NCBI GenBank assembly: GCA_016188065.1
Contig: JACPIN010000020.1
Coordinates: forward strand, 764-64,763
DNA from: Candidatus Woesearchaeota archaeon
GTDB lineage: Archaea > Nanobdellota > Nanobdellia > SCGC-AAA011-G17 > ARS1403
DNA length: 64,000 bases
Direction: 5' to 3'
Shown here: in pieces, positions 1 through 64,000 of the stretch
Layout of the letters: every line of letters begins with the position of its first letter
How positions within the stretch are numbered: the first letter of the stretch is position 1
Notes under the pieces: generated by a model
Told to the model about the DNA's origin: nothing
Seen by the model: the letters and a program-made list of their open reading frames with translations, nothing else
The model's database searches: none
Made by a program: the position numbers and the translations under genes

Positions 1-1143
1 TTATACGAAGGAAAACCGATAGATGGAATAATGGGGGTTAGCTTCAAAAATAAAGAAGGAAAAGCTATTCACAATCCTCAGAGAGAATTAGAGCCTTTAG
101 ATAATTTTCCAAGAATGCCTTATGAATTAATTCCAGAAGAGAAATTAATAAGAAGCGTTGCTGAGATGGATACTAGAGTTATAGATTATTTTTCAAGCCA
201 AGGCTGCCCTTACAGGTGTGAGTTCTGCGCTGACCCAGATGTTTACAAAAGGAGAACCACCCTACATAGTGCTGAAAGAGTTTTGAATGATATACAATTT
301 TTGGTTAATAAGTATAAAATTAACTGCGTTGTCTGCACAGATACTAATTTTTTCATAAATGAAAGAAGGATTCAAGATATTTGCAGAGGCTTGATTGAAA
401 GAGGGATAAAGATTAAATGGGGCAGCTTGAATATCAGAAGTGACCAGTTCTTGAGGTTAAAAGAAGAGACAGTTGAATTGATGGAAAAAGTTCATTTCTA
501 TAGTTTCTTGAATGGAGCTGAATCAGGTGACCAAGAAATTTTGGACTTGATTAAAAAAGATTCCACTGTTGAAAACACAATCAATATGGCCAAGAGGTGC
601 AAGAAGTACGGGTTCAAGGTTTACTTCTCATTCATTATAGGGATGCCATTAATTCCAAATAATGGAAGGACAAGCAAGGATATTGTAAAGCGAGAGTTTG
701 ATGCCCTTGTAAATATTTTAGATAAAATAATATCCATTGAAAAGGGTCATAGTTTTTACTTGTCTATGTATACTCCTTATCCTGGCTCTCCATTGTATCA
801 GAATGCATTGAAACTTGGATTCAAAGATCCTAAGAGTTTAGAGGAATGGGGGGATTTTACATTCGATAAAATAAATGTTCCTTGGATTCCAAAAGGTTAT
901 ATCCAGAAAGTTGACCAGCTTGAAGAATTATTTCTACCTTTCTTAACTGGGCATATCTATAAGAAATTCAAGAACTATGGAATGCTTGGAAAGATTGCTA
1001 AGCCTGGAGCCCAGTTAATTGGAAAAATTGTAGAATACAGGTGGAAAAATAGAAAATTTGGTTATCCAATTGAATATCACTTGTTAAAAAATGGGAAGAG
1101 ATTGATGAGGGCTTTGTATCCTAGAATCGGTTATAAGGATTAG
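1..1143 (+). CDS. B12-binding (class B) radical SAM protein, 5' partial
   Basis: Reading frame is open to the window start. CPYRCEFC is a CxxxCxxC radical-SAM cluster only ~60 aa into the visible part, so the cobalamin-binding N-domain must lie upstream. Confidence 0.7.
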   Translation, partial: LYEGKPIDGIMGVSFKNKEGKAIHNPQRELEPLDNFPRMPYELIPEEKLIRSVAEMDTRVIDYFSSQGCPYRCEFCADPDVYKRRTTLHSAERVLNDIQFLVNKYKINCVVCTDTNFFINERRIQDICRGLIERGIKIKWGSLNIRSDQFLRLKEETVELMEKVHFYSFLNGAESGDQEILDLIKKDSTVENTINMAKRCKKYGFKVYFSFIIGMPLIPNNGRTSKDIVKREFDALVNILDKIISIEKGHSFYLSMYTPYPGSPLYQNALKLGFKDPKSLEEWGDFTFDKINVPWIPKGYIQKVDQLEELFLPFLTGHIYKKFKNYGMLGKIAKPGAQLIGKIVEYRWKNRKFGYPIEYHLLKNGKRLMRALYPRIGYKD

Positions 1144-1178
1144 ATAAGTTTATAATTATTTTTTTAAATTATTTTTTT

Positions 1179-2195
1179 ATGAAAGTTATCGTTTATGCTG
1201 AAGATCCTAATCTTAACTATCTTAAAGGTCTTAATCTTTTAGATAAAAATAAAAAAATTGAATTAGAATTAATAAATTCTCGGTTATTTTCTTCTATGAT
1301 GTCATTTATCAAGGGAAAAATTTCTATTAAAGAACTAATAAAGATATTTTTTGCACCAATCAGAATCCTGTTTTGCAAAAATATTATTGTCTCTACAGGC
1401 CCATATGGAAAGAAAGTTTATTATTTTTTATTATTGAAATTGCTTGGGAAAAATTTAATTTATTATAACTCTTGGCCTTACTGGAATGATAAGGATAAAT
1501 ACATCAACAATCCCGGACTATTCGGCAGATTTTTCTGGAAAATTTTTTTGAAAGACCTGAAAGTGCCTACAGTAACACATTTTGGAGTTGATGAGGTTAA
1601 AAAACTTGGAGCTAGAGGATACTATAAACCCCAGTGCATTGATCCAGAGATATTTAAAGATAAAAATTACAAAAGGGAGAAAAAAGTGGTTTTGTTTGTA
1701 GGAAGATTGATAGAAGAGAAAGGGATTTTTGGAATACTAGAAGTTGCTTCAAGATTGAAAGAGATTGAATTCTGGTTCGTCGGTGATGGTCCTCTTAAGG
1801 ATAAGATAAAAGGGGAAAATATAAAATACCTAGGAACTAAAACTCGAGAAGAATTAGTTGAGTTGTATAATAAAGCGACAATTTTTGTTCTGAATAGCTA
1901 TTCTGCAACTAATAGCAGATGGGAAGAATGGTTTGGCATTTCATTAGTTGAGGCTATGAGTTGTGGCTTACCAGTTGTATCTACTGATTGCATCGGCCCG
2001 AGAGAAATAATAAAAGAGGGAGTAAATGGATTTTTAATACCACAGAAAGATAATGATTCATTAAGAAATAAGATTGTTGAGCTAATAGAAACCAAAAAAT
2101 TGAGAGAGACATTTAGAAAAAATGGGAAAGAAAGTATAAAAGAATATAACGTAACTAATTTGTCTAAGATATGGTATAACTTGCTTCTGGAATGA
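1179..2195 (+). CDS. GT-B fold glycosyltransferase (GT4-like)
   Basis: C-terminal EAMSCGLPVVSTD plus GxNGFL motif typical of the GT1/GT4 donor-binding domain. Confidence 0.7.
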   Translation: MKVIVYAEDPNLNYLKGLNLLDKNKKIELELINSRLFSSMMSFIKGKISIKELIKIFFAPIRILFCKNIIVSTGPYGKKVYYFLLLKLLGKNLIYYNSWPYWNDKDKYINNPGLFGRFFWKIFLKDLKVPTVTHFGVDEVKKLGARGYYKPQCIDPEIFKDKNYKREKKVVLFVGRLIEEKGIFGILEVASRLKEIEFWFVGDGPLKDKIKGENIKYLGTKTREELVELYNKATIFVLNSYSATNSRWEEWFGISLVEAMSCGLPVVSTDCIGPREIIKEGVNGFLIPQKDNDSLRNKIVELIETKKLRETFRKNGKESIKEYNVTNLSKIWYNLLLE

Positions 2196-2230
2196 TTAAT
2201 TTTAAAAACTTTCATTTTAGCTTTTAAAAC

Positions 2231-4102
2231 ATGGTAGGAATTACTGGATATCTTGGAATCAAAGATAAAACCTTGTTGAATAAAATGATAGATTCCTTGA
2301 GATATACTAACAAAGAATTGTCAGATATTTATGGAAGCAGAGAGATATCCATTTCAAGAGTACATCATGGAATTATTGACTCTGAAAAACAACCTATATT
2401 CAACGAGGATAAATCTATTTTTATTGTGATGGAAGGAGAGGTATTTGATTATGAAAATGAAAAAAATGACCTCATTAAAAAAGGCCATAAGTTTAAGCTA
2501 AAAAATAATAGTGCTGAGTTTTGCTTACATCTCTATGAAGAATATGGTGATGATACCTTCGAAAAATTAAATGGAAGCTTTTTGATTACTCTATACGATT
2601 TAAAAAATAAAGAACTTATCTTTGTTACTGATAAACTTGGCTGGTATCCCTTTTTTTATTACATTAACGATAAGAAATTTATTTTTGGTACACAGATGTC
2701 AAGCATATTGCAAGATGGTGAATTTGAAAGGCATTTAAATATAGATTCAATTCATGAATTTTTCACTTTTCAAAGGGTCTTCGGCGATAACACTTTCTAT
2801 AAGAATATTAAGATTTCCTTGCCAGCTACAATTATGAAGATTAAAAGTTATAAAATAAAAACAAAATGCTATTGGAAGATGGATTTTACCTCAGAAGAAC
2901 ATGATGAAGATTACTGGGCTGATGAGTTAGCAAGTGCCTTAAAAAAGGCTATAAATATTAGATTGAATAAAAGAGACTATAAGTTTGGAATCCTTCTAGG
3001 CGGAGGGCTGGATGCTAGAGCTATACTTGCTGGGGCAGATAAAAATGTTACTTGTTTTACTTATGGCACTTATAAAAATAATGAATTTACTTTTGGGGAT
3101 ATGACTGCAAAAATAAAGAAGTCAAAACATGTTTTCTTTCAAATTGATAAGAATCATTTTGCTAATTTGGCTGATGTTTCTATCCGTATTGGTGATGGCA
3201 TGCATCCTTTTATCCATGCTCCATGGATAGGATATTTTGAGGAGATTAAAAAAGATTGCAATGTGTTACTGCATGGGTTTTCTTTTGACATTCTTTTTAG
3301 GGGATTGTTTGTCCCCATGGAGAGGAGATCATTTTTAGGAAGAAATGTTTCAATCAGAAGTATTGATTACACATGGGCTGAAAATAATTTCCTTGATAAG
3401 CTAATTAAAGAAGCGAATTATGGACTGCAAGGCTTAAATCCAGCTCAACTATTTAAAGATAAAAACAATGTCAATAATAATTTGAAGGAAAACTTTACAA
3501 AAGTCCTGGAATCTAGGGAAAATGGCATTAAAAATTTATATGACAGAGTGGATCATTTCTGGATCGACTCACTTTATAGATATCCTTCATTCTTGAATGT
3601 ATCTTGTATAAGGCCTTTTGTCGATGAGATGCTTGTAACTATAGACCCATTATTACTTGATGTCTATCTTAGAATGCCGCCAGAAGCAAGAATCAATGAC
3701 AGAATTTGGAAAAAAACTCTGATAAAATTAAACAAAGACGTTGGAGAAGTTCCTGATGCTAAAACCGGGTTTTCCCCATTGCTGCCAAAATCACTAGAAC
3801 ATGGAATTGTGCTTTCAAGAAAATTGGCTCACAAAATTATGTATAAGATTTTAAATAAGATTAATCCAAAACAAAGAAAAGAGTCTAACTTTGCCGAGTT
3901 AATAAGATATAATAAAAAATTTAGAGAGAAGATGTACAACATAATCAATGATCCAAAAGCAATTAACCCAAAGATATTTGATGTTGAAAATATTAATAAA
4001 ATGTTTAAGCTGCATATTAATGGAAAAGAGGATCATAATACTGCTTTCTTTATTGCATTACTAACATTCGGGAGATGGCATAAAATTTACGGACCTACTT
4101 GA
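2231..4102 (+). CDS. asparagine synthetase B-like protein lacking the N-terminal Cys nucleophile
   Basis: N-domain aligns with AsnB (MVGITGY vs MCGIAG; HLYEEYGDD; KLGWYPFFYY). PP-loop region is LGGGLDARAI versus SGGLDS. An in-frame stop lies immediately upstream of the Met-Val start. Confidence 0.65.
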   Translation: MVGITGYLGIKDKTLLNKMIDSLRYTNKELSDIYGSREISISRVHHGIIDSEKQPIFNEDKSIFIVMEGEVFDYENEKNDLIKKGHKFKLKNNSAEFCLHLYEEYGDDTFEKLNGSFLITLYDLKNKELIFVTDKLGWYPFFYYINDKKFIFGTQMSSILQDGEFERHLNIDSIHEFFTFQRVFGDNTFYKNIKISLPATIMKIKSYKIKTKCYWKMDFTSEEHDEDYWADELASALKKAINIRLNKRDYKFGILLGGGLDARAILAGADKNVTCFTYGTYKNNEFTFGDMTAKIKKSKHVFFQIDKNHFANLADVSIRIGDGMHPFIHAPWIGYFEEIKKDCNVLLHGFSFDILFRGLFVPMERRSFLGRNVSIRSIDYTWAENNFLDKLIKEANYGLQGLNPAQLFKDKNNVNNNLKENFTKVLESRENGIKNLYDRVDHFWIDSLYRYPSFLNVSCIRPFVDEMLVTIDPLLLDVYLRMPPEARINDRIWKKTLIKLNKDVGEVPDAKTGFSPLLPKSLEHGIVLSRKLAHKIMYKILNKINPKQRKESNFAELIRYNKKFREKMYNIINDPKAINPKIFDVENINKMFKLHINGKEDHNTAFFIALLTFGRWHKIYGPT

Positions 4103-4882
4103 AATAAGGCTTGAACAGAAAACTCCATGGCTTTATACCGGCTTTAACTTCTCTATACATAATTATTGCTGTCAATATAGGCAAAATTGCACCATAGATA
4201 ATCAGGATTATATCCAGTGAGCTGAAGATTGCTGCTATCAAGAAGAGATATCTTGAATTAGCACCTTGTATTACTGTAAAAATTAATCTGAATAAATTTC
4301 TTAAAAATGATTTTTTATATTGTGTATGTTTTTCATTGGGTATTGGAACGGATTTATCTATTGATATGTGCGGTGATTTTCCTTGTGCACATTCTACAAG
4401 TTTAGAAAATATTACCTCATGTTTTAGGTACTGGATTATTCCATTATAGAAACTGAAGAATATAGCAGAGATTCCAAAAATTAAAACCAGTATATCAAAG
4501 TGATTTTGCATTACTCCAATTGTGACTCCGGCAAATACCAGTGGCATAATGATTACTTCTGATAAAGAGTCCAAAAACAAACCATCTAGTGAAGTAGCTT
4601 TTTTATATCTTGCCAATTCTCCATCTACTTGATCAATAACGATCATCAACTCGAATGGGACTATTGCAAGGATTGAAAATAGATAATTATTCATTGCAAA
4701 GAAAAAAGCTACTAATACATTAAAAAATAATAAAGAGAGCGTTACTTGATTGGGGGTTATTTGTGTGTTTATAAGTAATCGCGTTATATATATTGAAGAA
4801 CTTTTCCCCTTAAAGTACCAAAATCGTGCATTTCTGAAGGTTTCTGACAGATCTCTCTTAGCTCTTTTATTGTTGGAGACAT
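4095..4882 (-). CDS. CDP-alcohol phosphatidyltransferase family protein, interrupted by a frameshift near 4803-4810
   Basis: DG-x2-AR-x8-G-x3-D-x3-E motif (DGELARYKKATSLDGLFLDSLSE). The upstream open frame encodes the family-typical ITPNQVTL N-terminus without an ATG. An ATG at 4882 in the adjacent frame (MSPTIKEL...LRGK) joins after a 1-nt shift in a GGGGAAAA run. Confidence 0.6.
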
Positions 4883-4933
4883 GGAATAAACTTAGCCGTT
4901 AGTTATTTAAGATTTGCTAATGAAGAATAAAAG

Positions 4934-5884
4934 ATGGTAGATAGTATTATCTGCAATAGCATAAAAAACCTTGAGTTGAAAGAAGGGAGGGGAACTGCGA
5001 TTGCTCACCATGGCGAGATCCTGCAAGGAATGTTTGAAGACGCAGGAAAATTATTCAGGGGATCAGTTACTTTACCATGCCACATCTTTGGATCACAAGC
5101 TAGTTTTTTCCCTAAAAAAAATTCTTCTAAAATTGTTGTTGATCCTGAATGGAAAATAAAATCTAAAAAAGCTGCGGAATTAACCTTAAAATCTTTGGGT
5201 GTTGAGGACATAGGAGGTAGATTAATGATTAAAAGCAATACCCCTTTGAGACTAGGTCTTGGCTCTTCCACTAGTGATGTAAATGCTTCTATTTTGTCTG
5301 TTGCAAATTCCCTTGGTGTTGTGTTATCTCCTGTTACAATTGCAAGCATCGCTGTCAAGGCTGAAATAGCAACTGATGCTATAATATTCGGTGAGAGAGC
5401 TGTTCTCTTCGGACATAGAGATGGAAAAGTATTTGAAGACCTTGGTGGCAATTTCCCTCCAATGGAGGTTCTTGGCTTTAATTCCGATCCAGATGGAGAA
5501 GGAGTTGACACTTTAGCTTTCCCTCCTGCAGAATATTCCTGGCAGGAAATTGAAATGCTTAGACCTTTGGTAGGTTTGATGAGAAGGGCCATTTATGAAC
5601 AGAACCCTAAGCTTATCGGAAGAGTTTCAATTGCAAGTACAGAGATTAATCAAAGATTTTTGCCTACCAAAAATTTTGATAGTATAAAAAATATTGTTCG
5701 AAAAGTTAATGCTGCCGGCTTGCAAGCCTCGCATAGTGGCATAGTTGTAGGGATTATATTTGATTCTAATGACGTTGATAAAGAGCAAAAAATTCATAGG
5801 AGCCTTTCTTTATTAAAAGACATTGGCTATGATAATGTGTGGAGATTCAGAACAGATAAATTACATCTGGAGGCAGGCTTATGA
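4934..5884 (+). CDS. GHMP-family kinase
   Basis: PLRLGLGSSTSDVNAS matches the GHMP ATP-binding motif PxGSGLGSSAA. The length of 316 aa fits the family. Confidence 0.65.
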   Translation: MVDSIICNSIKNLELKEGRGTAIAHHGEILQGMFEDAGKLFRGSVTLPCHIFGSQASFFPKKNSSKIVVDPEWKIKSKKAAELTLKSLGVEDIGGRLMIKSNTPLRLGLGSSTSDVNASILSVANSLGVVLSPVTIASIAVKAEIATDAIIFGERAVLFGHRDGKVFEDLGGNFPPMEVLGFNSDPDGEGVDTLAFPPAEYSWQEIEMLRPLVGLMRRAIYEQNPKLIGRVSIASTEINQRFLPTKNFDSIKNIVRKVNAAGLQASHSGIVVGIIFDSNDVDKEQKIHRSLSLLKDIGYDNVWRFRTDKLHLEAGL

Positions 5885-6921
5885 AAAACAGATTAGCTTA
5901 CGATAATATTATTGATTTTGTAGAGCTGCCAAAAATAATTAAATTGGATGATAACCTGTATGGCAGTGCCTTCTTCCTGATGAAATTAATGCCTGCGAGG
6001 TTTATATTAGAGAGAGCTGAAAGGGAAGGCATTTTGAAACCTGGATCTTTGGTTGCTGAAACTACATCCGGAACATTCGGCCTGGCTTTAGCTATGCTAT
6101 GTTCTCTAAAAAGTTACAAATTTATTATGGTAACTGATCCTGTTGTCGATGATGCTTTAAAAAGAAGAATCGAAGATTTAGGCGCTGTTGTTGAGATTGT
6201 TCAAAAACCTGCCGATATCGGTGGTTATCAGCGATCCAGGCTTGATAAATTAGTGGAGATTTTAAAAAAAAATTCTGGAAGCTTTTGCCCTAGCCAATAT
6301 GAAAACACAAACAATCCTGCAGGATATTCAAAGTTTGCTGAAATATTAACTGAATCAGTAGGACATATAGATTGTTTAGTCGGCACTGTCGGTTCTGGTG
6401 GATCTGTCTGCGGTACCAGTAAATATTTAAGACAATTGTTCCCAGATCTGCATGTTGTCGGAGTTGATACCTTGGGAAGCGTAATTTTTGGACAACCTGA
6501 TCAGAAAAGATTGTTGCGAGGTCTTGGAAATAGTTTATGGCCTGATAATGTCGATCATACTGTTTTTAATGAGGTTCATTGGGTAAGCGCTGCTGAGGCT
6601 TTCTTGGCTACTAGAATGCTGCATAGAAAACATGCTTTATTTATGGGAGGAACAAGTGGCGCTGCATATATGGTTGCAAAATGGTGGGCAGAAAAAAATC
6701 CTTGTAAAATCGTTGTATGTATCTTTCCAGATGAAGGATATAGGTATCAAGACACAATATACAATGATAGATGGCTTGAAGAAAATAATGTAAAACTTGA
6801 CAAACTTCCTAATAACCCCATTGAAGTAAAAAATCCGATAGATGCGAAAGCTCAATGGTCTTGTATTGGCTGGAATAGAAGAGATTATGAGAATGTCGTT
6901 GGCAAACATAAAGGAACATGA
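5881..6921 (+). CDS. PLP-dependent fold-type II enzyme, cysteine synthase / SbnA-like
   Basis: AETTSGTFGLALAMLCSLKSYKFIMVTDP and GTVGSGGSVCGT glycine-rich PLP-phosphate loop. Its ATGA start overlaps the upstream kinase stop. Confidence 0.65.
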   Translation: MKNRLAYDNIIDFVELPKIIKLDDNLYGSAFFLMKLMPARFILERAEREGILKPGSLVAETTSGTFGLALAMLCSLKSYKFIMVTDPVVDDALKRRIEDLGAVVEIVQKPADIGGYQRSRLDKLVEILKKNSGSFCPSQYENTNNPAGYSKFAEILTESVGHIDCLVGTVGSGGSVCGTSKYLRQLFPDLHVVGVDTLGSVIFGQPDQKRLLRGLGNSLWPDNVDHTVFNEVHWVSAAEAFLATRMLHRKHALFMGGTSGAAYMVAKWWAEKNPCKIVVCIFPDEGYRYQDTIYNDRWLEENNVKLDKLPNNPIEVKNPIDAKAQWSCIGWNRRDYENVVGKHKGT

Positions 6922-8120
6922 AACCCTATTTTGTTTTTATTGAAAGCAACACTTCTGGAACTGGAAGAATATTCGCTCAAGCTGCTAAAGATAAAGGATT
7001 CAATCCAGTGTTGTTAGCTGGAGACATTTCTAGGTACCATTATGCTAAAGAAGATAACTTAGAGTTTATAAAGGTCAATACTCAAAATGAAACAGATTTA
7101 CTCAACACTTGTAAGAAATTAAAAAATGTTGCAGGTGTTCTTTCCAGCTCAGAATACTTTATTGAAATGGCGGCGATTATTTCTAAAAAATTAAATTTGC
7201 CTGGGGTTAATCCTGATGCAATTAAAAATTGCAGGGACAAAAGCCTTCAGAGAATTATTTTACAAGAAAATAATATCGGAATCCCAAAATTTTATGTCTG
7301 TGAATCTGAAAAAGAATCTGCCGCTGCAAGTAAAAGCATTGGGTACCCTGTTATTGTAAAACCAGTTATGGGTACTGGAAGCGTCGGAGTCAAACTCTGC
7401 ATAAATATTAATGAGGTAGCAGAACATACTAAGCATCTCCTTAAGCAAAAAACAAATGAAAGAGGAATGCCTGTACCACAAAAAGTTCTTGTCGAGGAAT
7501 TTTTAGACGGTGAGGAATACTCTGTTGAAACTTTTGGAGGAAAAATTATCGGGATTACTAAAAAATATGTTGGATCTTTGCCGAACTTTGTTGAGATAGG
7601 CCATGATTTTCCTGCAGATATAGATAGAGATAAAACAAAAAAAATCAATAAAACTACATTGGATGCCCTGGATGCTGTTGGGCTTGACTGTGGACCTGGA
7701 CACGTCGAAGTAAAGTTCGTTTTTGGCGAAGCAAAAATTGTTGAGATCAATCCTAGACTTGCAGGAGGGTTTATCCCTAAACTTGTTGACTATGCTTTTG
7801 GTGTAAACTTAATTAATGAAACGATTAAACTTACCTCTGGAGAAAGAGTAAATTTGGAATCTACAAGAAAGGATTATTCGTCAATCAGATTCATACTCTC
7901 TCCACGCAAGGGCTTATTCTCTAAAGTTGAAGGCTTAGATAACCTTAAAAACAAAAACATAGTTGAGACTTGTATATATAAGAATGAAGGCAATGAAATT
8001 TCAGTCAATGGTGACTTTAGGGATAGGATTGGGCATATAATCTCTTATTCAAAAAATAAGTCAGAGACCATTAGTGCAGCAAATTCTGCTATTAAAAATT
8101 TGAGGGTTATTGTAAAATGA
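6918..8120 (+). CDS. ATP-grasp domain ligase
   Basis: YPVIVKPVMGTGSVGV, EEFLDGEEYSVE and GPGHVEVKF...EINPRLAGG are ATP-grasp motifs. Confidence 0.7.
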   Translation: MKPYFVFIESNTSGTGRIFAQAAKDKGFNPVLLAGDISRYHYAKEDNLEFIKVNTQNETDLLNTCKKLKNVAGVLSSSEYFIEMAAIISKKLNLPGVNPDAIKNCRDKSLQRIILQENNIGIPKFYVCESEKESAAASKSIGYPVIVKPVMGTGSVGVKLCININEVAEHTKHLLKQKTNERGMPVPQKVLVEEFLDGEEYSVETFGGKIIGITKKYVGSLPNFVEIGHDFPADIDRDKTKKINKTTLDALDAVGLDCGPGHVEVKFVFGEAKIVEINPRLAGGFIPKLVDYAFGVNLINETIKLTSGERVNLESTRKDYSSIRFILSPRKGLFSKVEGLDNLKNKNIVETCIYKNEGNEISVNGDFRDRIGHIISYSKNKSETISAANSAIKNLRVIVK

Positions 8121-9568
8121 AAGACACAGGAAGAATTACGAAAGGATTAGATCCAAAGATTGTGGGGATATTATATGGAGATAATCTTGATGAGTTAATT
8201 GATGGTGAAATGGTGTATTCCACTCAAGTTGATAGGGCTCATTTAGTTATGCTAACTAAGGAAAAAATAGTGGATAAAAACAAAGTGAAATTGCTGCTAA
8301 ATGAAATAAATAATCTAAGAGAAAATGAATTTGGACCATTAAGAGGCAAGACTCCACATAGGGGAATATACCTTCTCTATGAAGATTATTTAATCGAGAA
8401 GCTTGGCGAGGATATAGGGGGGGTATTGCAAACCGCAAGGTCAAGAAATGATCTTAATGCAACGATATTGAAATTAAGGCTGAGAGGACATTATAATTCT
8501 ATCATGATGAATTTATTAGAATTACAAAAAATTTTGATTGAAAAATCAAACCAGTTTAAAGATGTAATCATGCCGGCATATACTCACTTTCAGGCAGCAG
8601 TTCCAATAACTTATGGACATTACCTTGCTGGAATCGCTAGTGCAATAGACCGAGATATAGAGAACATAATAGCCAGTAGCAAGGGATTGCAATATTGCCC
8701 CCTCGGAGCTGGCGCGGTTGGCGGGACTTCTTTTCCTATAGACTCTAAATTAACTGCAAAATTGCTTGGCTTCTTTTATGAAGTGGAAAATTCTGTGGAT
8801 GCTGTGGCTTCCAGGGATCTTGTATTGAGATTACTATCAGCGACGTCAATTGCAGGAATCACGATAAGCAGATTAGCAACAGATTATTTACTATGGACCA
8901 CTTCAGAGTTTAATTTTCTATCATTTCCAGATAAACTTGTTGGGTCTAGTTCTATGATGCCTAACAAAAGGAATATCTTTATCCTTGAAAACATCCAAGG
9001 TAAATCCGGTTTTGCTTTGGGACAGTTCATCTCTTCTTCAAATGCAATGCAATGCAAGCCTTACACTAACTCCATTTCTGTTGGTACTGAGGGCGTTAAA
9101 AGTATCTGGAAACCTTTAGAAGAAAGTATTGCAGCAATAATCTTGATGACAAATATGGTAGAGAATGCAACTCCTAATAAAGAAAATATGTTAAGAAAAT
9201 CACTTGATGGGTATACTTTTGCAACTGAAACTGCTAATGAGCTTGTAAGGCAACATGGAATGTCATTCAGATCTGCCCATTATCTTGTTGGAAAAATTGT
9301 TAAAGAATCAATTGAAAACAAAGAACCCTTTAAAGATGCTGCTAAAAGAATATTAAATGAATCAAACAAAAACCTTTCATTTGATAATTTTGAAATGGAA
9401 AGGATTGTAATGAATTCTAGGTTTGGTGGAGGTCCCGGTAGATCTTCATTAAAAATTCTTAATAAAAAACTAATAAGATATAAAAGACATTTTGAAAAAG
9501 ATTTAAAATATTGGGCTAAGTCTGATAAGGTCTTAGAGAGAGAAATAAAAAAAATCTGTGGGTCTTGA
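8117..9568 (+). CDS. fumarate-lyase superfamily enzyme, argininosuccinate/adenylosuccinate lyase-like
   Basis: Superfamily signature GSSSMMPNKRN (GSxxMxxKxN). ARSRNDLNAT resembles the ArgH GRSRNDQ motif. Confidence 0.7.
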   Translation: MKDTGRITKGLDPKIVGILYGDNLDELIDGEMVYSTQVDRAHLVMLTKEKIVDKNKVKLLLNEINNLRENEFGPLRGKTPHRGIYLLYEDYLIEKLGEDIGGVLQTARSRNDLNATILKLRLRGHYNSIMMNLLELQKILIEKSNQFKDVIMPAYTHFQAAVPITYGHYLAGIASAIDRDIENIIASSKGLQYCPLGAGAVGGTSFPIDSKLTAKLLGFFYEVENSVDAVASRDLVLRLLSATSIAGITISRLATDYLLWTTSEFNFLSFPDKLVGSSSMMPNKRNIFILENIQGKSGFALGQFISSSNAMQCKPYTNSISVGTEGVKSIWKPLEESIAAIILMTNMVENATPNKENMLRKSLDGYTFATETANELVRQHGMSFRSAHYLVGKIVKESIENKEPFKDAAKRILNESNKNLSFDNFEMERIVMNSRFGGGPGRSSLKILNKKLIRYKRHFEKDLKYWAKSDKVLEREIKKICGS

Positions 9569-11125
9569 TTATAGTTTTTTTAGAATACGATTCATCTTCG
9601 TAAAATTTATCCCCGACTTTTCTTGTATAAGTTTAATAACCATAATGTCCTCTCGTTCAAATGCCTTTGTTATTATAAGTAATAAGATGTAGATAGTTAC
9701 CAATGCCAAAAAACCAAATGGTGCGGCAATAATATTTGGAAGCAATAACAGATACTTTCTAAGATAATACACTGATACGGTTGCAATAACTATTGAAGAA
9801 AAAACCTTTATATACTTTGCATTGAAAGGGGTTATACCTAGATAATATTTAACCTCTATCATCAACAAAATAGAGCGGGTTATAAAAGCAGTGGCTGTAG
9901 CAAGTGCTGCACCATTTATTCCATATATTGGAATCAAATAGATATTTAATATTAGATTGATAATCATCATGATCATTGAATTCAGAAATATGGTCTTAGT
10001 CTTCTTGTGGATCATAAGGATATCTTGAGTACTGCTCATGGCATATCCTACAAAATAACCGAGCGATAAAATTATTAATGAAGCCGACGCTTCGACATAT
10101 GCCCTGCCAAACAATATTGAGAGCACTTGGCTAGAAAATAGACAGAAAAAACTCAATAAGATGATGTTTATAGAGAAGATCCATTTAGTTATTATGATAT
10201 AGATGGATTTAAAAACTTCATTTTTAGATTGAGAATATATCTCTGTTAATACTGGAATAAATAAAGTGAGCATTATCAGGGGAACCATAAACATAAGCCC
10301 CGAGGTTGGTAAAGCAGCATTGTATAATCCTGTTTCTTGTGGAGATGTAAAATAACCTAACATTAGTGTATCTGTCCATAGGATCACTGAAAATATCAAT
10401 GTGCTGAAAAGCAACGGCAGGGAGTAAACCAGCAGTTCTTTATTGAGGGATAATGAAACTATCTCTTCGTCCTTTTGTTTTAATACCTTTGAATTTAAGA
10501 AATAAAAAGCAGCTATAAAACTTAGAAAAATTGAAATTATATAAGCGACTGTTAATCCAAATAACCTATAACCTAAAAAGGTAAAGATAAACGAGAGACT
10601 AACTTTTGTTACATTTTCTATTATATGTTTGGAATAGACTTCATATTCAACTTTTTGAAGTGCCCTGACTATTTTAAAAAATATTTCCCTTAGTGAATTA
10701 AATGGAATTATCACAGCAAATAATTTTATAATTATATTTAATTCTTGATCGTGAAAAAGATTTATTGCTAGCCACTTTGAAAAAATAAATACTATTATTG
10801 AAAGGAAAATACTTATTATGGAAACTATCTTCACTGAAAATCCTAGCATACTTTTTATTCTTGCATAATCTTCTTTTCCCTTGTAAAAAGAGACGTACCT
10901 CAACAATCCATCTCCTAAACCTATTAATGAAACAGAGGTTAGTAGACCCAATATTGCTATTCCAATGGATAACAAACCATATTCATAGATTCCTGCTCTT
11001 GCAGCGATTATCCTATAGATATAACCAAATATTTTCGAGAAGATTATTCCAAATGCTATTATTTTTGTCCCTTTTAGGATAGTTTTAAGAGGATTGTTTA
11101 TCTCTGATTCTGACATTAGTTTCAA
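9569..11125 (-). CDS. Wzx-type oligosaccharide flippase (MOP superfamily polysaccharide biosynthesis protein)
   Basis: 518 aa with about 14 predicted TM helices and a hydrophobic composition typical of PST/Wzx proteins. Confidence 0.65.
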   Translation of the reverse strand: MKLMSESEINNPLKTILKGTKIIAFGIIFSKIFGYIYRIIAARAGIYEYGLLSIGIAILGLLTSVSLIGLGDGLLRYVSFYKGKEDYARIKSMLGFSVKIVSIISIFLSIIVFIFSKWLAINLFHDQELNIIIKLFAVIIPFNSLREIFFKIVRALQKVEYEVYSKHIIENVTKVSLSFIFTFLGYRLFGLTVAYIISIFLSFIAAFYFLNSKVLKQKDEEIVSLSLNKELLVYSLPLLFSTLIFSVILWTDTLMLGYFTSPQETGLYNAALPTSGLMFMVPLIMLTLFIPVLTEIYSQSKNEVFKSIYIIITKWIFSINIILLSFFCLFSSQVLSILFGRAYVEASASLIILSLGYFVGYAMSSTQDILMIHKKTKTIFLNSMIMMIINLILNIYLIPIYGINGAALATATAFITRSILLMIEVKYYLGITPFNAKYIKVFSSIVIATVSVYYLRKYLLLLPNIIAAPFGFLALVTIYILLLIITKAFEREDIMVIKLIQEKSGINFTKMNRILKKL

Positions 11126-11196
11126 ACTTGAAATTTAATTTAAAAGCCTTTTTATTTATAGATACCTTAATAAAGTTATTTTGAGTTTTTACTAAA

Positions 11197-12498
11197 ATGA
11201 AAAAAGTGTTTGTTGGGATGAGCGGAGATGTATTTCATCATGGACATATCAATATTATAGAAACTGCTAGAAAGCTAGGAGATGTTACTGTAGGATTAAT
11301 GACCGATGAGGGAATTGTTAGCTATAAACGTCCTCCATTATTAAATTATGATCAGAGAAAAAAAATTATTGAGAACATTAAAGGTGTTAGTAAAGTTATT
11401 CCGCAAGACGGCCTTAATGATTATATTAGAATTATACGACAGCTGAAACCAGATTACGTTGTTCATGGAACTGACTGGAGAGAAGGCATTCAGAAGAGTA
11501 CAAGAGAAAAAGTAATTGAAGTCTTGAAGGAGGTTGGTGGAGAATTAATTGAGCCAGAATATACAAAGGATATCTCTTCTACAGCATTAGTAAATGAATT
11601 GCTTGAGCTTGGAACAACCCCAGATGTTCGATTAAAAAAATTGAGAAGATTAATCAAGTTGAAACCTATTGTCAGACTCCTTGAAGTCCATAATGGATTA
11701 ACCGGAAGAATTGTTGAAAAAACTAGAGTGGATTTAGATGGAGAGATTCGGGAATTCGACGGTATGTGGATAAGCAGCTTGACCGACTCCATTTCTAAAG
11801 GCAAGCCAGACATAGAATACGTTGATTTTACTTCAAGAAACCAGACAATTGACCAGATATGTGATGTTACAACCAAACCTATAATCGTCGATGGAGACAC
11901 TGGAGGAATGGCTGAGCATTTTTCCTATGCTGTTAAAACACTTGAAAGACTCGGTGTATCTGCAGTTATTATCGAGGACAAAATAGGCCTAAAAAGAAAT
12001 TCATTATTTGGAGCGGATGCTAACCAAACACAGGATAGTATAGAAAATTTTTCTAATAAAATCTCTGCAGGAAAAAGATCCCAAGTTACAGAAGAATTTA
12101 TGATCATTGCAAGAATTGAAAGTCTTATTTTAAGAAAGGGAATTGATAATGCATTGGAAAGAGCTTATGCTTATATTCAGGCTGGTGCTGATGGAATTAT
12201 GATACATAGCAAGGAGAAAAGCCCTGATGAAATTGTAACTTTTTGCAAGGCTTACCGACATTTTGATAAAAAAGTTCCTTTAATTGTCGTGCCTACAACC
12301 TACAATCAGATTACAGAGCAAGAATTAATAGACATTGGTGTTAATATTGTAATTTATGCAAATCACTTATTGAGAAGTGCATATCCCCCTATGCTAAAAA
12401 CTGCTGAAACAATTTTAAAAAATGGAAGATCTTTTGAAGCTGAAAAATTATGTTTACCTATAAATGAAATATTAACACTAATACCCGGAGGAAAATAA
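11197..12498 (+). CDS. pepM: bifunctional cytidylyltransferase / phosphoenolpyruvate phosphomutase (Fom1-like CyTase-PepM fusion)
   Basis: N-terminal HxGH nucleotidyltransferase (VFHHGHINIIETARKLGD, TagD/CCT-like). C-terminal PEP-mutase fold with the PepM-diagnostic EDKIGLKRNS (EDK-x5-NS), and LLEVHNGLTGRIVEK. Confidence 0.85.
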   Translation: MKKVFVGMSGDVFHHGHINIIETARKLGDVTVGLMTDEGIVSYKRPPLLNYDQRKKIIENIKGVSKVIPQDGLNDYIRIIRQLKPDYVVHGTDWREGIQKSTREKVIEVLKEVGGELIEPEYTKDISSTALVNELLELGTTPDVRLKKLRRLIKLKPIVRLLEVHNGLTGRIVEKTRVDLDGEIREFDGMWISSLTDSISKGKPDIEYVDFTSRNQTIDQICDVTTKPIIVDGDTGGMAEHFSYAVKTLERLGVSAVIIEDKIGLKRNSLFGADANQTQDSIENFSNKISAGKRSQVTEEFMIIARIESLILRKGIDNALERAYAYIQAGADGIMIHSKEKSPDEIVTFCKAYRHFDKKVPLIVVPTTYNQITEQELIDIGVNIVIYANHLLRSAYPPMLKTAETILKNGRSFEAEKLCLPINEILTLIPGGK

Positions 12499-12499
12499 C

Positions 12500-13372
12500 G
12501 TGGCTAGATTTTTGAATGAAATAGTTGATGATGAAAAATTAGCTTGGACAAGAGAAACATTTTCTTTAAACTCTGATGGAATCTATAATTTATTTAAACC
12601 TGGAATTTCTGGGTTACCTGAAAATGTTAAAAAATTCCGTGAAAACGTCTTAGAAAATGGATATGGCTTTGGGATTATTAAAGGGATGAGTCATTTTAAC
12701 AGAGAGATACAGAGAGAGATATACCTCTCTACTGCTAGACTTTTAGGGAACCCCATTGTGCAGAATATTTCTGGAGAGACGGTGGTTGATGTATTTGATA
12801 AAGGCAAAACTATGGAGACTGGTGGGAGGTATCATGAAACTAGACAAGGTGGAGCATTGCATACAGATAGCCCGCAATATAAAGATATTCCAGATTATTT
12901 AGGATTGTTATGTTTGCATCCTGCAAAAGCAGGGGGGGAGAGCAAATTTATCAGCGCGTATAGTTTACATAATCGGCTTTTGAAGGAAAACTCTGAACTT
13001 CTTAAGAGGTTATATCAGCCATTTCATTTCGATAAAAGAGGACATGAAAAACTTGGAGAAAGCCCGACAACATTTGAGCCAGTATTTAGATATGATAGTA
13101 AGGGATTACATTTTAGATATCTAGGAAATTACATCCGATCAGGACATGAAAGAATTTCAGTTCCCCTTTCTGATATTGAAAGAAAGGCACTTGAAGCTGT
13201 TGATAGGTTATTAGAGGATGAAAACCTTATTGTTACTGCAGAGATGGGATCTGGAGATATGCAGTTTTTGAATAACCATCGAGTTGTCCATGGAAGAACC
13301 GACTTTGTAGATTATGAAGATCTTGATAAGAAAAGATTGATGCTAAGAACTTGGTTACGAAAATATGTCTAA
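12500..13372 (+). CDS. TauD/TfdA-family Fe(II)/2-oxoglutarate dioxygenase (paralog 1)
   Basis: HTDSP (HxD) plus distal NHRVVHGRT (second His and Arg). Paralogous to 14537..15544. GTG start per ORF track. Confidence 0.65.
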   Translation: MARFLNEIVDDEKLAWTRETFSLNSDGIYNLFKPGISGLPENVKKFRENVLENGYGFGIIKGMSHFNREIQREIYLSTARLLGNPIVQNISGETVVDVFDKGKTMETGGRYHETRQGGALHTDSPQYKDIPDYLGLLCLHPAKAGGESKFISAYSLHNRLLKENSELLKRLYQPFHFDKRGHEKLGESPTTFEPVFRYDSKGLHFRYLGNYIRSGHERISVPLSDIERKALEAVDRLLEDENLIVTAEMGSGDMQFLNNHRVVHGRTDFVDYEDLDKKRLMLRTWLRKYV

Positions 13373-14120
13373 AGAAATTGTTGGTTTTATTCTCGCAGCA
13401 GGATGCAGCAAAAGGCTTAAAGAATTAACAATAGATAAGCCAAAATCTTTTTTAGAGATCAATAAAAAAAGACTTATTGATTATCATTTGGATTATTTAG
13501 CTGAATTCGGGATTAAAGAAGCGTGCCTAGTAGTTGGCTTCTTAAAAGATTTATTTAAAGAGAATATAGGCCATGATCATAAAGGCGTTAAAATTAATTA
13601 CATTGAAAATGATTTGTACGAGACAACCGGACATAGTTATAGCGTCCTCTTAGGAAAAGAATTATTTCTAGAGAAAGACATCCTACTTATTCATGCAGAT
13701 GTCTTCTATGACCGTTCAATTCTTGAAATGTTGATTAAAGAAAGTTTGGATAATGTAGTGCTTGTTGACGATCATTATAAAGTTCTAACTGGAGATGAAT
13801 TTGTTGTTACTGGAATGGATAATCTTGTTTCTGGAATAGGTCCTAATAAAACAGCGAATATTCAAGGAGAGTTTCTTGGATTGAGCAAACTGAGCTCTAA
13901 TTTTATGACTGAATTTTGCGATTATATGGAAGGCTTTTTTAGTGTTAGAGGAAATAAATTCAATTATGAAATAGTGATGGATGAATTCTTAGGAACAAGT
14001 TCTTCTCCACTTTATTATAAAAAAATTGGCAGAAGCAGATGGATTAATCTTAATTACAAAGAGGATTATGAGGAAGCCAAAAGAATTGCTGTAGAAAATT
14101 ATTCTTTTTTTAAAAAATAA
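13365..14120 (+). CDS. LicC/GlmU-like nucleotidyltransferase (sugar- or alcohol-phosphate cytidylyltransferase family)
   Basis: N-terminal GFILAAGCSKRL (GxGxR loop) and Rossmann-like NTP-transferase layout. 251 aa. Confidence 0.7.
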   Translation: MSKEIVGFILAAGCSKRLKELTIDKPKSFLEINKKRLIDYHLDYLAEFGIKEACLVVGFLKDLFKENIGHDHKGVKINYIENDLYETTGHSYSVLLGKELFLEKDILLIHADVFYDRSILEMLIKESLDNVVLVDDHYKVLTGDEFVVTGMDNLVSGIGPNKTANIQGEFLGLSKLSSNFMTEFCDYMEGFFSVRGNKFNYEIVMDEFLGTSSSPLYYKKIGRSRWINLNYKEDYEEAKRIAVENYSFFKK

Positions 14121-14488
14121 TCACATTCCATGCAACTGGATTTAATACATTGCTCTTTCATATTAAAACCATTGTTCCTTCCCCATTCTTTAATTTGAAG
14201 TAGAATATTTACTAACTCTTGTCCTTTATCTGTAAACCGATAATAGATTTTTCCTGAATTAATTCTTTGAATTATGCTAAATTTAATAAGTTCTTTTATA
14301 GTTAAAGATAGCAAAGAAGAGTTTATAATTTTGTCTGTTCTTTTTTTAAGCTGATTAAAAGTAAGGTTGTTATTTTTAAATTCCAATAATATGGGGATAG
14401 TCCATCTTCTACCTAGGAAATATTCAAGCTCTAGCATTTGACAATGAATATTTTCTTTTAACATAGATACAAAAATTTGTACTTTCAA
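14099..14488 (-). CDS. HxlR-type winged-helix transcriptional regulator
   Basis: GRRWTIPILLEF matches the HxlR core (GxxWTLLIL). Small and Cys-rich at the C-terminus. Confidence 0.65.
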   Translation of the reverse strand: MKVQIFVSMLKENIHCQMLELEYFLGRRWTIPILLEFKNNNLTFNQLKKRTDKIINSSLLSLTIKELIKFSIIQRINSGKIYYRFTDKGQELVNILLQIKEWGRNNGFNMKEQCIKSSCMECDYFLKKE

Positions 14489-14536
14489 TTTAAATTACTT
14501 GTGGTTTTTGATATTAAAAATTAAGGAGGCTTAAAA

Positions 14537-15544
14537 ATGCAAAATATCCCTCAAAGTTTTCCAACTGAAAAAGTTGAGAATAAACGATCCTGGAATAGAA
14601 ATAGTGACTTCAGTCATATAGTGCATGTTTTTTCAAAAGAAACTCAAGATGAAATAAGAGACTATTTAGATATGAGCGTTACAAAAAAAGTTTTAGGCAG
14701 AGAAGAGATTGAATCTGTTGACTATAACCCTAATGAATTATCTAATCTTGTTTCGGAAATAGAATCTGTAAGACCCCAAGTAGATACTGGAACGGGATTC
14801 GTTGTTTTCCCAGATTGGGAAGGCTTGACAATTCATCAAAGCCGAGTTGCATCTTGGTTAGTGGATAACACCTTTGGTAAATGTAAAGAGCAGGATGATA
14901 GGGGGAGTCGTTTGATAGAGATATATAATCAATCAGATACTCTAAGTATGAAAACTGGTGCTAGATACCATGTAACTAGAGAAGGAAATTCTCCACATAC
15001 AGATGGTCCACAGATCATTGATGACCCGGATTATTTGTGTCTACGCTGTGTTAATGATGCTTGGGTAGGCGGAGAAAATATTTTGGTAACCGGAGAATCT
15101 ATATATAATAATCTTCTTGAAAACGCTTCCGATTTAATTGGAGTATTATCTGATAATTTTTACTTCCATTGTAGGGGTGTTAAAAATGCTGAAGGAAGAG
15201 AATATTTTCAAGCACCCATCTTGTCTATGGATAAAGAAGGAATAAGATTACGTTTTTTAGATCATTACATTAGAGAAGGGCATAAATTTGCTAGAACGCC
15301 TTTGACGTATAAACAGGAAAAGGCTATACAGTATATAAATAGTTTATTTGAACAGTCTGATTTACAATTTAGAGCCAGATTAGAGCCTGGACAACAAGTA
15401 GTATTTGCAAATAAAAGGATGTTGCATGCAAGAACGGAATTTGTGGACTTAAACCCTGCAAATGAACACTATGATCCTAGTCAACTAGACAACATAAAAA
15501 CTGCAAATAGATTGATGGATAGAACCTGGACCTATAAAAGATGA
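14537..15544 (+). CDS. TauD/TfdA-family Fe(II)/2-oxoglutarate dioxygenase (paralog 2)
   Basis: ARYHVTREGNSPHTDGPQIIDDPDYLCL aligns with GRYHETRQGGALHTDSPQYKDIPDYLGL of paralog 1. Distal HART motif. A GGAGG ribosome-binding site lies 7 nt upstream. Confidence 0.65.
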   Translation: MQNIPQSFPTEKVENKRSWNRNSDFSHIVHVFSKETQDEIRDYLDMSVTKKVLGREEIESVDYNPNELSNLVSEIESVRPQVDTGTGFVVFPDWEGLTIHQSRVASWLVDNTFGKCKEQDDRGSRLIEIYNQSDTLSMKTGARYHVTREGNSPHTDGPQIIDDPDYLCLRCVNDAWVGGENILVTGESIYNNLLENASDLIGVLSDNFYFHCRGVKNAEGREYFQAPILSMDKEGIRLRFLDHYIREGHKFARTPLTYKQEKAIQYINSLFEQSDLQFRARLEPGQQVVFANKRMLHARTEFVDLNPANEHYDPSQLDNIKTANRLMDRTWTYKR

Positions 15545-15587
15545 ATCTTCCATTAGGCTTTTAATCTTTTTTGTTCTTTATTTTTAT

Positions 15588-16715
15588 ATGATTTCATGCG
15601 AAAAACTATTCAATGTATTTAAGAAACAGGGACTAGAATTTTTTACAGGTGTTCCAGACTCTTTCTTAAAAGATTTTTGCTCTTATATTAATGATCATGC
15701 TAAATCTGAAAACCATATCATTACTGCAAATGAAGGTGGAGCAATTGCATTAGTTACTGGTTATCATCTTGCAACTGGAAACATTGGAGTTGCATATATG
15801 CAGAATTCTGGAGAGGGAAACGCGGTTAATCCTTTAGTCTCACTTGCTGATCCTGAAGTTTATAGCATCCCCATGTTACTATTAATTGGATGGAGGGGAG
15901 AACCAGGGATAAAAGATGAGCCGCAACATGTTAAACAGGGAAAGATTACCATTGATTTGTTGAATGTTCTTGGCATACAGTATGAAATACTTCCGGATTC
16001 TATCAATGATGCTGAGAAATCAGTAGAAAATATAGTTAATAAGATAAAGGAAAAAAATACACCATGTGCACTTGTTATTCGTAAAGATTTATTTGAGCCA
16101 TATGGGTCCAAAAATAAAATAAAATCCCTTTATATTTTATCGAGAGAAAAGGCGATTCAAATCATTGTAGATAATTTGAATCTTGGCGATGTCGTCGTTT
16201 CTACTACTGGTAAGATTTCTAGAGAATTGTTTGAATATAGAGAGAAAATAAAGCAAGGCCATAATCGAGATTTTTTAATTGTTGGATCTATGGGACATTG
16301 TTCGCAGATTGCCTTGGGAATTGCATTATCTAAACCAAATAGACAGATATACTGTTTAGATGGAGATGGAGCAGCCATAATGCACATGGGATCTTTAGCA
16401 ATTATAGGCTCTAAAAACATTAAAAATTTCAAACATATTATTTTAAACAATGGTGCACATGAATCTGTAGGTGGACAGCCAACCGCAGGATTCAATATTG
16501 ACTTCTGCTCTATTGCTAAAGCTTGCGGATATAAAACTGTGTTGAAAGCTGTAGATGAAAATGAGATTAAAAATAGAACTGTGTCTTTAAAATCCTGTAG
16601 CGGACCTGCACTTTTAGAGATTAGAATTAATGCTTTTTCTAGGAAAGAATTGAGCAGGCCAACGGATTCCCCTTTAGAAAATAAAAAGAAGTTTATGAAG
16701 TTTTTACAAGAATGA
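15588..16715 (+). CDS. ppd: phosphonopyruvate decarboxylase (TPP-dependent)
   Basis: N-terminal FFTGVPDSFLKDFC and LLLIGWRGEPGIKDEPQHVKQG are characteristic of Ppd/sulfopyruvate decarboxylase. TPP motif GDGAAIMH...NNGAHESVGGQ. Adjacent to pepM. Confidence 0.85.
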   Translation: MISCEKLFNVFKKQGLEFFTGVPDSFLKDFCSYINDHAKSENHIITANEGGAIALVTGYHLATGNIGVAYMQNSGEGNAVNPLVSLADPEVYSIPMLLLIGWRGEPGIKDEPQHVKQGKITIDLLNVLGIQYEILPDSINDAEKSVENIVNKIKEKNTPCALVIRKDLFEPYGSKNKIKSLYILSREKAIQIIVDNLNLGDVVVSTTGKISRELFEYREKIKQGHNRDFLIVGSMGHCSQIALGIALSKPNRQIYCLDGDGAAIMHMGSLAIIGSKNIKNFKHIILNNGAHESVGGQPTAGFNIDFCSIAKACGYKTVLKAVDENEIKNRTVSLKSCSGPALLEIRINAFSRKELSRPTDSPLENKKKFMKFLQE

Positions 16716-17809
16716 AACAGAAAGAATTCTTCGGATATGGAAGCATTAACAAAATTGCAGGAATTGCCTCTGAATTAGACACTAAAAGAATATTTCTAGT
16801 TACTGGCAGAGATTCTTATGAACATAGTGGTGTTAAAAATTGTTTAGATATGTTGCTCCATCATTATGAAATTAACAGGTTTAATCAATTTTCTTCAAAT
16901 CCTAGACTGGTTGATATAATGAGAGGTTTTGAGCTATTTAAGAAGGAAGATTATGAACTAATTATTGCAGTTGGAGGGGGAAGTGTAATAGATGTTGCCA
17001 AAGCAATTAAGCTGTTTAACTTCAATAAATGTTCTTCAAAAACACCATTAGTTGCAGTACCAACCACCTCTGGAACCGGAAGCGAGGCTACCTATTATAT
17101 TGTCTATTATATTGGCAAAGAAAAACAATCAGAAGGCTTGCCAGAGATAACCTTGCCTGATTACTCCATTTGCGATCCTACTTTTACAATGAATATCCCA
17201 AAAAAAATTGCTGCAGCGACTGGAATGGATGCTTTAGGGCAAGCAATAGAATCTTACTGGAATATTAATTCCACAAAAGAGTCTAAAGAATTTGCAAAGC
17301 AGTCTATTTCTCTTTTAATAGATAATTTGGAAAAATCGGTAGGAAATCCGGATCCAGAATTAAAAGAAAAAGTTATGAGAGCTGCTAATCTTTCTGGAAA
17401 AGCAATAAATATCACAAAGACTACCGCATGCCATTCTATTTCATATCCAATTACTTCTTACTTTCATATCCATCATGGACATGCAGTTGGACTAACATTG
17501 GGAGAAATGCTTGTATACAACTATTATTCTAAGCAGGAATGTGTTGATCAAAGAGGCGAGGATTATCTTAAATCAGCTTTAGAAGAGATTACTGCTTTAA
17601 TCGGCGGAAAAGATGTTATTGAAGCAAGAGATATTCTATATGATCTGATGAAGAATATTGGGCTTGAAACTAAACTGATTGATCTTGGGATAAATAAAGA
17701 GGGAATAGAAGTTATTATAAAACGGGGATTTAATCCTGAAAGGGTAAAGAATAACCCTAGACATCTTGATGAAGATAATCTAAGAGAAATTTTAGAAAGC
17801 ATTTATTAG
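16712..17809 (+). CDS. group III iron-containing alcohol dehydrogenase, probable phosphonoacetaldehyde reductase
   Basis: GGGSVIDVAKAI NAD(P)-binding motif and HIHHGHAVG metal-binding site. ATGA-coupled to ppd, as in characterised HEP-forming pathways. Confidence 0.75.
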   Translation: MKQKEFFGYGSINKIAGIASELDTKRIFLVTGRDSYEHSGVKNCLDMLLHHYEINRFNQFSSNPRLVDIMRGFELFKKEDYELIIAVGGGSVIDVAKAIKLFNFNKCSSKTPLVAVPTTSGTGSEATYYIVYYIGKEKQSEGLPEITLPDYSICDPTFTMNIPKKIAAATGMDALGQAIESYWNINSTKESKEFAKQSISLLIDNLEKSVGNPDPELKEKVMRAANLSGKAINITKTTACHSISYPITSYFHIHHGHAVGLTLGEMLVYNYYSKQECVDQRGEDYLKSALEEITALIGGKDVIEARDILYDLMKNIGLETKLIDLGINKEGIEVIIKRGFNPERVKNNPRHLDEDNLREILESIY

Positions 17810-17852
17810 TATTTTAGATATATTTTTAAAACTTGTATTCAGATTTTTAAAT

Positions 17853-18974
17853 ATGAGGGTTTCAATTATAGGTCCTGCTTATCCGTACAGAGGGGGAATA
17901 TCCCAGTTTAATAGTTTGTTGTCAAAGGAACTTTTATCTGAGGGTTATGAGGTAGATTTGATTTCTTTCAAGAGAATGTTTCCTAATTTTTTATATCCAG
18001 GAAAATTTCAAAAAGATTTTGATAGCAAGATAAGAAGTAATGCTGATAGTCTAATTGATAGTTTAAATCCATTAACCTGGTTTAAGGTTTTTTGGAGGAT
18101 AAAAAGGTATAATCCAGAACTACTTATAATAAATTGGTGGAGCCCTTTTTTTTCAATTGCCTTTTCATCTATAGCTTTTTTTGTCAGAAGATTTACAAAA
18201 ATAAGGATAGTTACTATATGTCATAATGTATTTCCGCATGAAAGAATTTTATTTGATGAGATTTTAACTAAGATTTATTTCAAAAAATCACATGTTTTTA
18301 TAACCCACTCCTCCGAGGAGAAAAAAAGGGTGGAATCCTTAATAATGAATCCCATTGTAAATGTGACTCCCCTCCCAACTTATAATGCTTTTAATATAAA
18401 AAATATAGGGAAAAATGAGGCTAAGAAAAAAATCGGACTAAAAGATAAAAGGATTATTTTATTTTTTGGATTGATAAGGCCTAGCAAAGGTCTGATTTAT
18501 TTAATTCGTGCAATGCCAGAAGTCTTAAGAAAGTTTGATGTAAAACTTCTTGTCGTTGGAGAATTTTTCGGAGATTCTGAAAATAAATACCTTGAGGAAA
18601 TAAAATCATTGGGCTTGGAGAATAATATCAAGATGATAAATAAGTATGTTCCTGATGAAGATGTTGGGATGTACTATTCTGCCTGTGATGTTGCAATTAT
18701 GCCTTATGTCTCTGGTACAAGCAGTGCTGTTCTGCAAACTACTTTTGGATTGATGAAGCCGGTAATCTGCACCAATGTCGGTTTTTCTGATGACATAGAA
18801 GATAATAAGACTGGTTTTATCGTAAAAAAAGAGAGTCCTGAAGCCCTAGCAGGGGCAATTATTAAATTCTATTTGGAAAATAAAGAAAAAAAGTTTGTTA
18901 AAAACATTAAGAAAAGCCAGGATAAATTCTCTTGGAAGAATTATATTGGAGTGTTAGAAAAATGTGTGTCTTAG
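17853..18974 (+). CDS. GT-B fold glycosyltransferase (GT4-like)
   Basis: N-terminal MRVSIIGPAYPYRGGISQF and C-terminal donor-binding domain typical of GT4. Confidence 0.65.
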   Translation: MRVSIIGPAYPYRGGISQFNSLLSKELLSEGYEVDLISFKRMFPNFLYPGKFQKDFDSKIRSNADSLIDSLNPLTWFKVFWRIKRYNPELLIINWWSPFFSIAFSSIAFFVRRFTKIRIVTICHNVFPHERILFDEILTKIYFKKSHVFITHSSEEKKRVESLIMNPIVNVTPLPTYNAFNIKNIGKNEAKKKIGLKDKRIILFFGLIRPSKGLIYLIRAMPEVLRKFDVKLLVVGEFFGDSENKYLEEIKSLGLENNIKMINKYVPDEDVGMYYSACDVAIMPYVSGTSSAVLQTTFGLMKPVICTNVGFSDDIEDNKTGFIVKKESPEALAGAIIKFYLENKEKKFVKNIKKSQDKFSWKNYIGVLEKCVS

Positions 18975-20090
18975 GACTCTAAATAATGAGGGTGTATGCA
19001 ACATAATATTTGAATATGATTGATTCGCAAGTGGACATGCACACTTTTTTTCGTGAACAAACTTCCTTACGTCTTTTGCTTGTTGAGAGTGCCATACTTT
19101 TTTGAAATCGAAATTGTAATCTCGTAGATTCCCCATTGGCTTACTATATCCGAGAACACAGCATGGCCATATCTCGCCCCTAGCATTTATATGCACATTT
19201 GTAATCCCTCCATAACATTGAATTACTTGTGTTTTTCTCTTCAAAATATCTACGACAAGATCATAATATACCAGCCTAAAAGCATACATTGCTCGAGAGA
19301 TACCTTTCTTTTTTTTCATATCATTTCTTGTTTTTTCAGCAAAGTATTCTATAGCCTGACGATATTTTTCTGCTGACGGAGTTATATTATCCTTTTCATT
19401 CCACATCTCTGTTCTATTTTCTGCAACCTCATTGATATAAGTATCCGGCTCCAAAGTGTAAGCAAAATCAACTATCTCTTTTACTTTATCAATGTTATAA
19501 TTTGAAATGACCGTGCCCAAACCCAACTTGAGGTTTGGATATGTCTTTTGTAAATTTTTGAGAAGATTGTAAGTTTCCATTAGTTTTTCAAAATTTCCTT
19601 TTACACCTCTAACTTCATCATGATCTTTTCCAACACCGTCATAAGAAGGCTTAATTGTAAAAGGAACGTTTTCAAATCCATTTTCTTTCATCCATCTCAA
19701 TATTTCTCCTGTTTTTTTTTCTATAAGTTTAGGCGTTAAAGCATTTGTAGGGGTATGAATAACTCTTGGATTCATATGTTTGCAAGCAAGTTGAACTATC
19801 TCTACAATCTCCTTTCGTAAAAACGGCTCACCTCCGCTGATGTTAAAGAAATAAACATGGCCTATATTTTTGAACATTTTTTCTATTTCTTCTAATGTTA
19901 GATCATCTTTTGCCATTGATGGATTCTTTTGATACACAAGTCCAATATTGCAAGTCTTACATAGTGATTGGCATGCACTTGTTATAGAAAATGTCAATGT
20001 TACTGGTTTTGGTGCCTGAATTAACCTTTTCTTAGCTAGCTTAAACGTTACTAATTTTGGAATAAGCTCTTTATCCTTTAGAATATTCAT
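18954..20090 (-). CDS. radical SAM / SPASM-domain protein
   Basis: CQSLCKTC = CxxxCxxC, plus C-terminal Cys-rich CCVLGY...CACPL auxiliary-cluster region. The ORF-track start at 20186 overlaps the upstream SDR gene. Internal Met at 20090 removes the overlap. Confidence 0.6.
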   Translation of the reverse strand: MNILKDKELIPKLVTFKLAKKRLIQAPKPVTLTFSITSACQSLCKTCNIGLVYQKNPSMAKDDLTLEEIEKMFKNIGHVYFFNISGGEPFLRKEIVEIVQLACKHMNPRVIHTPTNALTPKLIEKKTGEILRWMKENGFENVPFTIKPSYDGVGKDHDEVRGVKGNFEKLMETYNLLKNLQKTYPNLKLGLGTVISNYNIDKVKEIVDFAYTLEPDTYINEVAENRTEMWNEKDNITPSAEKYRQAIEYFAEKTRNDMKKKKGISRAMYAFRLVYYDLVVDILKRKTQVIQCYGGITNVHINARGEIWPCCVLGYSKPMGNLRDYNFDFKKVWHSQQAKDVRKFVHEKKCACPLANQSYSNIMLHTPSLFRVLRHTFF

Positions 20091-20106
20091 GCAAATATTT
20101 TGATTA

Positions 20107-21111
20107 TCAAGATTTATTAACCTTGTGTTGTTTCTCATTTTCCATAAAATAATTGACTGTCTCTTCAAGTCCTTGCTCAATACCAATTTTTGGCTCCCAT
20201 TTTAATTCTTTCTTAGCCTTTGAAATGTCAAATACCCTATTAAAAGTAAACGAGTTTAATCTTTGTAAAGTCATTGGTGGATTAATATTTATTATTAGAC
20301 TTAGATTTTGTAAAATAAAAACCGGTATCTTCAAAAACGACTTGGGCAGATTTATTTTGACAACTTTCAGATTTCCTTTTATTTGGATTATGCTAACTAT
20401 TTCTCTTAAATTTTTATTATCATCACCAGCAAGGATATATGTTTCACCAACTCTACCATTTTTAGCTGCAGCCACGATTGCATTTACTACATCTTTCACA
20501 TGTACTGCCGGGATAGTTGCATTGCCCCCATCTACGAAAGGGAAAAAACCTCTTTTCATTATTTTATAGATCTTTAGAATCTGACCGTGCTTCATTCTTG
20601 GACCATATATCATGGTTGGCCTAAGAATTATAACTGGAAGATTATACCTCTGAATATATTCTTTTATCAATTGTTCTGATTCATACTTGCTTTTTTGATA
20701 GGGTGTTTTTGGATTGCAAATATCATTTTCATTGATAATCGGCTTTTTGATTAGCCCCATTGCTGCTGTGCTACTCAAATAGACTATTTTCTTAACTTTA
20801 TATTTCTCACATGCATCCAGTACATTTCTTGTACCTTCTACGTTTATTTCTCTAAATTTCTCATAACTATTTCTTGATAATGCACTAATATTGCCTATGC
20901 CGACCAAATGGAAAACTATATCTTTTCCTTTCACAGCTTCATCAACACCCCTTTTATTTGTTATGTCGCTAATAACAAGATTTACCTTATCCTGATTATT
21001 GAGTTTAATTTCTTTTCTTACAAGACAAGTGACCTTATAATTATGTTTTAATAATTCTTCAATTAAATAATTTCCTACAAATCCTGTGGCTCCAGTAACT
21101 AAAGTTTTCAT
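20107..21111 (-). CDS. NAD-dependent epimerase/dehydratase (extended SDR)
   Basis: MKTLVTGATGFVGNYL Rossmann motif and YQKSKYESE (YxxxK). Confidence 0.75.
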   Translation of the reverse strand: MKTLVTGATGFVGNYLIEELLKHNYKVTCLVRKEIKLNNQDKVNLVISDITNKRGVDEAVKGKDIVFHLVGIGNISALSRNSYEKFREINVEGTRNVLDACEKYKVKKIVYLSSTAAMGLIKKPIINENDICNPKTPYQKSKYESEQLIKEYIQRYNLPVIILRPTMIYGPRMKHGQILKIYKIMKRGFFPFVDGGNATIPAVHVKDVVNAIVAAAKNGRVGETYILAGDDNKNLREIVSIIQIKGNLKVVKINLPKSFLKIPVFILQNLSLIININPPMTLQRLNSFTFNRVFDISKAKKELKWEPKIGIEQGLEETVNYFMENEKQHKVNKS

Positions 21112-21164
21112 GAATATTAGAGTTAACCCAAAGACTTATAAGATTAATTTTTGATTTTGAGTTT

Positions 21165-21851
21165 ATGGATATTACTACGATTATTCCTGCTTATAATGAA
21201 GAAAAAAACGTTGGTGAAATTGTTAATGGGGCGAAAAAACATAGTAATAAAGTCATTGTTATTGTTGCTAAAAAAAGCAGCGATAGAACTGCGGACATTG
21301 CAAGAGATTTTGGTGCTGAAGTCATCTATGACAATGGAAGAGGAATAGGTGATGCAATAAAATGCGGTATAAATCATACTTCTGATGATGACATTGTTGT
21401 AAAAATGGATTGTGATTGTTCTCATGATTTCAATGATATACCAAAACTTGTGAAACCAATTCTTGATGGAGAAGCAGATTTGGTTATTGGCTCTAGAAGA
21501 AAGGGCGGAAGTGATGAACTTTCAGGAAAAATCTCGCATGCATTCAGGGGAATTGCAACAGACCTAATCGTGCTGGCGGTTAACATTAGATGGAACCAGC
21601 AATTTACCGATATTGAAAACGGTTTTCGGGCTGCTCGAGCAAAAACATTAAAGGATATAAACCTAAAAACAAATGATTTTGATTTAGATCAAGAAACCGT
21701 GATGAAAATGCTTAAGAGGGGCTATAGAATTAAAGAAGTTGCTGCACATGAATATCCTAGAAAACATGGACAAAGCACAATGAATTTATTTAGAGTTGGT
21801 TGGAAATTTGTCTGGTCTTATATGAAATATGCATTTCTTGGGTTTAAGTGA
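21165..21851 (+). CDS. GT-A fold glycosyltransferase family 2 (dolichyl-phosphate hexose synthase-like)
   Basis: ITTIIPAYNEEKNVGEIV and DCDCSHD (DxD region). Confidence 0.7.
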   Translation: MDITTIIPAYNEEKNVGEIVNGAKKHSNKVIVIVAKKSSDRTADIARDFGAEVIYDNGRGIGDAIKCGINHTSDDDIVVKMDCDCSHDFNDIPKLVKPILDGEADLVIGSRRKGGSDELSGKISHAFRGIATDLIVLAVNIRWNQQFTDIENGFRAARAKTLKDINLKTNDFDLDQETVMKMLKRGYRIKEVAAHEYPRKHGQSTMNLFRVGWKFVWSYMKYAFLGFK

Positions 21852-21893
21852 AACGATAATTATTTAAGAGTTTACCCTCCTTTTTTTAAAAGT

Positions 21894-23180
21894 ATGGGAA
21901 GTGATTGGATTCAAAAAGAGATTGATTCCTGCAGGGTTTGCGGATCAAAGTTATTAATTCCAATCTTGTCTCTGGGAAAGCAGTATGTTTCTAATTTTGT
22001 CGAAAAGATTGACAAATCTAACGTAAAGATTCCACTTGAGTTAGTTCTTTGTGATAATAACTTTGGAGGATGTGGATTATTACAACTAAAACACACAACA
22101 AATCCGGATATTATGTATAAACAGTATTGGTATATGTCTGGTATAAATAAAACTATGACTGATGCGTTAAAAGACATTGTTGAAAAAATTGAAAAAATTG
22201 TTGAATTTAATAAAAATGATATTGTTCTAGACATTGGATGCAATGATGGAACACTTTTGAGAAGCTATTCTAAAAAATTGATAAGGCTTGTTGGAATCGA
22301 TCCTGCAAAAAATATGGAAAAGTTCTCAAAAATTGGAACAACAAAAATAATTGTTGATTATTTTAGTTCAGAAACATTTCATAAGGAATTCCCTGAAGAT
22401 AAAGCGAAGATTATCACAAGCATTGCCATGTTTTATGATTTAGATAACCCCAATAAATTTGTTAGTGATATCAAGCAATGCTTGCATGATGATGGGATGT
22501 GGATAATCCAGATGAGTTATTTGCCTTCTATGTTAGAGCAGAATGCATTTGATAATATATGCCATGAACATGTCTGCTATTACTCTCTCCTTTCTCTGGA
22601 AAATTTGCTCTGCAGGCATGACTTTGTTATCTTTGATGTTGATCTAAATGATATTAACGGCGGTAGTTTTAGGGCTTATATCAAACACAAGAATGGAGAT
22701 GTTAAAAATTTTGAAAATGAAAATAATAGAATGAAAGAGTTAAGAGAATATGAAAAATCATTTGGACTTGCCTCTAAAAAAGTCTATGAAGAGTTTGCTA
22801 AACGAGTGGAAGGATTTAAGAAAAGAACATTGAGACTTATTAGAGATGTGAACAAAAACGGAGGGAAATTGTATGCCTATGGCGCATCTACAAAAGGTAA
22901 TACCCTGCTTCAATATTATGACCTTAATAACTCACATATTATCGCAGTTGCTGAAAGAAATCCAATGAAATATGGTAAAAAAACAATTGGAAGCTGGATA
23001 CCAATTATTTCTGAGCAGGAAGTTAGGAAGGCCAAACCAGAATACCTCTTAGTTTTACCTTGGCATTTTTTTAAGGAATTTGGAGAAAGGGAAAGAGAGT
23101 TTTTGCAGAATGGAGGAAAGTTTATATTGCCCTTACCTGTACCAAAGATTGTAACTAAAGATTATGAGAAGGAATTTTGA
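21894..23180 (+). CDS. NDP-hexose C-methyltransferase family protein (zinc-ribbon + class I MTase + C-methyltransferase C-domain)
   Basis: N-terminal CRVCGSKL...LGKQYVSNF zinc-binding region, LDIGCNDGTLL SAM motif, and C-terminal YGASTKGNTLLQYY typical of TylC3/TcaB9-like C-methyltransferases. Confidence 0.65.
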   Translation: MGSDWIQKEIDSCRVCGSKLLIPILSLGKQYVSNFVEKIDKSNVKIPLELVLCDNNFGGCGLLQLKHTTNPDIMYKQYWYMSGINKTMTDALKDIVEKIEKIVEFNKNDIVLDIGCNDGTLLRSYSKKLIRLVGIDPAKNMEKFSKIGTTKIIVDYFSSETFHKEFPEDKAKIITSIAMFYDLDNPNKFVSDIKQCLHDDGMWIIQMSYLPSMLEQNAFDNICHEHVCYYSLLSLENLLCRHDFVIFDVDLNDINGGSFRAYIKHKNGDVKNFENENNRMKELREYEKSFGLASKKVYEEFAKRVEGFKKRTLRLIRDVNKNGGKLYAYGASTKGNTLLQYYDLNNSHIIAVAERNPMKYGKKTIGSWIPIISEQEVRKAKPEYLLVLPWHFFKEFGEREREFLQNGGKFILPLPVPKIVTKDYEKEF

Positions 23181-23181
23181 G

Positions 23182-24228
23182 ATGAAAAAGGCACTAATTA
23201 CGGGAATAACAGGCCAAGATGGGAGCTATCTTGCTGAATTCTTATTAAAAAAAGAATATGAAGTTCACGGAATAGTTAGAAGAACAGCATTAGAAGATCC
23301 TGAGCAGAGATTGAGGAGGATCAACCACATAAATGACAGGATAATCTTGCATTCCGGCTCTATTGAGAACTATGCAAGCATTCTTGATATTTTTGATAAG
23401 GTTAAACCAGATGAATGCTATCACTTAGCTGCACAAAGCTTTGTAAAAGAATCATTTGAAGATGCCCATTCAACTTTTAATATTAATATAAATGGGGTTC
23501 TGCATATCTTATCTGCAATAAAACAAAAACATCCGAACTGCAAGCTTTATTTTGCTGGAAGCTCTGAGATGTTTGGAAAAGTTCAGGAAGTCCCACAAAT
23601 AGAGAATACAAAATTTTATCCTAGAAGTCCATATGGTGTAAGCAAAGTTACTGGTTTTGACTTGACAAGAAACTATCGTGAGAGCTATAACCTATTTGCC
23701 TGTTCTGGAATTGCCTTTAATCATGAGTCTCCAAGAAGGGGGTTTGAATTTGTAACAAGAAAAATCTCGTCTACAATAGCGAAAATAAAACAAGGTAAAA
23801 CGAATATTTTAGTACTTGGAAATTTAGATGCAAAAAGGGATTGGGGATTTGCTGGAGACTATGTTGAGGCTATGTGGCTGATGTTGCAACAAGAAAAACC
23901 AGATGACTTTGTTATATCTACTGGCGAAAACCATTCTGTAAAAGAATTCATTGATTTGGCATTTAAACATGCAGGAATAAAATATGAGCTGATTGATTTA
24001 CACAACCTTTCTGAAAAAGTAGCAGATAAAAAAATTGAATGGTTTAAAAAACAGAAGAATAAAGCCTTTGTAGTTCAGCACCCTAAATTCTATAGACCTG
24101 CAGAAGTTCATGAATTATTGGGAGACTCATCAAAAGCAAGAAAAATCCTTAAATGGAAGCCAAAGGTATCATTTAATGAACTTGTAAAGATGATGGTTGA
24201 CAATGATATAAAATTGGTTAACACCTAA
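23182..24228 (+). CDS. gmd: GDP-mannose 4,6-dehydratase
   Basis: MKKALITGITGQDGSYLAEFLLKKEYEVHGIVRR is a near-canonical Gmd N-terminus. The ORF-track start at 23164 overlaps the upstream gene, so Met 23182 is preferred. Confidence 0.85.
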   Translation: MKKALITGITGQDGSYLAEFLLKKEYEVHGIVRRTALEDPEQRLRRINHINDRIILHSGSIENYASILDIFDKVKPDECYHLAAQSFVKESFEDAHSTFNININGVLHILSAIKQKHPNCKLYFAGSSEMFGKVQEVPQIENTKFYPRSPYGVSKVTGFDLTRNYRESYNLFACSGIAFNHESPRRGFEFVTRKISSTIAKIKQGKTNILVLGNLDAKRDWGFAGDYVEAMWLMLQQEKPDDFVISTGENHSVKEFIDLAFKHAGIKYELIDLHNLSEKVADKKIEWFKKQKNKAFVVQHPKFYRPAEVHELLGDSSKARKILKWKPKVSFNELVKMMVDNDIKLVNT

Positions 24229-24231
24229 TTC

Positions 24232-25653
24232 TCAAAGTTTTTTTCTTAGTCCTAAAGCTAGAATTAAACTGTGCCTTATGTCTGCTCCGAAAAGATTAAA
24301 CTTAACCCATCCAGAAGAAAATTTTTCTACATAATTGAAAAGTTTATTTGGTTTCATCCCAATCAATGGTTGAATAAGATATTTAGATTTCGGAAATCTT
24401 ACTAAAACCCAAAAGAAGTTTTGTAGATTTATTATTTCATTTTTATTTTTTAATTTTATAGGATTATAACTACCATCATGCATCATTCCTATGTTATTTA
24501 CATCAAAACTTTCGTCTAAAACGCCTGTTTTTTGAGCATATTCCTTTAGTTCTGTTGCTGGATATGGCTGAAACACAGTACTAAATGGATAATCTGGTTT
24601 TATCTGTGCATTGATTTTAATAGTGTTCCAGGCCTGCTCTAAAGTTTCACCAGGCATGCCAAACATATTATATGTTGAAAATTTGATTTTATATTTTTTT
24701 AACAATTTTCCGGCCTCCCTTATCTGATCATCATTTAAGAATTTATGTAAAACCTTTTTTCTATATTCTTCATCTCCGGACTCTATGCCCCACGCAATGT
24801 TATCACACCCTCCTTCTTTTAGAGCTTTTAAAACATCTTCGGATAACAGCTCATTTCCTCTTGCTAAGATACTGAATGGAAGATTAATTTCTCTTTTGTA
24901 CATTTCCATAAATTCAAGAACCCATTCTGAATGAGTCGCAAAAGTATCATCTGAGAATCGAACATTTTTTAATGGATACTTTTCTTTGACCATTTTTATT
25001 TCATCTATCATGCTCTGAGGGCTTCTTTTTCTTACAAATTGCCCTTTACCTTTATACATTTTCTTTATTGTCGGATTATAACAAAATGTACAATTAGCAA
25101 CACAACCACGTCCAGTCATAAATCTTTTTGTAGGTATGTCTCTTAGAAATTTATACCTCTTATAGTAAATTTCCCTATCCATAAAAGGTAAAGAATCTAA
25201 ATCTTCGACTAAATCTCTTAATTCATTTTTATATATCTTCCCATCTTTTTTAACCCACAAATCTTTGATTTTAGTTATATCTTTTCCTTTCTCTAAATTA
25301 TTAATTAACTCAACTATGGATATATCCCCTTCTCCTCTGCAGATTACATCTACTGGTTCCTCATTCAAAACTTCTGGAAAATAAGTTGGATGTGTTCCGC
25401 CAAATACAATTACTACTTCTGGATATCTTTCTTTAATTTCTTTTGCTTTTTGCAAAGATGTTTTATGCCAACCACTTATTACTGAAAAACATACCACTTC
25501 AGGATTAATTTCTTTAAACTCTGTCCAGAAGTCTTTTTCTTTTTCCCAGATTAGAGCATCGCATTCATGACCTGCCTTCTTCAAATTAGCAGACATCTGC
25601 ATTACCCCGATATAATCATAGGGAACATCCTGCAAAAATAATATCCTTGTCAT
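24232..25653 (-). CDS. B12-binding (class B) radical SAM protein
   Basis: N-terminal cobalamin-binding domain, then GRGCVANCTFC (CxxxCxxC). Confidence 0.75.
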   Translation of the reverse strand: MTRILFLQDVPYDYIGVMQMSANLKKAGHECDALIWEKEKDFWTEFKEINPEVVCFSVISGWHKTSLQKAKEIKERYPEVVIVFGGTHPTYFPEVLNEEPVDVICRGEGDISIVELINNLEKGKDITKIKDLWVKKDGKIYKNELRDLVEDLDSLPFMDREIYYKRYKFLRDIPTKRFMTGRGCVANCTFCYNPTIKKMYKGKGQFVRKRSPQSMIDEIKMVKEKYPLKNVRFSDDTFATHSEWVLEFMEMYKREINLPFSILARGNELLSEDVLKALKEGGCDNIAWGIESGDEEYRKKVLHKFLNDDQIREAGKLLKKYKIKFSTYNMFGMPGETLEQAWNTIKINAQIKPDYPFSTVFQPYPATELKEYAQKTGVLDESFDVNNIGMMHDGSYNPIKLKNKNEIINLQNFFWVLVRFPKSKYLIQPLIGMKPNKLFNYVEKFSSGWVKFNLFGADIRHSLILALGLRKKL

Positions 25654-26534
25654 TTTACGATTTGCCTCATTAAATTTTTAATGCCAAATTTTGGTATATA
25701 TAAATCACTGCACCCAGTGCATATGTCTGGCTCATTCCCATTAAAAAAGGTTTTCCTTAAGCTTTGAATTCTTTTACCATTCCATATTGCGTCTAATGTT
25801 TCAGTAACAGCATTGCCAATTGTCAACCTAAAATTATAATCTTTACAACAAACAGTAACTTTCCCCTGCCAGTCAACTACAAGCATATAAAACGGAAAAT
25901 AGCAACCTCTTTTTTTTAATCCTGAATTGCGTAAATCTGGCATTGTATCCAAATTAATCCCACCTGCAAAATTGTGCTTTGGCGACCAATAAATTTTATC
26001 TGCATTGGAATAAGGTTTAATGTCCTCTTTAGTATCTTCCAAGACACCTGCAATCGCTTGAGGAGTTTCTCTGTCCCCTCTAACTCTCATAAAAGTTTCA
26101 TAGGATTGCTGAGTTTTATCTGTTTCATCATCAATGCTAAAATATAATTTATCCAAACCAGATTCTATCAATATCTTGCTTCTTTCTTCATTCAATATGG
26201 TAGCATTAGTATTGAGCTGGACTACTAACCCATATTCCTTCAGATGCCTAATCATTTCCCCTATTTTTGGATGCAAAGTTGACTCTCCAAATACATAAAG
26301 ATGAATTTCGCTTTCTTTCAGGAATCTATGATTTGTATCTATAATTTTTTTGAAGATCTCAATATCCATGTATCCTTTCGGCCTTTGAAGATCATCTCTT
26401 GGACAGAATGAGCAATGAAGATTACAAATGTTTGTAGGCTCTATATTAACTTGAATCGGTTTATAATTACAAAACGTTTTTTCAGCCTTAATAGTATAAA
26501 ACATCTTCAGATTACTTATAAGTGCCCCTTTCAT
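25650..26534 (-). CDS. radical SAM protein with C-terminal auxiliary Cys cluster (SPASM/twitch-like)
   Basis: CNLHCSFC = CxxxCxxC. Additional C-terminal CCKDY...CTGCSD. ATGA-coupled to the upstream B12-rSAM gene. Confidence 0.65.
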   Translation of the reverse strand: MKGALISNLKMFYTIKAEKTFCNYKPIQVNIEPTNICNLHCSFCPRDDLQRPKGYMDIEIFKKIIDTNHRFLKESEIHLYVFGESTLHPKIGEMIRHLKEYGLVVQLNTNATILNEERSKILIESGLDKLYFSIDDETDKTQQSYETFMRVRGDRETPQAIAGVLEDTKEDIKPYSNADKIYWSPKHNFAGGINLDTMPDLRNSGLKKRGCYFPFYMLVVDWQGKVTVCCKDYNFRLTIGNAVTETLDAIWNGKRIQSLRKTFFNGNEPDICTGCSDLYIPKFGIKNLMRQIVK

Positions 26535-26594
26535 CTTATCACCTAATTAACTATCGTTAACAATACTTTATAAAGTTTATTTATTATTCCCCCT

Positions 26595-27503
26595 TTAAAT
26601 TCTAACCCTTAATGCTAAAAATGTAAAAAAAACTATAAGGTTTACTACAATAGTTCCTAAGATATACGCGCTTGCTGTTATTACTGGGTCTAACCCAATA
26701 AATGTATAAAATAATGCTGCAGAAGATTCTTTTATTCCGAGCCCATTTGGTGTTATCGGTATGAATGTCAAAATTGTTATCATTGAATCAATCACGAGTA
26801 TATGAAGAAAATTAACTTGCTGCCCGAAAGATAAAAATAAAAATGAGACTGCCACTGATGAGATCATTGCTTTCAATATTGTTATAGTAAGATTAAATAG
26901 GATCGCTGATTTTTTGTGCTTGATAAGTTTCAAAAGGTTTGATGAAAATCCGCTGAACATTGTTGAATATTTTCTTAAAATATATTTTTTTATTATCGCT
27001 TTCACTTTTTCACTGATCATTGCAACTATAAATATAAATAGAAGAAAAGAGAGGACCATTAGCGGGAGAGTTAAATAATCTGTGTCAAACAAGAATATTG
27101 CTCCAATTGTTGAAGCTACTATAAGAAAGATCAAAGTGATTGCTTTATCAATAAGGTAGAGAACAGAGCTCAGTCCATATTCAACATTGTCTTTTTTAAG
27201 AAATTTTATCAAAATGAATTCTCCAATTTTTCCCGGTAAAATTAATCCTGATGCCCAACTCATCAAGTTGTACCTAAATAATTTGAGCAGTGGCATTTTT
27301 ACGCCCAGTGCATTTAATAATATCTTCAAGTTATACGCTCCTAATAGAAATAGTAAAATCCACAACAAAATCGTAGGGACTACCCATAACAGATTTGCGG
27401 ATAATAAGGTTTCAAACAGTTTCCTTATACCTAAAGTGTATGTTAGTATTGTTAATATCGCTGCTGCCAAAATAATTCTTTGAATAAAATTTTTAGAGAT
27501 CAT
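26595..27503 (-). CDS. polytopic membrane protein, flippase-like (lysyl-PG synthase TM-region / UPF0104-like)
   Basis: 302 aa with about 8 TM helices. Directly coupled to a downstream membrane-anchored GT2, a common archaeal pairing. Confidence 0.45.
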   Translation of the reverse strand: MISKNFIQRIILAAAILTILTYTLGIRKLFETLLSANLLWVVPTILLWILLFLLGAYNLKILLNALGVKMPLLKLFRYNLMSWASGLILPGKIGEFILIKFLKKDNVEYGLSSVLYLIDKAITLIFLIVASTIGAIFLFDTDYLTLPLMVLSFLLFIFIVAMISEKVKAIIKKYILRKYSTMFSGFSSNLLKLIKHKKSAILFNLTITILKAMISSVAVSFLFLSFGQQVNFLHILVIDSMITILTFIPITPNGLGIKESSAALFYTFIGLDPVITASAYILGTIVVNLIVFFTFLALRVRI

Positions 27504-28372
27504 TTTTTCATGTCTGCCAGAAATCCAAAGAGGATAATCTGAACTCCGACTATGTATAATAACGCAGTTACTATCGTCAAGGGAATATGTCCAACTCTTC
27601 CAGTTGCTATAAATGTATAAGCTAGAAAGAGGCTGTTTAACATGCCAACAAAGATAAATATGCTACCGAAGACTCCAAAGAACCTAAGAGGTTCAAAGTC
27701 TCTGTAAATCCTGAAGATATTTATCCATGCTTTTATCGCATAATCGAATGAATTTTTGAACAATCTGCTCTCCCTTGTTTTTCTTGTGCTTATCGGAATT
27801 TCTGCTACCTTCATCTTTGCCTTGCCTGCTCTTATCAACTGTTCTTGAGTATATGTAAAAGTGTTTATCAACGGAAGCTTTGCAACTTCTGATGTGAAAG
27901 CTCTGAACCCCGTGGTGGTATCTGTTATTTTTGTTTTTAATAATCCTGAGAAAACTTTTGCAAATGCTATGTTACCAACTCTTTTCATTAATGATCCTTG
28001 ATAATTGCCTCTTCCGAATCTCGCTCCAAGAACAAGATTATACCCCTCCTCAACTTTTTTAATCATTTCTGGGATATAATGCGCAGGATATTGCCCATCT
28101 GCATCTGTATGGATTATGATATCTGCCTTAAACTTCGTGCATTCTTCCATTTCTCTCTTAAATGTTTCAGCCAAGCCTAGATTTCTTGAGTTTGAAACAA
28201 CAATAGAACCATTTTCTCTTGCTATCTTGGCTGTATTATCTTTACTCCCATCATTGACTACAAGAATTTTATATTTATATCTTGTCGAGTCCATGACTTC
28301 TTTTATCTCTTTCAAGACATTCCCAATGTCCTTCTCTTCGTTGTAAGCTGGCAGTGTAATTACAATGTTCAT
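27500..28372 (-). CDS. GT2 dolichyl-phosphate hexose synthase-like glycosyltransferase with C-terminal TM helices
   Basis: MNIVITLPAYNEEKDIGNVL, HTDADGQYPA (DxD), and a hydrophobic C-terminus. Confidence 0.7.
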   Translation of the reverse strand: MNIVITLPAYNEEKDIGNVLKEIKEVMDSTRYKYKILVVNDGSKDNTAKIARENGSIVVSNSRNLGLAETFKREMEECTKFKADIIIHTDADGQYPAHYIPEMIKKVEEGYNLVLGARFGRGNYQGSLMKRVGNIAFAKVFSGLLKTKITDTTTGFRAFTSEVAKLPLINTFTYTQEQLIRAGKAKMKVAEIPISTRKTRESRLFKNSFDYAIKAWINIFRIYRDFEPLRFFGVFGSIFIFVGMLNSLFLAYTFIATGRVGHIPLTIVTALLYIVGVQIILFGFLADMKK

Positions 28373-29988
28373 TTCTGTATTTTATAGATATTTATTTTAT
28401 TTCTTGACTGGATTAATTCATAATCAAGCTCATGATTTGAAACAATTAAATCAATATTCTCTGGTGGATTTAAAACATTTCCTATGGCAATATTTTGATT
28501 CATCCAAAAAGCCATCGGGATAAATTGTGGAGAACATAATGCCTGATTGAACTTTGTAATTGGATCTATGCAATCTCTCTCATCGAATATTATGTTTGTA
28601 TTTGCTGGGAAATTCTTGCTAAGCCATGCTCCCAAAATTATATGATCTTCATTGTACCAATAAGTTTTTGAGTTAACATAATCAACTGTGTAATTTGTCA
28701 TCCCGACCAATAAGAAGAATAAAATAAATACTTTCAGCAGACTATTTAATTTAATTCTTTTATAGAAGAAATTTACAATAAACGGCAAAATAAAAAATAA
28801 AATAGAGAACAAAATTATCGATTTAGATTCATATGTTATTATGCCCAGCCATGTAAGCGACATATTATTTACTGGGAATAGCGGGAAAAAGATTAGTTGA
28901 GATGATGCTGCCAGAATAATTGAGCTGAAAAAGATGGGTAGATTGTAAAGTTTTTTATTGCTTAAGCCTAAAAAACCAGTGATTAGAATCAACGGAAGCA
29001 AAACATCTAGATATCTTCCAATTGGTCTGCCAGTTAGCCAACCAAACGAGGTTTTATAAAATATTGTGGTTACATTATATTTTGCCAGGACGAACAAAGT
29101 TGTTGCCACTGAAAATAGAAATATCAAAGATAATACCTTTTGTTTTTTATTATCGGTTTTTACCTTAATAAAACTTATACTTGCCAATGAAAACAAAATT
29201 CCTGAGGCAAGAACCAAAAATCCTAGATAAAGAATAATCCATATCAAAAATGACAAAATTCCTGTCGAGCTAAAGAGGTTGTTAGCCTCAATTATGTTAT
29301 CATAAGTTCTGAAGAATACATTCAAGTTAAATCCTAACAAAAACATATTCCTCAAAGTCCAAGGTAAGATAACTCCAAGTCCAACTGCCAATATTGAAAG
29401 AGCTTTCTTTTTTGATGCGAAAAAGAACAATAAGCCAACTACGATAAACAGCATGAATGCAGAGGTTTTTGTCAAGAAAGTCAAGCCTATAAATATCCCT
29501 GAAATTATCGGATAAATTTTTCTCTCATCCGTGAATGATTTGTAAATGAAATATACTGAAAATAAGAATAAAGGATAAAAAATATTCTCTGCCATGATAT
29601 ATCCTGAAAAAGAAAAATTGCTAGGCAATATTGAGACTAAGACTGCAGCATACACGGCTTTCTTTTTTGAGGTGAATTCTTTGGTAATAAGCCATGAAGG
29701 GAATAGAATCAAAGAAGAGATTAGTGCATTAATTAGTTTCATTACTGGATAAATGATATTCATGCTTTTGAAGAGGTAAGCCGGGGCTAATGCTAACGAA
29801 TATAATGGCGGAAAAAAGGCTGCTTTTCCTCCAACTTGCAGATTGAGATCATAAAAAATACTTCTAGCCATTTTTGCATAAATATAACTATCTGAAAAGG
29901 CAGTCGGGTATGGGATTGTATAAGATAAAACGAATTTAGCCAGGACAAAAACAAGATACCAAATCATTAACTTCTTAATCCACTTCAT
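28369..29988 (-). CDS. GT-C fold membrane glycosyltransferase (ArnT/PMT-like)
   Basis: 539 aa with 12 or more TM helices and an acidic first-loop motif near the N-terminus. Operonic with the GT2 and flippase-like genes. Confidence 0.5.
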   Translation of the reverse strand: MKWIKKLMIWYLVFVLAKFVLSYTIPYPTAFSDSYIYAKMARSIFYDLNLQVGGKAAFFPPLYSLALAPAYLFKSMNIIYPVMKLINALISSLILFPSWLITKEFTSKKKAVYAAVLVSILPSNFSFSGYIMAENIFYPLFLFSVYFIYKSFTDERKIYPIISGIFIGLTFLTKTSAFMLFIVVGLLFFFASKKKALSILAVGLGVILPWTLRNMFLLGFNLNVFFRTYDNIIEANNLFSSTGILSFLIWIILYLGFLVLASGILFSLASISFIKVKTDNKKQKVLSLIFLFSVATTLFVLAKYNVTTIFYKTSFGWLTGRPIGRYLDVLLPLILITGFLGLSNKKLYNLPIFFSSIILAASSQLIFFPLFPVNNMSLTWLGIITYESKSIILFSILFFILPFIVNFFYKRIKLNSLLKVFILFFLLVGMTNYTVDYVNSKTYWYNEDHIILGAWLSKNFPANTNIIFDERDCIDPITKFNQALCSPQFIPMAFWMNQNIAIGNVLNPPENIDLIVSNHELDYELIQSRNKINIYKIQK

Positions 29989-30041
29989 AATCGTAATCTC
30001 GTTAAAAAAGGCTTTTAAGCTTTCCTTTATACCATTATATA

Positions 30042-31484
30042 ATGAAGCAACTTGAAAACAAAGTATTTTATTTTTTGACTGTCTTTTTAGGAATCATATT
30101 CCTGATAAATTTTATAAAAATAAGTTCTCTAGTGTCGTATTTTCCATTAAATGATTTCATGGACGGCACAAGCTATATGGGAAGATTAGCATTATTGATA
30201 AAATATGGTTATCATAGTTTTGCTCCTAACTGGTATAATGGATTTTATGTGCTGCAGCATTATGCTCCTGGCTGGTTTTTTTTTACGCTACCATTATATT
30301 GGCTGACAGAAAGTATTGAAATTTCAACTTTTATTTCTATGTTCCTTTCTTATCTATTAAGCCTAATATTCTTTATCATGTTAGGAAAAGAATTCAGAAT
30401 TTCTTTAATAAAATCAATAGCTTTTTTCTTACTGTTTTATCTCTCCCCTTCGGCGTTTTCAAGTTTTTTTAACTTGGGAAGGCTTCCTGAACTACTTGCC
30501 TTTACATTATTCATTCCTGCATTTGTTTTAATTTATAAAAATAGAGAGTTAAATAAAAAGTTCTTTTTCTTGTTCTTTCTATTATTCAGCATCTTAATGC
30601 TGCAGCAATCTTCAATAGTTGTTTTCTTTTCTTTTCTTGTACTTGGATTATTTTTTTTAATTAGCTGGAAACAAAGACTTATTTTAAGCATCTTGATGAT
30701 TGTTGCTTTATTGCTTTCCTTATTCTGGCTTATACCCTTTCTCAATGATGAGGGAACAGCATTACAATATATTCGAGGGATAACTGTAGCAAATTTCATT
30801 TCTTTTGGAACAATAATTTCAATATTATTTTTTATTAGCTTCTTATTTTTTTGGAATGGAAGAAATAGAAATCGACGTGATCTGATATTTTTCTTACCTA
30901 GCTTGATTCTTTGTTTTCTTTATGCGACAAGATTAGTTTCGTTTATACCAATCTTGGATAAGATATGGCCCAACTCTTATAACTTATTTTTTACTTTCTT
31001 AACAATATTTTTTATTCTGGCGACTCGCTTTCAAAATAATGTATATAAATTAGTTAATTTTAGTTTATATCTTATTCCATTACTTGTGTTATTAATACAC
31101 TTTTTGTATCCAGTTAATGGATTTGACTATGGTGATACTGAATATGAAATTATTTCTATGTTTGAAAATGTAAATGATAGGGTGCTGATTGTTTCTGCAG
31201 GGGAAAGACTCGTATCTACAAGATCCTTGCTTGCATATGCTACCCATTATTACAATATAACTACGCCTGATGGCTGGGGAGAGTTCAGTGTTCAGCAGAA
31301 ATTGTATGAAAATGTTGAAGACACGAAAATTGTAGAAAACAAAAGCTGTGAAGAGATTACCAATAATCTTATAGATTTAGAAATAAGACAGATAGTGGCT
31401 TTGTCTGATGCATGCAGGATTTTATCTGATTGCCAATATGACATGGTAATTAAAAAGGAAAATGTTTGTCTATTAAAATTATAA
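30042..31484 (+). CDS. polytopic membrane protein, possible GT-C glycosyltransferase
   Basis: 480 aa, many TM helices, no recognisable soluble domain. The call rests on genomic context only. Confidence 0.35.
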   Translation: MKQLENKVFYFLTVFLGIIFLINFIKISSLVSYFPLNDFMDGTSYMGRLALLIKYGYHSFAPNWYNGFYVLQHYAPGWFFFTLPLYWLTESIEISTFISMFLSYLLSLIFFIMLGKEFRISLIKSIAFFLLFYLSPSAFSSFFNLGRLPELLAFTLFIPAFVLIYKNRELNKKFFFLFFLLFSILMLQQSSIVVFFSFLVLGLFFLISWKQRLILSILMIVALLLSLFWLIPFLNDEGTALQYIRGITVANFISFGTIISILFFISFLFFWNGRNRNRRDLIFFLPSLILCFLYATRLVSFIPILDKIWPNSYNLFFTFLTIFFILATRFQNNVYKLVNFSLYLIPLLVLLIHFLYPVNGFDYGDTEYEIISMFENVNDRVLIVSAGERLVSTRSLLAYATHYYNITTPDGWGEFSVQQKLYENVEDTKIVENKSCEEITNNLIDLEIRQIVALSDACRILSDCQYDMVIKKENVCLLKL

Positions 31485-31967
31485 AAACCTGTACAGAAGA
31501 GTTACCGTAATATAACTTAACACTCCAAAGAAAATTCCTCCTAGAACATCCCAAATGTCATGCTGTTTGAGCAATATCCTTGATGACCCTACTAAGATTA
31601 CTAGAATTGTAAAAAATAAAATCGTATATAAATCTGAAAAAATTCCAATCATAGATAATGATATCATTGTTATTCTTAAAGTATGGACACTTGGAAATGC
31701 ATGCCTGTCTGTTTTCATGAGGATTTTATTAAATCCTTTTAAAGAAGTCTCATTTTTTGTCTTCGCCGGTCTTGATTTTGAATAGATTATCTTGATTAGT
31801 GTTCCTAAAAGCATTCCGACAATAAGAAGCAAAAAAAGTTTAAGGCTCAGAATATACATCTTAAAGATAAACATTAGAATTATCAAAAAACAATAGAATG
31901 GTAGCCCCCCTAAAGCGGATATATCCGCGATTAATTTCATGAGAATTTGTTTATTCATTATCCCCAT
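31479..31967 (-). CDS. PAP2-family lipid phosphatase
   Basis: KIIYSKSRP (Kx6RP), PSVH (PSGH-like) and SRILLKQHDIWD (SRx5Hx3D). The ORF-track start at 32048 overlaps the divergent SDR gene, so Met 31967 is preferred. Confidence 0.7.
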   Translation of the reverse strand: MGIMNKQILMKLIADISALGGLPFYCFLIILMFIFKMYILSLKLFLLLIVGMLLGTLIKIIYSKSRPAKTKNETSLKGFNKILMKTDRHAFPSVHTLRITMISLSMIGIFSDLYTILFFTILVILVGSSRILLKQHDIWDVLGGIFFGVLSYITVTLLYRFL

Positions 31968-32019
31968 TATGCCTTCATAATATTTATAAAGTGCATATAA
32001 AGGTTTCTCTATTGGTAAA

Positions 32020-33018
32020 ATGCGAGACGTTGTATTTGTTACTGGCACTCCTGGTTGGCTTGGCTCTGCATTAGTTGAGGCACTAAAAAAAAATAAAAGG
32101 AAGGTTCGATGTCTGGTGCTTAAAGGAGCATCATTATTACATTTGCAGAACTTAGGTGTTGAGATTGTAGAAGGGGATATTGCTGTTCCTTCTTCTATAA
32201 AAGATGATTATTTCACAGATGTTTGTACTGTTTTTCATTGCGCGGGGATTATTCATCCAAAATTATTTCGTGCGAGAGATTTCTATAAGATAAATCGAGA
32301 CGGCACTAAAAATTTACTTGAAAAATCTGTATCTGCAGGAGTGGAGAAATTTATCTATATTAGTAGTAATGCTGCAGCAGGAGTTAACAAAGTAAATGGA
32401 AATCTAATGCGAGAGGGGGATACTGAAAATCCTTATACAGATTACGGCAAAAGCAAATGGCAGGCTGAGCAAGTTGTTAAGGAATTTCAAAATAAAAGAT
32501 TAATTAAGACAGTAATAATCCGCCCATGCTGGTTCTACGGCCCTAAACTGCCAGACAGGATGATAAAATTAGCTAAAATGATAAAATCTGGAAAGCCTCT
32601 ACTGTTTGGAGATGGAAAGAATCTTAGAAGCATGACTTATGTGTATGACCTTGTTGATGCTTTGATTCTTGCTGAAAAAAATAATAATGCAATAGGTCAG
32701 ACCTACTGGATAACGGATGAAAGGCCATACACTACAATAGAAATCTATCGGACCATGGCAAAAATATTCGAAGTGGATAATTTAGAATTTAGAAAAATAC
32801 CTGCTTCAGTATCTATCGTTTTAGAATTAGTTGACAAAACCTTAGGAAAATTTGGAATATATGAGATTAATTTCCACGTCGGTGGAGAGATGACAAGAGA
32901 TATTGCAGTCAGTATAGAGAAAGCCAAAAATGAGCTCGGATGGAAACCTAAACATGGGGGATTAGAAGAAGGGATGAGAGAATCTTTGAAATGGGCGATG
33001 GAGAATAATTTAATATAA
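32020..33018 (+). CDS. NAD-dependent epimerase/dehydratase (SDR)
   Basis: VTGTPGWLG (GxxGxxG) and YGKSKWQAE (YxxxK). Confidence 0.7.
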   Translation: MRDVVFVTGTPGWLGSALVEALKKNKRKVRCLVLKGASLLHLQNLGVEIVEGDIAVPSSIKDDYFTDVCTVFHCAGIIHPKLFRARDFYKINRDGTKNLLEKSVSAGVEKFIYISSNAAAGVNKVNGNLMREGDTENPYTDYGKSKWQAEQVVKEFQNKRLIKTVIIRPCWFYGPKLPDRMIKLAKMIKSGKPLLFGDGKNLRSMTYVYDLVDALILAEKNNNAIGQTYWITDERPYTTIEIYRTMAKIFEVDNLEFRKIPASVSIVLELVDKTLGKFGIYEINFHVGGEMTRDIAVSIEKAKNELGWKPKHGGLEEGMRESLKWAMENNLI

Positions 33019-33037
33019 TTGATATTCAAATTATTTT

Positions 33038-34063
33038 ATGAAAAAGGTTTTAATCACCGGGGGTTCTGGATTCTTTGGAGAACATCTTGCTGAAAGAATT
33101 CTTAAAGAAAATAATGAGATAGTTATATTTGATATTAATACCCCTTCTGAAAAAATTAAAAACTATGTAAAGTTTATCAGTGGCGACATAACAAACAAAC
33201 AAGAAATTATGAACGCCTGCAAAAATATTGACCTAGTCTACCATTCTGTTGCACTTGTCCCAATATCACGTGCAGGAGATCTTTTTCACAAAGTTAATGT
33301 TGTTGGTACAAGGAATCTTCTTGAGGCGTGTTTGATTAATAGAGTAAAAAAGGTTATACATATTTCCAGCAGCTCAGTTTATGGAATCCCCAGGGAATTT
33401 CCGTTGAAAGAAGATTCTGAATTAAGGCCTTTTGGTGAATATGCATCGACAAAATATCAGGCTGAGGAAATGTGCATGGAATATATAAAGAAAGGTATTA
33501 GTATAACAATTATCAGACCCAGAACAATTGTCGGCGAGGGAAGACTTGGGATTGTTGGAGTTATGTTTGATTGGATGCGCCGTGGAAAAAACATTTACTT
33601 GATTGGTTCTGGCAAAAACTATTATCAATTTATAAGCCCTTCTGATCTTGCAGATGCTTGCGTTCTGGCTGCTAAAAAAAATTACAATGAAGTTTTCAAT
33701 ATAGGAGCTGAGCAGTACAGAACATTAAGAGAAGATTTGACTGCATTAGCAGATTATGCCGGGAGCGGTGCAAAAGTTGTTGGCTTCCCATCTTCAGTGA
33801 TAAAATCCGGATTGTGGGTTCTTGATGTATTAAAATTGTCACCTTTTGTCTACTGGCATTATATGACTATCGACAAGAATTATGCTTTTGATGTAACTAA
33901 AGCAAAAAATATGCTTGGGTGGAAGCCGGAAAAGAGTAATTTTGATTGTCTCAAGGAAGCATATGACTGGTATCTAAAGAATTATAAAAATTTGAAATAT
34001 GGAAACACACACAAATCAGTTCCAAAACAGAAGCTACTAAAGATCGTGAGGGCATTTTCATGA
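33038..34063 (+). CDS. NAD-dependent epimerase/dehydratase (SDR)
   Basis: LITGGSGFFGEHL and YASTKYQAE. Confidence 0.7.
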   Translation: MKKVLITGGSGFFGEHLAERILKENNEIVIFDINTPSEKIKNYVKFISGDITNKQEIMNACKNIDLVYHSVALVPISRAGDLFHKVNVVGTRNLLEACLINRVKKVIHISSSSVYGIPREFPLKEDSELRPFGEYASTKYQAEEMCMEYIKKGISITIIRPRTIVGEGRLGIVGVMFDWMRRGKNIYLIGSGKNYYQFISPSDLADACVLAAKKNYNEVFNIGAEQYRTLREDLTALADYAGSGAKVVGFPSSVIKSGLWVLDVLKLSPFVYWHYMTIDKNYAFDVTKAKNMLGWKPEKSNFDCLKEAYDWYLKNYKNLKYGNTHKSVPKQKLLKIVRAFS

Positions 34064-34935
34064 ACAGATTTTTAAAATTCATATATGAAGGGATTAGATT
34101 ATGCAGACCCCATCAATGGTATAAAAATCTTTTAATTTTTCTACCAATTGTCTTTTCAAAGAATCTACTGACTGCAGAATTATGGTCTCCATTAATTCTT
34201 GGCTTTATCTCTTTAGTATTGATTTCATCTGTTAATTATATTTTCAATGATGCAATTGATTACCAAAAAGACAGAAAAAACCCTGAAAAGATGCACAGGC
34301 CAATAGCTTCCGGAATAATTTCCAGCTGGCGTGCTTCTATAATTGCAATGTTGTTATTATTTGGAGCATTGTACGTCTCTTTCTCTCTCAATATTATCTT
34401 TTTTTATATTGTGATCATGCTATTCTTTTTGACATTGATTTATTCTGTTTATCTTAAAAACGAATTGTTTGCAGACATTATAATTATTGGAATAAACTTT
34501 GTATTGAGGACAATTAGCGGTTCTATTCTGATGAATGCTGAAATCAGTCCTTGGGTAATAATATGCGTGTTCTTTTTCACATTGTTCCTTACTGTTGGAA
34601 AAAGGTATAGCGAGATAATTTTTCTCAAAGATGGTGCTTCTAATCACAGAAAAGTTCTTAATGAATATGACTCAAAAACATTAAACTCACTTATGGATAT
34701 AAGCACAACCGTTTTTATTATCACATTTAGCATTTTTACATTTTTCTCGCAACATAGCCAGAACCTAATCTATCTAGTTCCACTATTTGTGTATGTGATA
34801 TTAAGATATACCTGGCTTATTCGAAATGGGTCCATTATTGCAAGACATCCTGAGAAAATATACAAAGACAAGAAACTTTTTGTTTCGTTGCTGCTTTTTA
34901 TTTTCTTAAGCACTCTACTGATTTACTTCCCATAA
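34060..34935 (+). CDS. UbiA-family prenyl-phosphate phosphoribosyltransferase-like protein (DPPR synthase-like)
   Basis: NDAIDYQKDRKNPEKMHRPIASG closely matches the NDxxDxxxD...RPIAAG motif of decaprenyl-phosphate 5-phosphoribosyltransferase. Multi-TM. Confidence 0.65.
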   Translation: MNRFLKFIYEGIRLCRPHQWYKNLLIFLPIVFSKNLLTAELWSPLILGFISLVLISSVNYIFNDAIDYQKDRKNPEKMHRPIASGIISSWRASIIAMLLLFGALYVSFSLNIIFFYIVIMLFFLTLIYSVYLKNELFADIIIIGINFVLRTISGSILMNAEISPWVIICVFFFTLFLTVGKRYSEIIFLKDGASNHRKVLNEYDSKTLNSLMDISTTVFIITFSIFTFFSQHSQNLIYLVPLFVYVILRYTWLIRNGSIIARHPEKIYKDKKLFVSLLLFIFLSTLLIYFP

Positions 34936-34982
34936 CCCTTAAATACTTTAGTGAAACTTTATGTATACTATTCAGAGAGAAT

Positions 34983-36455
34983 ATGAATAGAGAAATACTA
35001 CTAATACAACCAAAAGCAGGTAGCTGGGAAACCTTAGGAATCAGACCCCCTGATGGGCTTTTAACTCTCGCGGCTATACCTAAAAAAGAAGGATACAATA
35101 TAAAAATATTAGATCTCAGATTGGAAAGAGATTGGAGATCCGTTGTTAGAAAACATGTTGAAAATGGACCTTTACTTGTTGCTACAACTTCTATGACTGG
35201 TCCTCAAATAAAATATGCTTTGGAACTTTCTCAATTTGTTAAGCAAATAGACAAATCAGTTCCTATCATATGGGGGGGATTGCATCCGACATTTTTACCT
35301 GAGCAAACTCTTGAAAATGAAAGCATCGACATTGTTGTTATTGATGAGGGAGATTTGACTTTCATTGATCTAATAAAGACCATTGAGAAAAACAAACCAT
35401 TAAAAGATGTGCTCGGAATTGCTTACAAAGATTCAGAAGATAAGATACATAAAAACCCCCCTCGAGGATTAATAAAAGATTTAGATACTCTTCCAGATAC
35501 TCCTTATGATTTAATAGATCTAAAAAAATATTATGGATTGGACATTGAGAAAGGAGAACCCTCAATAACCCTTATGACAAGCAGAGGATGCCCCTTTAAA
35601 TGCAATTTCTGCTATGATACAAAACTTTATGGAAATACTTGGAGAGCTTATTCTGTAGAAAGAACAATAAATATGATTAAAGATGTTGTTGAAAAATTTG
35701 GTGTTAAGAACATTTATTTCCAAGATGATAATTTTGCTACAAACTTGAAAAGATTCAAAGACATTATTCACAGAATTATTTAAGAGAAGATAGACATCAA
35801 ATTCGGGTTGCTTGGGATAAGAGTAGATACTCTCCAAATACTTGATGATAATTTTCTAAAGGACTTGAGTAGATCGGGCTGTGTTAACATTGATTCAGGT
35901 ATAGAATCTGGGAATGACAGGATTCTGAAGATGATTAGAAAGGGCATTACTTCACAACAAGTCAGAGAAGTGAATAAGAAAATGGGGAGATATAATTTCA
36001 ATGCCAAATATACATTCATTCTTGGCTATCCCTCTGAAACTAAAGATGAAATGATGGATTCTGTAAGGCTGGCACTGCAACTAGTAAAGGACAATAAAAA
36101 TGCGTACACCCCATTTTTTGTTTATGCTGCTTATCCTGGTGTTGGCCTTTGGGAGATTGCAAAACAATATGGACTTGAAGAACCTAAAAAATTAGAAGAT
36201 TGGTGCACAATTGATTTTGATAACGCCTACAATAATTATCCCTGGTTGAATGAAAAACAAATAAAAATAATAAAGAATATTGCATTCACTTCATTTTTTG
36301 CCAATAAAAACATAAAATATAAGATTTCCAGAAGATATCTAAGATTATTATTTGATCTTTACCAGCCATTTGCAAAATTAAGATTTAGATATAACCTTTA
36401 TCAGTTTCCAATTGACAGGGTATTGGCTAAGTCAGTAGCAAACTCAATGTACTGA
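34983..36455 (+). CDS. B12-binding (class B) radical SAM protein interrupted by an in-frame TAA at 35781-35783
   Basis: Cobalamin-domain N-terminus, SRGCPFKCNFC, then after the stop the same frame continues with ...IDSGIESGNDRILKMIRKGI and the rSAM C-terminal half. Confidence 0.65.
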
Positions 36456-36496
36456 TTTTCAATACTCTTAAAAATGTTTTTTCCTAGATCCTATCG

Positions 36497-38074
36497 ATGA
36501 GATATAGGATGAAGATTGCACTTTTTTTGATAGTCCTAATGATTGCAGTCGCACTGAGAGTTTATTCAATGCAACATTATGTCGGTGTTAATTCTAATGG
36601 TTTTAATGCTGAGCCATTATATGGTGATGAAGCAGCTTATTATGAACTTGGGAGAAATGTTTACTTAGGAGAAGGGCCTGTAGAATACGTTGTCTGGGAT
36701 TTATGGGCACATAATGAGGTTCCTCATTTGCATTCTTTTTGGCCGCCGTTTTTTGCATATCTTATAGGGGCATTATTTTATATTTTTGGTGAAAGCATTT
36801 TTGTAATAAGGTTATTTGCATTTATCATCTCTTTACTAACGGTAATTTTAACTTATTATATTGGAAGTAAAATTTATGATAATAAAATTGGATTAATTGC
36901 AATGTTTCTAATTGCAATTAATCCATTTCATATTTTTCATTCCGGACTTATCATGATTGAGAATTTATTTACTTTTTTTGTATTGCTATTCATATTTTTT
37001 GCATATAAATCCTTTTACCATGGAAAATTAATTTATTGGATTTTACTTGGATTGAGCTTGGGGATAGCGACTATAACAAGGTATTTCGGATTTTTATTGT
37101 TAATAGGTTTGATGATTATTATTTTCATCAGAAGAAAAAATATAAAAATAAGTTATGCATTGATTTCACTTATAATTTTCCTTTTTGTGATTCTCCCAGT
37201 TGGAATCCAAACATATAAGAATTTTGGATCTCCGTTTTACTCTACAAGCACCTACATGAAATATGTTGATCATAGGGTTAGCTATTATGAGCCAAATCCG
37301 CCAAGCCTTGAAAAATATTTGAGCAGACCGATTGGAGAATTAGTTTATGAACGCCTTTACGGTGTTGGAAGGGTAATTGTCCTTTTCCCTCAAATTATTA
37401 CCCCAATAATATTTGCATTACTATTTTTATCATTAATTTTCATTGATAGATTTTCTAAATTTGTATTAACTTTTTTTGTAATATTTTATTTTTTTATTAT
37501 ACTTTCAATAGGTCCAGGATATTTAATAGGGGAAAGGTACCTAATATATTTTGTTCCATCACTTTTAATAATAGCTGCTTACTCTATGAAAAGTTTGGTT
37601 GATAAAGATAATAGACATATTAAACATGCTGTTGTAGCAATGTTAATCTTTACATTTTTATTTTCTTCTGCGAGGATAATAAATTTTTTTGACGAGTATC
37701 CGACTCCTGAGCAAAGAAACATCCTTGGATTCAATGACAAAGATATCTATGAAATGAGTTTGTGGATAAAGAGAAATACGCATAAAGATGATGTAATGAT
37801 GTCCGACTCTTTTTCCATTTCAAGATTTTTTTTCGATAGAAGGATTGTTAATAACCCTTATCCGAGGATTATCTCAATGAACTTGAATGATTACTCTGAA
37901 GAAGCTAAAACAATCCATATTGATCAGGCCAAGAAATTTAATGTTTCTTATTTAATGATCACTCCAAGAAGCGGTGATAGGGAGGAAATATTGTATGGAT
38001 TTTCTGAGTTTGAGCCTGAACTTATAAAGAATATAAGTGGGGTTTACTTATACAAATTGGATAAGTCAAAATGA
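36497..38074 (+). CDS. GT-C fold membrane glycosyltransferase (ArnT/PMT-like, GT39/83-type)
   Basis: 525 aa multi-TM. First-loop YGDEAAYYELG resembles the DE-x-x-Y catalytic motif of ArnT/PMT enzymes. Confidence 0.55.
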   Translation: MRYRMKIALFLIVLMIAVALRVYSMQHYVGVNSNGFNAEPLYGDEAAYYELGRNVYLGEGPVEYVVWDLWAHNEVPHLHSFWPPFFAYLIGALFYIFGESIFVIRLFAFIISLLTVILTYYIGSKIYDNKIGLIAMFLIAINPFHIFHSGLIMIENLFTFFVLLFIFFAYKSFYHGKLIYWILLGLSLGIATITRYFGFLLLIGLMIIIFIRRKNIKISYALISLIIFLFVILPVGIQTYKNFGSPFYSTSTYMKYVDHRVSYYEPNPPSLEKYLSRPIGELVYERLYGVGRVIVLFPQIITPIIFALLFLSLIFIDRFSKFVLTFFVIFYFFIILSIGPGYLIGERYLIYFVPSLLIIAAYSMKSLVDKDNRHIKHAVVAMLIFTFLFSSARIINFFDEYPTPEQRNILGFNDKDIYEMSLWIKRNTHKDDVMMSDSFSISRFFFDRRIVNNPYPRIISMNLNDYSEEAKTIHIDQAKKFNVSYLMITPRSGDREEILYGFSEFEPELIKNISGVYLYKLDKSK

Positions 38075-39309
38075 AAGAAGATTTTTTTGCCTATATTATA
38101 ATAATCCTTGCATTTACTATCCCTCTGATTTTGCTAGTTAATCTGTCTTTTTGCGACCTTGATTCTGACGAATGTTTACTTCGCATTGAGCCTTTAATGC
38201 CTGATTTTTACTGGCATCATAATATTATCAAATATGTAGCTTCTCACGGGGATTTTCCTGATTATGTGCTTGGATATGAAGACGGAGGAGAATCTGGCGA
38301 TTCCCTATATGGAAAGACGAAACCTGTTTTACATAGCCCATTATATTATTATATCGCTGCTGGAGTTTTAATCCTTTCAAAGAAATTTTCTCTTAACCCA
38401 CTTCTAAACCTGCATATACTCTCCTTGCTCTTTACCCTTATAGCCAATATATTCTTTTATTTTTTTACTAAAAAAATTTCTGCAGGGATGTACAAAAAAA
38501 ATCGTTTCACTATCTCGGCTATTGCGCTTTCTGTTTTCCTGCCAATTAATCTTTATATGGGATTGGCCATACATAATCATGCATTTTTTTATGCTATGGC
38601 TATGTTAAGCCTTTATCTATTTGCATTATTTAATGAAAAGAATAGCTTATTCATGGCATTAGCTTTTGGAATCATTCTGGGAGTATCTCTTTTATCGAAT
38701 TTAATTGGAATAACCCTGCTCGTGGCGCTACTCATTTACATTGCCTATATTATACATGGGCGGGAATTTAACGAAGCTAGACTACTTATAATTTCACTAT
38801 TGATTGGGAGCTTTATCGGTGCCTTTGTTTTGGCCAGGAATTATATCTTATTTGGCGAGTTTATCTGGGCCGGACTTTTTGAGCCAGTTACAAGAAACGC
38901 TTTTGTTTTACTTCATGTTTTAACCTCTTATTTCGGGGGGGTATATGGAAGGATCCCTTTTATTTTTCCTTTAGCGGGACTTGCAAGTTTATTTGTATTG
39001 ATAGTTAGTGTTTTTGGTTTTTTTAACCCTCTGATGTGGAAAAAAGATCTGCAGTATATATGGATTATTGGAATATTAACCCTAATTTTTGGATTCAATA
39101 CGGTGTGCAGCGTATTTTCTTTTTTCAAAACTTTTTCTTGTACAGGAAATATTGTACATGGAAGATATTTTCTTTTAGCAAATCCCCTCCTTATTCTGTT
39201 TTTTTCATCTGGTTTTGCTAGATTTATTAAAAATAAAAAAATATTTTATTTTATTCTAGCGCTCATCTGTACTTTATATTTAATAGATTTCATGTACGCC
39301 TTTTTTTAA
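38071..39309 (+). CDS. polytopic membrane protein (glycosylation-associated)
   Basis: 412 aa multi-TM. ATGA-coupled to the upstream GT-C gene. Confidence 0.35.
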   Translation: MKEDFFAYIIIILAFTIPLILLVNLSFCDLDSDECLLRIEPLMPDFYWHHNIIKYVASHGDFPDYVLGYEDGGESGDSLYGKTKPVLHSPLYYYIAAGVLILSKKFSLNPLLNLHILSLLFTLIANIFFYFFTKKISAGMYKKNRFTISAIALSVFLPINLYMGLAIHNHAFFYAMAMLSLYLFALFNEKNSLFMALAFGIILGVSLLSNLIGITLLVALLIYIAYIIHGREFNEARLLIISLLIGSFIGAFVLARNYILFGEFIWAGLFEPVTRNAFVLLHVLTSYFGGVYGRIPFIFPLAGLASLFVLIVSVFGFFNPLMWKKDLQYIWIIGILTLIFGFNTVCSVFSFFKTFSCTGNIVHGRYFLLANPLLILFFSSGFARFIKNKKIFYFILALICTLYLIDFMYAFF

Positions 39310-39354
39310 TTTTATCAAAGGTCATACTTAAAAGATGTTAAAATGTCGGTTGCC

Positions 39355-39452
39355 CGAAAGCTTTATATAGAGGGTGTGTTTCTATATCGATAATTAAACG
39401 AGGTTGATATCAATTGCATTTATCTAAAATAAATCAAAGGGGTGTGTATATA
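39355..39452 (+). promoter_or_regulatory. putative strong promoter and leader of the surface glycoprotein gene
   Basis: TTTATATA at 39364-39371 followed by GGGTGTGTTTCTA. GGGGTGTGTAT ribosome-binding site immediately before the ATG. The same motifs recur upstream of the other surface-protein gene. Confidence 0.4.
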
Positions 39453-41840
39453 ATGGATAAAAAAGTGGGTGTATCTGTTTTATTTGGTTTTCTTCTTCTT
39501 GTTGGTTTGGTCGTTACAAATGCTATAGTAGATTCAAGTGATTCTCCATCTGATATGTTGAGGTCTGCAAATATTACTTTATATGGAGATGCAATAAGCA
39601 TTGATAATGCAAGTATCGGTGGTGGAAGTGAAATTGTTAATTTAACTGTTCGTGCAGGTGTTTCTGATAGTTCTGGTTTAAATAATATTACAAATATTAC
39701 TGTTACATGGGATGCTAATTTTACTTTCTTGGGATGGATTTCTGTTACTGACGTATTTGAGAGTGCATGTACAAATCAAGCACTTGGACTTGATTGTAGT
39801 CTTGGAGACAGTGATGATGGCGGTGCCTCTAATGCTACAATTTTCAATAATGTTACATTAATTACTGATGGAACTTCAACAGATTCACTTTCAGCTAATT
39901 GGAGTTGTAGAAATCTTTCAGCGACCAGTGTAAATTGTTATAATGATACTGACTTCTCAGCTTTGGTGGGTAATGGGAACAATACATTATTAATTAGATT
40001 TAATGTAACTGCAGCTTCTAATATTGAAGACAGAAGTATATTCATTGTAAATGTGTCAAACTCTGAAGCAAGTATCGCTGGCACTAATGAATCACAATTA
40101 ACTGTGTTTGTTGATGGAAAGGCTCCAACTTTATTAGAATTAAATATATCTGATGGGAATACTACTTGGGAAAATGGTACATTTAATGGAACTGTTGGAG
40201 AAGGATATTCAACTTTCTTAAGCAATCAGAGTCCTTTAACTGTTACTGCTACAGTTCTTGAGCAAAACCCTGATGATGCTACAGTATGGTTATTCTTCAA
40301 TGGATCTAACATAAACAGCAATGTGGCATGGGGTGAACTTGACAGAGGATTTTTATTATATCCTGCTAACAGAACAGAAGTAACACCTACAGTTACTAGA
40401 GGTACTTTATCAGGTGTGGCTACTTCATATTATACACATGCTATTAAGTATGAGTGGACTATTCCTGCTGGATCTGTTGCTAATTTTGGAGATAGTGCTA
40501 CTTTAAATCAGACAATAGCATTCATGGGGCTTGCAAATGACACACTTAATCAGGAGAATACTTTTAACGATACAACAACTATAAATGCTGCAGCGGTACC
40601 ATTTATGATATTATTGAACGATACATTGCCACGAGTATTTAATTTAACTTTGAAGGATCATAAGAGCAATGAATTGAAAGGCGGAAATGCAGATGGAAGC
40701 GGTGATTATTTGGCTGAAGGCAATATAACAATTACAATTGACGTAAAAGGAGCACCTAAGCCTACAATGGATTTGATTAATGGATCTACAATATATTTGT
40801 TTTATAATACAACTGGATCTTTAACAAGTTTGCAGAATGGTGAGATTGCAAACTTTGATGAAAAGATTAATTTGACTGATGTGAACATTACAGTATCATC
40901 CAGTGCTAGTGTAGTTGATCCTGATACTGTTGAGACTTATGAAACTTCAATATATTTGAATGCAAATGCAAGTAACGATGTTGAAATTTATGTTGTAGTT
41001 GGTAATAAATCAGAAGACATGAATCAAGCTGATTTAGGTTTAGCAGGAAATTATACATCTGAAGTGTTTATGAAGTTCAGAGTTGATGGTACAAATCCTG
41101 GAGCAGAGTTAAGTACTCCAAATAATAGGGGATTGGGATTATCTGGAAGCAGTACTTTCACTCAGATTGCAGAAGAATCAAAGACCACTGGAACAGATAC
41201 ACAGAAATTCAGCGGAACAGATATTAGTACTGCTGGAACCTATAATGTAAGATGCAGAGTTACTGATGCGGTTGGCAATGTTAAAGATACAGATACAACA
41301 AACCTTAATCAATTTACTGTAAGCATTTCATCAACTGGAGGTGGTGGTGCGGGTACTGGTGGCGGAGCAGGAGCAGCTGTAAGTTTTGATGTTGACTTTA
41401 CAAGTTCACCTCAAGCTACATTTAAAGCTAGCCAAGGAAGAGTCAAGAGCTTCAGTTTTGATGGGATAACAAAACACACAATAACATTCAGTGAAGTAGC
41501 TTCAGATAGCGTTACATTAATAATAGCATCTGATCCAATAACTGCTAAACTAAATGTAGGTCAAAGCAAATCTATTGATGTAAATGCTGATGGGACAGAT
41601 GATATGAAAGTCCAACTAAATGGGATAGACAATGGTGTCGCTGATGTTACTGTAACTAAGATGGAGGAAGGCGCAGCAAAGATAAAAGCTCAAGAGGAAC
41701 AGGCAAGAGAAGAATCAACTGGAGAAGTGGGTGAAGGGGTAATACCTGTTGCTGGAAGAAGCCTGGCTTGGTTATGGTGGACATTGATAGTAATTGTAGC
41801 TATCGTTGCAATCGGCTATTATGTAAATAAAAGGAAGTAA
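39453..41840 (+). CDS. secreted surface glycoprotein, S-layer-like, with C-terminal TM anchor
   Basis: Signal peptide MDKKVGVSVLFGFLLLVGLVVTNA, more than 30 N-x-S/T sequons, Thr/Ser/Asn-rich, and a C-terminal LAWLWWTLIVIVAIVAIGYYVNKRK anchor. AGGGGTGTG ribosome-binding site before ATG 39453 with TATA-like TTTATATA upstream. Confidence 0.65.
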   Translation: MDKKVGVSVLFGFLLLVGLVVTNAIVDSSDSPSDMLRSANITLYGDAISIDNASIGGGSEIVNLTVRAGVSDSSGLNNITNITVTWDANFTFLGWISVTDVFESACTNQALGLDCSLGDSDDGGASNATIFNNVTLITDGTSTDSLSANWSCRNLSATSVNCYNDTDFSALVGNGNNTLLIRFNVTAASNIEDRSIFIVNVSNSEASIAGTNESQLTVFVDGKAPTLLELNISDGNTTWENGTFNGTVGEGYSTFLSNQSPLTVTATVLEQNPDDATVWLFFNGSNINSNVAWGELDRGFLLYPANRTEVTPTVTRGTLSGVATSYYTHAIKYEWTIPAGSVANFGDSATLNQTIAFMGLANDTLNQENTFNDTTTINAAAVPFMILLNDTLPRVFNLTLKDHKSNELKGGNADGSGDYLAEGNITITIDVKGAPKPTMDLINGSTIYLFYNTTGSLTSLQNGEIANFDEKINLTDVNITVSSSASVVDPDTVETYETSIYLNANASNDVEIYVVVGNKSEDMNQADLGLAGNYTSEVFMKFRVDGTNPGAELSTPNNRGLGLSGSSTFTQIAEESKTTGTDTQKFSGTDISTAGTYNVRCRVTDAVGNVKDTDTTNLNQFTVSISSTGGGGAGTGGGAGAAVSFDVDFTSSPQATFKASQGRVKSFSFDGITKHTITFSEVASDSVTLIIASDPITAKLNVGQSKSIDVNADGTDDMKVQLNGIDNGVADVTVTKMEEGAAKIKAQEEQAREESTGEVGEGVIPVAGRSLAWLWWTLIVIVAIVAIGYYVNKRK

Positions 41841-41875
41841 TTTTCTTTTTTATTTTATTAAACATTATTTCTATC

Positions 41876-42454
41876 TTGATAAAGCTTATAAACTATGATT
41901 TTATGATAAACTTTATGAAACTGAAAATTTTAATTATAATATTTATCTGTCTATTGCCAATAATTAATGCTGATCAAGGCAGAACTTTTAATCTAGATTT
42001 TAATTTACATGACCAGTATGATTTATTTCTTAAAAAAAGTGACAGAGTGCTGTTTGAATATGGTGGGTATAATAACACAATTATTATTGATGAAATAAAA
42101 GTAAATACTACTGAATTAGACCTATTCCTATTTTTAGAAATGGGGCTTCATAACCCCGATTACCAATTCTTAGGAAATGGATATGATATTCGGCTGGATT
42201 TTAACAAGGATGGTAAAAAAGAGATGAGTATTAGGTTAGTAAGAAATGACTTGAAAAATGGTGTAACTAACATATTGTTCAATAGGCTTGATGGCTGGGA
42301 TGAAGATGCTAAATTAGACCTCTCTAGCTGGAAAGTTGAAAATGAAAGAACAAATAATAACGTTATTTGGTACTTCATTGGAGCAGTTATTTTAATGTTA
42401 ATGGTCATTATATTATTGACTTATGGTCTTAAGAGAAGAGGAGTTTATTTTTGA
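41876..42454 (+). CDS. small membrane-anchored protein
   Basis: N-terminal signal/TM and C-terminal TM (IGAVILMLMVIILLTYGL). Function unknown. Confidence 0.4.
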   Translation: MIKLINYDFMINFMKLKILIIIFICLLPIINADQGRTFNLDFNLHDQYDLFLKKSDRVLFEYGGYNNTIIIDEIKVNTTELDLFLFLEMGLHNPDYQFLGNGYDIRLDFNKDGKKEMSIRLVRNDLKNGVTNILFNRLDGWDEDAKLDLSSWKVENERTNNNVIWYFIGAVILMLMVIILLTYGLKRRGVYF

Positions 42455-42981
42455 GTTTTATTAATTTTAAATCTAAATTCTATCTCCTGTGCTGGAAATA
42501 CTTTATCTAAAAAATTAGCATAAAACCATGCGTGTTTATTGGCAAATCTTTCCATAAATTTGAAGTATTTAGAGAAGACAAGATTGATTTGCTGATCAGT
42601 TAATTTTACATTATGATTATTGCGATAGCTTTGCTTTTCTTCCACATAAGGATTAAATGCTATATGGGAAAAGGATCTTTTTGCATATTCGCCATGAGCT
42701 AAGAAATGTGAATAATAATTTACTATTATTTTAATATTAGCTTCATTTTTGCAGATTCTGTAAATCTCTTCCATTGCATTTTCTAAATTATCTACGTACT
42801 GCAAAACATGCCTGCAGTAAACCTCTTCGACAGAATTATTCTCTAAAGGAATCCCCTCTGAAACATCTGCTACGATGTCAATATTGTCTCCTGGAACTAT
42901 GTCTAAATTAGTAAAACCTTCGATTCTTCCTTTACCACTTCCTAGATTTAGCTTCATTTTAATAAATCCTTCCAGTGCCAC
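42445..42981 (-). CDS. class I SAM-dependent methyltransferase
   Basis: LNLGSGKGRIEGFTNLDI methyltransferase motif I. Confidence 0.6.
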   Translation of the reverse strand: MALEGFIKMKLNLGSGKGRIEGFTNLDIVPGDNIDIVADVSEGIPLENNSVEEVYCRHVLQYVDNLENAMEEIYRICKNEANIKIIVNYYSHFLAHGEYAKRSFSHIAFNPYVEEKQSYRNNHNVKLTDQQINLVFSKYFKFMERFANKHAWFYANFLDKVFPAQEIEFRFKINKTQK

Positions 42982-43730
42982 CCCCTATTCTTTATTAAAT
43001 GTTTGCACTTTATTCTAGGATCTGCATATATCTCAAATCCGTTTTCTTTTGCATCTTCACAGAACCAAACATCATCAAAGCCCCTATATTTCTCAGAATA
43101 TCTGAATTCTATCTTTTCAAGAACCTTTCTTGAAATTAAAACCGCCCCTAAGCCGCATGAATGCACTTTAGTTGGAGATTTTTCTTTTTCTATCTCCTCT
43201 ATTGTATAGTAAGCTTTGACCATATCCAAATATGAAGAATTCATTTCTGCCTTCAGCTGCTTAAGATTCGAGTTATCAATAATCTGCTTAGCTTCATTTA
43301 ATCTGGACTCTGGTGGAAACTTATATACCAATGGGAGGATCCTTACTTGATCTCCAATTTTAATATTGCCGCAATATATTCCAGATAGTATGTCTTTTTT
43401 ATGCGACATTGCCATTTCAATAATATTTTTCGGTGGGATAACATCCTGCTCTAGTGAAAGGAAGTAATCATAATTTCCTTCTAGAGCTTTCTGCCTTAAG
43501 ATGTTTCTTGATGCGACTATCCTAATACGGGGGTTTTCATTAAAAGAAATCCTTGCCGTATTTATCCATTTTTTTATCAAATCCTTAAAGAATGTATCCT
43601 CTTTTGAATTGTCAACTAATAATATATCATAATCTTTGTATGTCAATGACTTTAGTGCATTCAGATATTCATCTGTGCAATAGAGATGATAATCAGAAAC
43701 AGGACAGCCGACTATTATCCTTTTACCCAT
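42954..43730 (-). CDS. small GT-A fold glycosyltransferase, paralog family member 1
   Basis: VGCP..DY, LLVDNS.ED, SRNILRQKALEGNYDYFLSLEQDVIPP. This conserved core is shared with five other ORFs in the window. Confidence 0.55.
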   Translation of the reverse strand: MGKRIIVGCPVSDYHLYCTDEYLNALKSLTYKDYDILLVDNSKEDTFFKDLIKKWINTARISFNENPRIRIVASRNILRQKALEGNYDYFLSLEQDVIPPKNIIEMAMSHKKDILSGIYCGNIKIGDQVRILPLVYKFPPESRLNEAKQIIDNSNLKQLKAEMNSSYLDMVKAYYTIEEIEKEKSPTKVHSCGLGAVLISRKVLEKIEFRYSEKYRGFDDVWFCEDAKENGFEIYADPRIKCKHLIKNRGWHWKDLLK

Positions 43731-43808
43731 GTATTGTTAGGAGAATATCAGACTTAAAAATTTATTGAATTTAAAAAAGAAAAAAAGAAAAAAGGCTTAT
43801 TCAACCTT

Positions 43809-46076
43809 TTATTCTACAGTGTAGCTTCCAACTGTTTGCGTTGTACTTACTACCTTTGCTTCTGCCTTGCTCATTCCAGCTAATTTACCAGCTGCTACAG
43901 CTTCTGCTGCATTTCTAGTGTCTACTGCACTATAACCTGCAACCAATAGAGCTACATTTGCACCATTGTCAGCTAATTTGACCATCGCTTCATTTGGTGT
44001 AAAGTCTCCTCTTGTTAATCCAAACACGCTGTTTGCTAATGGGTTTACTGCTGGACCACCAATTACAATCAAGTTTTGTGCGCTTGCGCTTGTTACTTCT
44101 TCTGACAATGCAGCTGCACTGCTTGGAATTGGGTTAACTACAACAGATCCTCCACTGGATGTTGATTTTGCTGTTGTTCCTTTAACAACCACATTAGCTT
44201 CTACCTGATCTCCCGGTATATCTATTACAACTTCATCACTACTTCCATGTGCTTTTGGATCTCTAATGATGATACCATACCTTGTTCTGTGGTCTTCATC
44301 TTTTGTACCAAGGTTAGTTGCTGTACCAGAATCCGGTTGTGTCCAAACTAATTCAGCAGCTTCTTCTGAGGTTGCAGTGGCACCTAGTCCGTTAAACGAT
44401 CCACTACTCAAATTAAACTGCATTGTAATGTTATCATTGTAGTCTGGAAGATTTGTGCTATGGTATGGTACTAATGTAATATCCACACTGTTACTTCCTA
44501 CTAATCCACTGTCGGCAAAGTCAAAAAACATTTGCAAATCTGTGTCTTTGCTATTGTCATAGTTGATTTCGATTGGTCTTGCTTGTCCTGCACCCGCGGA
44601 ATCATTCATAAAGATTAAACCTGCAAATTTTACTTTGCTGTCATCTGCATCTTTATAGAATACACCAAGGTCTGTACTGTTTGAACCAACATCGATAGCA
44701 ACTGCTGAATTACTTTCTGCTGCATAAAACCAGATTTCCTTTGTTTTGATGTCTTTTGCTGTGCCATTAAACCTACCTAAATTACTCCCCTTAATAACTA
44801 ATCCTTCAGTTTGAGGGGTTTTAACCTGTATGGTTTTAGCTGCTGTCAGCGTTCCAATTGCCTGGCTTAAATCTGCTGAGCTTTCATATTCAAACGTGTA
44901 TGTTGCATAGTTGTCATCTGAAACAGTTAAACTATCTAAGCAGATGCTCACATAGTTATTTGGCAGATCTATACATTCGCCTATTTTTGGTGGATTATCT
45001 GAATCATCGTTGTAGATGAAGTCATTTTCTATACCGAAAAATGGTCCTGTAAATTCTGCTGTTGTCGATGGTGTTGTCGATGTTGTTGATGCTTGTATAT
45101 TAGATACATTCCACACCCAATCTGGATTGTCTTTATCCTCTCCAGCATAAGCATCTCCATCCTTATAGGTTTCCTGAGCATCCTTGCCTAAAATTAAGCT
45201 TGCGGATGATGCTGCTTGGTTATTACTGTCGTAGAAGGTTTCATCATTTACAATCTCTACACCATTAACTGTCTTTGTGCTTCCTGAAGAGATTGTTTCA
45301 GTAACGCCATCTACATCTACAACTATTGCACCAGCTGAACCTACTCTTACAAGTTTTACAGTTTTTCCATTGACAACTACAGAGTCCCCTGAATCCATAA
45401 AGTATTCAGAGCCTACATAAGCTGTAAACTTCCCATCTGTATCATCATCTACATCCGTAATCTTTAAAGTTTTACCTAAGAACTTAATGCTTAATGGGTC
45501 AGAGCTTGTTGTCTTATTTACCTGAATAGCTTCTGAGAATGCATAATAATATTTAATAGCATCTCTAGCTACTTCCAAAACAACATCTGTTTGATAGTCA
45601 TCTTCTGAGCTTGTCAATGATGTATCTACAGATACTTTATTACCTGCTTGGTTTATCTCTAAAAACTCTTCTATGTCGTATTCAGCACCCTGGAAAGTAA
45701 TAGTACCATCCAACAAGCTATCTATATCGTCGTCTGCTAACTCAACATCCATAGTGAATGAATTTGAGTCTGAAATATTTGCACCTAAAGGAATATCTTC
45801 AGAGACGCCTCCTGAAACTGTAACTGTTGTTCCGCCAGAAGGGGAAACTGCTTTTGTCTGCAAATCTGCTAACATAACAGACTGACCAATTGTATCAGAT
45901 GCTGCCGCATTTTGACCTACAGCTATAACACCAGAAAATACTCCATTTGTAATAAATGGCGCTGGGTAATCAGCTAAGGTATAACTCAGTGCTAATGCCC
46001 CTGTTATTGATGAACCAAGCATTGCTGCACCGGTAGAAAGAGCGGCTATTTTTTTTAACACTCTTTTAGTTCTCAT
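43809..46076 (-). CDS. major secreted surface (S-layer-type) protein
   Basis: Signal peptide MRTKRVLKKIAALSTGAAMLGSSITGALA. About 750 aa, acidic and Thr/Ser/Gly/Val-rich, with no TM anchor. GGAGGTG ribosome-binding site 8 nt before ATG 46076. The ORF track extends to a GTG at 46085. Confidence 0.6.
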   Translation of the reverse strand: MRTKRVLKKIAALSTGAAMLGSSITGALALSYTLADYPAPFITNGVFSGVIAVGQNAAASDTIGQSVMLADLQTKAVSPSGGTTVTVSGGVSEDIPLGANISDSNSFTMDVELADDDIDSLLDGTITFQGAEYDIEEFLEINQAGNKVSVDTSLTSSEDDYQTDVVLEVARDAIKYYYAFSEAIQVNKTTSSDPLSIKFLGKTLKITDVDDDTDGKFTAYVGSEYFMDSGDSVVVNGKTVKLVRVGSAGAIVVDVDGVTETISSGSTKTVNGVEIVNDETFYDSNNQAASSASLILGKDAQETYKDGDAYAGEDKDNPDWVWNVSNIQASTTSTTPSTTAEFTGPFFGIENDFIYNDDSDNPPKIGECIDLPNNYVSICLDSLTVSDDNYATYTFEYESSADLSQAIGTLTAAKTIQVKTPQTEGLVIKGSNLGRFNGTAKDIKTKEIWFYAAESNSAVAIDVGSNSTDLGVFYKDADDSKVKFAGLIFMNDSAGAGQARPIEINYDNSKDTDLQMFFDFADSGLVGSNSVDITLVPYHSTNLPDYNDNITMQFNLSSGSFNGLGATATSEEAAELVWTQPDSGTATNLGTKDEDHRTRYGIIIRDPKAHGSSDEVVIDIPGDQVEANVVVKGTTAKSTSSGGSVVVNPIPSSAAALSEEVTSASAQNLIVIGGPAVNPLANSVFGLTRGDFTPNEAMVKLADNGANVALLVAGYSAVDTRNAAEAVAAGKLAGMSKAEAKVVSTTQTVGSYTVE

Positions 46077-46165
46077 TAAATACACACCTCCATGTGTCCC
46101 ATTAATTTGGGAATATTATTCATTAGATGTTTAGAAACCCACTCGGTTTATATAGCTTATGGTTA
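46077..46165 (-). promoter_or_regulatory. putative strong promoter and leader of the S-layer-type gene
   Basis: Minus-strand TATATAAA (plus 46146-46153) followed by GTGGGTTTCTA. GGAGGTGTGTATTTA precedes the ATG. Confidence 0.4.
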
Positions 46166-46336
46166 ACCTAGTAAGGAGAAGGATATATAAATAAAGCCCA
46201 AAGAGGGTATTTTAATTCTTAAGTTGGGAGATCTAGAAAAATCGTTCTCATCTTCTAAGCTTTTTATATCAATACTGATGAGAGCAAATGCAAATAGAAA
46301 GGTTTAAATATTACTTTGTATATACAAAATAATACC

Positions 46337-46600
46337 ATGGAAACAATAACTTTGAAGATGGAAGAGAATATGGTGAGAGAGATTGACAAAAAGCTTGCCA
46401 GCAATAGATACAGTACAAGGACAGAATTTATCAGAGACGCGATTAGAGATAAGCTTTCTGATTTGGAGAAAGAAGAGGCTTTAATGAGGTTGGAGAAGCT
46501 ATATGGGGCTTCAAAAAGGAATACAACTGATACACAATTAAAGAAAGCTAGGGAAGAAGCTGCTAAAGATCTTGCTAATGAATTGGGATTTAAATTATAG
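46337..46600 (+). CDS. ribbon-helix-helix (CopG/Arc/MetJ) DNA-binding protein
   Basis: METITLKMEENMVREIDK...YSTRTEFIRDAIRDKL, an RHH beta-strand plus helix pattern. Confidence 0.55.
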   Translation: METITLKMEENMVREIDKKLASNRYSTRTEFIRDAIRDKLSDLEKEEALMRLEKLYGASKRNTTDTQLKKAREEAAKDLANELGFKL

Positions 46601-46995
46601 AATATCTTCTGGAAAACTTGGTTTTGATATGTCTTTTATTTTATTAAAATCGGAATCTCTTGATATTAAATGTGCTTCATCTCTGGCAATTATTGCATGA
46701 ATTGCATCTCCTAATGGAATGTTTCTTTTACTTGCTATCCTTTTCCTTCTGAAAATTGTTCTTTTGTGACATGGACAATTCTCTTATTAGCAGATTCGAC
46801 TAAACGATAGATTTGATTGATTTCGTTTCTGGAATATCCGATTCTCTTTAGCTCCATTGATATGAAATTTGAATAGATGATTATGTTATCTTCTTTGATA
46901 ATCTTTTGCATCAATTTCTTGGCAATCTCACCATTGTAGCCTCTTTTTTCGTAAATATCAACCATATGGAGGGTGTCAAAATAAAAACTTCTCAT
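46594..46995 (-). pseudogene. PIN-domain (VapC-like) protein disrupted by a frameshift in an A-run near 46735-46745
   Basis: N-part FYFDTLHMVDIY (PIN Asp-Thr) ends at a TAG. The adjacent frame encodes ...IPLGDAIHAIIARDEAHLISRDSDF, the PIN C-terminal acidic motifs. Confidence 0.55.
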
Positions 46996-47034
46996 CTAGA
47001 AATGAAAATTCTTTTTGTTTAATAATTTAATGAA

Positions 47035-47107
47035 TGGGTCCGCCCAGAATTGAACTGGGGATCTCCGCTACGTCAAAGCGACGTCATAACCACTAGACCA
47101 CGGACCC
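47035..47107 (-). tRNA. tRNA-Val (anticodon GAC)
   Basis: Hand-folded cloverleaf: acceptor GGGTCCG/CGGACCC, anticodon loop TTGACGT, T-arm CCCAG-TTCAATT-CTGGG, discriminator A. No intron. Confidence 0.8.
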
Positions 47108-47856
47108 TATCTCTTGATTTCCGTCCATTTCCAGGGTTTTTCATTTATTAAATGTTTGCACTTTATCGATAAATCTGCAAATATTTCAAAGCCTTCATAG
47201 AAAACGTCCCTGCAGAACCAATTATCATCAAAATACGGGAAAAATGGATCATAGCGAAACTCTATCTTTTCTAGGACCGTTCTATGAATTAACAGGCAGC
47301 CAGAGCCGCACGAGATTACTTTAACTATCTTGTCCTGCTCCGTCTCCTTTGGATGCATTAATCTTATGCTCGCTCCGTCTATCACCTTATCTGAAAGTGC
47401 ATTTGAAACCCATAGTGTCGGAATCAGGTATCTTGCCTGTTGTGATGAGTATTGATTGTTATAAACAAAGTAAATCCCTGTTTGTATTTTTTTATTATTC
47501 TCGATCATTCTCTCTATTATATCCTTAGGTGGGATAATGTCCTGGTCTAAGTTTAAGAGATAATCATAACCTTCTTCCAGTGCCTTTCTCCTTAAAATAT
47601 TCCTGGAAACAATCATTCTTTCTCTAGCGTTTTCTAAGTATCCTATTCTTGTATAAGGCAGACCATTTTCCTTTAATTTTCCTGAAAAGCTTTCCGATTT
47701 CGAGTTATCTACAAAGAACAAATCATGATTCTTAAATGTTAAAGACTTTCTTGAGTTTGCGAATTCATCAAAGCAATAATCATAAAGGTCAGATACCGGG
47801 CTTCCGACTAATATTTTTGGGTTTGGACTCATAGCTCCAATTCGCTCCAGTTCCAC
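47107..47856 (-). CDS. small GT-A fold glycosyltransferase, paralog 2
   Basis: Same conserved core (FVDNS, SRNILRRKALEEGYDYLLNLDQDIIPP, CGSGCLLIHR). Its stop abuts the tRNA-Val gene. Confidence 0.55.
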   Translation of the reverse strand: MELERIGAMSPNPKILVGSPVSDLYDYCFDEFANSRKSLTFKNHDLFFVDNSKSESFSGKLKENGLPYTRIGYLENARERMIVSRNILRRKALEEGYDYLLNLDQDIIPPKDIIERMIENNKKIQTGIYFVYNNQYSSQQARYLIPTLWVSNALSDKVIDGASIRLMHPKETEQDKIVKVISCGSGCLLIHRTVLEKIEFRYDPFFPYFDDNWFCRDVFYEGFEIFADLSIKCKHLINEKPWKWTEIKR

Positions 47857-48509
47857 GGCCTTTTGTTAAGCAGGTGTCTGCATTTTAATGACAAGTCAGC
47901 GTAAATCTTAAAGCCTTGCCCTTCAGCATCTTTACAGAAGAACCAATCATCAAATCCAGGCTTTTTATCTATCCTGAACCTTACTTTTTCTAATACCCTT
48001 CTTGAAATTAGTATTGCTCCTAAGCCTGCATAGTTAACTTTTATCAGATTATTGTTCTTATCAGCATAATTAAACGGAAGATAACCGTACTTCCCATTGC
48101 TTTCTTTAATTGCGAGCATCGGAGTCAAAGAAGTGCTATTTGGCATGAAATAGAGCGCGGAGATTATATCCTCTTTAGGTTTAAGGAGTCTCTCTATTAT
48201 ATTTGCTTGCGGCAAGACGTCCTGCTCTAAACTGAAAAGATAATCGTAACTGCCATCTAGGACTTTCTGCCTGAGGATGTTTCTTGATGCGACTATCCTA
48301 TCTCTAGCTGATTCAAAGTGAGGACCTTTCATTACTGGGATTTTTAGTGATTTAATTTTTTCAAGATAGTTATCATCTTGAGAGTTATCAACTAAAAGCA
48401 GATCCTGATTTTTGTATGTTAATTTCTTGACTGCTTCTGCATACTCCTTCAGGCAATACTCTTTGTGAGAACTAGTAGGACATCCTACCAGAATTTTTGG
48501 TAATTTCAT
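47829..48509 (-). CDS. small GT-A fold glycosyltransferase, paralog 3
   Basis: VGCPTSSHKEY, LLVDNSQDD, SRNILRQKVLDGSYDYLFSLEQDVLP. Overlaps paralog 2 by 28 nt. Confidence 0.55.
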   Translation of the reverse strand: MKLPKILVGCPTSSHKEYCLKEYAEAVKKLTYKNQDLLLVDNSQDDNYLEKIKSLKIPVMKGPHFESARDRIVASRNILRQKVLDGSYDYLFSLEQDVLPQANIIERLLKPKEDIISALYFMPNSTSLTPMLAIKESNGKYGYLPFNYADKNNNLIKVNYAGLGAILISRRVLEKVRFRIDKKPGFDDWFFCKDAEGQGFKIYADLSLKCRHLLNKRPWNWSELEL

Positions 48510-48571
48510 TAATGTTTTGGATAATATAAAAGATTATAAACATTTTTGAATTATAAAAGGGAAAAATAGGC

Positions 48572-49978
48572 TTAAATAAACTTTATCTTCCTCATTGCAA
48601 AAAAGCACATCTTTATTAGAAGCCAGCCATGTGCAAATCTCCGGATGTTTGTTTCTCCGTATTTTCTTTCCTGGTATCTTATCGGGATTTCAACAATTTT
48701 CAAATCCATTTTAGAAGCTCCGAATATTAGATCAAAGTCGCCAAAAGGATCAAAGTCGCCAAAATATGACCCGTTTTTCTTTAACATCATGTAATTCTCT
48801 TTTGATATCACCTTGGTTCCACATAGAGTATCTTTCAATCTTTGATCTAGAAGCCAAGAAAACATTAAACTGAACATTTTATTGCCAAACAAGTTTAAGG
48901 TGCGCATTGCTTCTTCTTCCATCGGATAGACTAACCGAGAGCCATTGATGAATTCTCCTTTGTTTGATGCTATTGCTCTGTAGAACTTTTCCATGTCTTT
49001 TGCAGGGACTGTCATGTCTGCATCATAAATCATTAGGATCTCTCCTGATGCTAATTCAAAGCCTTTTCTTACTGCATCTCCTTTTCCTCTCCTCTCCTGT
49101 TGCGACTGGAGAATGTTTTTGTTTCTATACTTTTCAGCTATCCTTTTTATTTCTTCCCATGTTCCATCGCTAGAACCCCCTTCAATGAATATTATTTCTG
49201 TTTCTTCCCCGAGATCAGGAAGCTGCTGAACAATTTTTTCAATGTTGCCTTTTTCATTCCTTGCTGGGACAATGATAGAAACTGTTTTTTCTTTTTTCGG
49301 CTCTATATTTATCGGCCTTGCTATAATATATTGAGATAGGCATAATTTTCTTATTAACGGCAATGGCGCTAAATATCTATTGCAGAAATTTGAGATTAAC
49401 GGGATGAATTTAGGAATTAAAATTATCTCGCCTGTTTTAATCACTTCAAATTGTTCTAAGTTTAGCAGCCCTTCAATGTCTTTTTTTGAAAGCCAGTTTG
49501 TAAAAGGCTCTTTTGCCTTAAGCCCTAGAAACTCAGCTAATTTAAGTACAGGCTCCCATAACTTATTGTAGTAATTAATGATGACTCTTGTTTTGTTTGT
49601 GCAGTTCTGCCTTATATTTTTTAATATTGCTTGAACATCTTCAAAATAACCAATAGAATCTGAGATGATGATGTGATCAAACTTTTCATTGAGCTTGTAA
49701 TCTGATGCATTCCCGACGATGAAATTAAGATTTATGTATTTTTTAGATCCTAAACTTATCATTTCCTTGCTGAAATCAATTCCAAAACCTTTTTTTGGCT
49801 TTAACGAGTTCAAAATAAAACCAATTCCACAACCTATTTCTAAAACATTTTTTTCTTCTGGTATGTGAAATTTTAAAAAGTTTATAAGAAGCTTATTGTA
49901 GTATTTGTTTTTTTTTATCCATATATCTCTATCACTAGCACTTTTGTCAAAATATCCTATAAGTCTGTCTTGCTTCAT
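48572..49978 (-). CDS. fusion of class I SAM methyltransferase (N-terminal) and GT2 glycosyltransferase (C-terminal)
   Basis: N-terminal VLEIGCGIGFILNSL. C-terminal VSIIVPARNEKGNIEKIV...YDADMTVP, a DPM1-like GT2. Confidence 0.65.
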   Translation of the reverse strand: MKQDRLIGYFDKSASDRDIWIKKNKYYNKLLINFLKFHIPEEKNVLEIGCGIGFILNSLKPKKGFGIDFSKEMISLGSKKYINLNFIVGNASDYKLNEKFDHIIISDSIGYFEDVQAILKNIRQNCTNKTRVIINYYNKLWEPVLKLAEFLGLKAKEPFTNWLSKKDIEGLLNLEQFEVIKTGEIILIPKFIPLISNFCNRYLAPLPLIRKLCLSQYIIARPINIEPKKEKTVSIIVPARNEKGNIEKIVQQLPDLGEETEIIFIEGGSSDGTWEEIKRIAEKYRNKNILQSQQERRGKGDAVRKGFELASGEILMIYDADMTVPAKDMEKFYRAIASNKGEFINGSRLVYPMEEEAMRTLNLFGNKMFSLMFSWLLDQRLKDTLCGTKVISKENYMMLKKNGSYFGDFDPFGDFDLIFGASKMDLKIVEIPIRYQERKYGETNIRRFAHGWLLIKMCFFAMRKIKFI

Positions 49979-50031
49979 CTATAAATAATAAAATCAAGAA
50001 ATCAATTTTTTAAACATATCTAAAATCTAAT

Positions 50032-50117
50032 AGCCATCGGAGGGATTTGAACCCCCAACCTATTGCTTACAAGGCAACTGAGCTTTTTTAATTGCTCTAC
50101 CATTGAGCTACGATGGC
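50032..50117 (-). tRNA. tRNA-Thr (anticodon UGU) with a ~14-nt non-canonical intron
   Basis: Acceptor GCCATCG/CGATGGC, D-arm GCTC-AATGGTA-GAGC, anticodon arm GTTGC-CTTGTAA-GCAAT, T-arm GGGGG-TTCAAAT-CCCTC. The extra ATTAAAAAAGCTCA sits between the D-arm and the anticodon stem. Confidence 0.6.
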
Positions 50118-50151
50118 TTTGAGAAGATTTAGAAAAAGTTTATTTATTAAA

Positions 50152-50715
50152 TTATTGCTTTTCAAAAATTCTTATCTGGCAGCCTGTAACTGGGTAGATT
50201 TTTTTTAGATGCTCGCGCAACTGCACCTGAAGCTTTGCTTCTAATAATGCATGGATGTTTTCCTGATAGCTCTGCTTTTTGACTGCTGCCCTCAAAAATT
50301 CTTCTGAGTTTTTTCTGATTTTTGACAGAACACCCTTTGTTGTTTTTGATTTTGTAATTAGGACCGGCTTTGCAACCACTGCAATATTGTCTTTTGTCTC
50401 CAGCTTGAAGCTTTGGTCTACCTTGCTTTTGCCAGGGTGCATCATTCGTTTAATAGAACTTGGCATTATCTGATAACCCTTTATTTCTGTCAATGCTTTA
50501 TTATCCTTAATCTCAGTTATCCTGAAGGTTATCTTGACATTCTGCTTTTTAGGATCGTGCAGTAAATCCATTCCAGTCATAGTAACTGTCTTTCCTACTA
50601 GCTTAGAAGGGTCCGAGGTTAGTGTTTCTCCAATCTCCGGGATCCTGAAGCCAGGTGTTGGCAGTATAGAATACCAGTGCTTTTTCTTTACCTTTATTTC
50701 CTGCTTTGCCATCAT
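50152..50715 (-). CDS. rps3ae: 30S ribosomal protein S3Ae (eS1)
   Basis: KKKHWYSILPTPGF N-terminal signature and a length typical of archaeal S3Ae. Confidence 0.8.
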   Translation of the reverse strand: MMAKQEIKVKKKHWYSILPTPGFRIPEIGETLTSDPSKLVGKTVTMTGMDLLHDPKKQNVKITFRITEIKDNKALTEIKGYQIMPSSIKRMMHPGKSKVDQSFKLETKDNIAVVAKPVLITKSKTTKGVLSKIRKNSEEFLRAAVKKQSYQENIHALLEAKLQVQLREHLKKIYPVTGCQIRIFEKQ

Positions 50716-50862
50716 TAGATTTCCATAAAGTTCGTTTATAAAATTATTGTTTTCAGAGTGTTAAGTTTCCGAGTGGTTGATTAGCTGTTATGTATCGGGT
50801 GACGGAGAGGATGTCGCATTATCAGGAGATAATTTTAATGTCTTATGGAAGGGCTTAAAGAT

Positions 50863-51924
50863 TCATACTTCCCCCCTTTTCTCTAAATAAAATTGTAAGT
50901 ATTCCAAAAATTCTCTTGAATTTGCAAAATAATTTAGATATGCTTTTTTTAGTTCTTCAACAGAATCTGCTCCAACAAGAACTACATCCTTATCCTTACT
51001 ATCGCTTTGTAATTTTTCTGCTTCTAAATAATGTTCTGTTGCGATCGTTTCTCCTTCTTCGGGATAACCTCTGATACTTAGATTTGGTTTTGTCTCATCG
51101 GATACATCCAATTCTAATAAAAAGAATTTCCATTCTTTAAGTTTTGGTTCTATAACTTTCAATGCTTGCGTCCAACTTCTCATTTTTGAAAATATTTTCA
51201 ATTTGTCCACTTTTTCTTTTATAGCACTGAATAGATTAGCATTATTTGTGGGGGTGTTTTCTACTTCTTTTTGTTTTTCAATTTTTGCAAAGGCAGAACT
51301 TAATAATCTAAAAAATTCTTTCCATTCTTCATCGCCCTCATTTGATTTAATTGCTTGTTTTGTAAACAAATCCACTATCTCTATTGCTGTTGCCCACGCA
51401 TGCTGAATTTTGCTTCTGACTTGTATCTCAATAAGCAATCCATCGTAAGTGTTTATTTTATCGCTTTTGTATCTGTAAATTAAATGCATACTTCTATATC
51501 CATCTTTTTTAGGATTTTTTATATAGTCTTTTTCTCTAATTTTTTTATGCTTAAGCCCTCTACTTTTTCTATAAATTCCCACTAATTCATTAACTTTATC
51601 CACATCAGAAAGAACAGCTCTACAACCCGCAATATCTTGCATTTGAGATAAACTCATGGTTTTTGTCTGGTCTCTTTTTAATTTTTTAATAATTGAAGGG
51701 GCTCTTTTCAACCTTTGTACAACTAAGTAGTTTTCATCTACCTTTTTTGATACTTGCCTTAATCTTGCTTGAAAAGTATTCATGGGGTAACCATGAGATG
51801 AACGCCAATTGTTCAAAATTGACATTGCTTCTTCTTTTTCTTCTTCTGTAGAATCTTCACTAACAAGAATATGTCCTGCTCTGTCTATTTTTGCTTTTCC
51901 GTATTTTGGCTTAGTCCATGCCAT
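50863..51924 (-). CDS. RelA/SpoT-domain nucleotidyltransferase (small alarmone synthetase-like)
   Basis: DIAGCRAV, GYRSMHLIYR and EIQVRSKIQHAWA match the RelA/SpoT synthetase motifs (GYRSLH...EIQIRT..Q..WA). An extra C-terminal domain of about 150 aa follows. Confidence 0.7.
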   Translation of the reverse strand: MAWTKPKYGKAKIDRAGHILVSEDSTEEEKEEAMSILNNWRSSHGYPMNTFQARLRQVSKKVDENYLVVQRLKRAPSIIKKLKRDQTKTMSLSQMQDIAGCRAVLSDVDKVNELVGIYRKSRGLKHKKIREKDYIKNPKKDGYRSMHLIYRYKSDKINTYDGLLIEIQVRSKIQHAWATAIEIVDLFTKQAIKSNEGDEEWKEFFRLLSSAFAKIEKQKEVENTPTNNANLFSAIKEKVDKLKIFSKMRSWTQALKVIEPKLKEWKFFLLELDVSDETKPNLSIRGYPEEGETIATEHYLEAEKLQSDSKDKDVVLVGADSVEELKKAYLNYFANSREFLEYLQFYLEKRGEV

Positions 51925-51947
51925 GCGATTATTAATTACTTAATTAC

Positions 51948-52045
51948 GCATGCTTTATATATCTTTGCATGCTTAAAAATTAACGCATGCAAAGGTTTAA
52001 ATATAGGGTTACATCATTATTGCATGCGTATTTTTATTTGCATGC
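51948..52045. promoter_or_regulatory. array of five GCATGC palindromes at ~18-19-bp phasing in a divergent intergenic region
   Basis: GCATGC occurs at 51948, 51967, 51985, 52022 and 52040. The last lies within the 10-bp palindrome TTGCATGCAA. The array sits between the RelA/SpoT gene and ORF 52052. Confidence 0.5.
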
Positions 52046-52051
52046 AATAAA

Positions 52052-52285
52052 ATGGAAAACACACAACAATATATAAAAAGTTTCTCCTCATGGAGAGAAG
52101 AAAGAGCAAAGGCAATTTTAGAGAAAGGTAACCCTCAAATTTTAGATGAATTTACCTATTTTGTGCCTTCTCAATCATCAGATAAAAAATACAAAGTAAC
52201 CCACATTGACGCTTATAGCTGTAATGTGCAGACTTTCAAAACAGATGTAAAGGCAAAAGGTTATACTGCAAACACCAGCAGATAA
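52052..52285 (+). CDS. small hypothetical protein (77 aa) divergent from the RelA/SpoT gene
   Basis: ORF only, no recognisable domain. Its start lies 7 nt after the last GCATGC site. Confidence 0.3.
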   Translation: MENTQQYIKSFSSWREERAKAILEKGNPQILDEFTYFVPSQSSDKKYKVTHIDAYSCNVQTFKTDVKAKGYTANTSR

Positions 52286-52400
52286 ATGTGGTATTGGAGT
52301 TCAAGGTAACACATGGGAAACAATACTATTAAACTCAATTAAATACAAAAACACTTACGCCTTAACAGCAGAGGAGAAAATGCCAATAACACCCTTATTC

Positions 52401-53768
52401 CTAACACTCTCTTGTTTTCACTCTCACTGCTCTTGCAAGCCCTATGAACTCAGATTCTTTTTCCCGATGGATTAAAGCGCCAGCTGCGTTCCTATGGCCG
52501 CCTGCCTGAAACCCTAGCTTGGAGGTTATTGAATCCAGGATTTCCTTTAAATTGAGATTATTATTTTTGTGGCCTGAGCAGCGCATGGATATTTTTGTGC
52601 TTTCCTCTGCGGTATGCGCCATGGAGATTATTATTGTATTTTCTGGATAGAGATTAGACTTGGCTATCATTGAAGTTAATGTCCCTATGATCGTATCCCT
52701 TACATGATTTTCAGCGTTAATAATAACAAGATTTCCCACTTCAATTATTTTTTCTTTATTATTGTAAAACCAGTTCAATGACGAGATTAATTCCTTTTTG
52801 TAGTCGTTCAGTGTGCTGATTGCTGCTTCCTTCAGATTTTTATCCCCTATGCATGCAGCGATTCCTAAAGAATATCTATTCAACCTGCCGCAGGAATTCA
52901 GCAAAGTTGCAAACTCTCTCAGATCTTTTAGAGGAGACTCTTCCTGCTCTGTTTTCAATAAGTAAATTGGGCCGAGCACATCTTCAGGATTTTCCTCTGA
53001 CCCTAACCTCTGCAGGATTATTGATGTAACTAGATTCTTCATCTCTTCCTTGCTTAGATGAATTAATTTTTTTTCAGGATTGATGCCCAATTCATTGAGA
53101 AATTCTTTTGATGCCTGCTCGCTTCCGGTTATTCCAGGAATATAAGGATCTGTTGAATACTGCAGCAGCTTGCATAAATGCTTTGTCTGCGCTCCGAACA
53201 TCCTCAAACCTGTTGTTATCTCCAGATATGGCTTTGCATCTTCCAGAATTATTTTGTTTATTGACGTAAATCCCCCATTATCCTGGTTGTCACCTATTGC
53301 GCCTACTAGAGCTAATGTTGATAGATCTTTATTTTTCTCGTCTAAAGATTTTGCAAATAGATATGCAAGGCCTGCTCCAGAAACATCCTTGTTCCCGTCT
53401 AAGCCAAAAAGCATCGGGTTTAAATGAATGAAATTATTTTCAAAATGCTCTGGCTGATGATGATCAAGAATAATTATTTTTTTTGCATTGATTGCTTCTT
53501 TTATTTCTGCCAGATTTCCTGAGCCCAAATCGACGAATAAAAAAGTTTCATAAGATTCTGACTTGAATTGCGATAGAGTGTTGATAGAAATCTGCTTGAC
53601 AATTGTTAAAGCAAACTTCTTGTTCAGCCTCTTCAATGCTTTTGTAATTATCGCAGCTGAAGAAATTCCGTCTGCATCTAAATGTGAAATTACTCTTACT
53701 GTGCCGTTGCCGTTCCTTAAGTTTTCAGCTTCCTGCTTTACTTTTTCAAGAAATGATTGCATCATCAT
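52401..53768 (-). CDS. DHH/DHHA1 phosphoesterase (archaeal RecJ/GAN-like or nanoRNase)
   Basis: ISHLDADGISS (DxD), IILDHHQPE (DHH) and GFQAGGHRNAAG (the GGGH motif of DHHA1). Confidence 0.65.
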   Translation of the reverse strand: MMMQSFLEKVKQEAENLRNGNGTVRVISHLDADGISSAAIITKALKRLNKKFALTIVKQISINTLSQFKSESYETFLFVDLGSGNLAEIKEAINAKKIIILDHHQPEHFENNFIHLNPMLFGLDGNKDVSGAGLAYLFAKSLDEKNKDLSTLALVGAIGDNQDNGGFTSINKIILEDAKPYLEITTGLRMFGAQTKHLCKLLQYSTDPYIPGITGSEQASKEFLNELGINPEKKLIHLSKEEMKNLVTSIILQRLGSEENPEDVLGPIYLLKTEQEESPLKDLREFATLLNSCGRLNRYSLGIAACIGDKNLKEAAISTLNDYKKELISSLNWFYNNKEKIIEVGNLVIINAENHVRDTIIGTLTSMIAKSNLYPENTIIISMAHTAEESTKISMRCSGHKNNNLNLKEILDSITSKLGFQAGGHRNAAGALIHREKESEFIGLARAVRVKTREC

Positions 53769-54220
53769 TCAATTAAAAGGGATGCATGCTCTCTTGAGAA
53801 TCTCCAGTCTTGAGGGAGCTTGTCATTTGCCTTGTAATATTTGGCCAGCCTCTTTATCTTTGATTCTGTCAGCTGCAAACCCCTGACTGACGGCTGGTCT
53901 TTCCTGTTTGCCTGCAGATGCTTCGTTATGTTTATATATTTTCTAATTAAATTCAGCATATCTTCAGGGAGCTTTGGAAGCAGCTTTTCCTCTGCCAGAA
54001 TCTGGGTTATTGATTTCCCAGTTAATTGGCTAACGCTAGGTATTCCGTATGAGTCTCTTAAGATTATGCCTATCTGAGAATGAGATTTCTGAGCCTTTGC
54101 CAGCTTAGATATTAATTGTGTTAGCTCATTCTTGTCATACCTCTGCCAGGTAATTTTCTTTGCGCTTAGTGGCTTTTTACTGCCAGACTTTCCTTTCTTA
54201 CCTGAGTGCATTCTTGCCAT
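53765..54220 (-). CDS. rps15: 30S ribosomal protein S15 (uS15, S13e-type)
   Basis: MARMHSGKKGKSGSKKP is the archaeal S15 N-terminus. The ORF-track start at 54280 is an upstream extension, so Met at 54220 is preferred. Confidence 0.8.
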   Translation of the reverse strand: MARMHSGKKGKSGSKKPLSAKKITWQRYDKNELTQLISKLAKAQKSHSQIGIILRDSYGIPSVSQLTGKSITQILAEEKLLPKLPEDMLNLIRKYINITKHLQANRKDQPSVRGLQLTESKIKRLAKYYKANDKLPQDWRFSREHASLLIE

Positions 54221-54305
54221 TTTAATATTGAGTGAACAGCTTGAAACTAGAAAAAATTTCCAGCATAGGCAAGCTTTCACTGACCTATCTTGAAAAGAAT
54301 TGCAA

Positions 54306-54584
54306 TTATTCAGCTTTATAAACCTTATCGTTTTTTCTTGCCTTGTCTTTTACTTTAATGCCGACTGAATCCCCTTTCTTTGCGACTGCAACTTTTTTAT
54401 GCTCTATCTGCATTGAGTCAACTTTTTGCGTAAAGTCTGTTGTAGCGCCTTTTACATGTACCTTATCTCCGACTTTCAATGGGGCTGAGAGCTGAATTGC
54501 AATCACACCTACATGGCTATAAAACCCCATTACCTCCCCAATAAGAATCTCTTTAGATTTTTCTTTAGACATATCTTTTGGCAT
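54306..54584 (-). CDS. small conserved beta-barrel protein (EF-Tu domain-2-like)
   Basis: 92 aa. The GEVMGFYSHVGVIAIQL...GDKVHVKG pattern resembles translation-factor beta-barrel domains. Weak call. Confidence 0.3.
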   Translation of the reverse strand: MPKDMSKEKSKEILIGEVMGFYSHVGVIAIQLSAPLKVGDKVHVKGATTDFTQKVDSMQIEHKKVAVAKKGDSVGIKVKDKARKNDKVYKAE

Positions 54585-54624
54585 AGTAAACTATAATACA
54601 ATTAAATATTTAAATATTATTGTT

Positions 54625-55368
54625 TTAAAATTTTGAATAATAATCAGCCCATGTCCATCCTTTCTGCTTTATCAGGTGCTTGCAAATCATTGATGTATCT
54701 GCGTAAATTGGAATCTTCAACTCTGTTAGATCCTTGCAGAAAAACGCATCATCGAAAACAAAGTAGTTTTTTTCTTTTTTATCATACTCTTTTGAATAAT
54801 GAAAACTAATTTTTTTTAAAACCGAATTATGTATGAATAAACATCCTGAGCCGCATGAAGCTATCTGCATTAATTCTCCTGTTAATTCTCCCTCTTCCAA
54901 CTGCTGGATTACCTCTTTTTTATTTGTGAATTTCCAAATTGTTGGAAATATTCTTCCAAATCTTATTCCTTCTCTTGAACCCAATTTCTTCGGTGTAAAA
55001 TTTTTATAATTGAAATATATTCCAGTGATTACTCTTTTTTTATGCTGTAAAAACCGCCCTATAATCTCTTTTGGTGGAATAACATCCTGATCAATATTGA
55101 GGAAAAAATCATAATTATCTTCGAGAACTTTCTGCCTGAGAATATTTCTTGAATGCACCATCCTATCCCTTGGCTCTTCAAAGTATTTTCCCCTAATTAC
55201 ATTTACTTTCATTGATTTTAATTTTTTATAGAAGCTATCTGTTTTTGAATTGTCAATAAGCAAGACATCATAATTTCCATAGGTTAGACTTTTAACGGCT
55301 TCTACATATTCTTTAATGCAGTAATCATACATTTCATTTACAGGGCTGCCGACGAGGATTTTTTTCAT
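54625..55368 (-). CDS. small GT-A fold glycosyltransferase, paralog 4
   Basis: VGSPVNEMYDY, LLIDNSKTD, SRNILRQKVLEDNYDFFLNIDQDVIPP. Confidence 0.55.
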   Translation of the reverse strand: MKKILVGSPVNEMYDYCIKEYVEAVKSLTYGNYDVLLIDNSKTDSFYKKLKSMKVNVIRGKYFEEPRDRMVHSRNILRQKVLEDNYDFFLNIDQDVIPPKEIIGRFLQHKKRVITGIYFNYKNFTPKKLGSREGIRFGRIFPTIWKFTNKKEVIQQLEEGELTGELMQIASCGSGCLFIHNSVLKKISFHYSKEYDKKEKNYFVFDDAFFCKDLTELKIPIYADTSMICKHLIKQKGWTWADYYSKF

Positions 55369-55369
55369 T

Positions 55370-56056
55370 TTATTTAAGATTGCTCCAACTCCAAGGCCTG
55401 TTTTTGATTAAATGCCTGCAGATCATATTTGTGTCTGCATAGATTTCTATTTTGTTATCTCTGCAGTCAAGCCCAAAAAAAATATCGTCGAACGCCGGGT
55501 ATTGCTTTTCATATCTGAATTTTATTTTCTCCAAAACTGATCTGTGCATTAATATGCAGCCAACTCCGGACATCGCAATCTTTATCAATCCTCTATTCAA
55601 CTCGGACGGCTTGAGAAAATACCTTTCCTCTTTTTCTAGATTTACTTTAGACCAGACTACCGGAGCTAGCTCAACACCTTTTTTTGTGTTTATGTAATTA
55701 AAATATACTCCTGTGACTACTCTTTTTTTATGCTGGAGAAGCCTTTCTATAACATCTTTTGGAGGGATAACATCCTGCTCTAAACTTAAAAAATAATCAT
55801 AATTGCCGTCGAGGACTTTCTGCCTGAGGATGTTTCTTGAAGTTATTATTCTTTCCCTGGCTGATTCAAAGTAAGGCCCTTTTACCGTCGGTAAATTTAA
55901 CGAATTTAGTTTTTTAAAATAAGAATCCTCTTTAGAGTTGTCGACCAGCATAATGTCATAGTTTTTGTAAGATAAGGACTTAACGGCTTCTGCATACTCT
56001 TTTAATGCATATTCGTGGTAGTCTGAAGTCGGGCAGCCTACTAAGATCTTTTTCAT
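55370..56056 (-). CDS. small GT-A fold glycosyltransferase, paralog 5
   Basis: VGCPTSDYHEY, MLVDNSKED, SRNILRQKVLDGNYDYFLSLEQDVIPP. Internal Met 56056 preferred over the ORF-track start at 56074. Confidence 0.55.
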   Translation of the reverse strand: MKKILVGCPTSDYHEYALKEYAEAVKSLSYKNYDIMLVDNSKEDSYFKKLNSLNLPTVKGPYFESARERIITSRNILRQKVLDGNYDYFLSLEQDVIPPKDVIERLLQHKKRVVTGVYFNYINTKKGVELAPVVWSKVNLEKEERYFLKPSELNRGLIKIAMSGVGCILMHRSVLEKIKFRYEKQYPAFDDIFFGLDCRDNKIEIYADTNMICRHLIKNRPWSWSNLK

Positions 56057-56751
56057 TTTTTTATCTTGCTCCATGGATAAGGCCTGTTATAAATTAAGTG
56101 TTTGCATTTTATTGACGTATCTGCATACACTGGAATATTCTTGTTGTATAGATCTAGGAAAAACCATCTATCGTCGAAAGAATTTAAATCGTATCTGAAT
56201 TGAACTTCTTTTAAAACATCTCTGTGGATTAAAACACATCCTAACCCTGCTGAAATAATTTTCATTAGCCCTTGATTTTTCCAAAGCTCATCTTCATTTA
56301 ATGGGCGCATTGAAAGCGTTTTTTCATCCTCTAAAACATAAGCCAATGGAATCAATTTCGATAATGTTTCTCCTGGAATCATATTGTTGGCAAAATAAAC
56401 GGCTGTAATAACTTTTTTGTTGTGCTTGATTAATCTTTCTAAGATATCTTTTGGCGGGATAACATCCTGCTCCAGAGAGAAGAGATAATCATAATTGCCG
56501 TCGAGGACTTTCTGCCTGAGAATATTTCTTGAAGTTATTATCCTTTCCCTGGCTGATTCAGACCAAGCGCCTTTTATTACTGAGAGACCTGCCTCTTTTA
56601 TTTTATCTGAATAAGTATCGTCTCGAGAATTATCAACAAGCAGAATATCATGATTTTTATAAACAATCTTCTTAAGTGACTCTGTATACTGCTGCAGGGC
56701 GTATTCTTTATGAAAACTTGTTGGGCATCCTACCAGTACCTTTGGCTGCAT
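56053..56751 (-). CDS. small GT-A fold glycosyltransferase, paralog 6
   Basis: VGCPTSFHKEY, LLVDNSRDD, SRNILRQKVLDGNYDYLFSLEQDVIPP. Shares ~90-bp tracts of about 95% nucleotide identity with paralog 5. Confidence 0.55.
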   Translation of the reverse strand: MQPKVLVGCPTSFHKEYALQQYTESLKKIVYKNHDILLVDNSRDDTYSDKIKEAGLSVIKGAWSESARERIITSRNILRQKVLDGNYDYLFSLEQDVIPPKDILERLIKHNKKVITAVYFANNMIPGETLSKLIPLAYVLEDEKTLSMRPLNEDELWKNQGLMKIISAGLGCVLIHRDVLKEVQFRYDLNSFDDRWFFLDLYNKNIPVYADTSIKCKHLIYNRPYPWSKIKK

Positions 56752-56802
56752 ATCGCTTATATACTGAAAAGGCTTAAAAACATAATTGAATTTAATTTTT
56801 AC

Positions 56803-58104
56803 ATGAAGATCGTGTTCCTTGAGGTGGAATCTGACAAGAAGATTTATAGGGATTATAACGGCGGATATGGAACTAGCTTTAATGCAGGTAAATCCCTTCT
56901 TGGAAAATTTTTAACAGGCTTGAGAACAACTAAAGAATATTTTCCTTACATGCCTTATGCCTATGGTGCAACCGTAATGAAGAAAAATGGGCACGAGGTT
57001 TCCATTTCTACAAATAAAACTGATGATGCTGATTTAGTTATAATGCATGCTTCTATGCCAAATCACAGCCATGAAATGAAATACTTGAAAGCGTTGAATG
57101 AAGAAGGAATTAAGGTTGGAATCATTGGACCTTTTGCCGGGATGAAGCCTGAACTTTTTGAAGATGCTGAGTTTATTATTAAGGGCGATGTTGAAAATAT
57201 TCTGGGAGGAATAAAAAAAGAGAAAGATATCCCTCATGGATTAGTCAGCTCTTCTGTCTCTAATCTAGATGAACTTCCATATCCTGACTGGAGCCTGTTT
57301 CCCGTTGAAAAATTTTCTTATAGCCCGATTATTACAAAGAAGCCATTTACTTTTGTCCTGTCAAGCAGAGGATGCACTTACGGCTGCAATTACTGCCCAT
57401 ATATTTCTGAATCTAACCTCGGAAGCAAATATCGGATGAGAAGCGTTGAAAACGTAATCGGTGAATTGAAACACTTGAAAGAAAAATTTGGCATTAAAGG
57501 AATACAGTTTAGAGATCCTTTATTTACATTAATTAAAAAAAGAACTGAAGATTTGTGCAGAGCAATTATTAAAGAAAATCTTGGAATTGAGTTTGGCTGT
57601 GAAACTAGGCTTGATAGGGTTGATGAAAATCTGCTGGATTTGATGCATGAAGCTGGATTTAGAGCTTTGAAAGTTGGGATCGAATCTGCTGATCTTGAAG
57701 TTTTAAGGAAAAGCAAAAGAATGCCAATAGCTTTGGAGCACCAAGAGAGAATGATTAAGCATTGTGACAACATTGGAATGAAAGTTGTTGGCTTCTATGT
57801 TATTGGACTGGAGAATGATACCGAGGAGACAGTAAAAGCCACTTTAAAATATTCTAAAAAATTGAATACTGATTTTGCTAACTTTACTATCTGCACCCCA
57901 ATTCCCGGGACTGAGTTTTATGATACTGTAAAAGATAGGATTAATACAGAGGATTATGACTTATTTGACAACTTCCATGTCACTTTTGACCATCCAAACA
58001 TTCCTAAGGAAAAAATAATCAAATATCAGGAAAAAGCATTAGTCGGATATTATTTAAGGCCGAGATATTTTTATAAATATTTTACAAAGACAATATTTAC
58101 ATGA
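56803..58104 (+). CDS. B12-binding (class B) radical SAM protein
   Basis: MKIVFLEV... cobalamin-domain start, then SSRGCTYGCNYCPY (CxxxCxxC). The ORF-track start at 56710 overlaps the divergent GT gene. Confidence 0.7.
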   Translation: MKIVFLEVESDKKIYRDYNGGYGTSFNAGKSLLGKFLTGLRTTKEYFPYMPYAYGATVMKKNGHEVSISTNKTDDADLVIMHASMPNHSHEMKYLKALNEEGIKVGIIGPFAGMKPELFEDAEFIIKGDVENILGGIKKEKDIPHGLVSSSVSNLDELPYPDWSLFPVEKFSYSPIITKKPFTFVLSSRGCTYGCNYCPYISESNLGSKYRMRSVENVIGELKHLKEKFGIKGIQFRDPLFTLIKKRTEDLCRAIIKENLGIEFGCETRLDRVDENLLDLMHEAGFRALKVGIESADLEVLRKSKRMPIALEHQERMIKHCDNIGMKVVGFYVIGLENDTEETVKATLKYSKKLNTDFANFTICTPIPGTEFYDTVKDRINTEDYDLFDNFHVTFDHPNIPKEKIIKYQEKALVGYYLRPRYFYKYFTKTIFT

Positions 58105-58892
58105 AAATTTTAGTTACTGGAGCTACTGGCTTTGTCGGAAAAAATTTAATGAAAAGATTAGAAAGATATGATGCAAATATTTTATCCAGAAAAGAAACTT
58201 CCATTAATAAAGCAAATATTTTCATCGGAGACTTGTTTGACAAGAAAATTCTGCTAGAAGCCAGCAAGGTTGATGCTGTAATACATTTAGCAGGAATTAC
58301 TAAAGGCGATGTCTTTAAGGCAAATTATGAAGGGACAAAAAACCTTGTTGATGCATGCATCGAAAACAAAGTTAAGAAGTTCATTTTTGTAAGCTCATTT
58401 AATGCTGTTCTAAATACAGATTATGGAAAATCCAAATTAAAGGCAGAGGAATATGTAAAAAATTCAGGACTGGCTTATATTATTTTCAGGCCAACGGTAA
58501 TATACGGAAGGGATAATAAAAAAGACATTGGTAAATTGATAAGGCTAATTAAACTTGGTTTTGCTCCTGTTCCTGGAGACGGAAAGTCAAAACTGCAGCC
58601 AATATTTGTCGAAGACTTAACTGCAATCATCACTAAATCCATTGAGAGCAAAATAAAGAACAAGGTTTATTTTGTTATGGGAGGAGATGCATTGACTTTT
58701 AATGAAATTGTTGAGATAATCCTTAAACGCTTAAATAAAAAAGCTGTCAGGATAAAAATTCCCAGATTATTAGTAAATTTAATTGACAAGACCCTGTTGG
58801 TAGACAAGGTATGCAGCGACAATGAAGTTGAGAAAGATTTTAAATTCCGCGCTAGAAAATTTGAAGATGGGATAAGAGAGATTATTCCATGA
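58101..58892 (+). CDS. NAD-dependent epimerase/dehydratase (SDR)
   Basis: MKILVTGATGFVGKNL and YGKSKLKAE. ATGA-coupled to the rSAM gene. Confidence 0.7.
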   Translation: MKILVTGATGFVGKNLMKRLERYDANILSRKETSINKANIFIGDLFDKKILLEASKVDAVIHLAGITKGDVFKANYEGTKNLVDACIENKVKKFIFVSSFNAVLNTDYGKSKLKAEEYVKNSGLAYIIFRPTVIYGRDNKKDIGKLIRLIKLGFAPVPGDGKSKLQPIFVEDLTAIITKSIESKIKNKVYFVMGGDALTFNEIVEIILKRLNKKAVRIKIPRLLVNLIDKTLLVDKVCSDNEVEKDFKFRARKFEDGIREIIP

Positions 58893-59454
58893 CCTCTATA
58901 ATCTCGTAAATAAAACGGTCTGCTGCCCGATTAATGTCCTCTTCTGTCGCTCCCTGTATGATTATGCAGTTGCCCTCTAACTTTATTTCTGTCTTTTCTC
59001 CCAATTTTAAGACAGCTACATTCAAATCTTTTTGAACATCGCTGCAATCAATAACATAAGTTCCATTGTTTGCAAACTCTGTTGTTGCACCTATTACTTG
59101 AATCCCATACAAGCCAAGCCTTCTTCCTAAAATATTTGCTATGTCTATCGCCCCTAAAACTGCCCTTGATGTTAGATTTGGATCTATAGTTGTTGCAAGT
59201 GCTGGCTTTGATAAAACTAAATCCCGGATTCTATCATCTACGGTTATGTTTTCCAGTGTTTTTGGATCATGCCGTAACTGCAATAAATATGGCTGCTCTC
59301 CCTTGTATGCCCATGTAACCCAGCCTGTCGGGCTTTTCTGCAATTTGAAATTATTATATTCGTATTCATTCGGATTTTTTATTATGACTAAAGGCGACAA
59401 TGCGGCCAGGGCTAGAACAACTGCTACGATTATCATTATATTTCTTTCTTTCAT
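58882..59454 (-). CDS. secreted/membrane-anchored protein of unknown function (paralog A)
   Basis: N-terminal TM/signal. Shares KF...GW.T.AYKGE and C-terminal GNCIIIQGATEEDI with the next ORF. Confidence 0.4.
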   Translation of the reverse strand: MKERNIMIIVAVVLALAALSPLVIIKNPNEYEYNNFKLQKSPTGWVTWAYKGEQPYLLQLRHDPKTLENITVDDRIRDLVLSKPALATTIDPNLTSRAVLGAIDIANILGRRLGLYGIQVIGATTEFANNGTYVIDCSDVQKDLNVAVLKLGEKTEIKLEGNCIIIQGATEEDINRAADRFIYEIIEVME

Positions 59455-60002
59455 TTTATACTGTGCAGGCTTAAAACTAGAGCATCTACCTGCTGCGTTA
59501 TTAGGTGCGTCGGCCCTTGAATTAAAAGGCAGTTATTGTTGAATGTTGTTTCCTGGCTTTCTGACAACTGTGCCTGAATCACAATTGCTTCCTGACCAGC
59601 ATCTTTGCAAGCTTTCAATGGGAGGCTAACACATGCTTCAGAGTCTTCAATGCAAGAGATTATCACATTGTTCAGATATGGAAAGATATTGTTTTGTATC
59701 GAGAATAAAGCTTGCTGCGGGAGCTGATTTTTTGGATTTGAACTGAAATAAATTTTATTGGCTTTATTTAAATCTGTAAAAGTGATATCCGGAACTTGCT
59801 GATATTGAAGCAAATCTGGCTGCGTTGGGATTATGATCTGCTTGTTGTCTTTGTAAGTAATCCAGCCACCTTGATAAGGGGTAAATTTTTGTTTGCGAAA
59901 TTTTATATTTTCTGAATCGGTAGTATATTGGATAGCGATTCCCAAAACACTAAGTATCATAATTGATGCAATAAATATTGACATGAAATGTTTCTTGTTC
60001 AT
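59451..60002 (-). CDS. secreted/membrane-anchored protein of unknown function (paralog B)
   Basis: N-terminal TM/signal. NNCLLIQGPTHLIT aligns with paralog A. Confidence 0.4.
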   Translation of the reverse strand: MNKKHFMSIFIASIMILSVLGIAIQYTTDSENIKFRKQKFTPYQGGWITYKDNKQIIIPTQPDLLQYQQVPDITFTDLNKANKIYFSSNPKNQLPQQALFSIQNNIFPYLNNVIISCIEDSEACVSLPLKACKDAGQEAIVIQAQLSESQETTFNNNCLLIQGPTHLITQQVDALVLSLHSIK

Positions 60003-60021
60003 TTTTTTATTCCTCAGTATA

Positions 60022-60111
60022 TAGCCCCACCAGGATTCGAACCTGGGTCAATGGCTTGCTTCACACCCTTATTCCAAAGGCCACTATCTTTGACCGCTAG
60101 ACCATGGGGCT
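60022..60111 (-). tRNA. tRNA-Gln (anticodon UUG) with a 17-nt intron at the canonical 37/38 position
   Basis: Acceptor AGCCCCA/TGGGGCT, anticodon stem GTGGC/GCCAT, loop CTTTGG+A, T-arm CCAGG-TTCGAAT-CCTGG. The 90-nt length implies an intron. Confidence 0.65.
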
Positions 60112-60148
60112 ATAAAAGAATTATTAGAAAGCGGTTTTAAAAAGATTG

Positions 60149-60897
60149 TTATTCGCTTAATTTTCTTACTGTTTCAATTAATAGTTTCTTAACATTATTT
60201 GCATTCTGCTCGAACACTTTTAGAATTTCTTCCCATGTAACGGGGATTTCCTCCTCTTTCCATGAATCGAAATCAGTTGCCATGGCAATGGCCGCATAGG
60301 GAATTCCTGCTTCATTTGCTAAGATACATTCAGGTGCTATTGACATGTTTATTACATCTGCCCCCAAGATCTAAACATATGCGATTCTGCTCTTGTTGAA
60401 AACCTTGGACCTTCAATTGTAATCACGGTTCCATTTTCATGTGTTTTATACCCTAGCTTTTTAGAGGATTCAATTAGAACTTTTCTTAATTTTTCATCAA
60501 AAGGAGCCACCATCGGAGTATGTTTAATTCCATTACTGAAATCGCCGTGAAAGGTTATACTTCTATGTTTCGTGAAATCTATAAACTGATCAAGAATAAC
60601 AAAATTTCCTCTTCCGATTTCTTCTCTTAGTGAGCCACAGGCTGTTGTTGCTAAAATGCAATCTACTTTTTGATCTTTTAATGCTTGTATGTTTGCTCTG
60701 TAATTAACTTGTGTTGGAGATAAAACATGTCCTTTACCATGCCTTGCTAAGATTATAACTTCTATATCGTTTATTTTCCCTATAGTTAATTTTGAACTTG
60801 GTTTCCCAAATTTTGTTTCAACCTCAATCTCCTTAAAATCTTGAAGAAGTTTCGGATCATCAAGCCCGCTTCCACCAATAATTCCAACCTTTGCCAT
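60149..60897 (-). CDS. mtnP: S-methyl-5'-thioadenosine / purine nucleoside phosphorylase, split by a frameshift in a C5/G5 run at 60361-60365
   Basis: MAKVGIIGGSGLDDP N-terminus. ...FRSWG in one frame and ADVINMSIAPE in the next reconstitute the MTAP SWGADVINM motif if one G is added. Confidence 0.7.
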
Positions 60898-60986
60898 AAT
60901 TCTATTTGTTAAGTAAAAGTTATAAGAATTTCTGAATTAGAAAGATTATTTTCTTTATATCTTTTTGAATTCTATTTTTAATCATC

Positions 60987-61901
60987 TTATGCCTTCAAAT
61001 ACTTACCTTTAATGTAGTTAACAAAAGGCCTTTCTTTCTTTTCTATTTGATATCCATCTAGCACATCATAATACTCTTCTAAATCTTCAATAGGGATGTC
61101 TACAAGAGGATATTCTCTTTTCCATAAAACCCAATTCATCAAAAGCCTTGCCAATCTTGAATTTCCATCTACGAAAGGCTGTATTGAAGCTATTTTTAAA
61201 TGGATTAATGCTGCCAATTCAAGAGTATGAAACCTTCTATTTTCAGACTTGTACCATTTAAAGAAACTACCTAATTCTTTCTTAGCATCCTGCCATTTTG
61301 GGGGGGTGTAAACCGTTCCAGCAATTTTCACATTTCTCCTAATCTCATACCTTAATTTTCCAGCAGTAGGGTCATCTACCCCCGCAAAAAGAATGTTGTG
61401 CATTTTTTTAATAAAATGAATATCAAACTTTCCTTTATATTTAGTTATGGCAATAATGCATTTTTCATGATTTTCCAGTTCTTTTGCAACAATTAGGTTC
61501 TTAAATCCCTTAGGGACAATCCCCTTTTCTAGGATTAAATATGTCTGTCTTAGTGTAATGTCAAGCCCGGATAATTTACTGCTATCATAAGTATATCTAA
61601 CAATGAATTCCTCCATCTTTTTCTTTCTTTCAAGTTTGCTTAATTTATTTGTTTCTTTTCTGTATTCTTCTTTTTTCTTCTCTATTTTTTCAATATCCTC
61701 AAAGGAGAAATATTTGTATCTGTCTCCTTTTATTTCCTTAAGAAATTCTTTTTTCAAATGTTCAAGTCTAGCTTTAGGAGGAAGATTTTTGCCGAGGTAT
61801 TTAGTTCTTTGAATAACTTTTTTTCCTTCTCTTACCGAATGCACTAACACCCAGTATTCTTTATTTTTACTTTTAACTTTCCTCAATATTACCATTATCA
61901 T
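60987..61901 (-). CDS. Fic/DOC-family protein
   Basis: QPFVDGNSRLARLL matches the Fic motif HPFx[DE]GNGRxxR. Confidence 0.7.
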   Translation of the reverse strand: MIMVILRKVKSKNKEYWVLVHSVREGKKVIQRTKYLGKNLPPKARLEHLKKEFLKEIKGDRYKYFSFEDIEKIEKKKEEYRKETNKLSKLERKKKMEEFIVRYTYDSSKLSGLDITLRQTYLILEKGIVPKGFKNLIVAKELENHEKCIIAITKYKGKFDIHFIKKMHNILFAGVDDPTAGKLRYEIRRNVKIAGTVYTPPKWQDAKKELGSFFKWYKSENRRFHTLELAALIHLKIASIQPFVDGNSRLARLLMNWVLWKREYPLVDIPIEDLEEYYDVLDGYQIEKKERPFVNYIKGKYLKA

Positions 61902-61952
61902 AAGTTGTCACTACACTTATTTAAGCTTTGTGGTTGTCACTACATTATAGAA

Positions 61953-62537
61953 TTATTTTCTTTCCTTATACCTTCCCCTGCTTTCAACTTTTTCCAATCT
62001 CTTTAATACATCTTTGTGTTTGTAATGCTTTAGAATCTTATTGTGAGATTCCGGGAAGGATTTATAATGTTTTGATTCTAATGCCTGTTTTAATAATCTC
62101 AAGTCTACGGCTTTATCCTCTAACTTGTTTGAAAAAAACCCCAATCCAAAGTCTATGAAATAAATTTTATTATCTTTTAAAATTAAATTTGAAGTGGTTA
62201 GATCTCCATGAACGATGTCTTGAGAGTGTAATTCTGAAATTTCTTCTGCTAAATTTTTACATAGTTTCAACCTTTCTCTTTCTTTTAAACCATCAAAAAT
62301 ATTCTTCAACAAATCTCCTTCGAGGTACTCCATCTCAATCTTCATATCATTTACATTTAGGACTTTAGGAACATTAACTTTTGCTTTGTCCAATAATTTA
62401 GCTTCGCTTTTTGTTCTTAACTTGCGAATTTTCTCATCGATTTCTTTTATCCTGTAAGATTTCTTGATTCTGTGCTTTATTATTCTGTCTTTATCCAGAA
62501 ATATTATTGATTCTGCGCCTTGCTTTAGGATTTTCAT
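61953..62537 (-). CDS. bud32: Kae1-associated Ser/Thr kinase Bud32 (KEOPS subunit)
   Basis: Small kinase of about 190 aa with IVHGDLTTSNLIL and YFIDFGL catalytic motifs. Confidence 0.7.
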   Translation of the reverse strand: MKILKQGAESIIFLDKDRIIKHRIKKSYRIKEIDEKIRKLRTKSEAKLLDKAKVNVPKVLNVNDMKIEMEYLEGDLLKNIFDGLKERERLKLCKNLAEEISELHSQDIVHGDLTTSNLILKDNKIYFIDFGLGFFSNKLEDKAVDLRLLKQALESKHYKSFPESHNKILKHYKHKDVLKRLEKVESRGRYKERK

Positions 62538-62588
62538 AGATTGATGCTATATGGATATATTTTTAAAAGTTTATTGTATGGGCTTTTC

Positions 62589-63488
62589 ATGAGAACCTTG
62601 GTTACTGGCGGTACTGGATTTATCGGGAGCAATATTGCTCTTGAATTGATTAAGCAAGGACATGAAGTCTTAATTACTGGAAATGATTCTGAGGGACAGG
62701 TAAAAGGGGTCAAGAAATATTTACAGCCCAGCTTTGTGGGCTTGGATTTTGATTCTATCGGAAAAATAGACATTTTATTCCATCAAGCTGCGATAAACAA
62801 CACTACCAATTTAGATAGGACGGAAATGTTTAGGGCTAATGTTGATTCTTCAAAGAAATTATTTGAATATGTTATCAAAAATGGATGCAAACAAATAGTA
62901 TATGCCAGTTCAACTGCTATATATGGAAATTCCCCTGCTCCTTATAAAGAAAATGAGACAGAATTAGATCCTTTAAACCCTTATGCAGAATCCAAAATCG
63001 CATTAGAAAATGTTGCTAAAGATCTTAATGAAAAACATCCGGAGGTTATATTTGTTGGATTGAGATATTGCAATGTTTATGGTCCTGGTGAAAATATAAA
63101 AGGAAAAAGGGCGACGATGATTTATCAACTGGCCCAACAAATCCTAAAAGGGAGCCCTAAAATTTTCAGACATGGAGAGCAAAAGAGGGATTATATTTAT
63201 GTAAAGGATGTTGTCAAAGCAAATTTACTTGCTGCAAAAGCAAAGGAAAGCTGCGTCGTTAACTGCGGTTTTGGAAAGGCGACTACCTTTAATGATCTTA
63301 TTAAAATTCTGAATGAAGTTTTGAATTTAAACAGGAAAACAGAATACATTGAAAACCCTTATGTTGGAAGATATCAGGATTATACCCAATGCGACATGTC
63401 TTTAGCTAAAGAAAGACTGAATTTCGTTCCAGAATTTGATATTGAAAAAGGCATTAGAGATTATTACGAATCTGGAAACTTAGTCTAA
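62589..63488 (+). CDS. NAD-dependent sugar epimerase (HldD/UDP-glucose 4-epimerase family)
   Basis: LVTGGTGFIGSNIALEL and YAESKIALE. Met 62589 preferred over the ORF-track start at 62541. Confidence 0.65.
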   Translation: MRTLVTGGTGFIGSNIALELIKQGHEVLITGNDSEGQVKGVKKYLQPSFVGLDFDSIGKIDILFHQAAINNTTNLDRTEMFRANVDSSKKLFEYVIKNGCKQIVYASSTAIYGNSPAPYKENETELDPLNPYAESKIALENVAKDLNEKHPEVIFVGLRYCNVYGPGENIKGKRATMIYQLAQQILKGSPKIFRHGEQKRDYIYVKDVVKANLLAAKAKESCVVNCGFGKATTFNDLIKILNEVLNLNRKTEYIENPYVGRYQDYTQCDMSLAKERLNFVPEFDIEKGIRDYYESGNLV

Positions 63489-64000
63489 GGGTTTTCTTCA
63501 ATGATTCTTGCTGCTTCTAATAAATCTGATGCAGTAAAATCTGGTTTAACGTTGTCTTTTCCATCTTTCCCGGCTTTACCAGTTAAAACTAAAATCGTTT
63601 TTGTGCCAGCATTTCGGCCGCATTTAATATCAGAAGTTGAATCTCCTATAAAAAAAGAATTCTTCATGTCAATTCTCCCCCCGTAGTAAAGTTGTGCTCT
63701 TTCAATTAGCCCAATTTTAGGTTTCCTGCATTCACAATTCTCTGCTACTGTATGCGGACAGAAATATATTTTATCTATCTGAATTATTTGTTGAGAAAGT
63801 TGTTTAAACATGTGCAGATTTACTTTAAAAAAATCTTCTTTTGTGAAATATCCTAATCCTATGCCTGGCTGGTTTGTTACTATCATTAATTTGCATCCTA
63901 GACTTTGCATCTTTTTCATTCCTTCTAATGCATTTGGTGTAAACTTGAACTGATCCGGGCTATGCAGATATTCTACTTCCTCATTTATTGTCCCGTCTCT
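63485..64000 (-). CDS. HAD-IIIA phosphatase, D,D-heptose 1,7-bisphosphate phosphatase (GmhB)-like, 5' partial
   Basis: IVTNQPGIGLGYF, CPH...CECRKPK and IGDSTSDI match GmhB and histidinol-phosphatase-like enzymes. The frame stays open to the window end (RDGTINE upstream). Confidence 0.65.
   Translation of the reverse strand, partial: RDGTINEEVEYLHSPDQFKFTPNALEGMKKMQSLGCKLMIVTNQPGIGLGYFTKEDFFKVNLHMFKQLSQQIIQIDKIYFCPHTVAENCECRKPKIGLIERAQLYYGGRIDMKNSFFIGDSTSDIKCGRNAGTKTILVLTGKAGKDGKDNVKPDFTASDLLEAARIIEENP

Follow-up and report, generated by a model that had tools for sequence, protein, structure and literature searches.

Radical SAM enzymes in a probable surface-glycan island on a Woesearchaeota contig, candidate editors of lipid-linked sugars

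The stretch of DNA analyzed here (64 kb, hereafter "the window") belongs to a contig of the Woesearchaeota (DPANN), and the source is a tiny archaeon of symbiotic type. The window contains six radical SAM genes, all of which have PF04055 and the CxxxCxxC motif, and a six-frame scan of the whole 64 kb identified no further genuine radical SAM motif. This density, six per approximately 57 genes, is far above normal, and clustering also occurs in the related loci L001, L003, L008, and L011 (3–5 genes per 11–17 kb). The positions given for the six genes by the sequence-only reading proved good; the starts of D (56803, within a longer ORF at 56710–58104) and S1 (20090, within a longer ORF at 18954–20186) are sensible internal ATGs. 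The radical SAM genes and the other features are as follows.

1..1143, + strand: A, class-B-type radical SAM enzyme (PF04055; CPYRCEFC at residue 69)
1179..2195, + strand: GT1 glycosyltransferase directly 3' of A (PF00534, 133.8 bits)
11197..17809, + strand: phosphonate cassette (CyTase-PepM, two TauD-family genes, NTP transferase, Ppd, and Fe-ADH)
18954..20090, − strand: S1, SPASM-domain radical SAM enzyme (PF04055; PF13186, 33.9 bits, cut-off 21.5)
20107..21111, − strand: HpnA-like SDR 5' of S1 in the same orientation (TIGR03466, 170 bits, under cut-off)
21894..24228, + strand: NDP-hexose C-methyltransferase and GDP-mannose 4,6-dehydratase (GMD) (PF08484, PF08421, PF13489)
24232..25653, − strand: B, complete class-B radical SAM enzyme (PF02310, 49.8 bits; PF04055, 96.5 bits)
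25650..26534, − strand: S2, BtrN-like twitch-domain radical SAM enzyme, 4-bp overlap with B (PF13186, 51.4 bits)
26595..27503, − strand: flippase-like membrane protein (PF03706; TIGR00374, 68.5 bits, above the cut-off of 43.2)
27500..28372, − strand: GT2, polyprenyl/dolichyl-phosphate hexose transferase-like (AglJ, 145.7 bits; Dol-P-hexose transferase, 111.7 bits; both under cut-off)
28369..29988, − strand: GT-C (PMT_2/ArnT-like) transferase, opening the minus-strand operon (PF13231, PF02366)
31479..34935: PAP2 phosphatase (−), two SDRs (+), and a UbiA-family enzyme (+) (Pfam matches)
34983..36455, + strand: C, class-B radical SAM enzyme with one premature TAA (PF02310, 67.7 bits)
36497..39309, + strand: two GT-C (PMT_2) transferases 3' of C (PF13231, PF02366)
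43809–46085: S-layer gene
50031–54280: housekeeping block (tRNA call, rpS3Ae, RelA/SpoT-like gene, DHH-family gene, rpS15)
54625..56751, − strand: trio of small GT2/Anp1-like transferases in divergent orientation to D
56803..58104, + strand: D, AprD4-like radical SAM enzyme (AprD4 match: sequence 6e-30, profile 6e-43)
58101..58892, + strand: SDR reductase, 4-bp overlap with D (PF01370)

By domain content, the six genes comprise three class-B architectures (A, B, and C), one AprD4-like enzyme (D), and two SPASM/twitch enzymes (S1 and S2). The sequence-only reading had counted four cobalamin-dependent enzymes, which holds for the architecture of A, B, and C but not for AprD4-like D, which has no B12 domain; its two SPASM/twitch enzymes were borne out by the PF13186 scores. 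PF02310 exceeds the threshold in the window only in B and C. The N-terminus of A is lost at the window edge (~149 aa missing, with the B12 domain expected ~149 residues upstream of the window), and A is counted as a class-B architecture because its full-length relatives P0241 (90% identity) and P0242 (79%), both of 529 aa, have PF02310 as well as PF04055; both also have a WGGWHP motif. A GGTHP motif is found in B, and a Woesearchaeota protein at NCBI matches B with 100% identity. Gene C was correctly described as interrupted: a single in-frame stop (GAA, Glu, to TAA at 35781–35783) with no frameshift. The closest relative of C (L142) is intact and reads RILEEKIDIK at this site, and relatives at 64–74% identity are likewise intact (489–490 aa). 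The pairwise identity amongst A, B, C, and D is 25–29%, and none of the four reaches a curated family cut-off. We infer that the radical SAM enzymes of the window represent four or more separate uncharacterized subfamilies rather than a set of methylases.

The PF02310 architecture suggests that A, B, and C bind cobalamin; cobamide synthesis is not known in DPANN archaea. None of the radical SAM proteins in the window has a DxHxxG motif, the absence of which had been proposed as a refutation of cobalamin dependence. This test is not valid because in the class B structures solved so far cobalamin is bound base-off with no protein ligand (PMC12931638).

In D, PF02310 gave no match even at E ≤ 1 and the GGxH motif is absent; of the 120 best relatives of D, 117 are likewise without a PF02310 record. 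The predicted model (AF2 pLDDT 93.3) matched AprD4 with TM 0.84/0.80, against 0.63 for the next best structure (Foldseek). D is AprD4-like, with a degenerate Rossmann domain that probably lacks cobalamin. AprD4 is a radical SAM 1,2-diol dehydratase that does not bind cobalamin (PMC12931638). The reaction of D could differ, since its score with the curated AprD4 model is 132 bits (cut-off 500) and its identity to AprD4 only ~21%. Radical dehydration and NADPH reduction are the activities of AprD4/AprD3 (PMC5461906), and by analogy the overlapping SDR is a putative AprD3-like partner of D. Amongst loci with D homologues of ≥40% identity, 13 of 19 have an SDR directly 3' of the homologue, and 16 of 19 have one no more than 3 kb away; distant homologues (≤38% identity), mostly from Planctomycetota, Acidobacteriota, and Myxococcota, have an adjacent SDR in just 4 of 60. 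The GT2/Anp1-like trio is syntenic in L013 and L016, and the nearest glycosyltransferase is also found at the cut end of L012.

Genes of the B operon are joined by 4-bp overlaps. Its GT-C, GT2, flippase-like, and B genes are found in complete order in L103; L001 has part of this operon (GT2, flippase-like protein, and B), and L131 has GT-C, GT2, and flippase-like genes with divergent radical SAM genes. B is 95% identical in L103 and the operon is otherwise equivalent, but S2 is absent, and therefore B does not need S2. The best solved match of S2 is BtrN (E = 2e-12, full length), with which all four auxiliary-cluster Cys positions align, and oxidation of an alcohol by S2 is plausible by analogy. 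The B model (AF2 pLDDT 92.9) resembles MgmA, CysS, TsrM, TokK, OxsB, and AprD4 at TM 0.65–0.71, a range in which the nearest is not distinguishable (Foldseek).

The UbiA-family enzyme near C scored 188 bits against the decaprenyl-phosphate phosphoribosyltransferase model (cut-off 234), and the PAP2/SDR/SDR/UbiA set appears, by sequence, to resemble the decaprenyl-phosphoribose/arabinose route. Synteny of the two SDRs, UbiA, and a C-type radical SAM gene was found elsewhere only in L104. A C-type radical SAM domain is also found fused to PF02397 (Bac_transf, a polyprenyl-phosphate sugar-phosphate transferase domain). The order of an A-type radical SAM gene followed by GT1 is repeated in L011, and SDR, SPASM radical SAM, and GT1 genes are grouped in L001 as well. 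S1 itself has five C-terminal Cys and its closest solved structure is SkfB at just 7e-5; it is an orphan SPASM enzyme without a close characterized relative.

Each radical SAM gene adjoins or overlaps by 4 bp a GT1, GT2, GT-C, flippase-like, or SDR gene, which upholds the proposed role in glycan or glycolipid assembly. The pairings of radical SAM and sugar genes are repeated in other DPANN, CPR, and Omnitrophota loci, and fusions were found between radical SAM and Bac_transf, GT2 and radical SAM, and GT1 and B12-radical SAM domains. The locus described as one glycosylation island is divided by the housekeeping block at 50031–54280.

These data support the view that surface sugars are tailored by radical chemistry while lipid-linked. 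We consider it reasonably probable that the window represents a glycan island for the cell envelope with five modules, each combining glycosyltransferases with one or two sugar-editing radical SAM enzymes, that the sugars are borne on polyprenyl or dolichyl phosphate and edited in the cytoplasm prior to export, and that these enzymes are separate from the phosphonate cassette. The substrates are most likely sugars on polyprenyl/dolichyl phosphate at the cytoplasmic side, before export, although they could be nucleotide sugars instead. In the B operon, the GT2, like a Dol-P-hexose synthase, would load a sugar onto the lipid carrier, S2 would oxidize a secondary alcohol of this sugar in the manner of BtrN, and B would act after S2 on the same intermediate by cobalamin-dependent C-methylation or rearrangement; the flippase-like protein and GT-C may then bring the product to the outer face. 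D may dehydrate a vicinal diol, the overlapping SDR reducing the resulting ketone to give a deoxy sugar, as in AprD4/AprD3. C would use a polyprenyl-phospho-pentose from the UbiA/PAP2/SDR set, and in this genome would be knocked out by its one nonsense codon. Amongst the radical chemistries suggested earlier, dehydration (D) is plausible; the view that all the enzymes are methylases is not supported.

A different outcome for the lipid-linked sugar would be contraction of a hexose ring by A, B, and/or D, as in HpnJ or calditol synthase, so that a membrane lipid or carrier would bear a carbocyclic head group of cyclitol- or calditol-like type. HpnJ is the top curated match for A, B, and D (111–165 bits), the HpnA-like SDRs and GT2 alongside recall the HpnI/HpnK/HpnJ logic of hopanoids, a lipid-linked hexose is the substrate of the archaeal radical SAM enzyme calditol synthase (PMC13459092), and OxsB, which among solved structures is the best match of C (3.5e-33 by profile), likewise contracts a ring. 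However, none of A, B, and D comes near the HpnJ cut-off of 577.6, AprD4 is a much better match for D than any other protein, and the GT-Cs of the modules imply onward sugar transfer rather than a terminal head group, and we regard this outcome as unlikely.

It is decidedly unlikely that all four B12-type proteins are cobalamin C-methyltransferases, at least one of them Fom3-like and acting on a cytidylylated phosphonate from the cassette, as the sequence-only reading had linked them. Such methyltransferases are the best-represented and most-studied group of the class (PMC12931638), B, C, and the A family have genuine B12-binding domains, class I methyltransferases occur fused to B- and C-type radical SAM domains, and the residue of C aligned with the lower-face cobalamin position (Met71) is hydrophobic, as in radical methylases. 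Methylation does not follow from class B membership, however, as OxsB performs a ring contraction and the best curated matches, HpnJ for A and B and BchE for the N-terminal half of C (all far under cut-off), are non-methylating; D is AprD4-like and without a B12 domain. A non-radical route to a C-methyl sugar is already predicted at 21894..24228, where a conventional sugar C-methyltransferase (21894–23180) precedes a GMD that passes TIGR01472 (421.8 bits, cut-off 415). As for phosphonates, the CyTase-PepM, which bears a Fom1-type cytidylyltransferase domain, clears the TIGR02320 cut-off (403.8 bits against 319.55) and contains the motif EDKIGLKRNS, but CyTase-PepM fusions are generic to surface phosphonate pathways (23.6% of Ppm proteins; PMC6697681). 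No radical SAM gene lies inside the cassette (11197–17809), and PepM almost never co-occurs with the A–D families: among 71 C-family loci there are 0 with PepM, among 79 D-family loci there are 3, in no case with the genes adjacent, and L001–L011 have none. We infer that A–D are independent of the cassette.

There is a slim chance that the class-B enzymes alter the isoprenoid carrier or membrane lipids, for example by chain methylation, rather than sugars. UbiA and PAP2, enzymes of lipid carriers, adjoin C, and there are weak matches to the lipid-biosynthesis B12 radical SAM model TIGR04072, Tes/GDGT-MAS, and HpnR, but these are all weaker than the sugar-related matches, the neighbors are glycosyltransferases and SDR sugar enzymes rather than lipid-synthesis genes, and the fusion partners are GT1, GT2, and Bac_transf. 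Modification of a peptide or the S-layer protein (RiPP-like maturation or protein methylation) by the SPASM/twitch and some class-B enzymes, present in the island by chance, is highly improbable: SPASM enzymes are usually peptide maturases, TIGR03975 and ApyD, both models of RiPP methylases, gave weak matches, and an S-layer gene is in the window, but neither precursor-peptide genes nor RiPP recognition elements were noticed beside the radical SAM genes, the best match of S2 is the sugar-acting BtrN, and the conserved neighbors are sugar enzymes.

The editing of lipid-linked sugars by radical SAM enzymes may be compared with several known systems. A, B, and C share the enzyme class of Fom3, and the window has a Fom1-like CyTase-PepM fusion, Ppd, and Fe-ADH, which could yield CMP-HEP; unlike in the Fom3 system, the cassette does not directly adjoin a radical SAM gene and the epoxidase HppE was not seen in the window. 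As in the solved class B enzymes (OxsB, TokK, TsrM, MgmA/QCMT, and CysS), an N-terminal B12-binding Rossmann domain precedes a radical SAM barrel without DxHxxG, and B matches all of them in structure, but A, B, and C have no close relative there (12–18% identity), and methylation and rearrangement are not readable from their sequences. The window recalls HpnJ and, by description only, calditol synthase in that a radical SAM enzyme would edit a GT2-made lipid-linked sugar with an HpnA-like SDR nearby; it differs in scores 3–5 times under cut-off (A, B, and D) and in having no hopanoid genes.

The mycobacterial decaprenyl-phospho-arabinose route comprises UbiA (Rv3806c), PAP2 (Rv3807c), DprE1/DprE2, and GT-C arabinosyltransferases. 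The C module likewise has a phosphoribosyltransferase-like UbiA, PAP2, SDRs, and two GT-Cs, but without the FAD-dependent DprE1, with a UbiA score under the curated cut-offs, and with a class-B radical SAM gene separating UbiA from the GT-Cs. In size, S2 is close to BtrN, the twitch-domain dehydrogenase of butirosin, and it retains the radical SAM Cys triad, but its identity is low and it is translationally coupled to a class-B enzyme in a GT-C/GT2/flippase-like operon. D differs from AprD4/AprD3 of apramycin C3' deoxygenation in its low identity, in its archaeal/CPR surface-glycan setting with GT2 and GT-C rather than an actinomycete aminoglycoside cluster, and in a putative partner from the extended-SDR "epimerase" family. 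On the other hand, it shares with AprD4 the same fold over its full length, the CxxxCxxC core, a Rossmann-like N-terminal domain with no detectable B12 signature, and a directly coupled reductase-type gene.

The window encodes six radical SAM (rSAM) genes, all of which match PF04055 and carry the CxxxCxxC motif, and a six-frame scan of the 64 kb found no further genuine rSAM CxxxCxxC motif. The observation is real, and such a density of rSAM genes is unusual. The genes A to D had been called B12-type, and S1 and S2 SPASM/twitch-type, in a sequence-only reading; they lie among the other features discussed as follows:

1-1143, plus strand: A, B12-type rSAM gene, cut by the window start
11197-17809, plus strand: phosphonate cassette
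18954-20090, minus strand: S1, SPASM-type rSAM gene
24232-25653, minus strand: B, B12-type rSAM gene, last of its operon
25650-26534, minus strand: S2, twitch-type rSAM gene, overlapping B by 4 bp
26595-27503, minus strand: flippase-like gene
27500-28372, minus strand: family 2 glycosyltransferase (GT2) gene
28369-29988, minus strand: GT-C glycosyltransferase gene, first of the operon ending in B
34983-36455, plus strand: C, B12-type rSAM gene, interrupted
56803-58104, plus strand: D, AprD4-like rSAM gene
58101-58892, plus strand: SDR gene, overlapping D by 4 bp

That reading placed the starts of D (56803) and S1 (20090) at sensible codons, and both of its SPASM/twitch assignments hold at the level of domain matches. 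Its count of four cobalamin-dependent enzymes holds in part, as A, B, and C have a class-B architecture but D is AprD4-like and lacks a match to the B12-binding domain. The B12-binding Rossmann domain PF02310 (gathering cut-off 32.1 bits) scores above the cut-off in B (49.8 bits) and C (67.7 bits); the corresponding region of A lies outside the window, and the domain is present in relatives of A at 90% and 79% identity, both 529 aa long. D has no PF02310 match even at E ≤ 1. Within the D family, only sub-threshold matches occur, in 20 of 31 members (best 4e-5), and no B12 domain is on record for 117 of the 120 best D relatives.

The four B12-type or B12-like proteins do not constitute one family. 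Their pairwise identity is 25-29%, and in a comparison with NCBIfam models (PhpK, Sden_1168, HpnJ, and others) and solved structures, none of the four approached a curated NCBIfam cut-off. The top model was HpnJ for A, B, and D (111-165 bits), although A (110.7 bits), B (161.9 bits), and D (164.6 bits) all fall short of the HpnJ equivalog cut-off (TIGR03471, 577.6), and BchE for the N-terminal half of C. Weaker matches of A to D include PhpK, Sden_1168, ApyD, AprD4, and the MCR glutamine methylase. Among solved structures, A and B weakly match AprD4, QCMT, and TokK. Given this low identity and the differing nearest structures, the four proteins do not fall into a single clade of non-methylating function, an outcome that would have told against the sequence-only reading. 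The DxHxxG motif, also put forward there as a check, is absent from A, B, C, and D in a motif scan of the window proteins. This absence is uninformative because class B enzymes themselves lack the motif: the solved structures bind cobalamin base-off with no protein ligand (PMC12931638).

The nearest solved structure to D is AprD4, both by sequence (6e-30) and by profile (6e-43). An AlphaFold model of D built from 31 sequences (pLDDT 93.3) superposes over its whole length on AprD4 (6fd2; TM 0.84/0.80), whereas all other structures reach TM ≤ 0.65, the next match by E-value, MgmA/QCMT, giving 0.63. AprD4 is a 1,2-diol dehydratase that deoxygenates a sugar together with the NADPH reductase AprD3, and was the only known rSAM dehydratase according to a 2017 review (PMC5461906); it binds no cobalamin (PMC12931638). 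On the basis of this AprD4-like fold and of the overlapping and recurrent SDR gene, D and the SDR are best read as a putative dehydratase-reductase (deoxygenation) pair. D scores 132.3 bits against the curated AprD4 equivalog NF033070, below its cut-off of 500, so its exact reaction is a prediction.

D has 1,135 relatives; in the species-level genome collection, its homologues were confirmed at 580 places, and 79 loci were retrieved for neighborhood counts. Gene co-occurrence was scored with small HMMs, as plain blastp was too insensitive for GC-rich bacterial loci. Among the 19 loci with ≥40% identity to D, the SDR lies immediately downstream in 13 and within 3 kb in 16. These loci belong to DPANN archaea, Patescibacteria, Omnitrophota, Gemmatimonadota, Planctomycetia, and a Xanthobacteraceae MAG, the closest being Woesearchaeota MAGs, and GT2 and/or GT-C genes are frequent neighbors of D homologues. 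Homologues at ≤38% identity (L027-L090; Planctomycetota, Acidobacteriota, Myxococcota, and Pelagibacteraceae) mostly lack SDR, GT2, and GT-C neighbors; given the missing SDR, they are probably a separate subgroup with another function.

All 294 residues of S2 can be aligned, end to end, with BtrN (E = 2e-12), a twitch-domain rSAM enzyme that oxidizes a secondary alcohol of an aminocyclitol. The rSAM triad is present, and C211, C229, C272, and C275 are in register with the four auxiliary-cluster cysteines of BtrN; S2 is thus a candidate BtrN-like dehydrogenase. It precedes B in the minus-strand operon, which runs 5' to 3' from the GT-C gene through the GT2 gene (most like AglJ and dolichyl-phosphate hexose transferases) and the flippase-like gene (which passes its model cut-off). 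B is 100% identical to an NCBI protein from a Candidatus Woesearchaeota archaeon, encoded on a 66,399-bp contig. It has at least 573 relatives, and its AlphaFold model (pLDDT 92.9) shows no preferred neighbor, with TM 0.65-0.71 to MgmA, CysS, TsrM, TokK, OxsB, and AprD4 alike. The order GT-C, GT2, flippase-like gene, B recurs without S2 in a metagenome contig (L103:1-4021), where identity to window positions 24232-29988 is 95% for B, 79% for the GT2, and 48-49% for the flippase-like and GT-C proteins. This mosaic suggests cassette exchange at gene boundaries. Another locus (L001) carries the GT2, the flippase-like gene, and B, and a third (L131) carries the GT-C, GT2, and flippase-like genes with divergent rSAM genes. 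Pairs of a C-like B12 rSAM and an S2-like rSAM occur in L112, L113, L117, L118, L121, L152, L156, and L157, in some cases with an SDR in between.

The interruption of C noted earlier is a single TAA at 35781-35783. Recoding of TAA is rejected because it is an ordinary stop here, ending 24 of the 57 window genes. A split gene is likewise rejected, as no ATG start follows the stop, the first Met lies about 54 codons on, and the relatives are intact: the nearest (L142, about 90% identity) has Glu at the stop position in an intact ORF, and five others at 64-74% identity have intact ORFs of 489-490 aa. The residue at this position in homologues is Lys, Glu, or Asp, and all family-invariant residues 3' of the stop are kept. 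Either the stop arose by a very recent nonsense mutation, or it is a variant within the population or an error of the assembly.

With the N-terminal half of C as query, about 19,000 cluster representatives match at E ≤ 1e-10. The solved structure closest to C is that of OxsB, which contracts a ring (E-values of 8e-20 from sequence and 3.5e-33 from a profile). OxsB Asn186, at the lower face of cobalamin, aligns with Met71 in C, a position that is mostly hydrophobic in the C family and that, by the rule of thumb of a review (PMC12931638), weakly hints at radical methylation. C sits between a UbiA enzyme and two GT-C genes, with a PAP2 phosphatase and two SDR genes upstream. The UbiA protein scores 188 bits against the decaprenyl-phosphate phosphoribosyltransferase model (cut-off 234), and the UbiA/PAP2/SDR set recalls the mycobacterial decaprenyl-phospho-arabinose route. 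The synteny SDR, SDR, UbiA, C was found elsewhere only in L104.

Both 529-aa relatives of A contain a WGGWHP motif, which B shares as GGTHP and C as GGLHP. A GT1 gene lies directly 3' of A, an arrangement shared by L011, and the grouping of S1 with an HpnA-like SDR and a GT1 has a parallel in L001. S1 passes the PF13186 cut-off (33.9 vs. 21.5 bits) and has five C-terminal cysteines compared to the seven of a full SPASM motif, which may leave it with one auxiliary cluster; no close characterized relative of S1 was found.

Domain fusions lend independent support to a tie between these enzymes and the lipid carrier and glycan assembly. A C-type B12 rSAM is fused to the polyprenyl-phosphate sugar-phosphate transferase domain Bac_transf (PF02397) in P0354 and L123:6995-9172, a GT1 is fused to a B12 rSAM in P0408, and a GT2 is fused to an rSAM in L011:14066-16123. 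Class I methyltransferases are fused to B- or C-type rSAMs in P0097, P0322, and P0344. The window also encodes a conventional SAM-dependent NDP-hexose C-methyltransferase (Methyltransf_13/14), whose gene overlaps that of a GDP-mannose 4,6-dehydratase (21894-24228), so a C-methyl branched deoxyhexose could arise without radical chemistry.

The window is AT-rich (G+C 31-37%), and the Pfam and NCBIfam scans covered about 57 genes. At least 14 encode glycosyltransferases: two GT1, three GT2 (one a methyltransferase fusion), six small GT2/Anp1-like, and three GT-C (PMT_2 type). Other sugar-related genes encode a Wzx-type flippase, seven SDR ‘epimerase/dehydratase’ proteins, the GDP-mannose 4,6-dehydratase, and the sugar C-methyltransferase. 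Housekeeping genes at 50031-54280 divide the proposed single glycosylation island. Among the window's products are an S-layer-type protein and the ribosomal proteins S3Ae and S15, which are archaeal; amid the ribosomal protein genes of this archaeal genome is the gene for a 353-aa protein (50863-51924) that matches the RelA/SpoT synthetase-type domain PF04607 at 74 bits. ARAGORN makes two ‘tRNA-Phe’ calls of unusual length (50031-50118, 88 nt; 60021-60112, 92 nt), and the anticodon of one is the odd AAA; these may be archaeal tRNAs that contain an intron or have been miscalled. The six small GT2/Anp1-like paralogues (226-258 aa; 42954-43730, 47107-48509, and 54625-56751) flank the S-layer gene (43809-46085) and D, and the synteny of the three nearest D (54625-56751) is kept in the close relatives L013 and L016. 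A run at 4934-9568 (GHMP kinase, PLP-dependent enzyme, ATP-grasp L-amino-acid ligase, and argininosuccinate-lyase-like protein) adjoins an AsnB-type amidotransferase (2231-4102), and together they have the look of a cassette for a glycan substituent derived from an amino acid. A Fic-domain protein is encoded at 60987-61901. The 3' end (63485-64000), read by eye, encodes a HAD-type phosphatase-like protein possibly related to heptose-bisphosphate phosphatases, which suggests that the sugar-metabolism region continues beyond the window; a second PepM there, an idea prompted by L016, is rejected on the same grounds.

The phosphonate cassette of this DPANN archaeon is genuine and complete. It comprises a fusion of a Fom1-type cytidylyltransferase (CyTase) with PepM, which passes TIGR02320 and carries the EDKIGLKRNS motif, followed by two TauD-family dioxygenases, a LicC/PntC-like NTP transferase, Ppd (phosphonopyruvate decarboxylase), and Fe-ADH. 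A CDP-alcohol phosphatidyltransferase is encoded nearby (4095-4694), and together with the cassette it points to a phosphonate of hydroxylated HEP type that is placed on a lipid or glycan. Fom3 had been offered as the phosphonate precedent for the rSAM enzymes, and gene neighborhood gives this analogy no support: there is no rSAM gene within the cassette (11197-17809), and PepM linkage is rare, found in none of 71 C-family loci, in none of L001-L011, and in 3 of 79 D-family loci, never adjacent. The class-B gene closest to the cassette is 6.4 kb from it. Moreover, PF01467-Ppm fusions are generic, making up 23.6% of Ppm proteins and being typical of cell-surface phosphonate tailoring (PMC6697681).

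The proposal of radical tailoring therefore has support as regards surface glycans, but its interpretation has to be corrected, and a phosphonate target is not supported. All six genes lie within lipid-carrier glycosylation modules that recur in DPANN-type organisms. They would comprise three orphan class-B enzymes (one inactivated), an AprD4-like dehydratase with its reductase, a BtrN-like dehydrogenase, and an orphan SPASM enzyme. To our knowledge, documented archaeal glycosylation pathways include no radical SAM steps. The term is absent from a 2024 review of archaeal N-glycosylation, and our literature search found no description of rSAMs in DPANN glycan clusters. As a practical correction, the annotation ‘B12-binding radical SAM’ does not equate to ‘methylase’, nor are D-type proteins to be equated with cobalamin-dependent enzymes.

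It is conceivable, if rather doubtful, that DPANN, CPR, and Omnitrophota share a modular radical glycan-editing toolkit acting on polyprenyl-phosphate sugars, with cassettes swapped between GT2/flippase-like/GT-C operons. Such a toolkit would contain an AprD4-like dehydratase with an SDR for deoxygenation, BtrN-like oxidation, and several orphan cobalamin-type rSAMs. If true, it would allow deoxy, branched, or carbocyclic surface sugars to be made anaerobically, through chemistry hitherto described mostly in aminoglycoside and hopanoid pathways, and would tie the surface structure of cobamide-auxotrophic symbionts to B12 from hosts or the community. 

If cobamides are required by A, B, and C, genome-reduced symbionts would rely on external B12 for their surface chemistry. 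The B, C, and D families are large yet uncharacterized, and the D-SDR pair yields a concrete prediction open to test: AprD4-type radical deoxygenation may be widespread in surface sugar synthesis of uncultivated anaerobes.

With respect to known systems, S2 resembles BtrN in conserving the rSAM triad and the four cysteines of a single auxiliary cluster. D differs from AprD4 in scoring far below the curated threshold, but resembles the AprD4/AprD3 system in having the same full-length fold and a putative reductase gene, the SDR, encoded alongside.

Follow-up and report, generated by a model that had tools for sequence, protein, structure and literature searches.

In the window, by which is meant the whole 64,000-nt stretch of DNA from a Candidatus Woesearchaeota archaeon analyzed here, a CDP-alcohol phosphotransferase gene (PF01066, CDP-OH_P_transf) on the minus strand at 4095-4882 is divided between two reading frames. 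This gene probably represents a stand-alone transferase with six transmembrane helices in a surface-glycan/phosphonate cluster of this DPANN archaeon, which would use a CMP-phosphonate when intact and which is broken here by a 10-nt deletion. An earlier sequence-only reading of the same DNA had described the gene, a break in its frame and a phosphonate pathway nearby, all of which were found to be real, but had explained the break as a 1-nt homopolymer error, which alignment with orthologues rejected.

The 5’ fragment of the gene (4784-4882, minus strand) extends from the ATG at 4882 through 32 codons to an in-frame TAA (4784-4786); it reads MSPTIKELREICQKPSEMHDFGTLRGKVLQYI before the stop and encodes the N-terminal motif PTIKELREICQ. 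The gene body (4095-4801, minus strand) lies in the -1 frame, includes SSSIYITRLLINTQITPNQVTL and ends in KPYFK before the stop TAG at 4095-4097; it carries a PNQVT cytosine-binding motif and the signature DQVDGELARYKKATSLDGLFLDSLSE. That the ATG and the body lie in different frames, as had been proposed, was evident from a tblastn search with the intact orthologue P0002, in which residues 1-28 matched 4882-4799 in one frame (86% identity) and residues 33-266 matched 4796-4098 in the other (79% identity), with residues 29-32 absent from the match. No ATG, GTG or TTG start was found in the body frame upstream of the first transmembrane helix, the only one being at 4694, after TM1, and the 251-aa protein annotated from a CTG start is spurious, having been called across the 10-nt deletion. 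A compensating paralogue was searched for in the window and none was found, and Rfam and tRNA scans gave no match inside or near the gene. The 51-nt divergent intergenic region (4883-4933) between this gene and a GHMP-kinase-like gene is highly conserved in the orthologous loci.

The lesion was defined against four intact orthologues with 77-88% DNA identity. Relative to the DNA of three of these (L001, L002 and L003) and to the protein of the fourth (L008), which is intact across the region, the window is short by a net 10 nt at about 4795-4801. At the junction (4795-4801, minus strand), GTTC is joined directly to TTC where the orthologues read A TTC ATA GGT TCT TTT CAA, encoding IHRFF. The exact breakpoint is ambiguous inside TTC repeats, and the deficit can be accounted for either by one 10-nt deletion plus an A>G change or by separate 8-nt and 2-nt deletions. 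Residues IHRFF are removed and the frame is shifted after codon 27. Insertion of 1 nt, the repair suggested earlier, would restore the frame but would give SS where all relatives have IHRFF. Phase variation, which had also been suggested, was rejected because the tract (GGGGAAAA, located at 4802-4809) is only G4A4 and thus too short, and because the actual lesion is an adjacent, non-reversible loss of 10 nt.

Among the deleted residues, arginine R30 is invariant in 36 homologues and is also conserved in AF2299 and DIPP synthase. The deleted segment belongs to a helix (residues 24-41) in the AlphaFold model of P0002 (pLDDT 84.4), the juxtamembrane helix JM1, by which the donor-substituent pocket is lined (PMC4634129), and the window gene lacks a continuous reading frame from JM1 to TM6. 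The frame shift, the loss of an invariant arginine and the absence of an upstream start together indicate that the gene is inactive as assembled, most likely as a recent loss-of-function allele.

Outside the break, the gene is under purifying selection. Values of dN/dS were 0.16 compared to L003 and 0.08 compared to L001, 12 synonymous and 6 conservative non-synonymous changes were assigned to the window branch, and the sole other indel relative to L001 is an in-frame 3-nt gap. Since no other lesion is found and the gene shows purifying selection, the break is recent, an artefact or, improbably, bypassed at a slippery site (G_GGA_AAA) present by chance; since the lesion is a 10-base deletion and not a one-base slip, the most likely explanations of the gene here are a recent pseudogene and an assembly flaw. 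Under the second of these explanations, the gap would have arisen as an artefact of assembly or consensus calling, or the MAG consensus would have captured a minority strain variant, and the organism would have an intact, functional 266-aa enzyme. Purifying selection without a second lesion fits such an intact gene equally well, and conservation persists in the first 27 codons, read in their own frame. Moreover, contigs of related assemblies end inside or beside the gene (L002, L003 and L008), which hints at strain heterogeneity. An imperfect consensus could also be signalled by another broken gene in the window, which has an in-frame TAA at 35781-35783. Besides these two lesions, however, the window is cleanly and densely coding, with 57 long ORFs and no other broken gene seen; 10-nt deletions are rarely made by short-read assemblers, and the errors typical of long reads, changes of 1-2 nt in homopolymers, would be expected over many genes. 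An intact gene in the organism is considered somewhat unlikely. Searches of JGI metagenome contigs matched neither the exact junction nor a degenerate upstream pattern, a result that is uninformative on independent copies of the deleted allele.

A real deletion could also be partially rescued by -1 ribosomal frameshifting, yielding a 262-aa product in which SS replaces IHRFF. A perfect X_XXY_YYZ heptamer, G_GGA_AAA (4802-4808, minus strand), is located in the ATG frame 1 nt upstream of the junction, where a -1 slip would join the two frames; its first G was gained through a synonymous AGA>AGG change specific to the window, translation in the 0 frame would end at a stop six codons later, and the body frame offers no start of its own before 4694. 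Such heptamers were nevertheless found at 1.2% of in-frame codons of the window ORFs, and with this density in an AT-rich window one near the lesion is unsurprising (roughly 10-30% by chance). No stimulatory structure was found downstream (fold z = -1.03), and the orthologues are encoded in a single, unshifted frame, so this is not a conserved programmed site. The product would still lack the invariant arginine and would have a JM1 helix three residues shorter. Rescue by frameshifting is regarded as highly improbable.

The assignment of the gene to the class I CDP-alcohol phosphotransferase (CDP-AP) family held up, as the frame-joined protein scored 35.7 bits against PF01066 (gathering score 22). 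The protein shows the D1xxD2G1xxAR...G2xxxD3 signature, with DQVDGELARYKKATSLDGLFLD present, and D87, D90, G91, A94 and R95 are invariant in the subfamily alignment. PNQVT on TM1 fits the P(D/N)xx(T/S) cytosine-binding motif, and the six-transmembrane fold of the family is seen in the AlphaFold model of the orthologue P0002. The fourth signature aspartate (D4) is absent: the window protein and its orthologues have Glu (..DSLSE), 43 of 78 relatives have His, and several PEP-mutase-linked relatives have Ser or Gly. D4 is the proposed catalytic base, and D93N abolishes MtPIPS activity (PMC4634129); with D4 replaced, even intact members may use a different chemistry. Together with the N-terminal IKELREICQ, His or Glu in place of the canonical fourth aspartate marks the stand-alone subfamily.

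Among solved structures, the best sequence match was AF2299 of Archaeoglobus fulgidus (E 1.4e-24, 90.6 bits; PDB 4O6M, 4O6N and 4Q7C, an enzyme with a soluble donor and with CDP-glycerol bound), followed by IPCT-DIPPS (E 2.3e-10). The AlphaFold model of P0002 (pTM 0.81) had AF2299, DIPPS and PIPS as its top Foldseek matches, with AF2299 as the best fold match (probability 1.0, 24% identity). By comparison, PDB phosphatidylserine synthase and phosphatidylinositol-phosphate synthase reached only E 0.0045 and 0.0007, and the score against the archaetidylinositol-phosphate synthase model NF040950 was 49.6 bits, far below the cut-off of 180. On these matches, the protein is placed closest to AF2299 and DIPP synthase, both with soluble donors, and is predicted to be neither an archaetidylinositol-phosphate nor an archaetidylserine synthase; the possibility raised in the sequence-only reading that it might cluster with the synthases of core lipid metabolism was thus not borne out. 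AF2299 and the window protein have in common the JM1 R-x-x-S, P-N-Q-x-T on TM1, DxxDGExAR and G...D3. In AF2299, however, a cytidylyltransferase-like domain is fused at the N-terminus and D4 is the canonical aspartate, whereas the window protein stands alone, with Glu at D4 and IKELREICQ as an additional N-terminal motif. IPCT-DIPPS (PDB 4MND), a cytidylyltransferase plus CDP-inositol:inositol-phosphate transferase, was the second-best match by both sequence and fold. In this system, as proposed for the window, a small alcohol phosphate is activated by cytidylylation and then moved by a CDP-alcohol phosphotransferase, but a single polypeptide carries the two activities, inositol derivatives serve as soluble substrates on both sides and the canonical aspartate is kept at D4.

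A fusion of a cytidylyltransferase (PF01467) and PEP mutase (11197-12498, plus strand) starts 6.3 kb from the transferase gene, as had been noted; it carries the motif EDKIGLKRNS, scores 403.8 bits against TIGR02320 (equivalog cut-off 319.6) and has the Fom1 architecture. It is followed by a TauD-family Fe/2-oxoglutarate oxygenase gene (12500-13372, plus strand), whose product, like that of another copy at 14537-15544, is a candidate for hydroxylating the phosphonate or its CMP conjugate, and by a gene for a stand-alone NTP_transferase of LicC/PntC-like fold (13365-14120, plus strand), a candidate second phosphonate-activating nucleotidyltransferase whose homologues in L044, L067 and L017 immediately precede the CDP-alcohol phosphotransferase gene. 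The phosphonopyruvate decarboxylase gene (15588-16715, plus strand; TIGR03297 496.6 bits, above the equivalog cut-off of 312.5) overlaps at its end with an Fe-dependent alcohol dehydrogenase gene (16712-17809, plus strand), which may encode an HEP-making phosphonoacetaldehyde reductase; against Phn_Fe-ADH it scores 159 bits where the equivalog cut-off is 424, so that this role is suggested by operon position. No AEP transaminase homologue was found across the 64-kb window at E < 1e-10, the Fe-alcohol dehydrogenase being there instead, and with the neighbouring phosphonate genes this makes a CMP-activated pathway of 2-hydroxyethylphosphonate (HEP) type plausible. CMP-HEP is made by a Fom1-type cytidylyltransferase domain in work cited in PMC6697681.

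Between the transferase gene and PEP mutase lies an inserted module of GHMP-kinase, SbnA-like, ATP-grasp and lyase genes, and a Wzx/MurJ-type polysaccharide flippase gene (9569-11125, minus strand) separates the transferase region from the phosphonate genes; in L004, the flippase gene adjoins the transferase gene. A conserved block convergent with the transferase gene (31-4102, plus strand) encodes a B12-radical SAM protein cut by the window start, a GT1 glycosyltransferase and an asparagine-synthase-like amidotransferase, and is syntenic in L001, L004 and L008. An LPG_synthase_TM/flippase-like membrane protein (26595-27503, minus strand) is the counterpart of an HpnL-like gene in the phosphonate cores of Burkholderiales and Nostoc (PMC5987646).

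The tie to phosphonate genes proved stronger than could be judged from the window by itself, as it recurs across phyla. A PEP mutase homologue was found within 10 kb in 14 of 69 stand-alone subfamily loci (species representatives, bacteria and archaea), and in 10 of the 34 loci having at least 8 kb on both sides; PEP mutase has been reported anywhere in the genome for only 1.6-4.2% of genomes (PMC8942020). The 14 linked loci share the EDKxxxxxNS motif in 13 cases, the same strand in 13 and an Fe-alcohol dehydrogenase in 11, and the linkage appears in about 9 separate clades of the subfamily tree. The usual operon with a linked PEP mutase includes phosphonopyruvate decarboxylase, Fe-alcohol dehydrogenase and a cytidylyltransferase or CMP kinase, with a CMP kinase or NTP transferase directly upstream of the transferase gene in L063, L084, L044 and L067. 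In the 48% identity orthologue L004, which has an AEP transaminase, the intervening module of the window is absent and the transferase gene is two genes from the cytidylyltransferase-PEP mutase fusion. This linkage supports the predicted transfer of a phosphonate from a CMP-phosphonate donor. A search of a B. stagnalis plasmid identified a different PEP mutase locus, without a CDP-OH gene.

In the intact pathway, PEP mutase, phosphonopyruvate decarboxylase and Fe-alcohol dehydrogenase would make a phosphonate (HEP or a hydroxylated or methylated derivative), which the cytidylyltransferase domain or the separate NTP transferase would activate to a CMP-phosphonate; we infer CMP-HEP as the exact donor. 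At the cytoplasmic membrane face, the transferase would then move the phosphonyl group to a hydroxyl of a membrane-associated acceptor, releasing CMP. A lipid-linked intermediate of glycan synthesis, subsequently flipped by Wzx, is the most likely acceptor; archaeol, put forward earlier as an acceptor, is supported by nothing here, the context being a glycan cluster.

PEP mutase is, however, absent from most subfamily loci. Some loci instead carry genes of CDP-glycerol or CDP-ribitol type, so the subfamily has no single fixed donor specificity. The transferase could serve a non-phosphonate glycan branch, using a CDP-alcohol to deliver, for example, glycerol-phosphate, ribitol-phosphate or the phosphate of another alcohol, and would then lie near the phosphonate genes only incidentally. 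TagF-like, NTP-transferase, RpiB/Rpe or Fe-ADH_2 genes occur beside subfamily members without PEP mutase (L005, L007 and L088), AF2299 binds CDP-glycerol (PMC4634129), and the window gene is on the opposite strand from PEP mutase and 6.3 kb away. Retention of the linkage in L004, where the intervening module is absent, its occurrence in about 9 subfamily clades and the lack of a dedicated CDP-glycerol or CDP-ribitol pathway beside the gene in the window make this explanation unlikely. It is also conceivable, but quite unlikely, that the intact enzyme is a lipid head-group synthase working in the opposite sense, which would draw on CDP-archaeol or CDP-diacylglycerol as its donor and, as its alcohol acceptor, on HEP or a hydroxylated phosphonate, by analogy with phosphatidylglycerophosphate and phosphatidylinositol-phosphate synthases. 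HEP, as an alcohol, is similar to glycerol phosphate, the linkage is mainly with the alcohol-forming branch (Fe-alcohol dehydrogenase in 11 of the 14 linked loci, TauD hydroxylases in the window) and the cluster encodes an LPG-synthase-like membrane protein. Yet the closest relatives are the two CDP-alcohol phosphotransferases without lipid substrates, whose donor pocket is small and hydrophilic (PMC4634129), and the clusters contain soluble cytidylyltransferases and sometimes a CMP kinase, which a lipid synthase would not need. Furthermore, to our knowledge, DPANN and CPR hosts generally lack CDP-lipid synthesis.

Transfer from a CMP-phosphonate has precedent in the superfamily, as eukaryotic choline/ethanolamine phosphotransferases accept CMP-aminoethylphosphonate to form phosphonolipids. 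These enzymes (structures 8ERO and 8GYW) are very distant from the window protein (E 0.002-0.009), with extra transmembrane helices and diacylglycerol as acceptor. The prediction itself is of a known kind, represented by the Burkholderiales_CDP-OH clusters (Li & Horsman 2022, PMC8942020; e.g., Mycetohabitans rhizoxinica WP_041754879, locus L090), and is made here for a distinct, uncharacterised subfamily. Like the window, where the partner genes of the transferase are co-located within 9.5-27.5 kb, the Burkholderiales_CDP-OH core includes a CDP-OH transferase, a 2OG oxygenase, an LPG-synthase-like protein, a PntC-type cytidylyltransferase, a fused PEP mutase and phosphonopyruvate decarboxylase, and in both cases the transferase is a predicted, uncharacterised phosphonate head-group transferase. 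In an hhalign alignment (probability 98.6%), the two proteins were nevertheless only 27% identical across 112 aligned columns. D4 is the canonical aspartate in the Burkholderiales protein, which lacks the IKELREICQ and R..SIYIT motifs, and the pathway there, with AEP or 1-hydroxy-AEP as head group, has an AEP transaminase rather than the Fe-alcohol dehydrogenase of the window. The fusion of an N-terminal PF01467 domain to PEP mutase is shared with fosfomycin biosynthesis (Fom1/FomC/Fom3, with a CMP-HEP intermediate, as cited in PMC6697681), and phosphonopyruvate decarboxylase, Fe-alcohol dehydrogenase and B12-radical SAM enzymes in the window cluster form a fosfomycin-like set. In fosfomycin biosynthesis, by contrast, CMP is transient and is hydrolysed off, no membrane transferase takes part and the product is a free antibiotic, not a surface decoration.

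How phosphonates are attached to lipids or glycans after CMP activation continues to be described as enigmatic (PMC6697681), no product has been characterised for the abundant phosphonate clusters that contain CDP-OH genes (PMC8942020), and our literature search found no biochemical characterisation of any prokaryotic phosphonate-cluster CDP-OH transferase. The subfamily identified here is distinct and widely distributed, is repeatedly operon-linked to HEP-type phosphonate genes and has an unusual catalytic-base substitution. For this genome the message is cautionary, as the transfer step of the pathway may be non-functional in the organism. Tentatively, the stand-alone subfamily, marked by IKELREICQ, an R..SIYIT JM1 helix and His or Glu for D4, may be a long-missing enzyme class that installs HEP-type phosphonates on cell-surface molecules. 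It may have spread through CPR bacteria, DPANN and Asgard archaea, ANME-1, Chloroflexota and Verrucomicrobiota with a portable cassette of cytidylyltransferase-PEP mutase, phosphonopyruvate decarboxylase, Fe-alcohol dehydrogenase, NTP transferase/CMP kinase and then the transferase; the window copy would be a freshly inactivated allele of such a surface-phosphonate enzyme. In some lineages, the subfamily enzyme may act alongside a TagF-like partner in building teichoic-acid-like phosphonate polymers. Intact candidate enzymes from the subfamily include P0002 and the proteins of L060 and L066.

The gene on the minus strand at 4095-4882 is a phosphonate-cluster CDP-alcohol phosphotransferase of a distinct, widespread subfamily, and it is disabled in the assembly by a 10-nt deletion. 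A 32-codon open reading frame (MSPTIKELREICQKPSEMHDFGTLRGKVLQYI) starts at the ATG at 4882 and terminates at a TAA (4784-4786). The -1 frame, which reads ..KGKSSSIYITRLLINTQITPNQVTL.. and ends at a TAG (4095-4097), is open from 5' of this ATG, and its first ATG, GTG or TTG is found at 4694, past the first transmembrane helix. When the two frames are joined, the resulting protein of 262 aa scores 35.7 bits with Pfam PF01066 (CDP-OH_P_transf; gathering score 22), which confirms the family assignment made in the sequence-only reading. The NCBI call for this contig, P0001 (251 aa), uses a CTG start in the body frame, an outcome of the frame break. GC content is 33.6%, and the NCBI annotation together with tRNA genes long enough to hold introns points to a DPANN archaeon.

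An intact single-frame orthologue with conserved synteny was found in four related assemblies, i.e., L001 and L002, which are identical to each other and encode P0002 (266 aa, 79% amino-acid identity), L003 (87% identity) and L008, a Woesearchaeota MAG. In the gene order common to these relatives, a GHMP-kinase-like gene is divergent from the phosphotransferase gene, which in turn faces asparagine-synthase-like, GT1 and B12-radical SAM genes. At the break, the DNA alignment shows GGAAA(A/G)ATTCATAGGTT(C/T)TTTTCAATATATA in the relatives and GGAAAAGTTC----------TTCAATATATA in the window, a net loss of 10 nt and a -1 frame shift; within the region 4760-4830, an ungapped form of the site would contain ..ATTCATAGGTTCTT... 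The deficit would have arisen either through one 10-nt deletion between TTC repeats together with an A>G change, or through two deletions of 8 and 2 nt. The sequence-only reading had proposed a 1-nt correction in a homopolymer, but the alignments place the 10-nt deficit beside the GGGGAAAA run (4802-4809), which lies just upstream of the junction, and the length change is not located in the run itself. One base added to the run does restore the frame, with a product that reads GK-SS-SIYITR versus GK-IHRFF-SIYITR in every relative. Phase variation, also proposed previously, is not supported because the G4A4 tract is too short and the deletion is non-reversible. Two scans of JGI metagenome contigs for the deletion junction did not find it. 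The contigs of three independent close-relative assemblies (L002, L003 and L008) stop inside or directly beside the gene, which suggests strain-level heterogeneity or low coverage there.

Translation of the broken gene through -1 ribosomal frameshifting was considered, as G_GGA_AAA (4802-4808), read in the ATG frame, is a perfect X_XXY_YYZ heptamer that ends 1 nt before the junction, where a -1 slip would connect both frames; its first G stems from a window-specific synonymous AGA>AGG change. However, in this AT-rich window 1.2% of in-frame codons (235/19,380) carry a heptamer of this kind, the 113 nt downstream of the heptamer fold no better than shuffled sequence (z = -1.03) and the orthologues have no frameshift, making this type of rescue very improbable.

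Among the residues invariant in a 36-sequence alignment (R30, S33, T37, D87, D90, G91, E92, A94 and R95), R30 is the arginine of IHRFF and lines up with the R-K-x-S motif found in AF2299 and DIPP synthase. In the AlphaFold model of P0002 (pLDDT 84.4, pTM 0.81), a single helix spans residues 24-41; this is juxtamembrane helix JM1, which in solved CDP-alcohol phosphotransferases builds, with TM2, the pocket for the CDP-donor substituent (Clarke et al. 2015, PMC4634129). A frame-restored product would therefore still be damaged, as it would lack an invariant residue and have a JM1 almost one turn shorter. Relative to L001, the gene shows just one other indel, a 3-nt in-frame gap located in a variable loop, dN/dS is 0.16 versus L003 and 0.08 versus L001, the window branch carries 12 synonymous and 6 conservative non-synonymous changes, and the 27 codons 5' of the break remain conserved in the frame of the ATG, all of which points to purifying selection until very recently. 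This leaves three readings of the break: a mutation of recent date, an artefact of the consensus or assembly, or a lesion whose effect is compensated. The window outside this gene is cleanly coding, with the exception of a B12-binding radical SAM gene (34983-36455, plus strand, 490 codons) that has one in-frame TAA at 35781-35783 (..FKDIIHRII*EKIDIKFGLLG..), across which homologues, such as that at 7635-9056 of locus L039, align without a break. Together with the 10-nt deletion, at least two genes of the glycan cluster are thus disrupted in the assembly.

With regard to enzyme type, the profile of the subfamily, which comprises stand-alone proteins with an N-terminal IKELREICQ motif, matched AF2299 (4O6M) with an E value of 1.4e-24 and IPCT-DIPPS (4MND) with 2.3e-10, and phosphatidylinositol-phosphate synthases, phosphatidylserine synthases and cholinephosphotransferases at 1e-3 to 1e-2; AF2299 chains also rank first in Foldseek. 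Of the family members with known structures, AF2299, which lacks the IKELREICQ motif, and DIPPS are the two that act on soluble CDP-alcohols and not on lipids (PMC4634129). No equivalog model was matched, and an archaetidylinositol-phosphate synthase was ruled out by a score of 49.6 bits against the NCBIfam cut-off of 180 and by the far stronger AF2299 match. The window protein retains D1xxD2GxxAR...G...D3 and the PNQVT cytosine-binding motif. D4, the fourth Asp of the signature, is the proposed catalytic base, and a D>N change there abolishes MtPIPS activity (PMC4634129). The window clade has Glu at this position, which is residue 112 of P0002, whereas 43 of 78 relatives have His and several others carry Ser or Gly. 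Ser or Gly, which leave no acid or base side chain at this position, occur at L030, L055, L058, L044, L046, L047, L054 and L067, and many of these loci are PEP-mutase-linked.

The phosphonate genes lie 6.3 kb from the phosphotransferase gene on the opposite strand and include a PF01467 cytidylyltransferase-PEP mutase fusion (TIGR02320, 403.8 bits versus 319.6; motif EDKIGLKRNS), an NTP_transferase gene between two TauD-type oxygenase genes, a phosphonopyruvate decarboxylase gene (TIGR03297, 496.6 bits versus 312.5) and, last, an Fe-alcohol dehydrogenase gene. A fusion gene about 6 kb away, as noted in the sequence-only reading, is confirmed. Fom1, which has the same fusion architecture, makes CMP-2-hydroxyethylphosphonate (CMP-HEP; cited in PMC6697681), and by analogy we infer that the pathway product would be HEP, activated as CMP-HEP. 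At L004, which carries an orthologue with 48% identity, the intervening module (GHMP-kinase, SbnA-like, ATP-grasp and lyase genes) is absent and the phosphotransferase gene adjoins Wzx, cytidylyltransferase and cytidylyltransferase-PEP mutase fusion genes. A homologue of 2-aminoethylphosphonate (AEP) transaminase is found at L004 (3-869, minus strand, cut by the contig end) and none in the 64-kb window, so close relatives may differ in their phosphonate head group (AEP versus HEP). The four-gene module (4934-9568, plus strand) lies between the phosphotransferase gene and Wzx, is also present in L002 and L003, and encodes GHMP-kinase-like, SbnA-like PLP (234 bits, below the equivalog cut-off), ATP-grasp L-amino-acid-ligase-like and argininosuccinate-lyase-like proteins; it may be a source of an amino-acid-derived substituent.

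A scan of species-representative genomes yielded 80 loci, from which 11 Actinomycetota fusion proteins with a canonical D4 were set apart. A PEP mutase homologue was found within 10 kb in 14 of the remaining 69 stand-alone loci, and in 10 of the 34 loci flanked on either side by 8 kb or more; PEP mutase is present anywhere in the genome in just 1.6-4.2% of genomes (PMC8942020). Most of the 14 linked loci have EDKxxxxxNS (13/14), the same strand (13/14) and an Fe-alcohol dehydrogenase (11/14), and in two further loci, L012 and L016, the contig breaks off beside decarboxylase and Fe-alcohol dehydrogenase genes. Among the hosts are Woesearchaeota, Nanoarchaeota, Asgard archaea, ANME-1, Kaiserbacteria, Saccharibacteria, Chloroflexota and Verrucomicrobiota, and linked members fall into about 9 separate clades of a neighbor-joining tree that is crude and has long branches. 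The order cytidylyltransferase-PEP mutase, decarboxylase, Fe-alcohol dehydrogenase, CDP-alcohol phosphotransferase is found in L060, where a cassette of four or five genes covers 6353-12693, in L066 and in L055, and also, directly upstream of the transferase, with an added NTP_transferase in L044 and L067 or cytidylate kinase in L063 and L084. A dedicated CMP kinase and soluble cytidylyltransferases would fit consumption of a CMP-activated small molecule with release of CMP. In two DPANN/archaeal loci, cupin proteins of 452-460 aa (L013, 5565-6923; L016, 632-2014) are encoded between the fusion and the Fe-alcohol dehydrogenase, and resemble HEP dioxygenase or methylphosphonate synthase in size and position.

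CDP-alcohol phosphatidyltransferase genes in phosphonate clusters have been described previously, as the "Burkholderiales_CDP-OH" group in 36% of the PEP-mutase neighbourhoods examined, mainly in RefSeq complete bacterial genomes, with phosphonolipids as predicted products (PMC8942020), and in Nostoc (PMC5987646). The core in Mycetohabitans rhizoxinica (L090) is ordered CDP-OH transferase, 2OG oxygenase, LPG-synthase-domain protein, PntC-like cytidylyltransferase, fused PEP mutase, decarboxylase and AEP transaminase; all components are matched in the window except the AEP transaminase, which is replaced by the Fe-alcohol dehydrogenase. Its transferase is only a distant relative of the window transferase, with 27% identity over 112 columns (hhalign probability 98.6%). 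The canonical D4 Asp is retained in the Burkholderiales protein, in which neither the IKELREICQ motif nor the R..SIYIT motif is present. The literature searched contained no prokaryotic member of this family characterised biochemically as a CMP-phosphonate transferase. Overall, the phosphonate-cluster phosphotransferase with a broken frame described in the sequence-only reading stands, whereas its 1-nt repair and phase variation do not; the subfamily-wide phosphonate association and altered catalytic motif are worth pursuing, the single locus being modest by comparison.

Members without PEP mutase (L005, L007 and L088, a Streptomyces plasmid) neighbour genes for TagF-like glycerophosphotransferases, NTP transferases and sugar-phosphate or polyol functions, so the subfamily looks like a putative small-CDP-alcohol transferase in surface-polymer synthesis, with some members specialised for phosphonates. 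Directly downstream of the phosphotransferase gene, five loci encode a protein some 630-660 aa long whose C-terminal part is a TagF-like Glyphos_transf domain (L060, 10804-12693; L066, 5241-7124; L067, 10829-12805; L005, 7883-9784; L006, 4216-6117), a pairing seen both with and without PEP mutase; the two may represent primer and polymerase of a teichoic-acid-like polymer, possibly poly-HEP. The glycan cluster spans about 35 kb around the window gene and encodes GT1, GT2 and GT-C glycosyltransferases, Wzx, sugar dehydratases and epimerases, an LPG-synthase-like flippase protein and UbiA, with an S-layer-like protein encoded farther along. As acceptor we favour a lipid-linked glycan intermediate; the acceptor may instead be a glycerolipid or a soluble alcohol, and a reaction in the reverse sense, in which HEP would be the acceptor and a CDP-lipid the donor, is unlikely. 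B12-binding radical SAM genes recur near subfamily genes whether or not PEP mutase is present (L039, L029, L047, L054, L020, L041, L048, L011, L007; window 31-1143 and 24232-25653). The window also carries two tRNA genes of 88-92 nt (50031-50118 and 60021-60112, minus strand) that probably contain introns, and the ARAGORN assignment of tRNA-Phe(aaa) at 50031-50118 is probably an intron-caused misassignment.

Follow-up and report, generated by a model that had tools for sequence, protein, structure and literature searches.

Gene organization of the locus

The window considered here is the whole analysed stretch of 64,000 nucleotides, part of a contig labelled Candidatus Woesearchaeota archaeon. 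Four ORFs follow one another on its plus strand. The first (4934–5884) encodes a DabA-like GHMP kinase of 316 aa (Pfam GHMP_kinases_N), predicted to be an L-threonine kinase, and the second (5881–6921) a DabB-like fold-type II PLP beta-replacement enzyme of 346 aa (PALP). They are followed by a DabC-N-like ATP-grasp enzyme of the L-amino-acid-ligase type (6918–8120, 400 aa; ATP-grasp_4 and LAL_C2) and by a DabC-C-like enzyme of the argininosuccinate lyase family (8117–9568, 483 aa; Lyase_1 and ASL_C2). The preliminary description had reported four consecutive genes joined by ATGA overlaps, and the ORF list, the junctions and the Pfam domains all agree with it: 4-nt start/stop overlaps are found at 5881, 6918 and 8117, with GGAGG-, AAGGA- and GAGGG-like motifs upstream of them, respectively. 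The GC3 of the cassette (0.27–0.28) equals that of the neighbouring genes.

A short divergent intergenic region, read from the sequence at 4893–4933, lies upstream of the kinase gene. It contains an A/T-rich element, TTATTTAA, about 20 nt before the kinase ATG, which is possibly an archaeal TATA box and would then belong to a promoter of the cassette. On the other side of this region, a gene of the CDP-alcohol phosphotransferase family (4095–4892, minus strand; CDP-OH_P_transf) runs divergently from the cassette. Aligned with loci L001, L002 and L004, this gene shows a 10-bp deletion that shifts the reading frame of its 5′ part; the relative L097 has the same neighbour. Beyond it lies the gene for a Cys-less AsnB-like synthetase of 623 aa (2231–4102, plus strand; GATase_7 and Asn_synthase). 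Downstream, a convergent gene for a Wzx/MATE-like polysaccharide flippase (9569–11125, minus strand; Polysacc_synt and MatE) abuts the lyase stop codon and separates the cassette from a PEP mutase gene that starts at 11197, 1.6 kb past the cassette. The context given earlier, an AsnB-like gene on one side and phosphonate genes 1.6 kb away on the other, is thus upheld.

The kinase and the PLP enzyme

The first gene product had been suggested to make an O-phospho-hydroxy-amino acid, which is supported by its PduX-type threonine kinase relatives. The only relatives in the plasmid collection that carry a functional annotation are the L-threonine kinase PduX and the product of a Listeria gene adjoining cobD. 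E28, S111, S112, E144, D148 and S268 of the kinase align with E24, S99, S100, E132, D135 and S253 of PduX, and the GHMP kinase motifs GE(L/I)xQG, G(L/M)xSSTxD, ExxxD and HSG are common to both. The kinase also keeps 50 of the 57 family positions conserved at 90% or more. On the other hand, its identity to PduX is only about 22–28%, and PduX, which belongs to the nucleotide-loop pathway of cobalamin, feeds CobD rather than a beta-replacement enzyme. No sequence relative of the kinase was found in the PDB. Neither the homoserine kinase nor the mevalonate kinase model comes near its cutoff; thrB reaches 22.6 bits against a cutoff of 168, which speaks against a ThrB or rhizocticin-type kinase.

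The PLP enzyme had been likened to SbnA, and the profile-HMM and structural comparisons agree. Its best NCBIfam match is the SbnA family TIGR03945 (234 bits, below the cutoff of 350), followed by cysK (141.5 bits, cutoff 351) and cysM (108.8 bits, cutoff 394); the last two cutoffs are missed by far, which speaks against a housekeeping CysK or CysM. The best PDB match is also SbnA (5D87, E = 3e-41), and Lys35 aligns with K47 of SbnA. Lys35, the predicted Schiff-base lysine for PLP, is conserved in all 79 of the 79 family members, and 97 of the 101 family positions conserved at 90% or more are kept. Close homologues with 56–64% identity abound in metagenomes. A threonine-synthase-type enzyme is ruled out, since both the NCBIfam and the PDB matches are of the CysK/SbnA type. 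The precedent drawn from the homoserine kinase and threonine synthase of rhizocticin-type pathways therefore fails for both proteins, the annotated kinase relatives in the plasmid collection being of the PduX type.

SbnA and SbnB (also SulH and SulG) synthesize L-2,3-diaminopropionate (L-Dap) by beta-replacement with an amino-acid amine on an O-phospho amino acid, which resembles the reaction considered here. However, SbnA takes L-Glu, and the NAD-dependent SbnB cleaves the adduct oxidatively, whereas the partner in the window is a fumarate lyase. SbnA/SbnB-type L-Dap synthesis was rejected because the SbnA cutoff is missed and no protein of the OCD family was detected in the window scans; these covered 57 ORFs with a length of 150 aa or more, none of which encodes an SbnB-type (ornithine-cyclodeaminase-like dehydrogenase) partner. 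A fumarate lyase as partner, with no SbnB-type one, implies that the PLP enzyme would use L-Asp, not L-Glu, as the nucleophile with O-phospho-Thr or O-phospho-Ser.

The ATP-grasp enzyme and the lyase

The third and fourth gene products match successive portions of one model, NF002563, which describes a fused ATP-grasp–lyase family: the ATP-grasp enzyme spans positions 4–395 of its 890 positions (372 bits) and the lyase positions 411–874, half of the model's length (408 bits). By sequence, the two together would correspond to a split DabC, the ATP-grasp enzyme being the putative counterpart of its N-terminal domain. According to Li et al. (2024; PMC10906522), other Dab operons likewise have the two DabC domains as separate proteins, or have them fused to the PLP enzyme. 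When the window protein is added to the 150 listed representatives of the ATP-grasp family, stand-alone proteins number 122, itself among them; the listed representatives comprise 28 ATP-grasp–lyase fusions and a single PLP–ATP-grasp fusion.

The best PDB match of the ATP-grasp enzyme is the L-amino acid ligase BL00235 (3VOT). K108, K148, E204, H262, E264, E276, N278 and R280 are invariant across 145 representatives, and the window protein keeps 80 of the 85 positions conserved at 90% or more. As every catalytic residue is retained, its probable function is either to catalyse an ATP-dependent reaction or to act as a bridge between the PLP enzyme and the lyase; the family-wide invariance would imply a so far unrecognized ATP-dependent step in Dab synthesis.

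The lyase retains TARSRND, YTHFQ and GSSSMMPNKRN in an alignment with the argininosuccinate lyase of T. thermophilus, and keeps 105 of the 111 positions conserved at 90% or more. It shares with ArgH the fold of the aspartase/fumarase superfamily, the catalytic motifs (TARSRND, THxQ and GSSxMPxKxN) and the predicted elimination of fumarate from an N-substituted aspartate, and it passes the cutoff of argH TIGR00838 (310.6 bits against 279.5). Unlike ArgH, it is best explained by the fused model NF002563. Cassette lyases, again unlike ArgH, always adjoin or are fused with ATP-grasp and PLP genes. The window lyase scores 488 bits against such lyases, compared with 205 bits for the best ArgH of solved structure. 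The predicted leaving group is a secondary alkylamine, compared with guanidinium for ArgH.

The argH score, together with public annotations that name homologues 'cysteine synthase' and 'argH', could be taken to mean that a housekeeping cysteine synthase, an argininosuccinate lyase and a homoserine-type kinase are adjacent by chance. This is hardly credible, given that the CysK, CysM and ThrB models are far below their cutoffs, that the lyase scores higher on NF002563 than on argH, and that neither argG nor any other arg gene is present among the 57 window ORFs scanned. The lyase has the cassette rather than arg genes as its context, and the unit recurs on plasmids and within NRPS clusters rather than in arg or cys operons of the core genome. 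The block is best read as a small-molecule (amino-acid) module, as had been proposed, and not as part of housekeeping Cys and Arg metabolism.

Proposed pathway to 2,3-diaminobutyrate

In Burkholderia thailandensis E264, dabABC makes 2,3-diaminobutyrate (Dab) from threonine and aspartate (Li et al., 2024). The DabA-step kinase converts L-threonine to O-phospho-threonine, DabB exchanges the phosphate for the L-aspartate amine at the beta-carbon without the ATP-grasp domain, and the lyase step of DabC releases fumarate to leave 2,3-diaminobutyrate, for which in vivo evidence was obtained (Li et al., 2024). The window block has the same modules (a GHMP threonine kinase, a CysK/SbnA-like PLP enzyme, an ATP-grasp enzyme and an argininosuccinate-lyase-like enzyme), in one operon with the same functional order and with the same predicted chemistry to Dab and fumarate. 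It differs in that DabC is split and the host is labelled an archaeon, and the likeness is one of architecture, the fused-family model NF002563 and synteny, on which its assignment to dabABC is based. The four-gene block is likely a dabABC-type 2,3-diamino acid cassette with DabC divided between two genes, a reading that takes in a probable bacterial origin and a presumed glycoconjugate destination.

By homology, the PduX-like kinase would first convert L-threonine to O-phospho-L-threonine. The PLP enzyme would then eliminate the phosphate and add the alpha-amine of L-aspartate to the beta-carbon, as was shown for the B. thailandensis homologue, giving N-(1-amino-1-carboxyprop-2-yl)aspartate. 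From this adduct the argininosuccinate-lyase-like enzyme is predicted, by analogy with the homologue for which the step was shown in vivo, to eliminate fumarate and yield 2,3-diaminobutyrate. The (2S,3R) isomer is the probable product, as a threonine aldolase gene is absent; clusters making (2S,3S)-Dab also carry threonine aldolase (Li et al., 2024). The chemistry proposed for the cassette is already known and the module is thus not new in this respect, since the pathway was published in 2024 (Li et al., 2024).

The same cassette might instead produce L-Dap, either through a serine kinase activity or through use of cellular O-phosphoserine by the PLP enzyme. DabB and DabC also turn O-phosphoserine and Asp into L-Dap (Li et al., 2024), and the window PLP enzyme and lyase would do likewise if supplied with O-phosphoserine; variants with the PLP enzyme, ATP-grasp enzyme and lyase in this order but no kinase are known, for example in loci L079 and L087. 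Nevertheless, the kinase occurs consistently and exclusively in Dab producers within the set of known producers examined (Table 1 of Li et al., 2024), and the annotated relatives of the window kinase in the plasmid collection are solely of the PduX type, with the aligned residues conserved. L-Dap is thus an unlikely main product, and Dab remains the preferred one.

The preliminary description had invoked the logic of ArgG/ArgH and PurC/PurB, in which aspartate is ligated and fumarate is then eliminated. The net logic stands, with aspartate giving the nitrogen and fumarate leaving, but the role of the ATP-grasp enzyme as the aspartate ligase does not. PurC/PurB and ArgG/ArgH form the C–N bond by an ATP-dependent ligase, whereas the dab homologue forms it by PLP-dependent beta-replacement on a phosphorylated substrate; as DabB itself attaches L-aspartate in the characterized homologue, the ATP-grasp enzyme and the lyase are not a couple of the PurC/PurB or ArgG/ArgH type. 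The fold assignments of PurC, PurA and ArgG are established, and the window ATP-grasp enzyme has no homology to any of the three.

A scheme that keeps the ligase would have the PLP enzyme use another nucleophile and the ATP-grasp enzyme ligate Asp to some other intermediate, at a carboxylate or a carbonyl group, from which the lyase removes fumarate; a glycan or phosphonate precursor would in sum be amidated or aminated. ATP-grasp–lyase fusions are common (the 28 of 150 listed above), which fits consecutive steps, and the catalytic residues of the ATP-grasp enzyme are invariant while Li et al. (2024) give it no function. We nonetheless consider this scheme improbable, for in the characterized system the PLP enzyme forms the substrate of the lyase from Asp with no ATP-grasp enzyme taking part, and the window ATP-grasp enzyme is of the L-amino-acid-ligase type. 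In bacteria, moreover, the four-gene unit serves NRPS assembly lines, and its chemistry is hence not peculiar to glycans or phosphonates.

Distribution and origin of the cassette

The check for co-occurrence of the block in other organisms was positive: all four genes are present in 66 of 87 independent bacterial loci, and in 64 of the 87 they lie in the order kinase, PLP enzyme, ATP-grasp enzyme and lyase on one strand, so the arrangement is not due to chance. The cassette is also carried on plasmids. The closest bacterial cassettes found lie beside NRPS genes, as in loci L007 and L009, and an ORF of at least 1000 aa is found within 10 kb of the cassette in 53 of the 87 loci. Bacterial loci with the cassette mostly adjoin likely NRPS genes, and contexts other than NRPS occur in bacteria as well. 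The modules of friulimicin, pacidamycin, napsamycin and the lavendomycin-like lvdC–E have in common with the window a kinase, a cysteine-synthase-like and an argininosuccinate-lyase-like gene, and their ATP-grasp is either a protein of its own or part of a fusion with the PLP enzyme. These NRPS and peptidyl-nucleoside modules, however, feed adenylation domains, and the threonine aldolase of the (2S,3S)-Dab clusters is absent in the window.

A single Pyrinomonadaceae locus is the best match for the kinase, the PLP enzyme and the lyase among the fetched loci, and ranks within the top five of them for the ATP-grasp enzyme. Bacteria are the probable source of the cassette, which would have been taken up as a single block. 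No Burkholderia locus is among the best 80 of the genome scan.

These best 80 relatives in species-representative genomes are all bacterial, with identity of 48% or less, which would also fit if the cassette were not truly archaeal, as in a chimeric MAG contig, or were the decaying remnant of a horizontal acquisition. In independent Logan assemblies the sequence is interrupted near window position 39.4 kb, so the cassette-bearing contig L001 (38.6 kb) itself stops short of archaeal marker genes, and the frameshift in the CDP-alcohol transferase gene might be a sign of decay. Against both readings, the cassette and its neighbours were assembled in the same gene arrangement from four sequencing runs with 99.8–99.97% nucleotide identity, and likewise in an 89%-identical relative from another study. 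The window also carries genes for eS1, archaeal-type uS15, an archaeal S-layer domain and DHH-CID, and identical proteins are labelled Candidatus Woesearchaeota at NCBI. Further counter-evidence is the GC3 shared with the neighbouring genes and the retention of about 88–96% of the family-conserved positions, including all catalytic residues. That the cassette is not truly archaeal or not functional is very improbable.

Possible role in the surface glycan locus

What is new is the setting, a Woesearchaeota-labelled contig with the cassette inside a surface glycan/CMP-phosphonate locus. Unlike in B. thailandensis, no NRPS or monobactam cluster lies nearby, and none of the 57 window ORFs scanned has NRPS domains; no obvious consumer of a free diamino acid was found in the 64-kb window. 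Judging from its gene neighbourhood, the cassette would most likely supply a diamino acid as a substituent of a surface glycoconjugate; the preliminary description had suggested a substituent for the glycan or the phosphonate, which may hold. The other 23 window proteins compared, from the first 31.5 kb, have no real counterpart adjoining the cassette elsewhere; beyond the cassette itself, only two radical SAM genes match, at 23–27% identity and in two loci each. The proposed glycan destination is thus unsupported by comparative data. No paper on 2,3-diaminobutyrate linked to a polysaccharide was found in the literature searched.

Tentatively, and with the balance of probability against it, this DPANN archaeon may decorate its surface glycoconjugate, or the adjacent phosphonate-bearing glycan or lipid, with a 2,3-diamino acid made by a bacterially derived Dab cassette and attached perhaps by the AsnB-like ligase. 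If so, this would be, as far as we could find, the first known use of the Dab pathway for a glycoconjugate and its first occurrence in Archaea. The AsnB-like synthetase is a candidate for this attachment, in which an amide bond would join an amine, for instance the diamino acid, to a carboxylate of the glycan. Its N-terminus reads MVGITG, not MCGI, the latter start being present in only 2 of about 115 full-length (at least 560 aa) homologues among 120 listed, and its PP-loop is atypical, with GGGLDA compared with SGGLDS in 90 listed homologues. The homologues of this synthetase sit in Wzx/Wzy/glycosyltransferase loci.

Identity of the cassette

The window carries a four-gene cassette that is placed, as a predicted member, in an already characterised pathway family for 2,3-diaminobutyrate (Dab), by its architecture, its match to the NCBIfam model NF002563 and its synteny. 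The genes lie on the plus strand and encode a GHMP kinase (4934-5884, 316 amino acids; Pfam GHMP_kinases_N), a CysK/SbnA-like PLP enzyme (5881-6921, 346 amino acids; PALP), an ATP-grasp protein (6918-8120, 400 amino acids; ATP-grasp_4 and the L-amino-acid-ligase C-terminal domain LAL_C2) and a lyase resembling argininosuccinate lyase (ASL) (8117-9568, 483 amino acids; Lyase_1 and ASL_C2). All three junctions are ATGA overlaps with a purine-rich motif ahead of each, and the ORF calls, the junction sequence and the Pfam domains bear out the coupled four-gene operon of the preliminary description. Antisense ORFs at 5005-5592 and 7292-7750 within the cassette are taken as spurious. The surroundings described earlier were also recovered in the Pfam scan: an AsnB-like gene (2231-4102, plus strand) and a divergent CDP-alcohol phosphotransferase gene (4095-4892, minus strand) upstream, and downstream a convergent gene for a Wzx-like flippase (9569-11125, minus strand), followed by phosphonate genes (11197-17809, plus strand).

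In Burkholderia thailandensis, (2S,3R)-2,3-diaminobutyrate is the product of the dabABC operon (Li et al., 2024; PMC10906522). DabA is a PduX-like L-threonine kinase of the GHMP type, the aspartate is attached by DabB, a PLP enzyme resembling cysteine synthase, and DabC consists of an ATP-grasp N-domain and an ASL-like C-domain and converts the aspartate adduct into Dab in vivo, presumably via fumarate elimination (PMC10906522). No role has been assigned to the ATP-grasp domain, and DabC was not amenable to in vitro study (Li et al., 2024; PMC10906522). The two DabC domains are separate in some other Dab operons, or the N-domain is fused to the PLP enzyme (PMC10906522), and the window likewise has a split DabC. 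In a lavendomycin-like cluster, a trio of kinase, cysteine synthase and ASL has been annotated as a Dab module in a 2026 paper. Assignment of the cassette to one defined pathway corrects the generic labels 'cysteine synthase', 'argininosuccinate lyase' and 'kinase'. The Dab pathway of cirratiomycin is reportedly also the subject of a paper. Ligation of aspartate by the ATP-grasp protein and removal of fumarate by the lyase had been proposed for the window; the core of this chemistry stands, but the ATP-grasp protein is not supported as the aspartate ligase, since it is the PLP enzyme that attaches aspartate in the characterised homologue. What is new here is the archaeal host, the glycan and phosphonate setting, and an ATP-grasp protein that is in all likelihood active.

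Kinase and PLP enzyme

The kinase scores merely 20-27 bits on homoserine and mevalonate kinase models, and no sequence relative of it was found in the PDB. In a tblastn search of all plasmid records, its only functionally named matches are the pduX L-threonine kinase genes of Salmonella and Klebsiella and a Listeria gene that overlaps cobD. The positions of PduX E24, S99, S100, E132, D135 and S253, which are reportedly the residues studied by mutagenesis and whose identities and positions were checked against annotated PduX, are invariant in the alignment of the kinase with annotated PduX and correspond to E28, S111, S112, E144, D148 and S268 of the window protein. The position of PduX Ser255 is Ile270 in the window kinase; this is not regarded as a defect, as the residue there is variable (T, D, S, P) among 70 kinases of such cassettes.

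The SbnA family is the closest model for the PLP enzyme (234 bits, under its cutoff of 350) in a profile search that leaves the protein far under the CysK and CysM cutoffs, in agreement with the earlier SbnA-like assignment. SbnA is also the best relative with a solved structure, and Lys35 is aligned with its PLP lysine. Among positions at least 90% conserved in each family (70-87 members per family), the window sequence agrees at 50 of 57 in the kinase, 97 of 101 in the PLP enzyme, 80 of 85 in the ATP-grasp protein and 105 of 111 in the lyase. Where the window proteins depart from their families, the changes are conservative (A to S, D to N, R to K) and of the kind expected for a genome of 33% GC.

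ATP-grasp protein and lyase

The key result on the last two proteins is that they match the two halves of one model, NF002563 (890 positions; PRK02186, named 'argininosuccinate lyase'): the ATP-grasp protein spans positions 4-395 with 372 bits and the lyase positions 411-874 with 408 bits, so the two genes represent, in split form, a protein family known as a fusion. The lyase keeps all of the motifs TARSRND, THxQ and GSSxMPxKxN.

The ATP-grasp family comprises 704 representative clusters at E values up to 1e-30. Counted together, the 150 representatives listed and the window protein comprise 122 stand-alone proteins (that of the window is one of them), 28 ATP-grasp-lyase fusions and one PLP-ATP-grasp fusion; cluster look-ups place Tenacibaculum among the sources of the fused form. 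K108, K148, the glycine-rich loop, E204, H262, E264, E276, N278 and R280 show no variation among 145 representatives, split or fused, and the family-specific motifs at the N-terminus (F-I/V-E-S-N-x-S-G-T) and the C-terminus (D-F-R-D-R-x-G-H) are equally conserved. This conservation of catalytic residues and family motifs throughout argues for a catalytically active protein with a single conserved substrate rather than a degenerate scaffold. Gene order and the two types of fusion alike place the ATP-grasp protein between the PLP enzyme and the lyase, which suggests that it might act on or near the aspartate adduct, or might physically couple these two enzymes.

Distribution and origin

Co-occurrence of the four genes, which had been suggested as a check, was examined in 87 loci fetched from other organisms. 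The relatives fetched fall in Acidobacteriota, Actinomycetota, Gemmatimonadota and Pseudomonadota. All four genes are present in 66 of the loci, and in 64 of these complete loci they are in the order kinase, PLP enzyme, ATP-grasp protein and lyase on one strand. Genes for NRPS directly adjoin the cassette in a Pyrinomonadaceae locus (L007) and in L009, both Pfam-annotated, and an ORF of at least 1000 amino acids lies within 10 kb in 53 of the 87 loci. Settings without NRPS include an Azospirillum plasmid with a DMT transporter only, a Sulfuriferula plasmid and a locus where further ATP-grasp ligases are encoded; no NRPS was found in the window. The Dab cassette is thus a widely mobile four-gene unit, found here on an archaeal contig outside NRPS contexts. 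The pathway is generally missed by annotation pipelines. Variant arrangements were also seen among the fetched loci: a formyltransferase gene takes the place of the lyase gene after the ATP-grasp gene in L005 and L006, and L008 has two further ATP-grasp ligase genes, a tRNA-deacylase-like gene and a formyltransferase gene. Cassettes of an Allosphingosinicella MAG (L079) and Sphingomonas oligophenolica (L087) are without the kinase and may be of the 2,3-diaminopropionate (Dap) type.

For both the ATP-grasp protein and the AsnB-like protein of the window, identical proteins at NCBI carry the label Candidatus Woesearchaeota archaeon, and the window encodes eS1, uS15 of the archaeal/eukaryotic type, an archaeal S-layer domain protein and a DHH-CID protein as archaeal markers. 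The cassette region has been assembled from four runs with the same gene arrangement and 99.8-99.97% nucleotide identity, and in a relative from another study, 89% identical in nucleotide sequence, the order of CDP-alcohol transferase (minus strand), kinase, PLP enzyme and ATP-grasp protein is retained. A metagenome scan for close relatives gave only three loci, with identity of at most 45%, and conservation of the context in the archaeal lineage therefore rests on two relatives, L097 and L098. Independent Logan contigs (L001 and L101) end or start near 39.4 kb of the window. No second assembly was found among Logan contigs that joins the cassette and glycan genes to those for the S-layer and ribosomal proteins, so physical linkage of the cassette to the ribosomal protein genes depends on the MAG contig itself.

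Species-representative genomes contain at least 532 relatives, of which the best 80 all belong to bacteria, with identity of at most 48%; none of these 80 is from Burkholderia. Among the fetched loci, one from Pyrinomonadaceae is the best match for three of the four cassette proteins and is in the top five for the fourth. The cassette and its neighbours have the same GC3, and no signal of recent transfer was found in base composition. The cassette is most simply read as a block that was transferred from bacteria long ago.

Genomic setting and possible fate of the product

The cassette is surrounded by glycan genes (for glycosyltransferases, Wzx, PMT-like proteins, sugar dehydratases and a C-methyltransferase) and by a CMP-phosphonate module. 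The latter encodes a Fom1-like fusion of cytidylyltransferase and PEP mutase, whose N-domain matches the Fom1 CyTase structure 5X3D (E 3e-44), a FrbJ-like TauD enzyme (5EQN, E 5e-28), a phosphonopyruvate decarboxylase, an Fe-alcohol dehydrogenase, a second TauD protein and a nucleotidyltransferase. Its resemblance to the early fosfomycin and FR-900098 pathways suggests that CMP-activated derivatives of hydroxyethylphosphonate are made, which the CDP-alcohol transferase could transfer. In alignment with L001, L002 and L004, three further assemblies of this organism, the CDP-alcohol phosphotransferase gene of the window shows a 10-bp deletion ('aaaaacctat') near 4797 that puts its first ~28 codons out of frame. 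The window copy could be a pseudogene, or the deletion could reflect variation in the population or an error of assembly.

The AsnB-like protein starts with MVGITG, without the catalytic Cys2 nucleophile. Nearly all of the about 115 full-length homologues listed lack it too, with MS/MP/MA/MV-G-I starts; only two start with MCGI. The homologues sit in Wzx/Wzy polysaccharide loci, one with an Asp/Glu racemase gene and another with a UDP-ManNAc dehydrogenase gene, and the family appears to be uncharacterised. Since a Cys-less enzyme of this kind could link a carboxylate to amines besides the ammonia released from glutamine, the protein is a candidate for the step that installs the diamino acid. 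This role has two points against it. The PP-loop is atypical, reading GGGLDA in the window and SGGLDS in 90 homologues, and the other 23 proteins from the first 31.5 kb of the window were found to have no real cassette-adjacent counterpart elsewhere. The sole matches in that comparison are two radical SAM genes (23-27% identity, two loci each), which are taken to show generic family similarity. A literature search for 2,3-diaminobutyrate in polysaccharides gave no relevant paper. If the diamino acid does reach the surface of this host-dependent archaeon, a cationic, non-proteinogenic amino acid would join the known glycan substituents.

Other features of the window

The first ORF (31-1143, plus strand) is the C-terminal part of a gene for a B12-binding radical SAM protein of 528 amino acids. 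In the relative L098 (1-12449), the region upstream of this gene encodes a ferredoxin, a methyltransferase, a second AsnB homologue, a GT4 protein, a PMT_2 protein and a threonine-synthase-like PLP enzyme unrelated to that of the cassette. Another B12-binding radical SAM enzyme is seemingly split between 34983-35783 and 35808-36455 (plus strand), with the B12-binding domain and profile positions 3-67 in one ORF and positions 84-165 in the other, and may represent a frameshift or a pseudogene. Six small paralogues of ~230-260 amino acids with weak Anp1/GT2 matches are encoded on the minus strand (42954-43730, 47107-47856, 47829-48509, 54625-55368, 55370-56074 and 56053-56751), partly in tandem, around the S-layer gene and ribosomal protein genes. 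Two tRNA genes of 88 and 92 nucleotides (50031-50118 and 60021-60112, minus strand) are called tRNA-Phe by ARAGORN, one with an odd anticodon 'aaa', and their length suggests that both are mis-read intron-containing archaeal tRNAs. A RelA/SpoT-domain protein, possibly a small alarmone synthetase, is encoded at 50863-51924, and a protein with a Fic domain match at 60987-61901, both on the minus strand.
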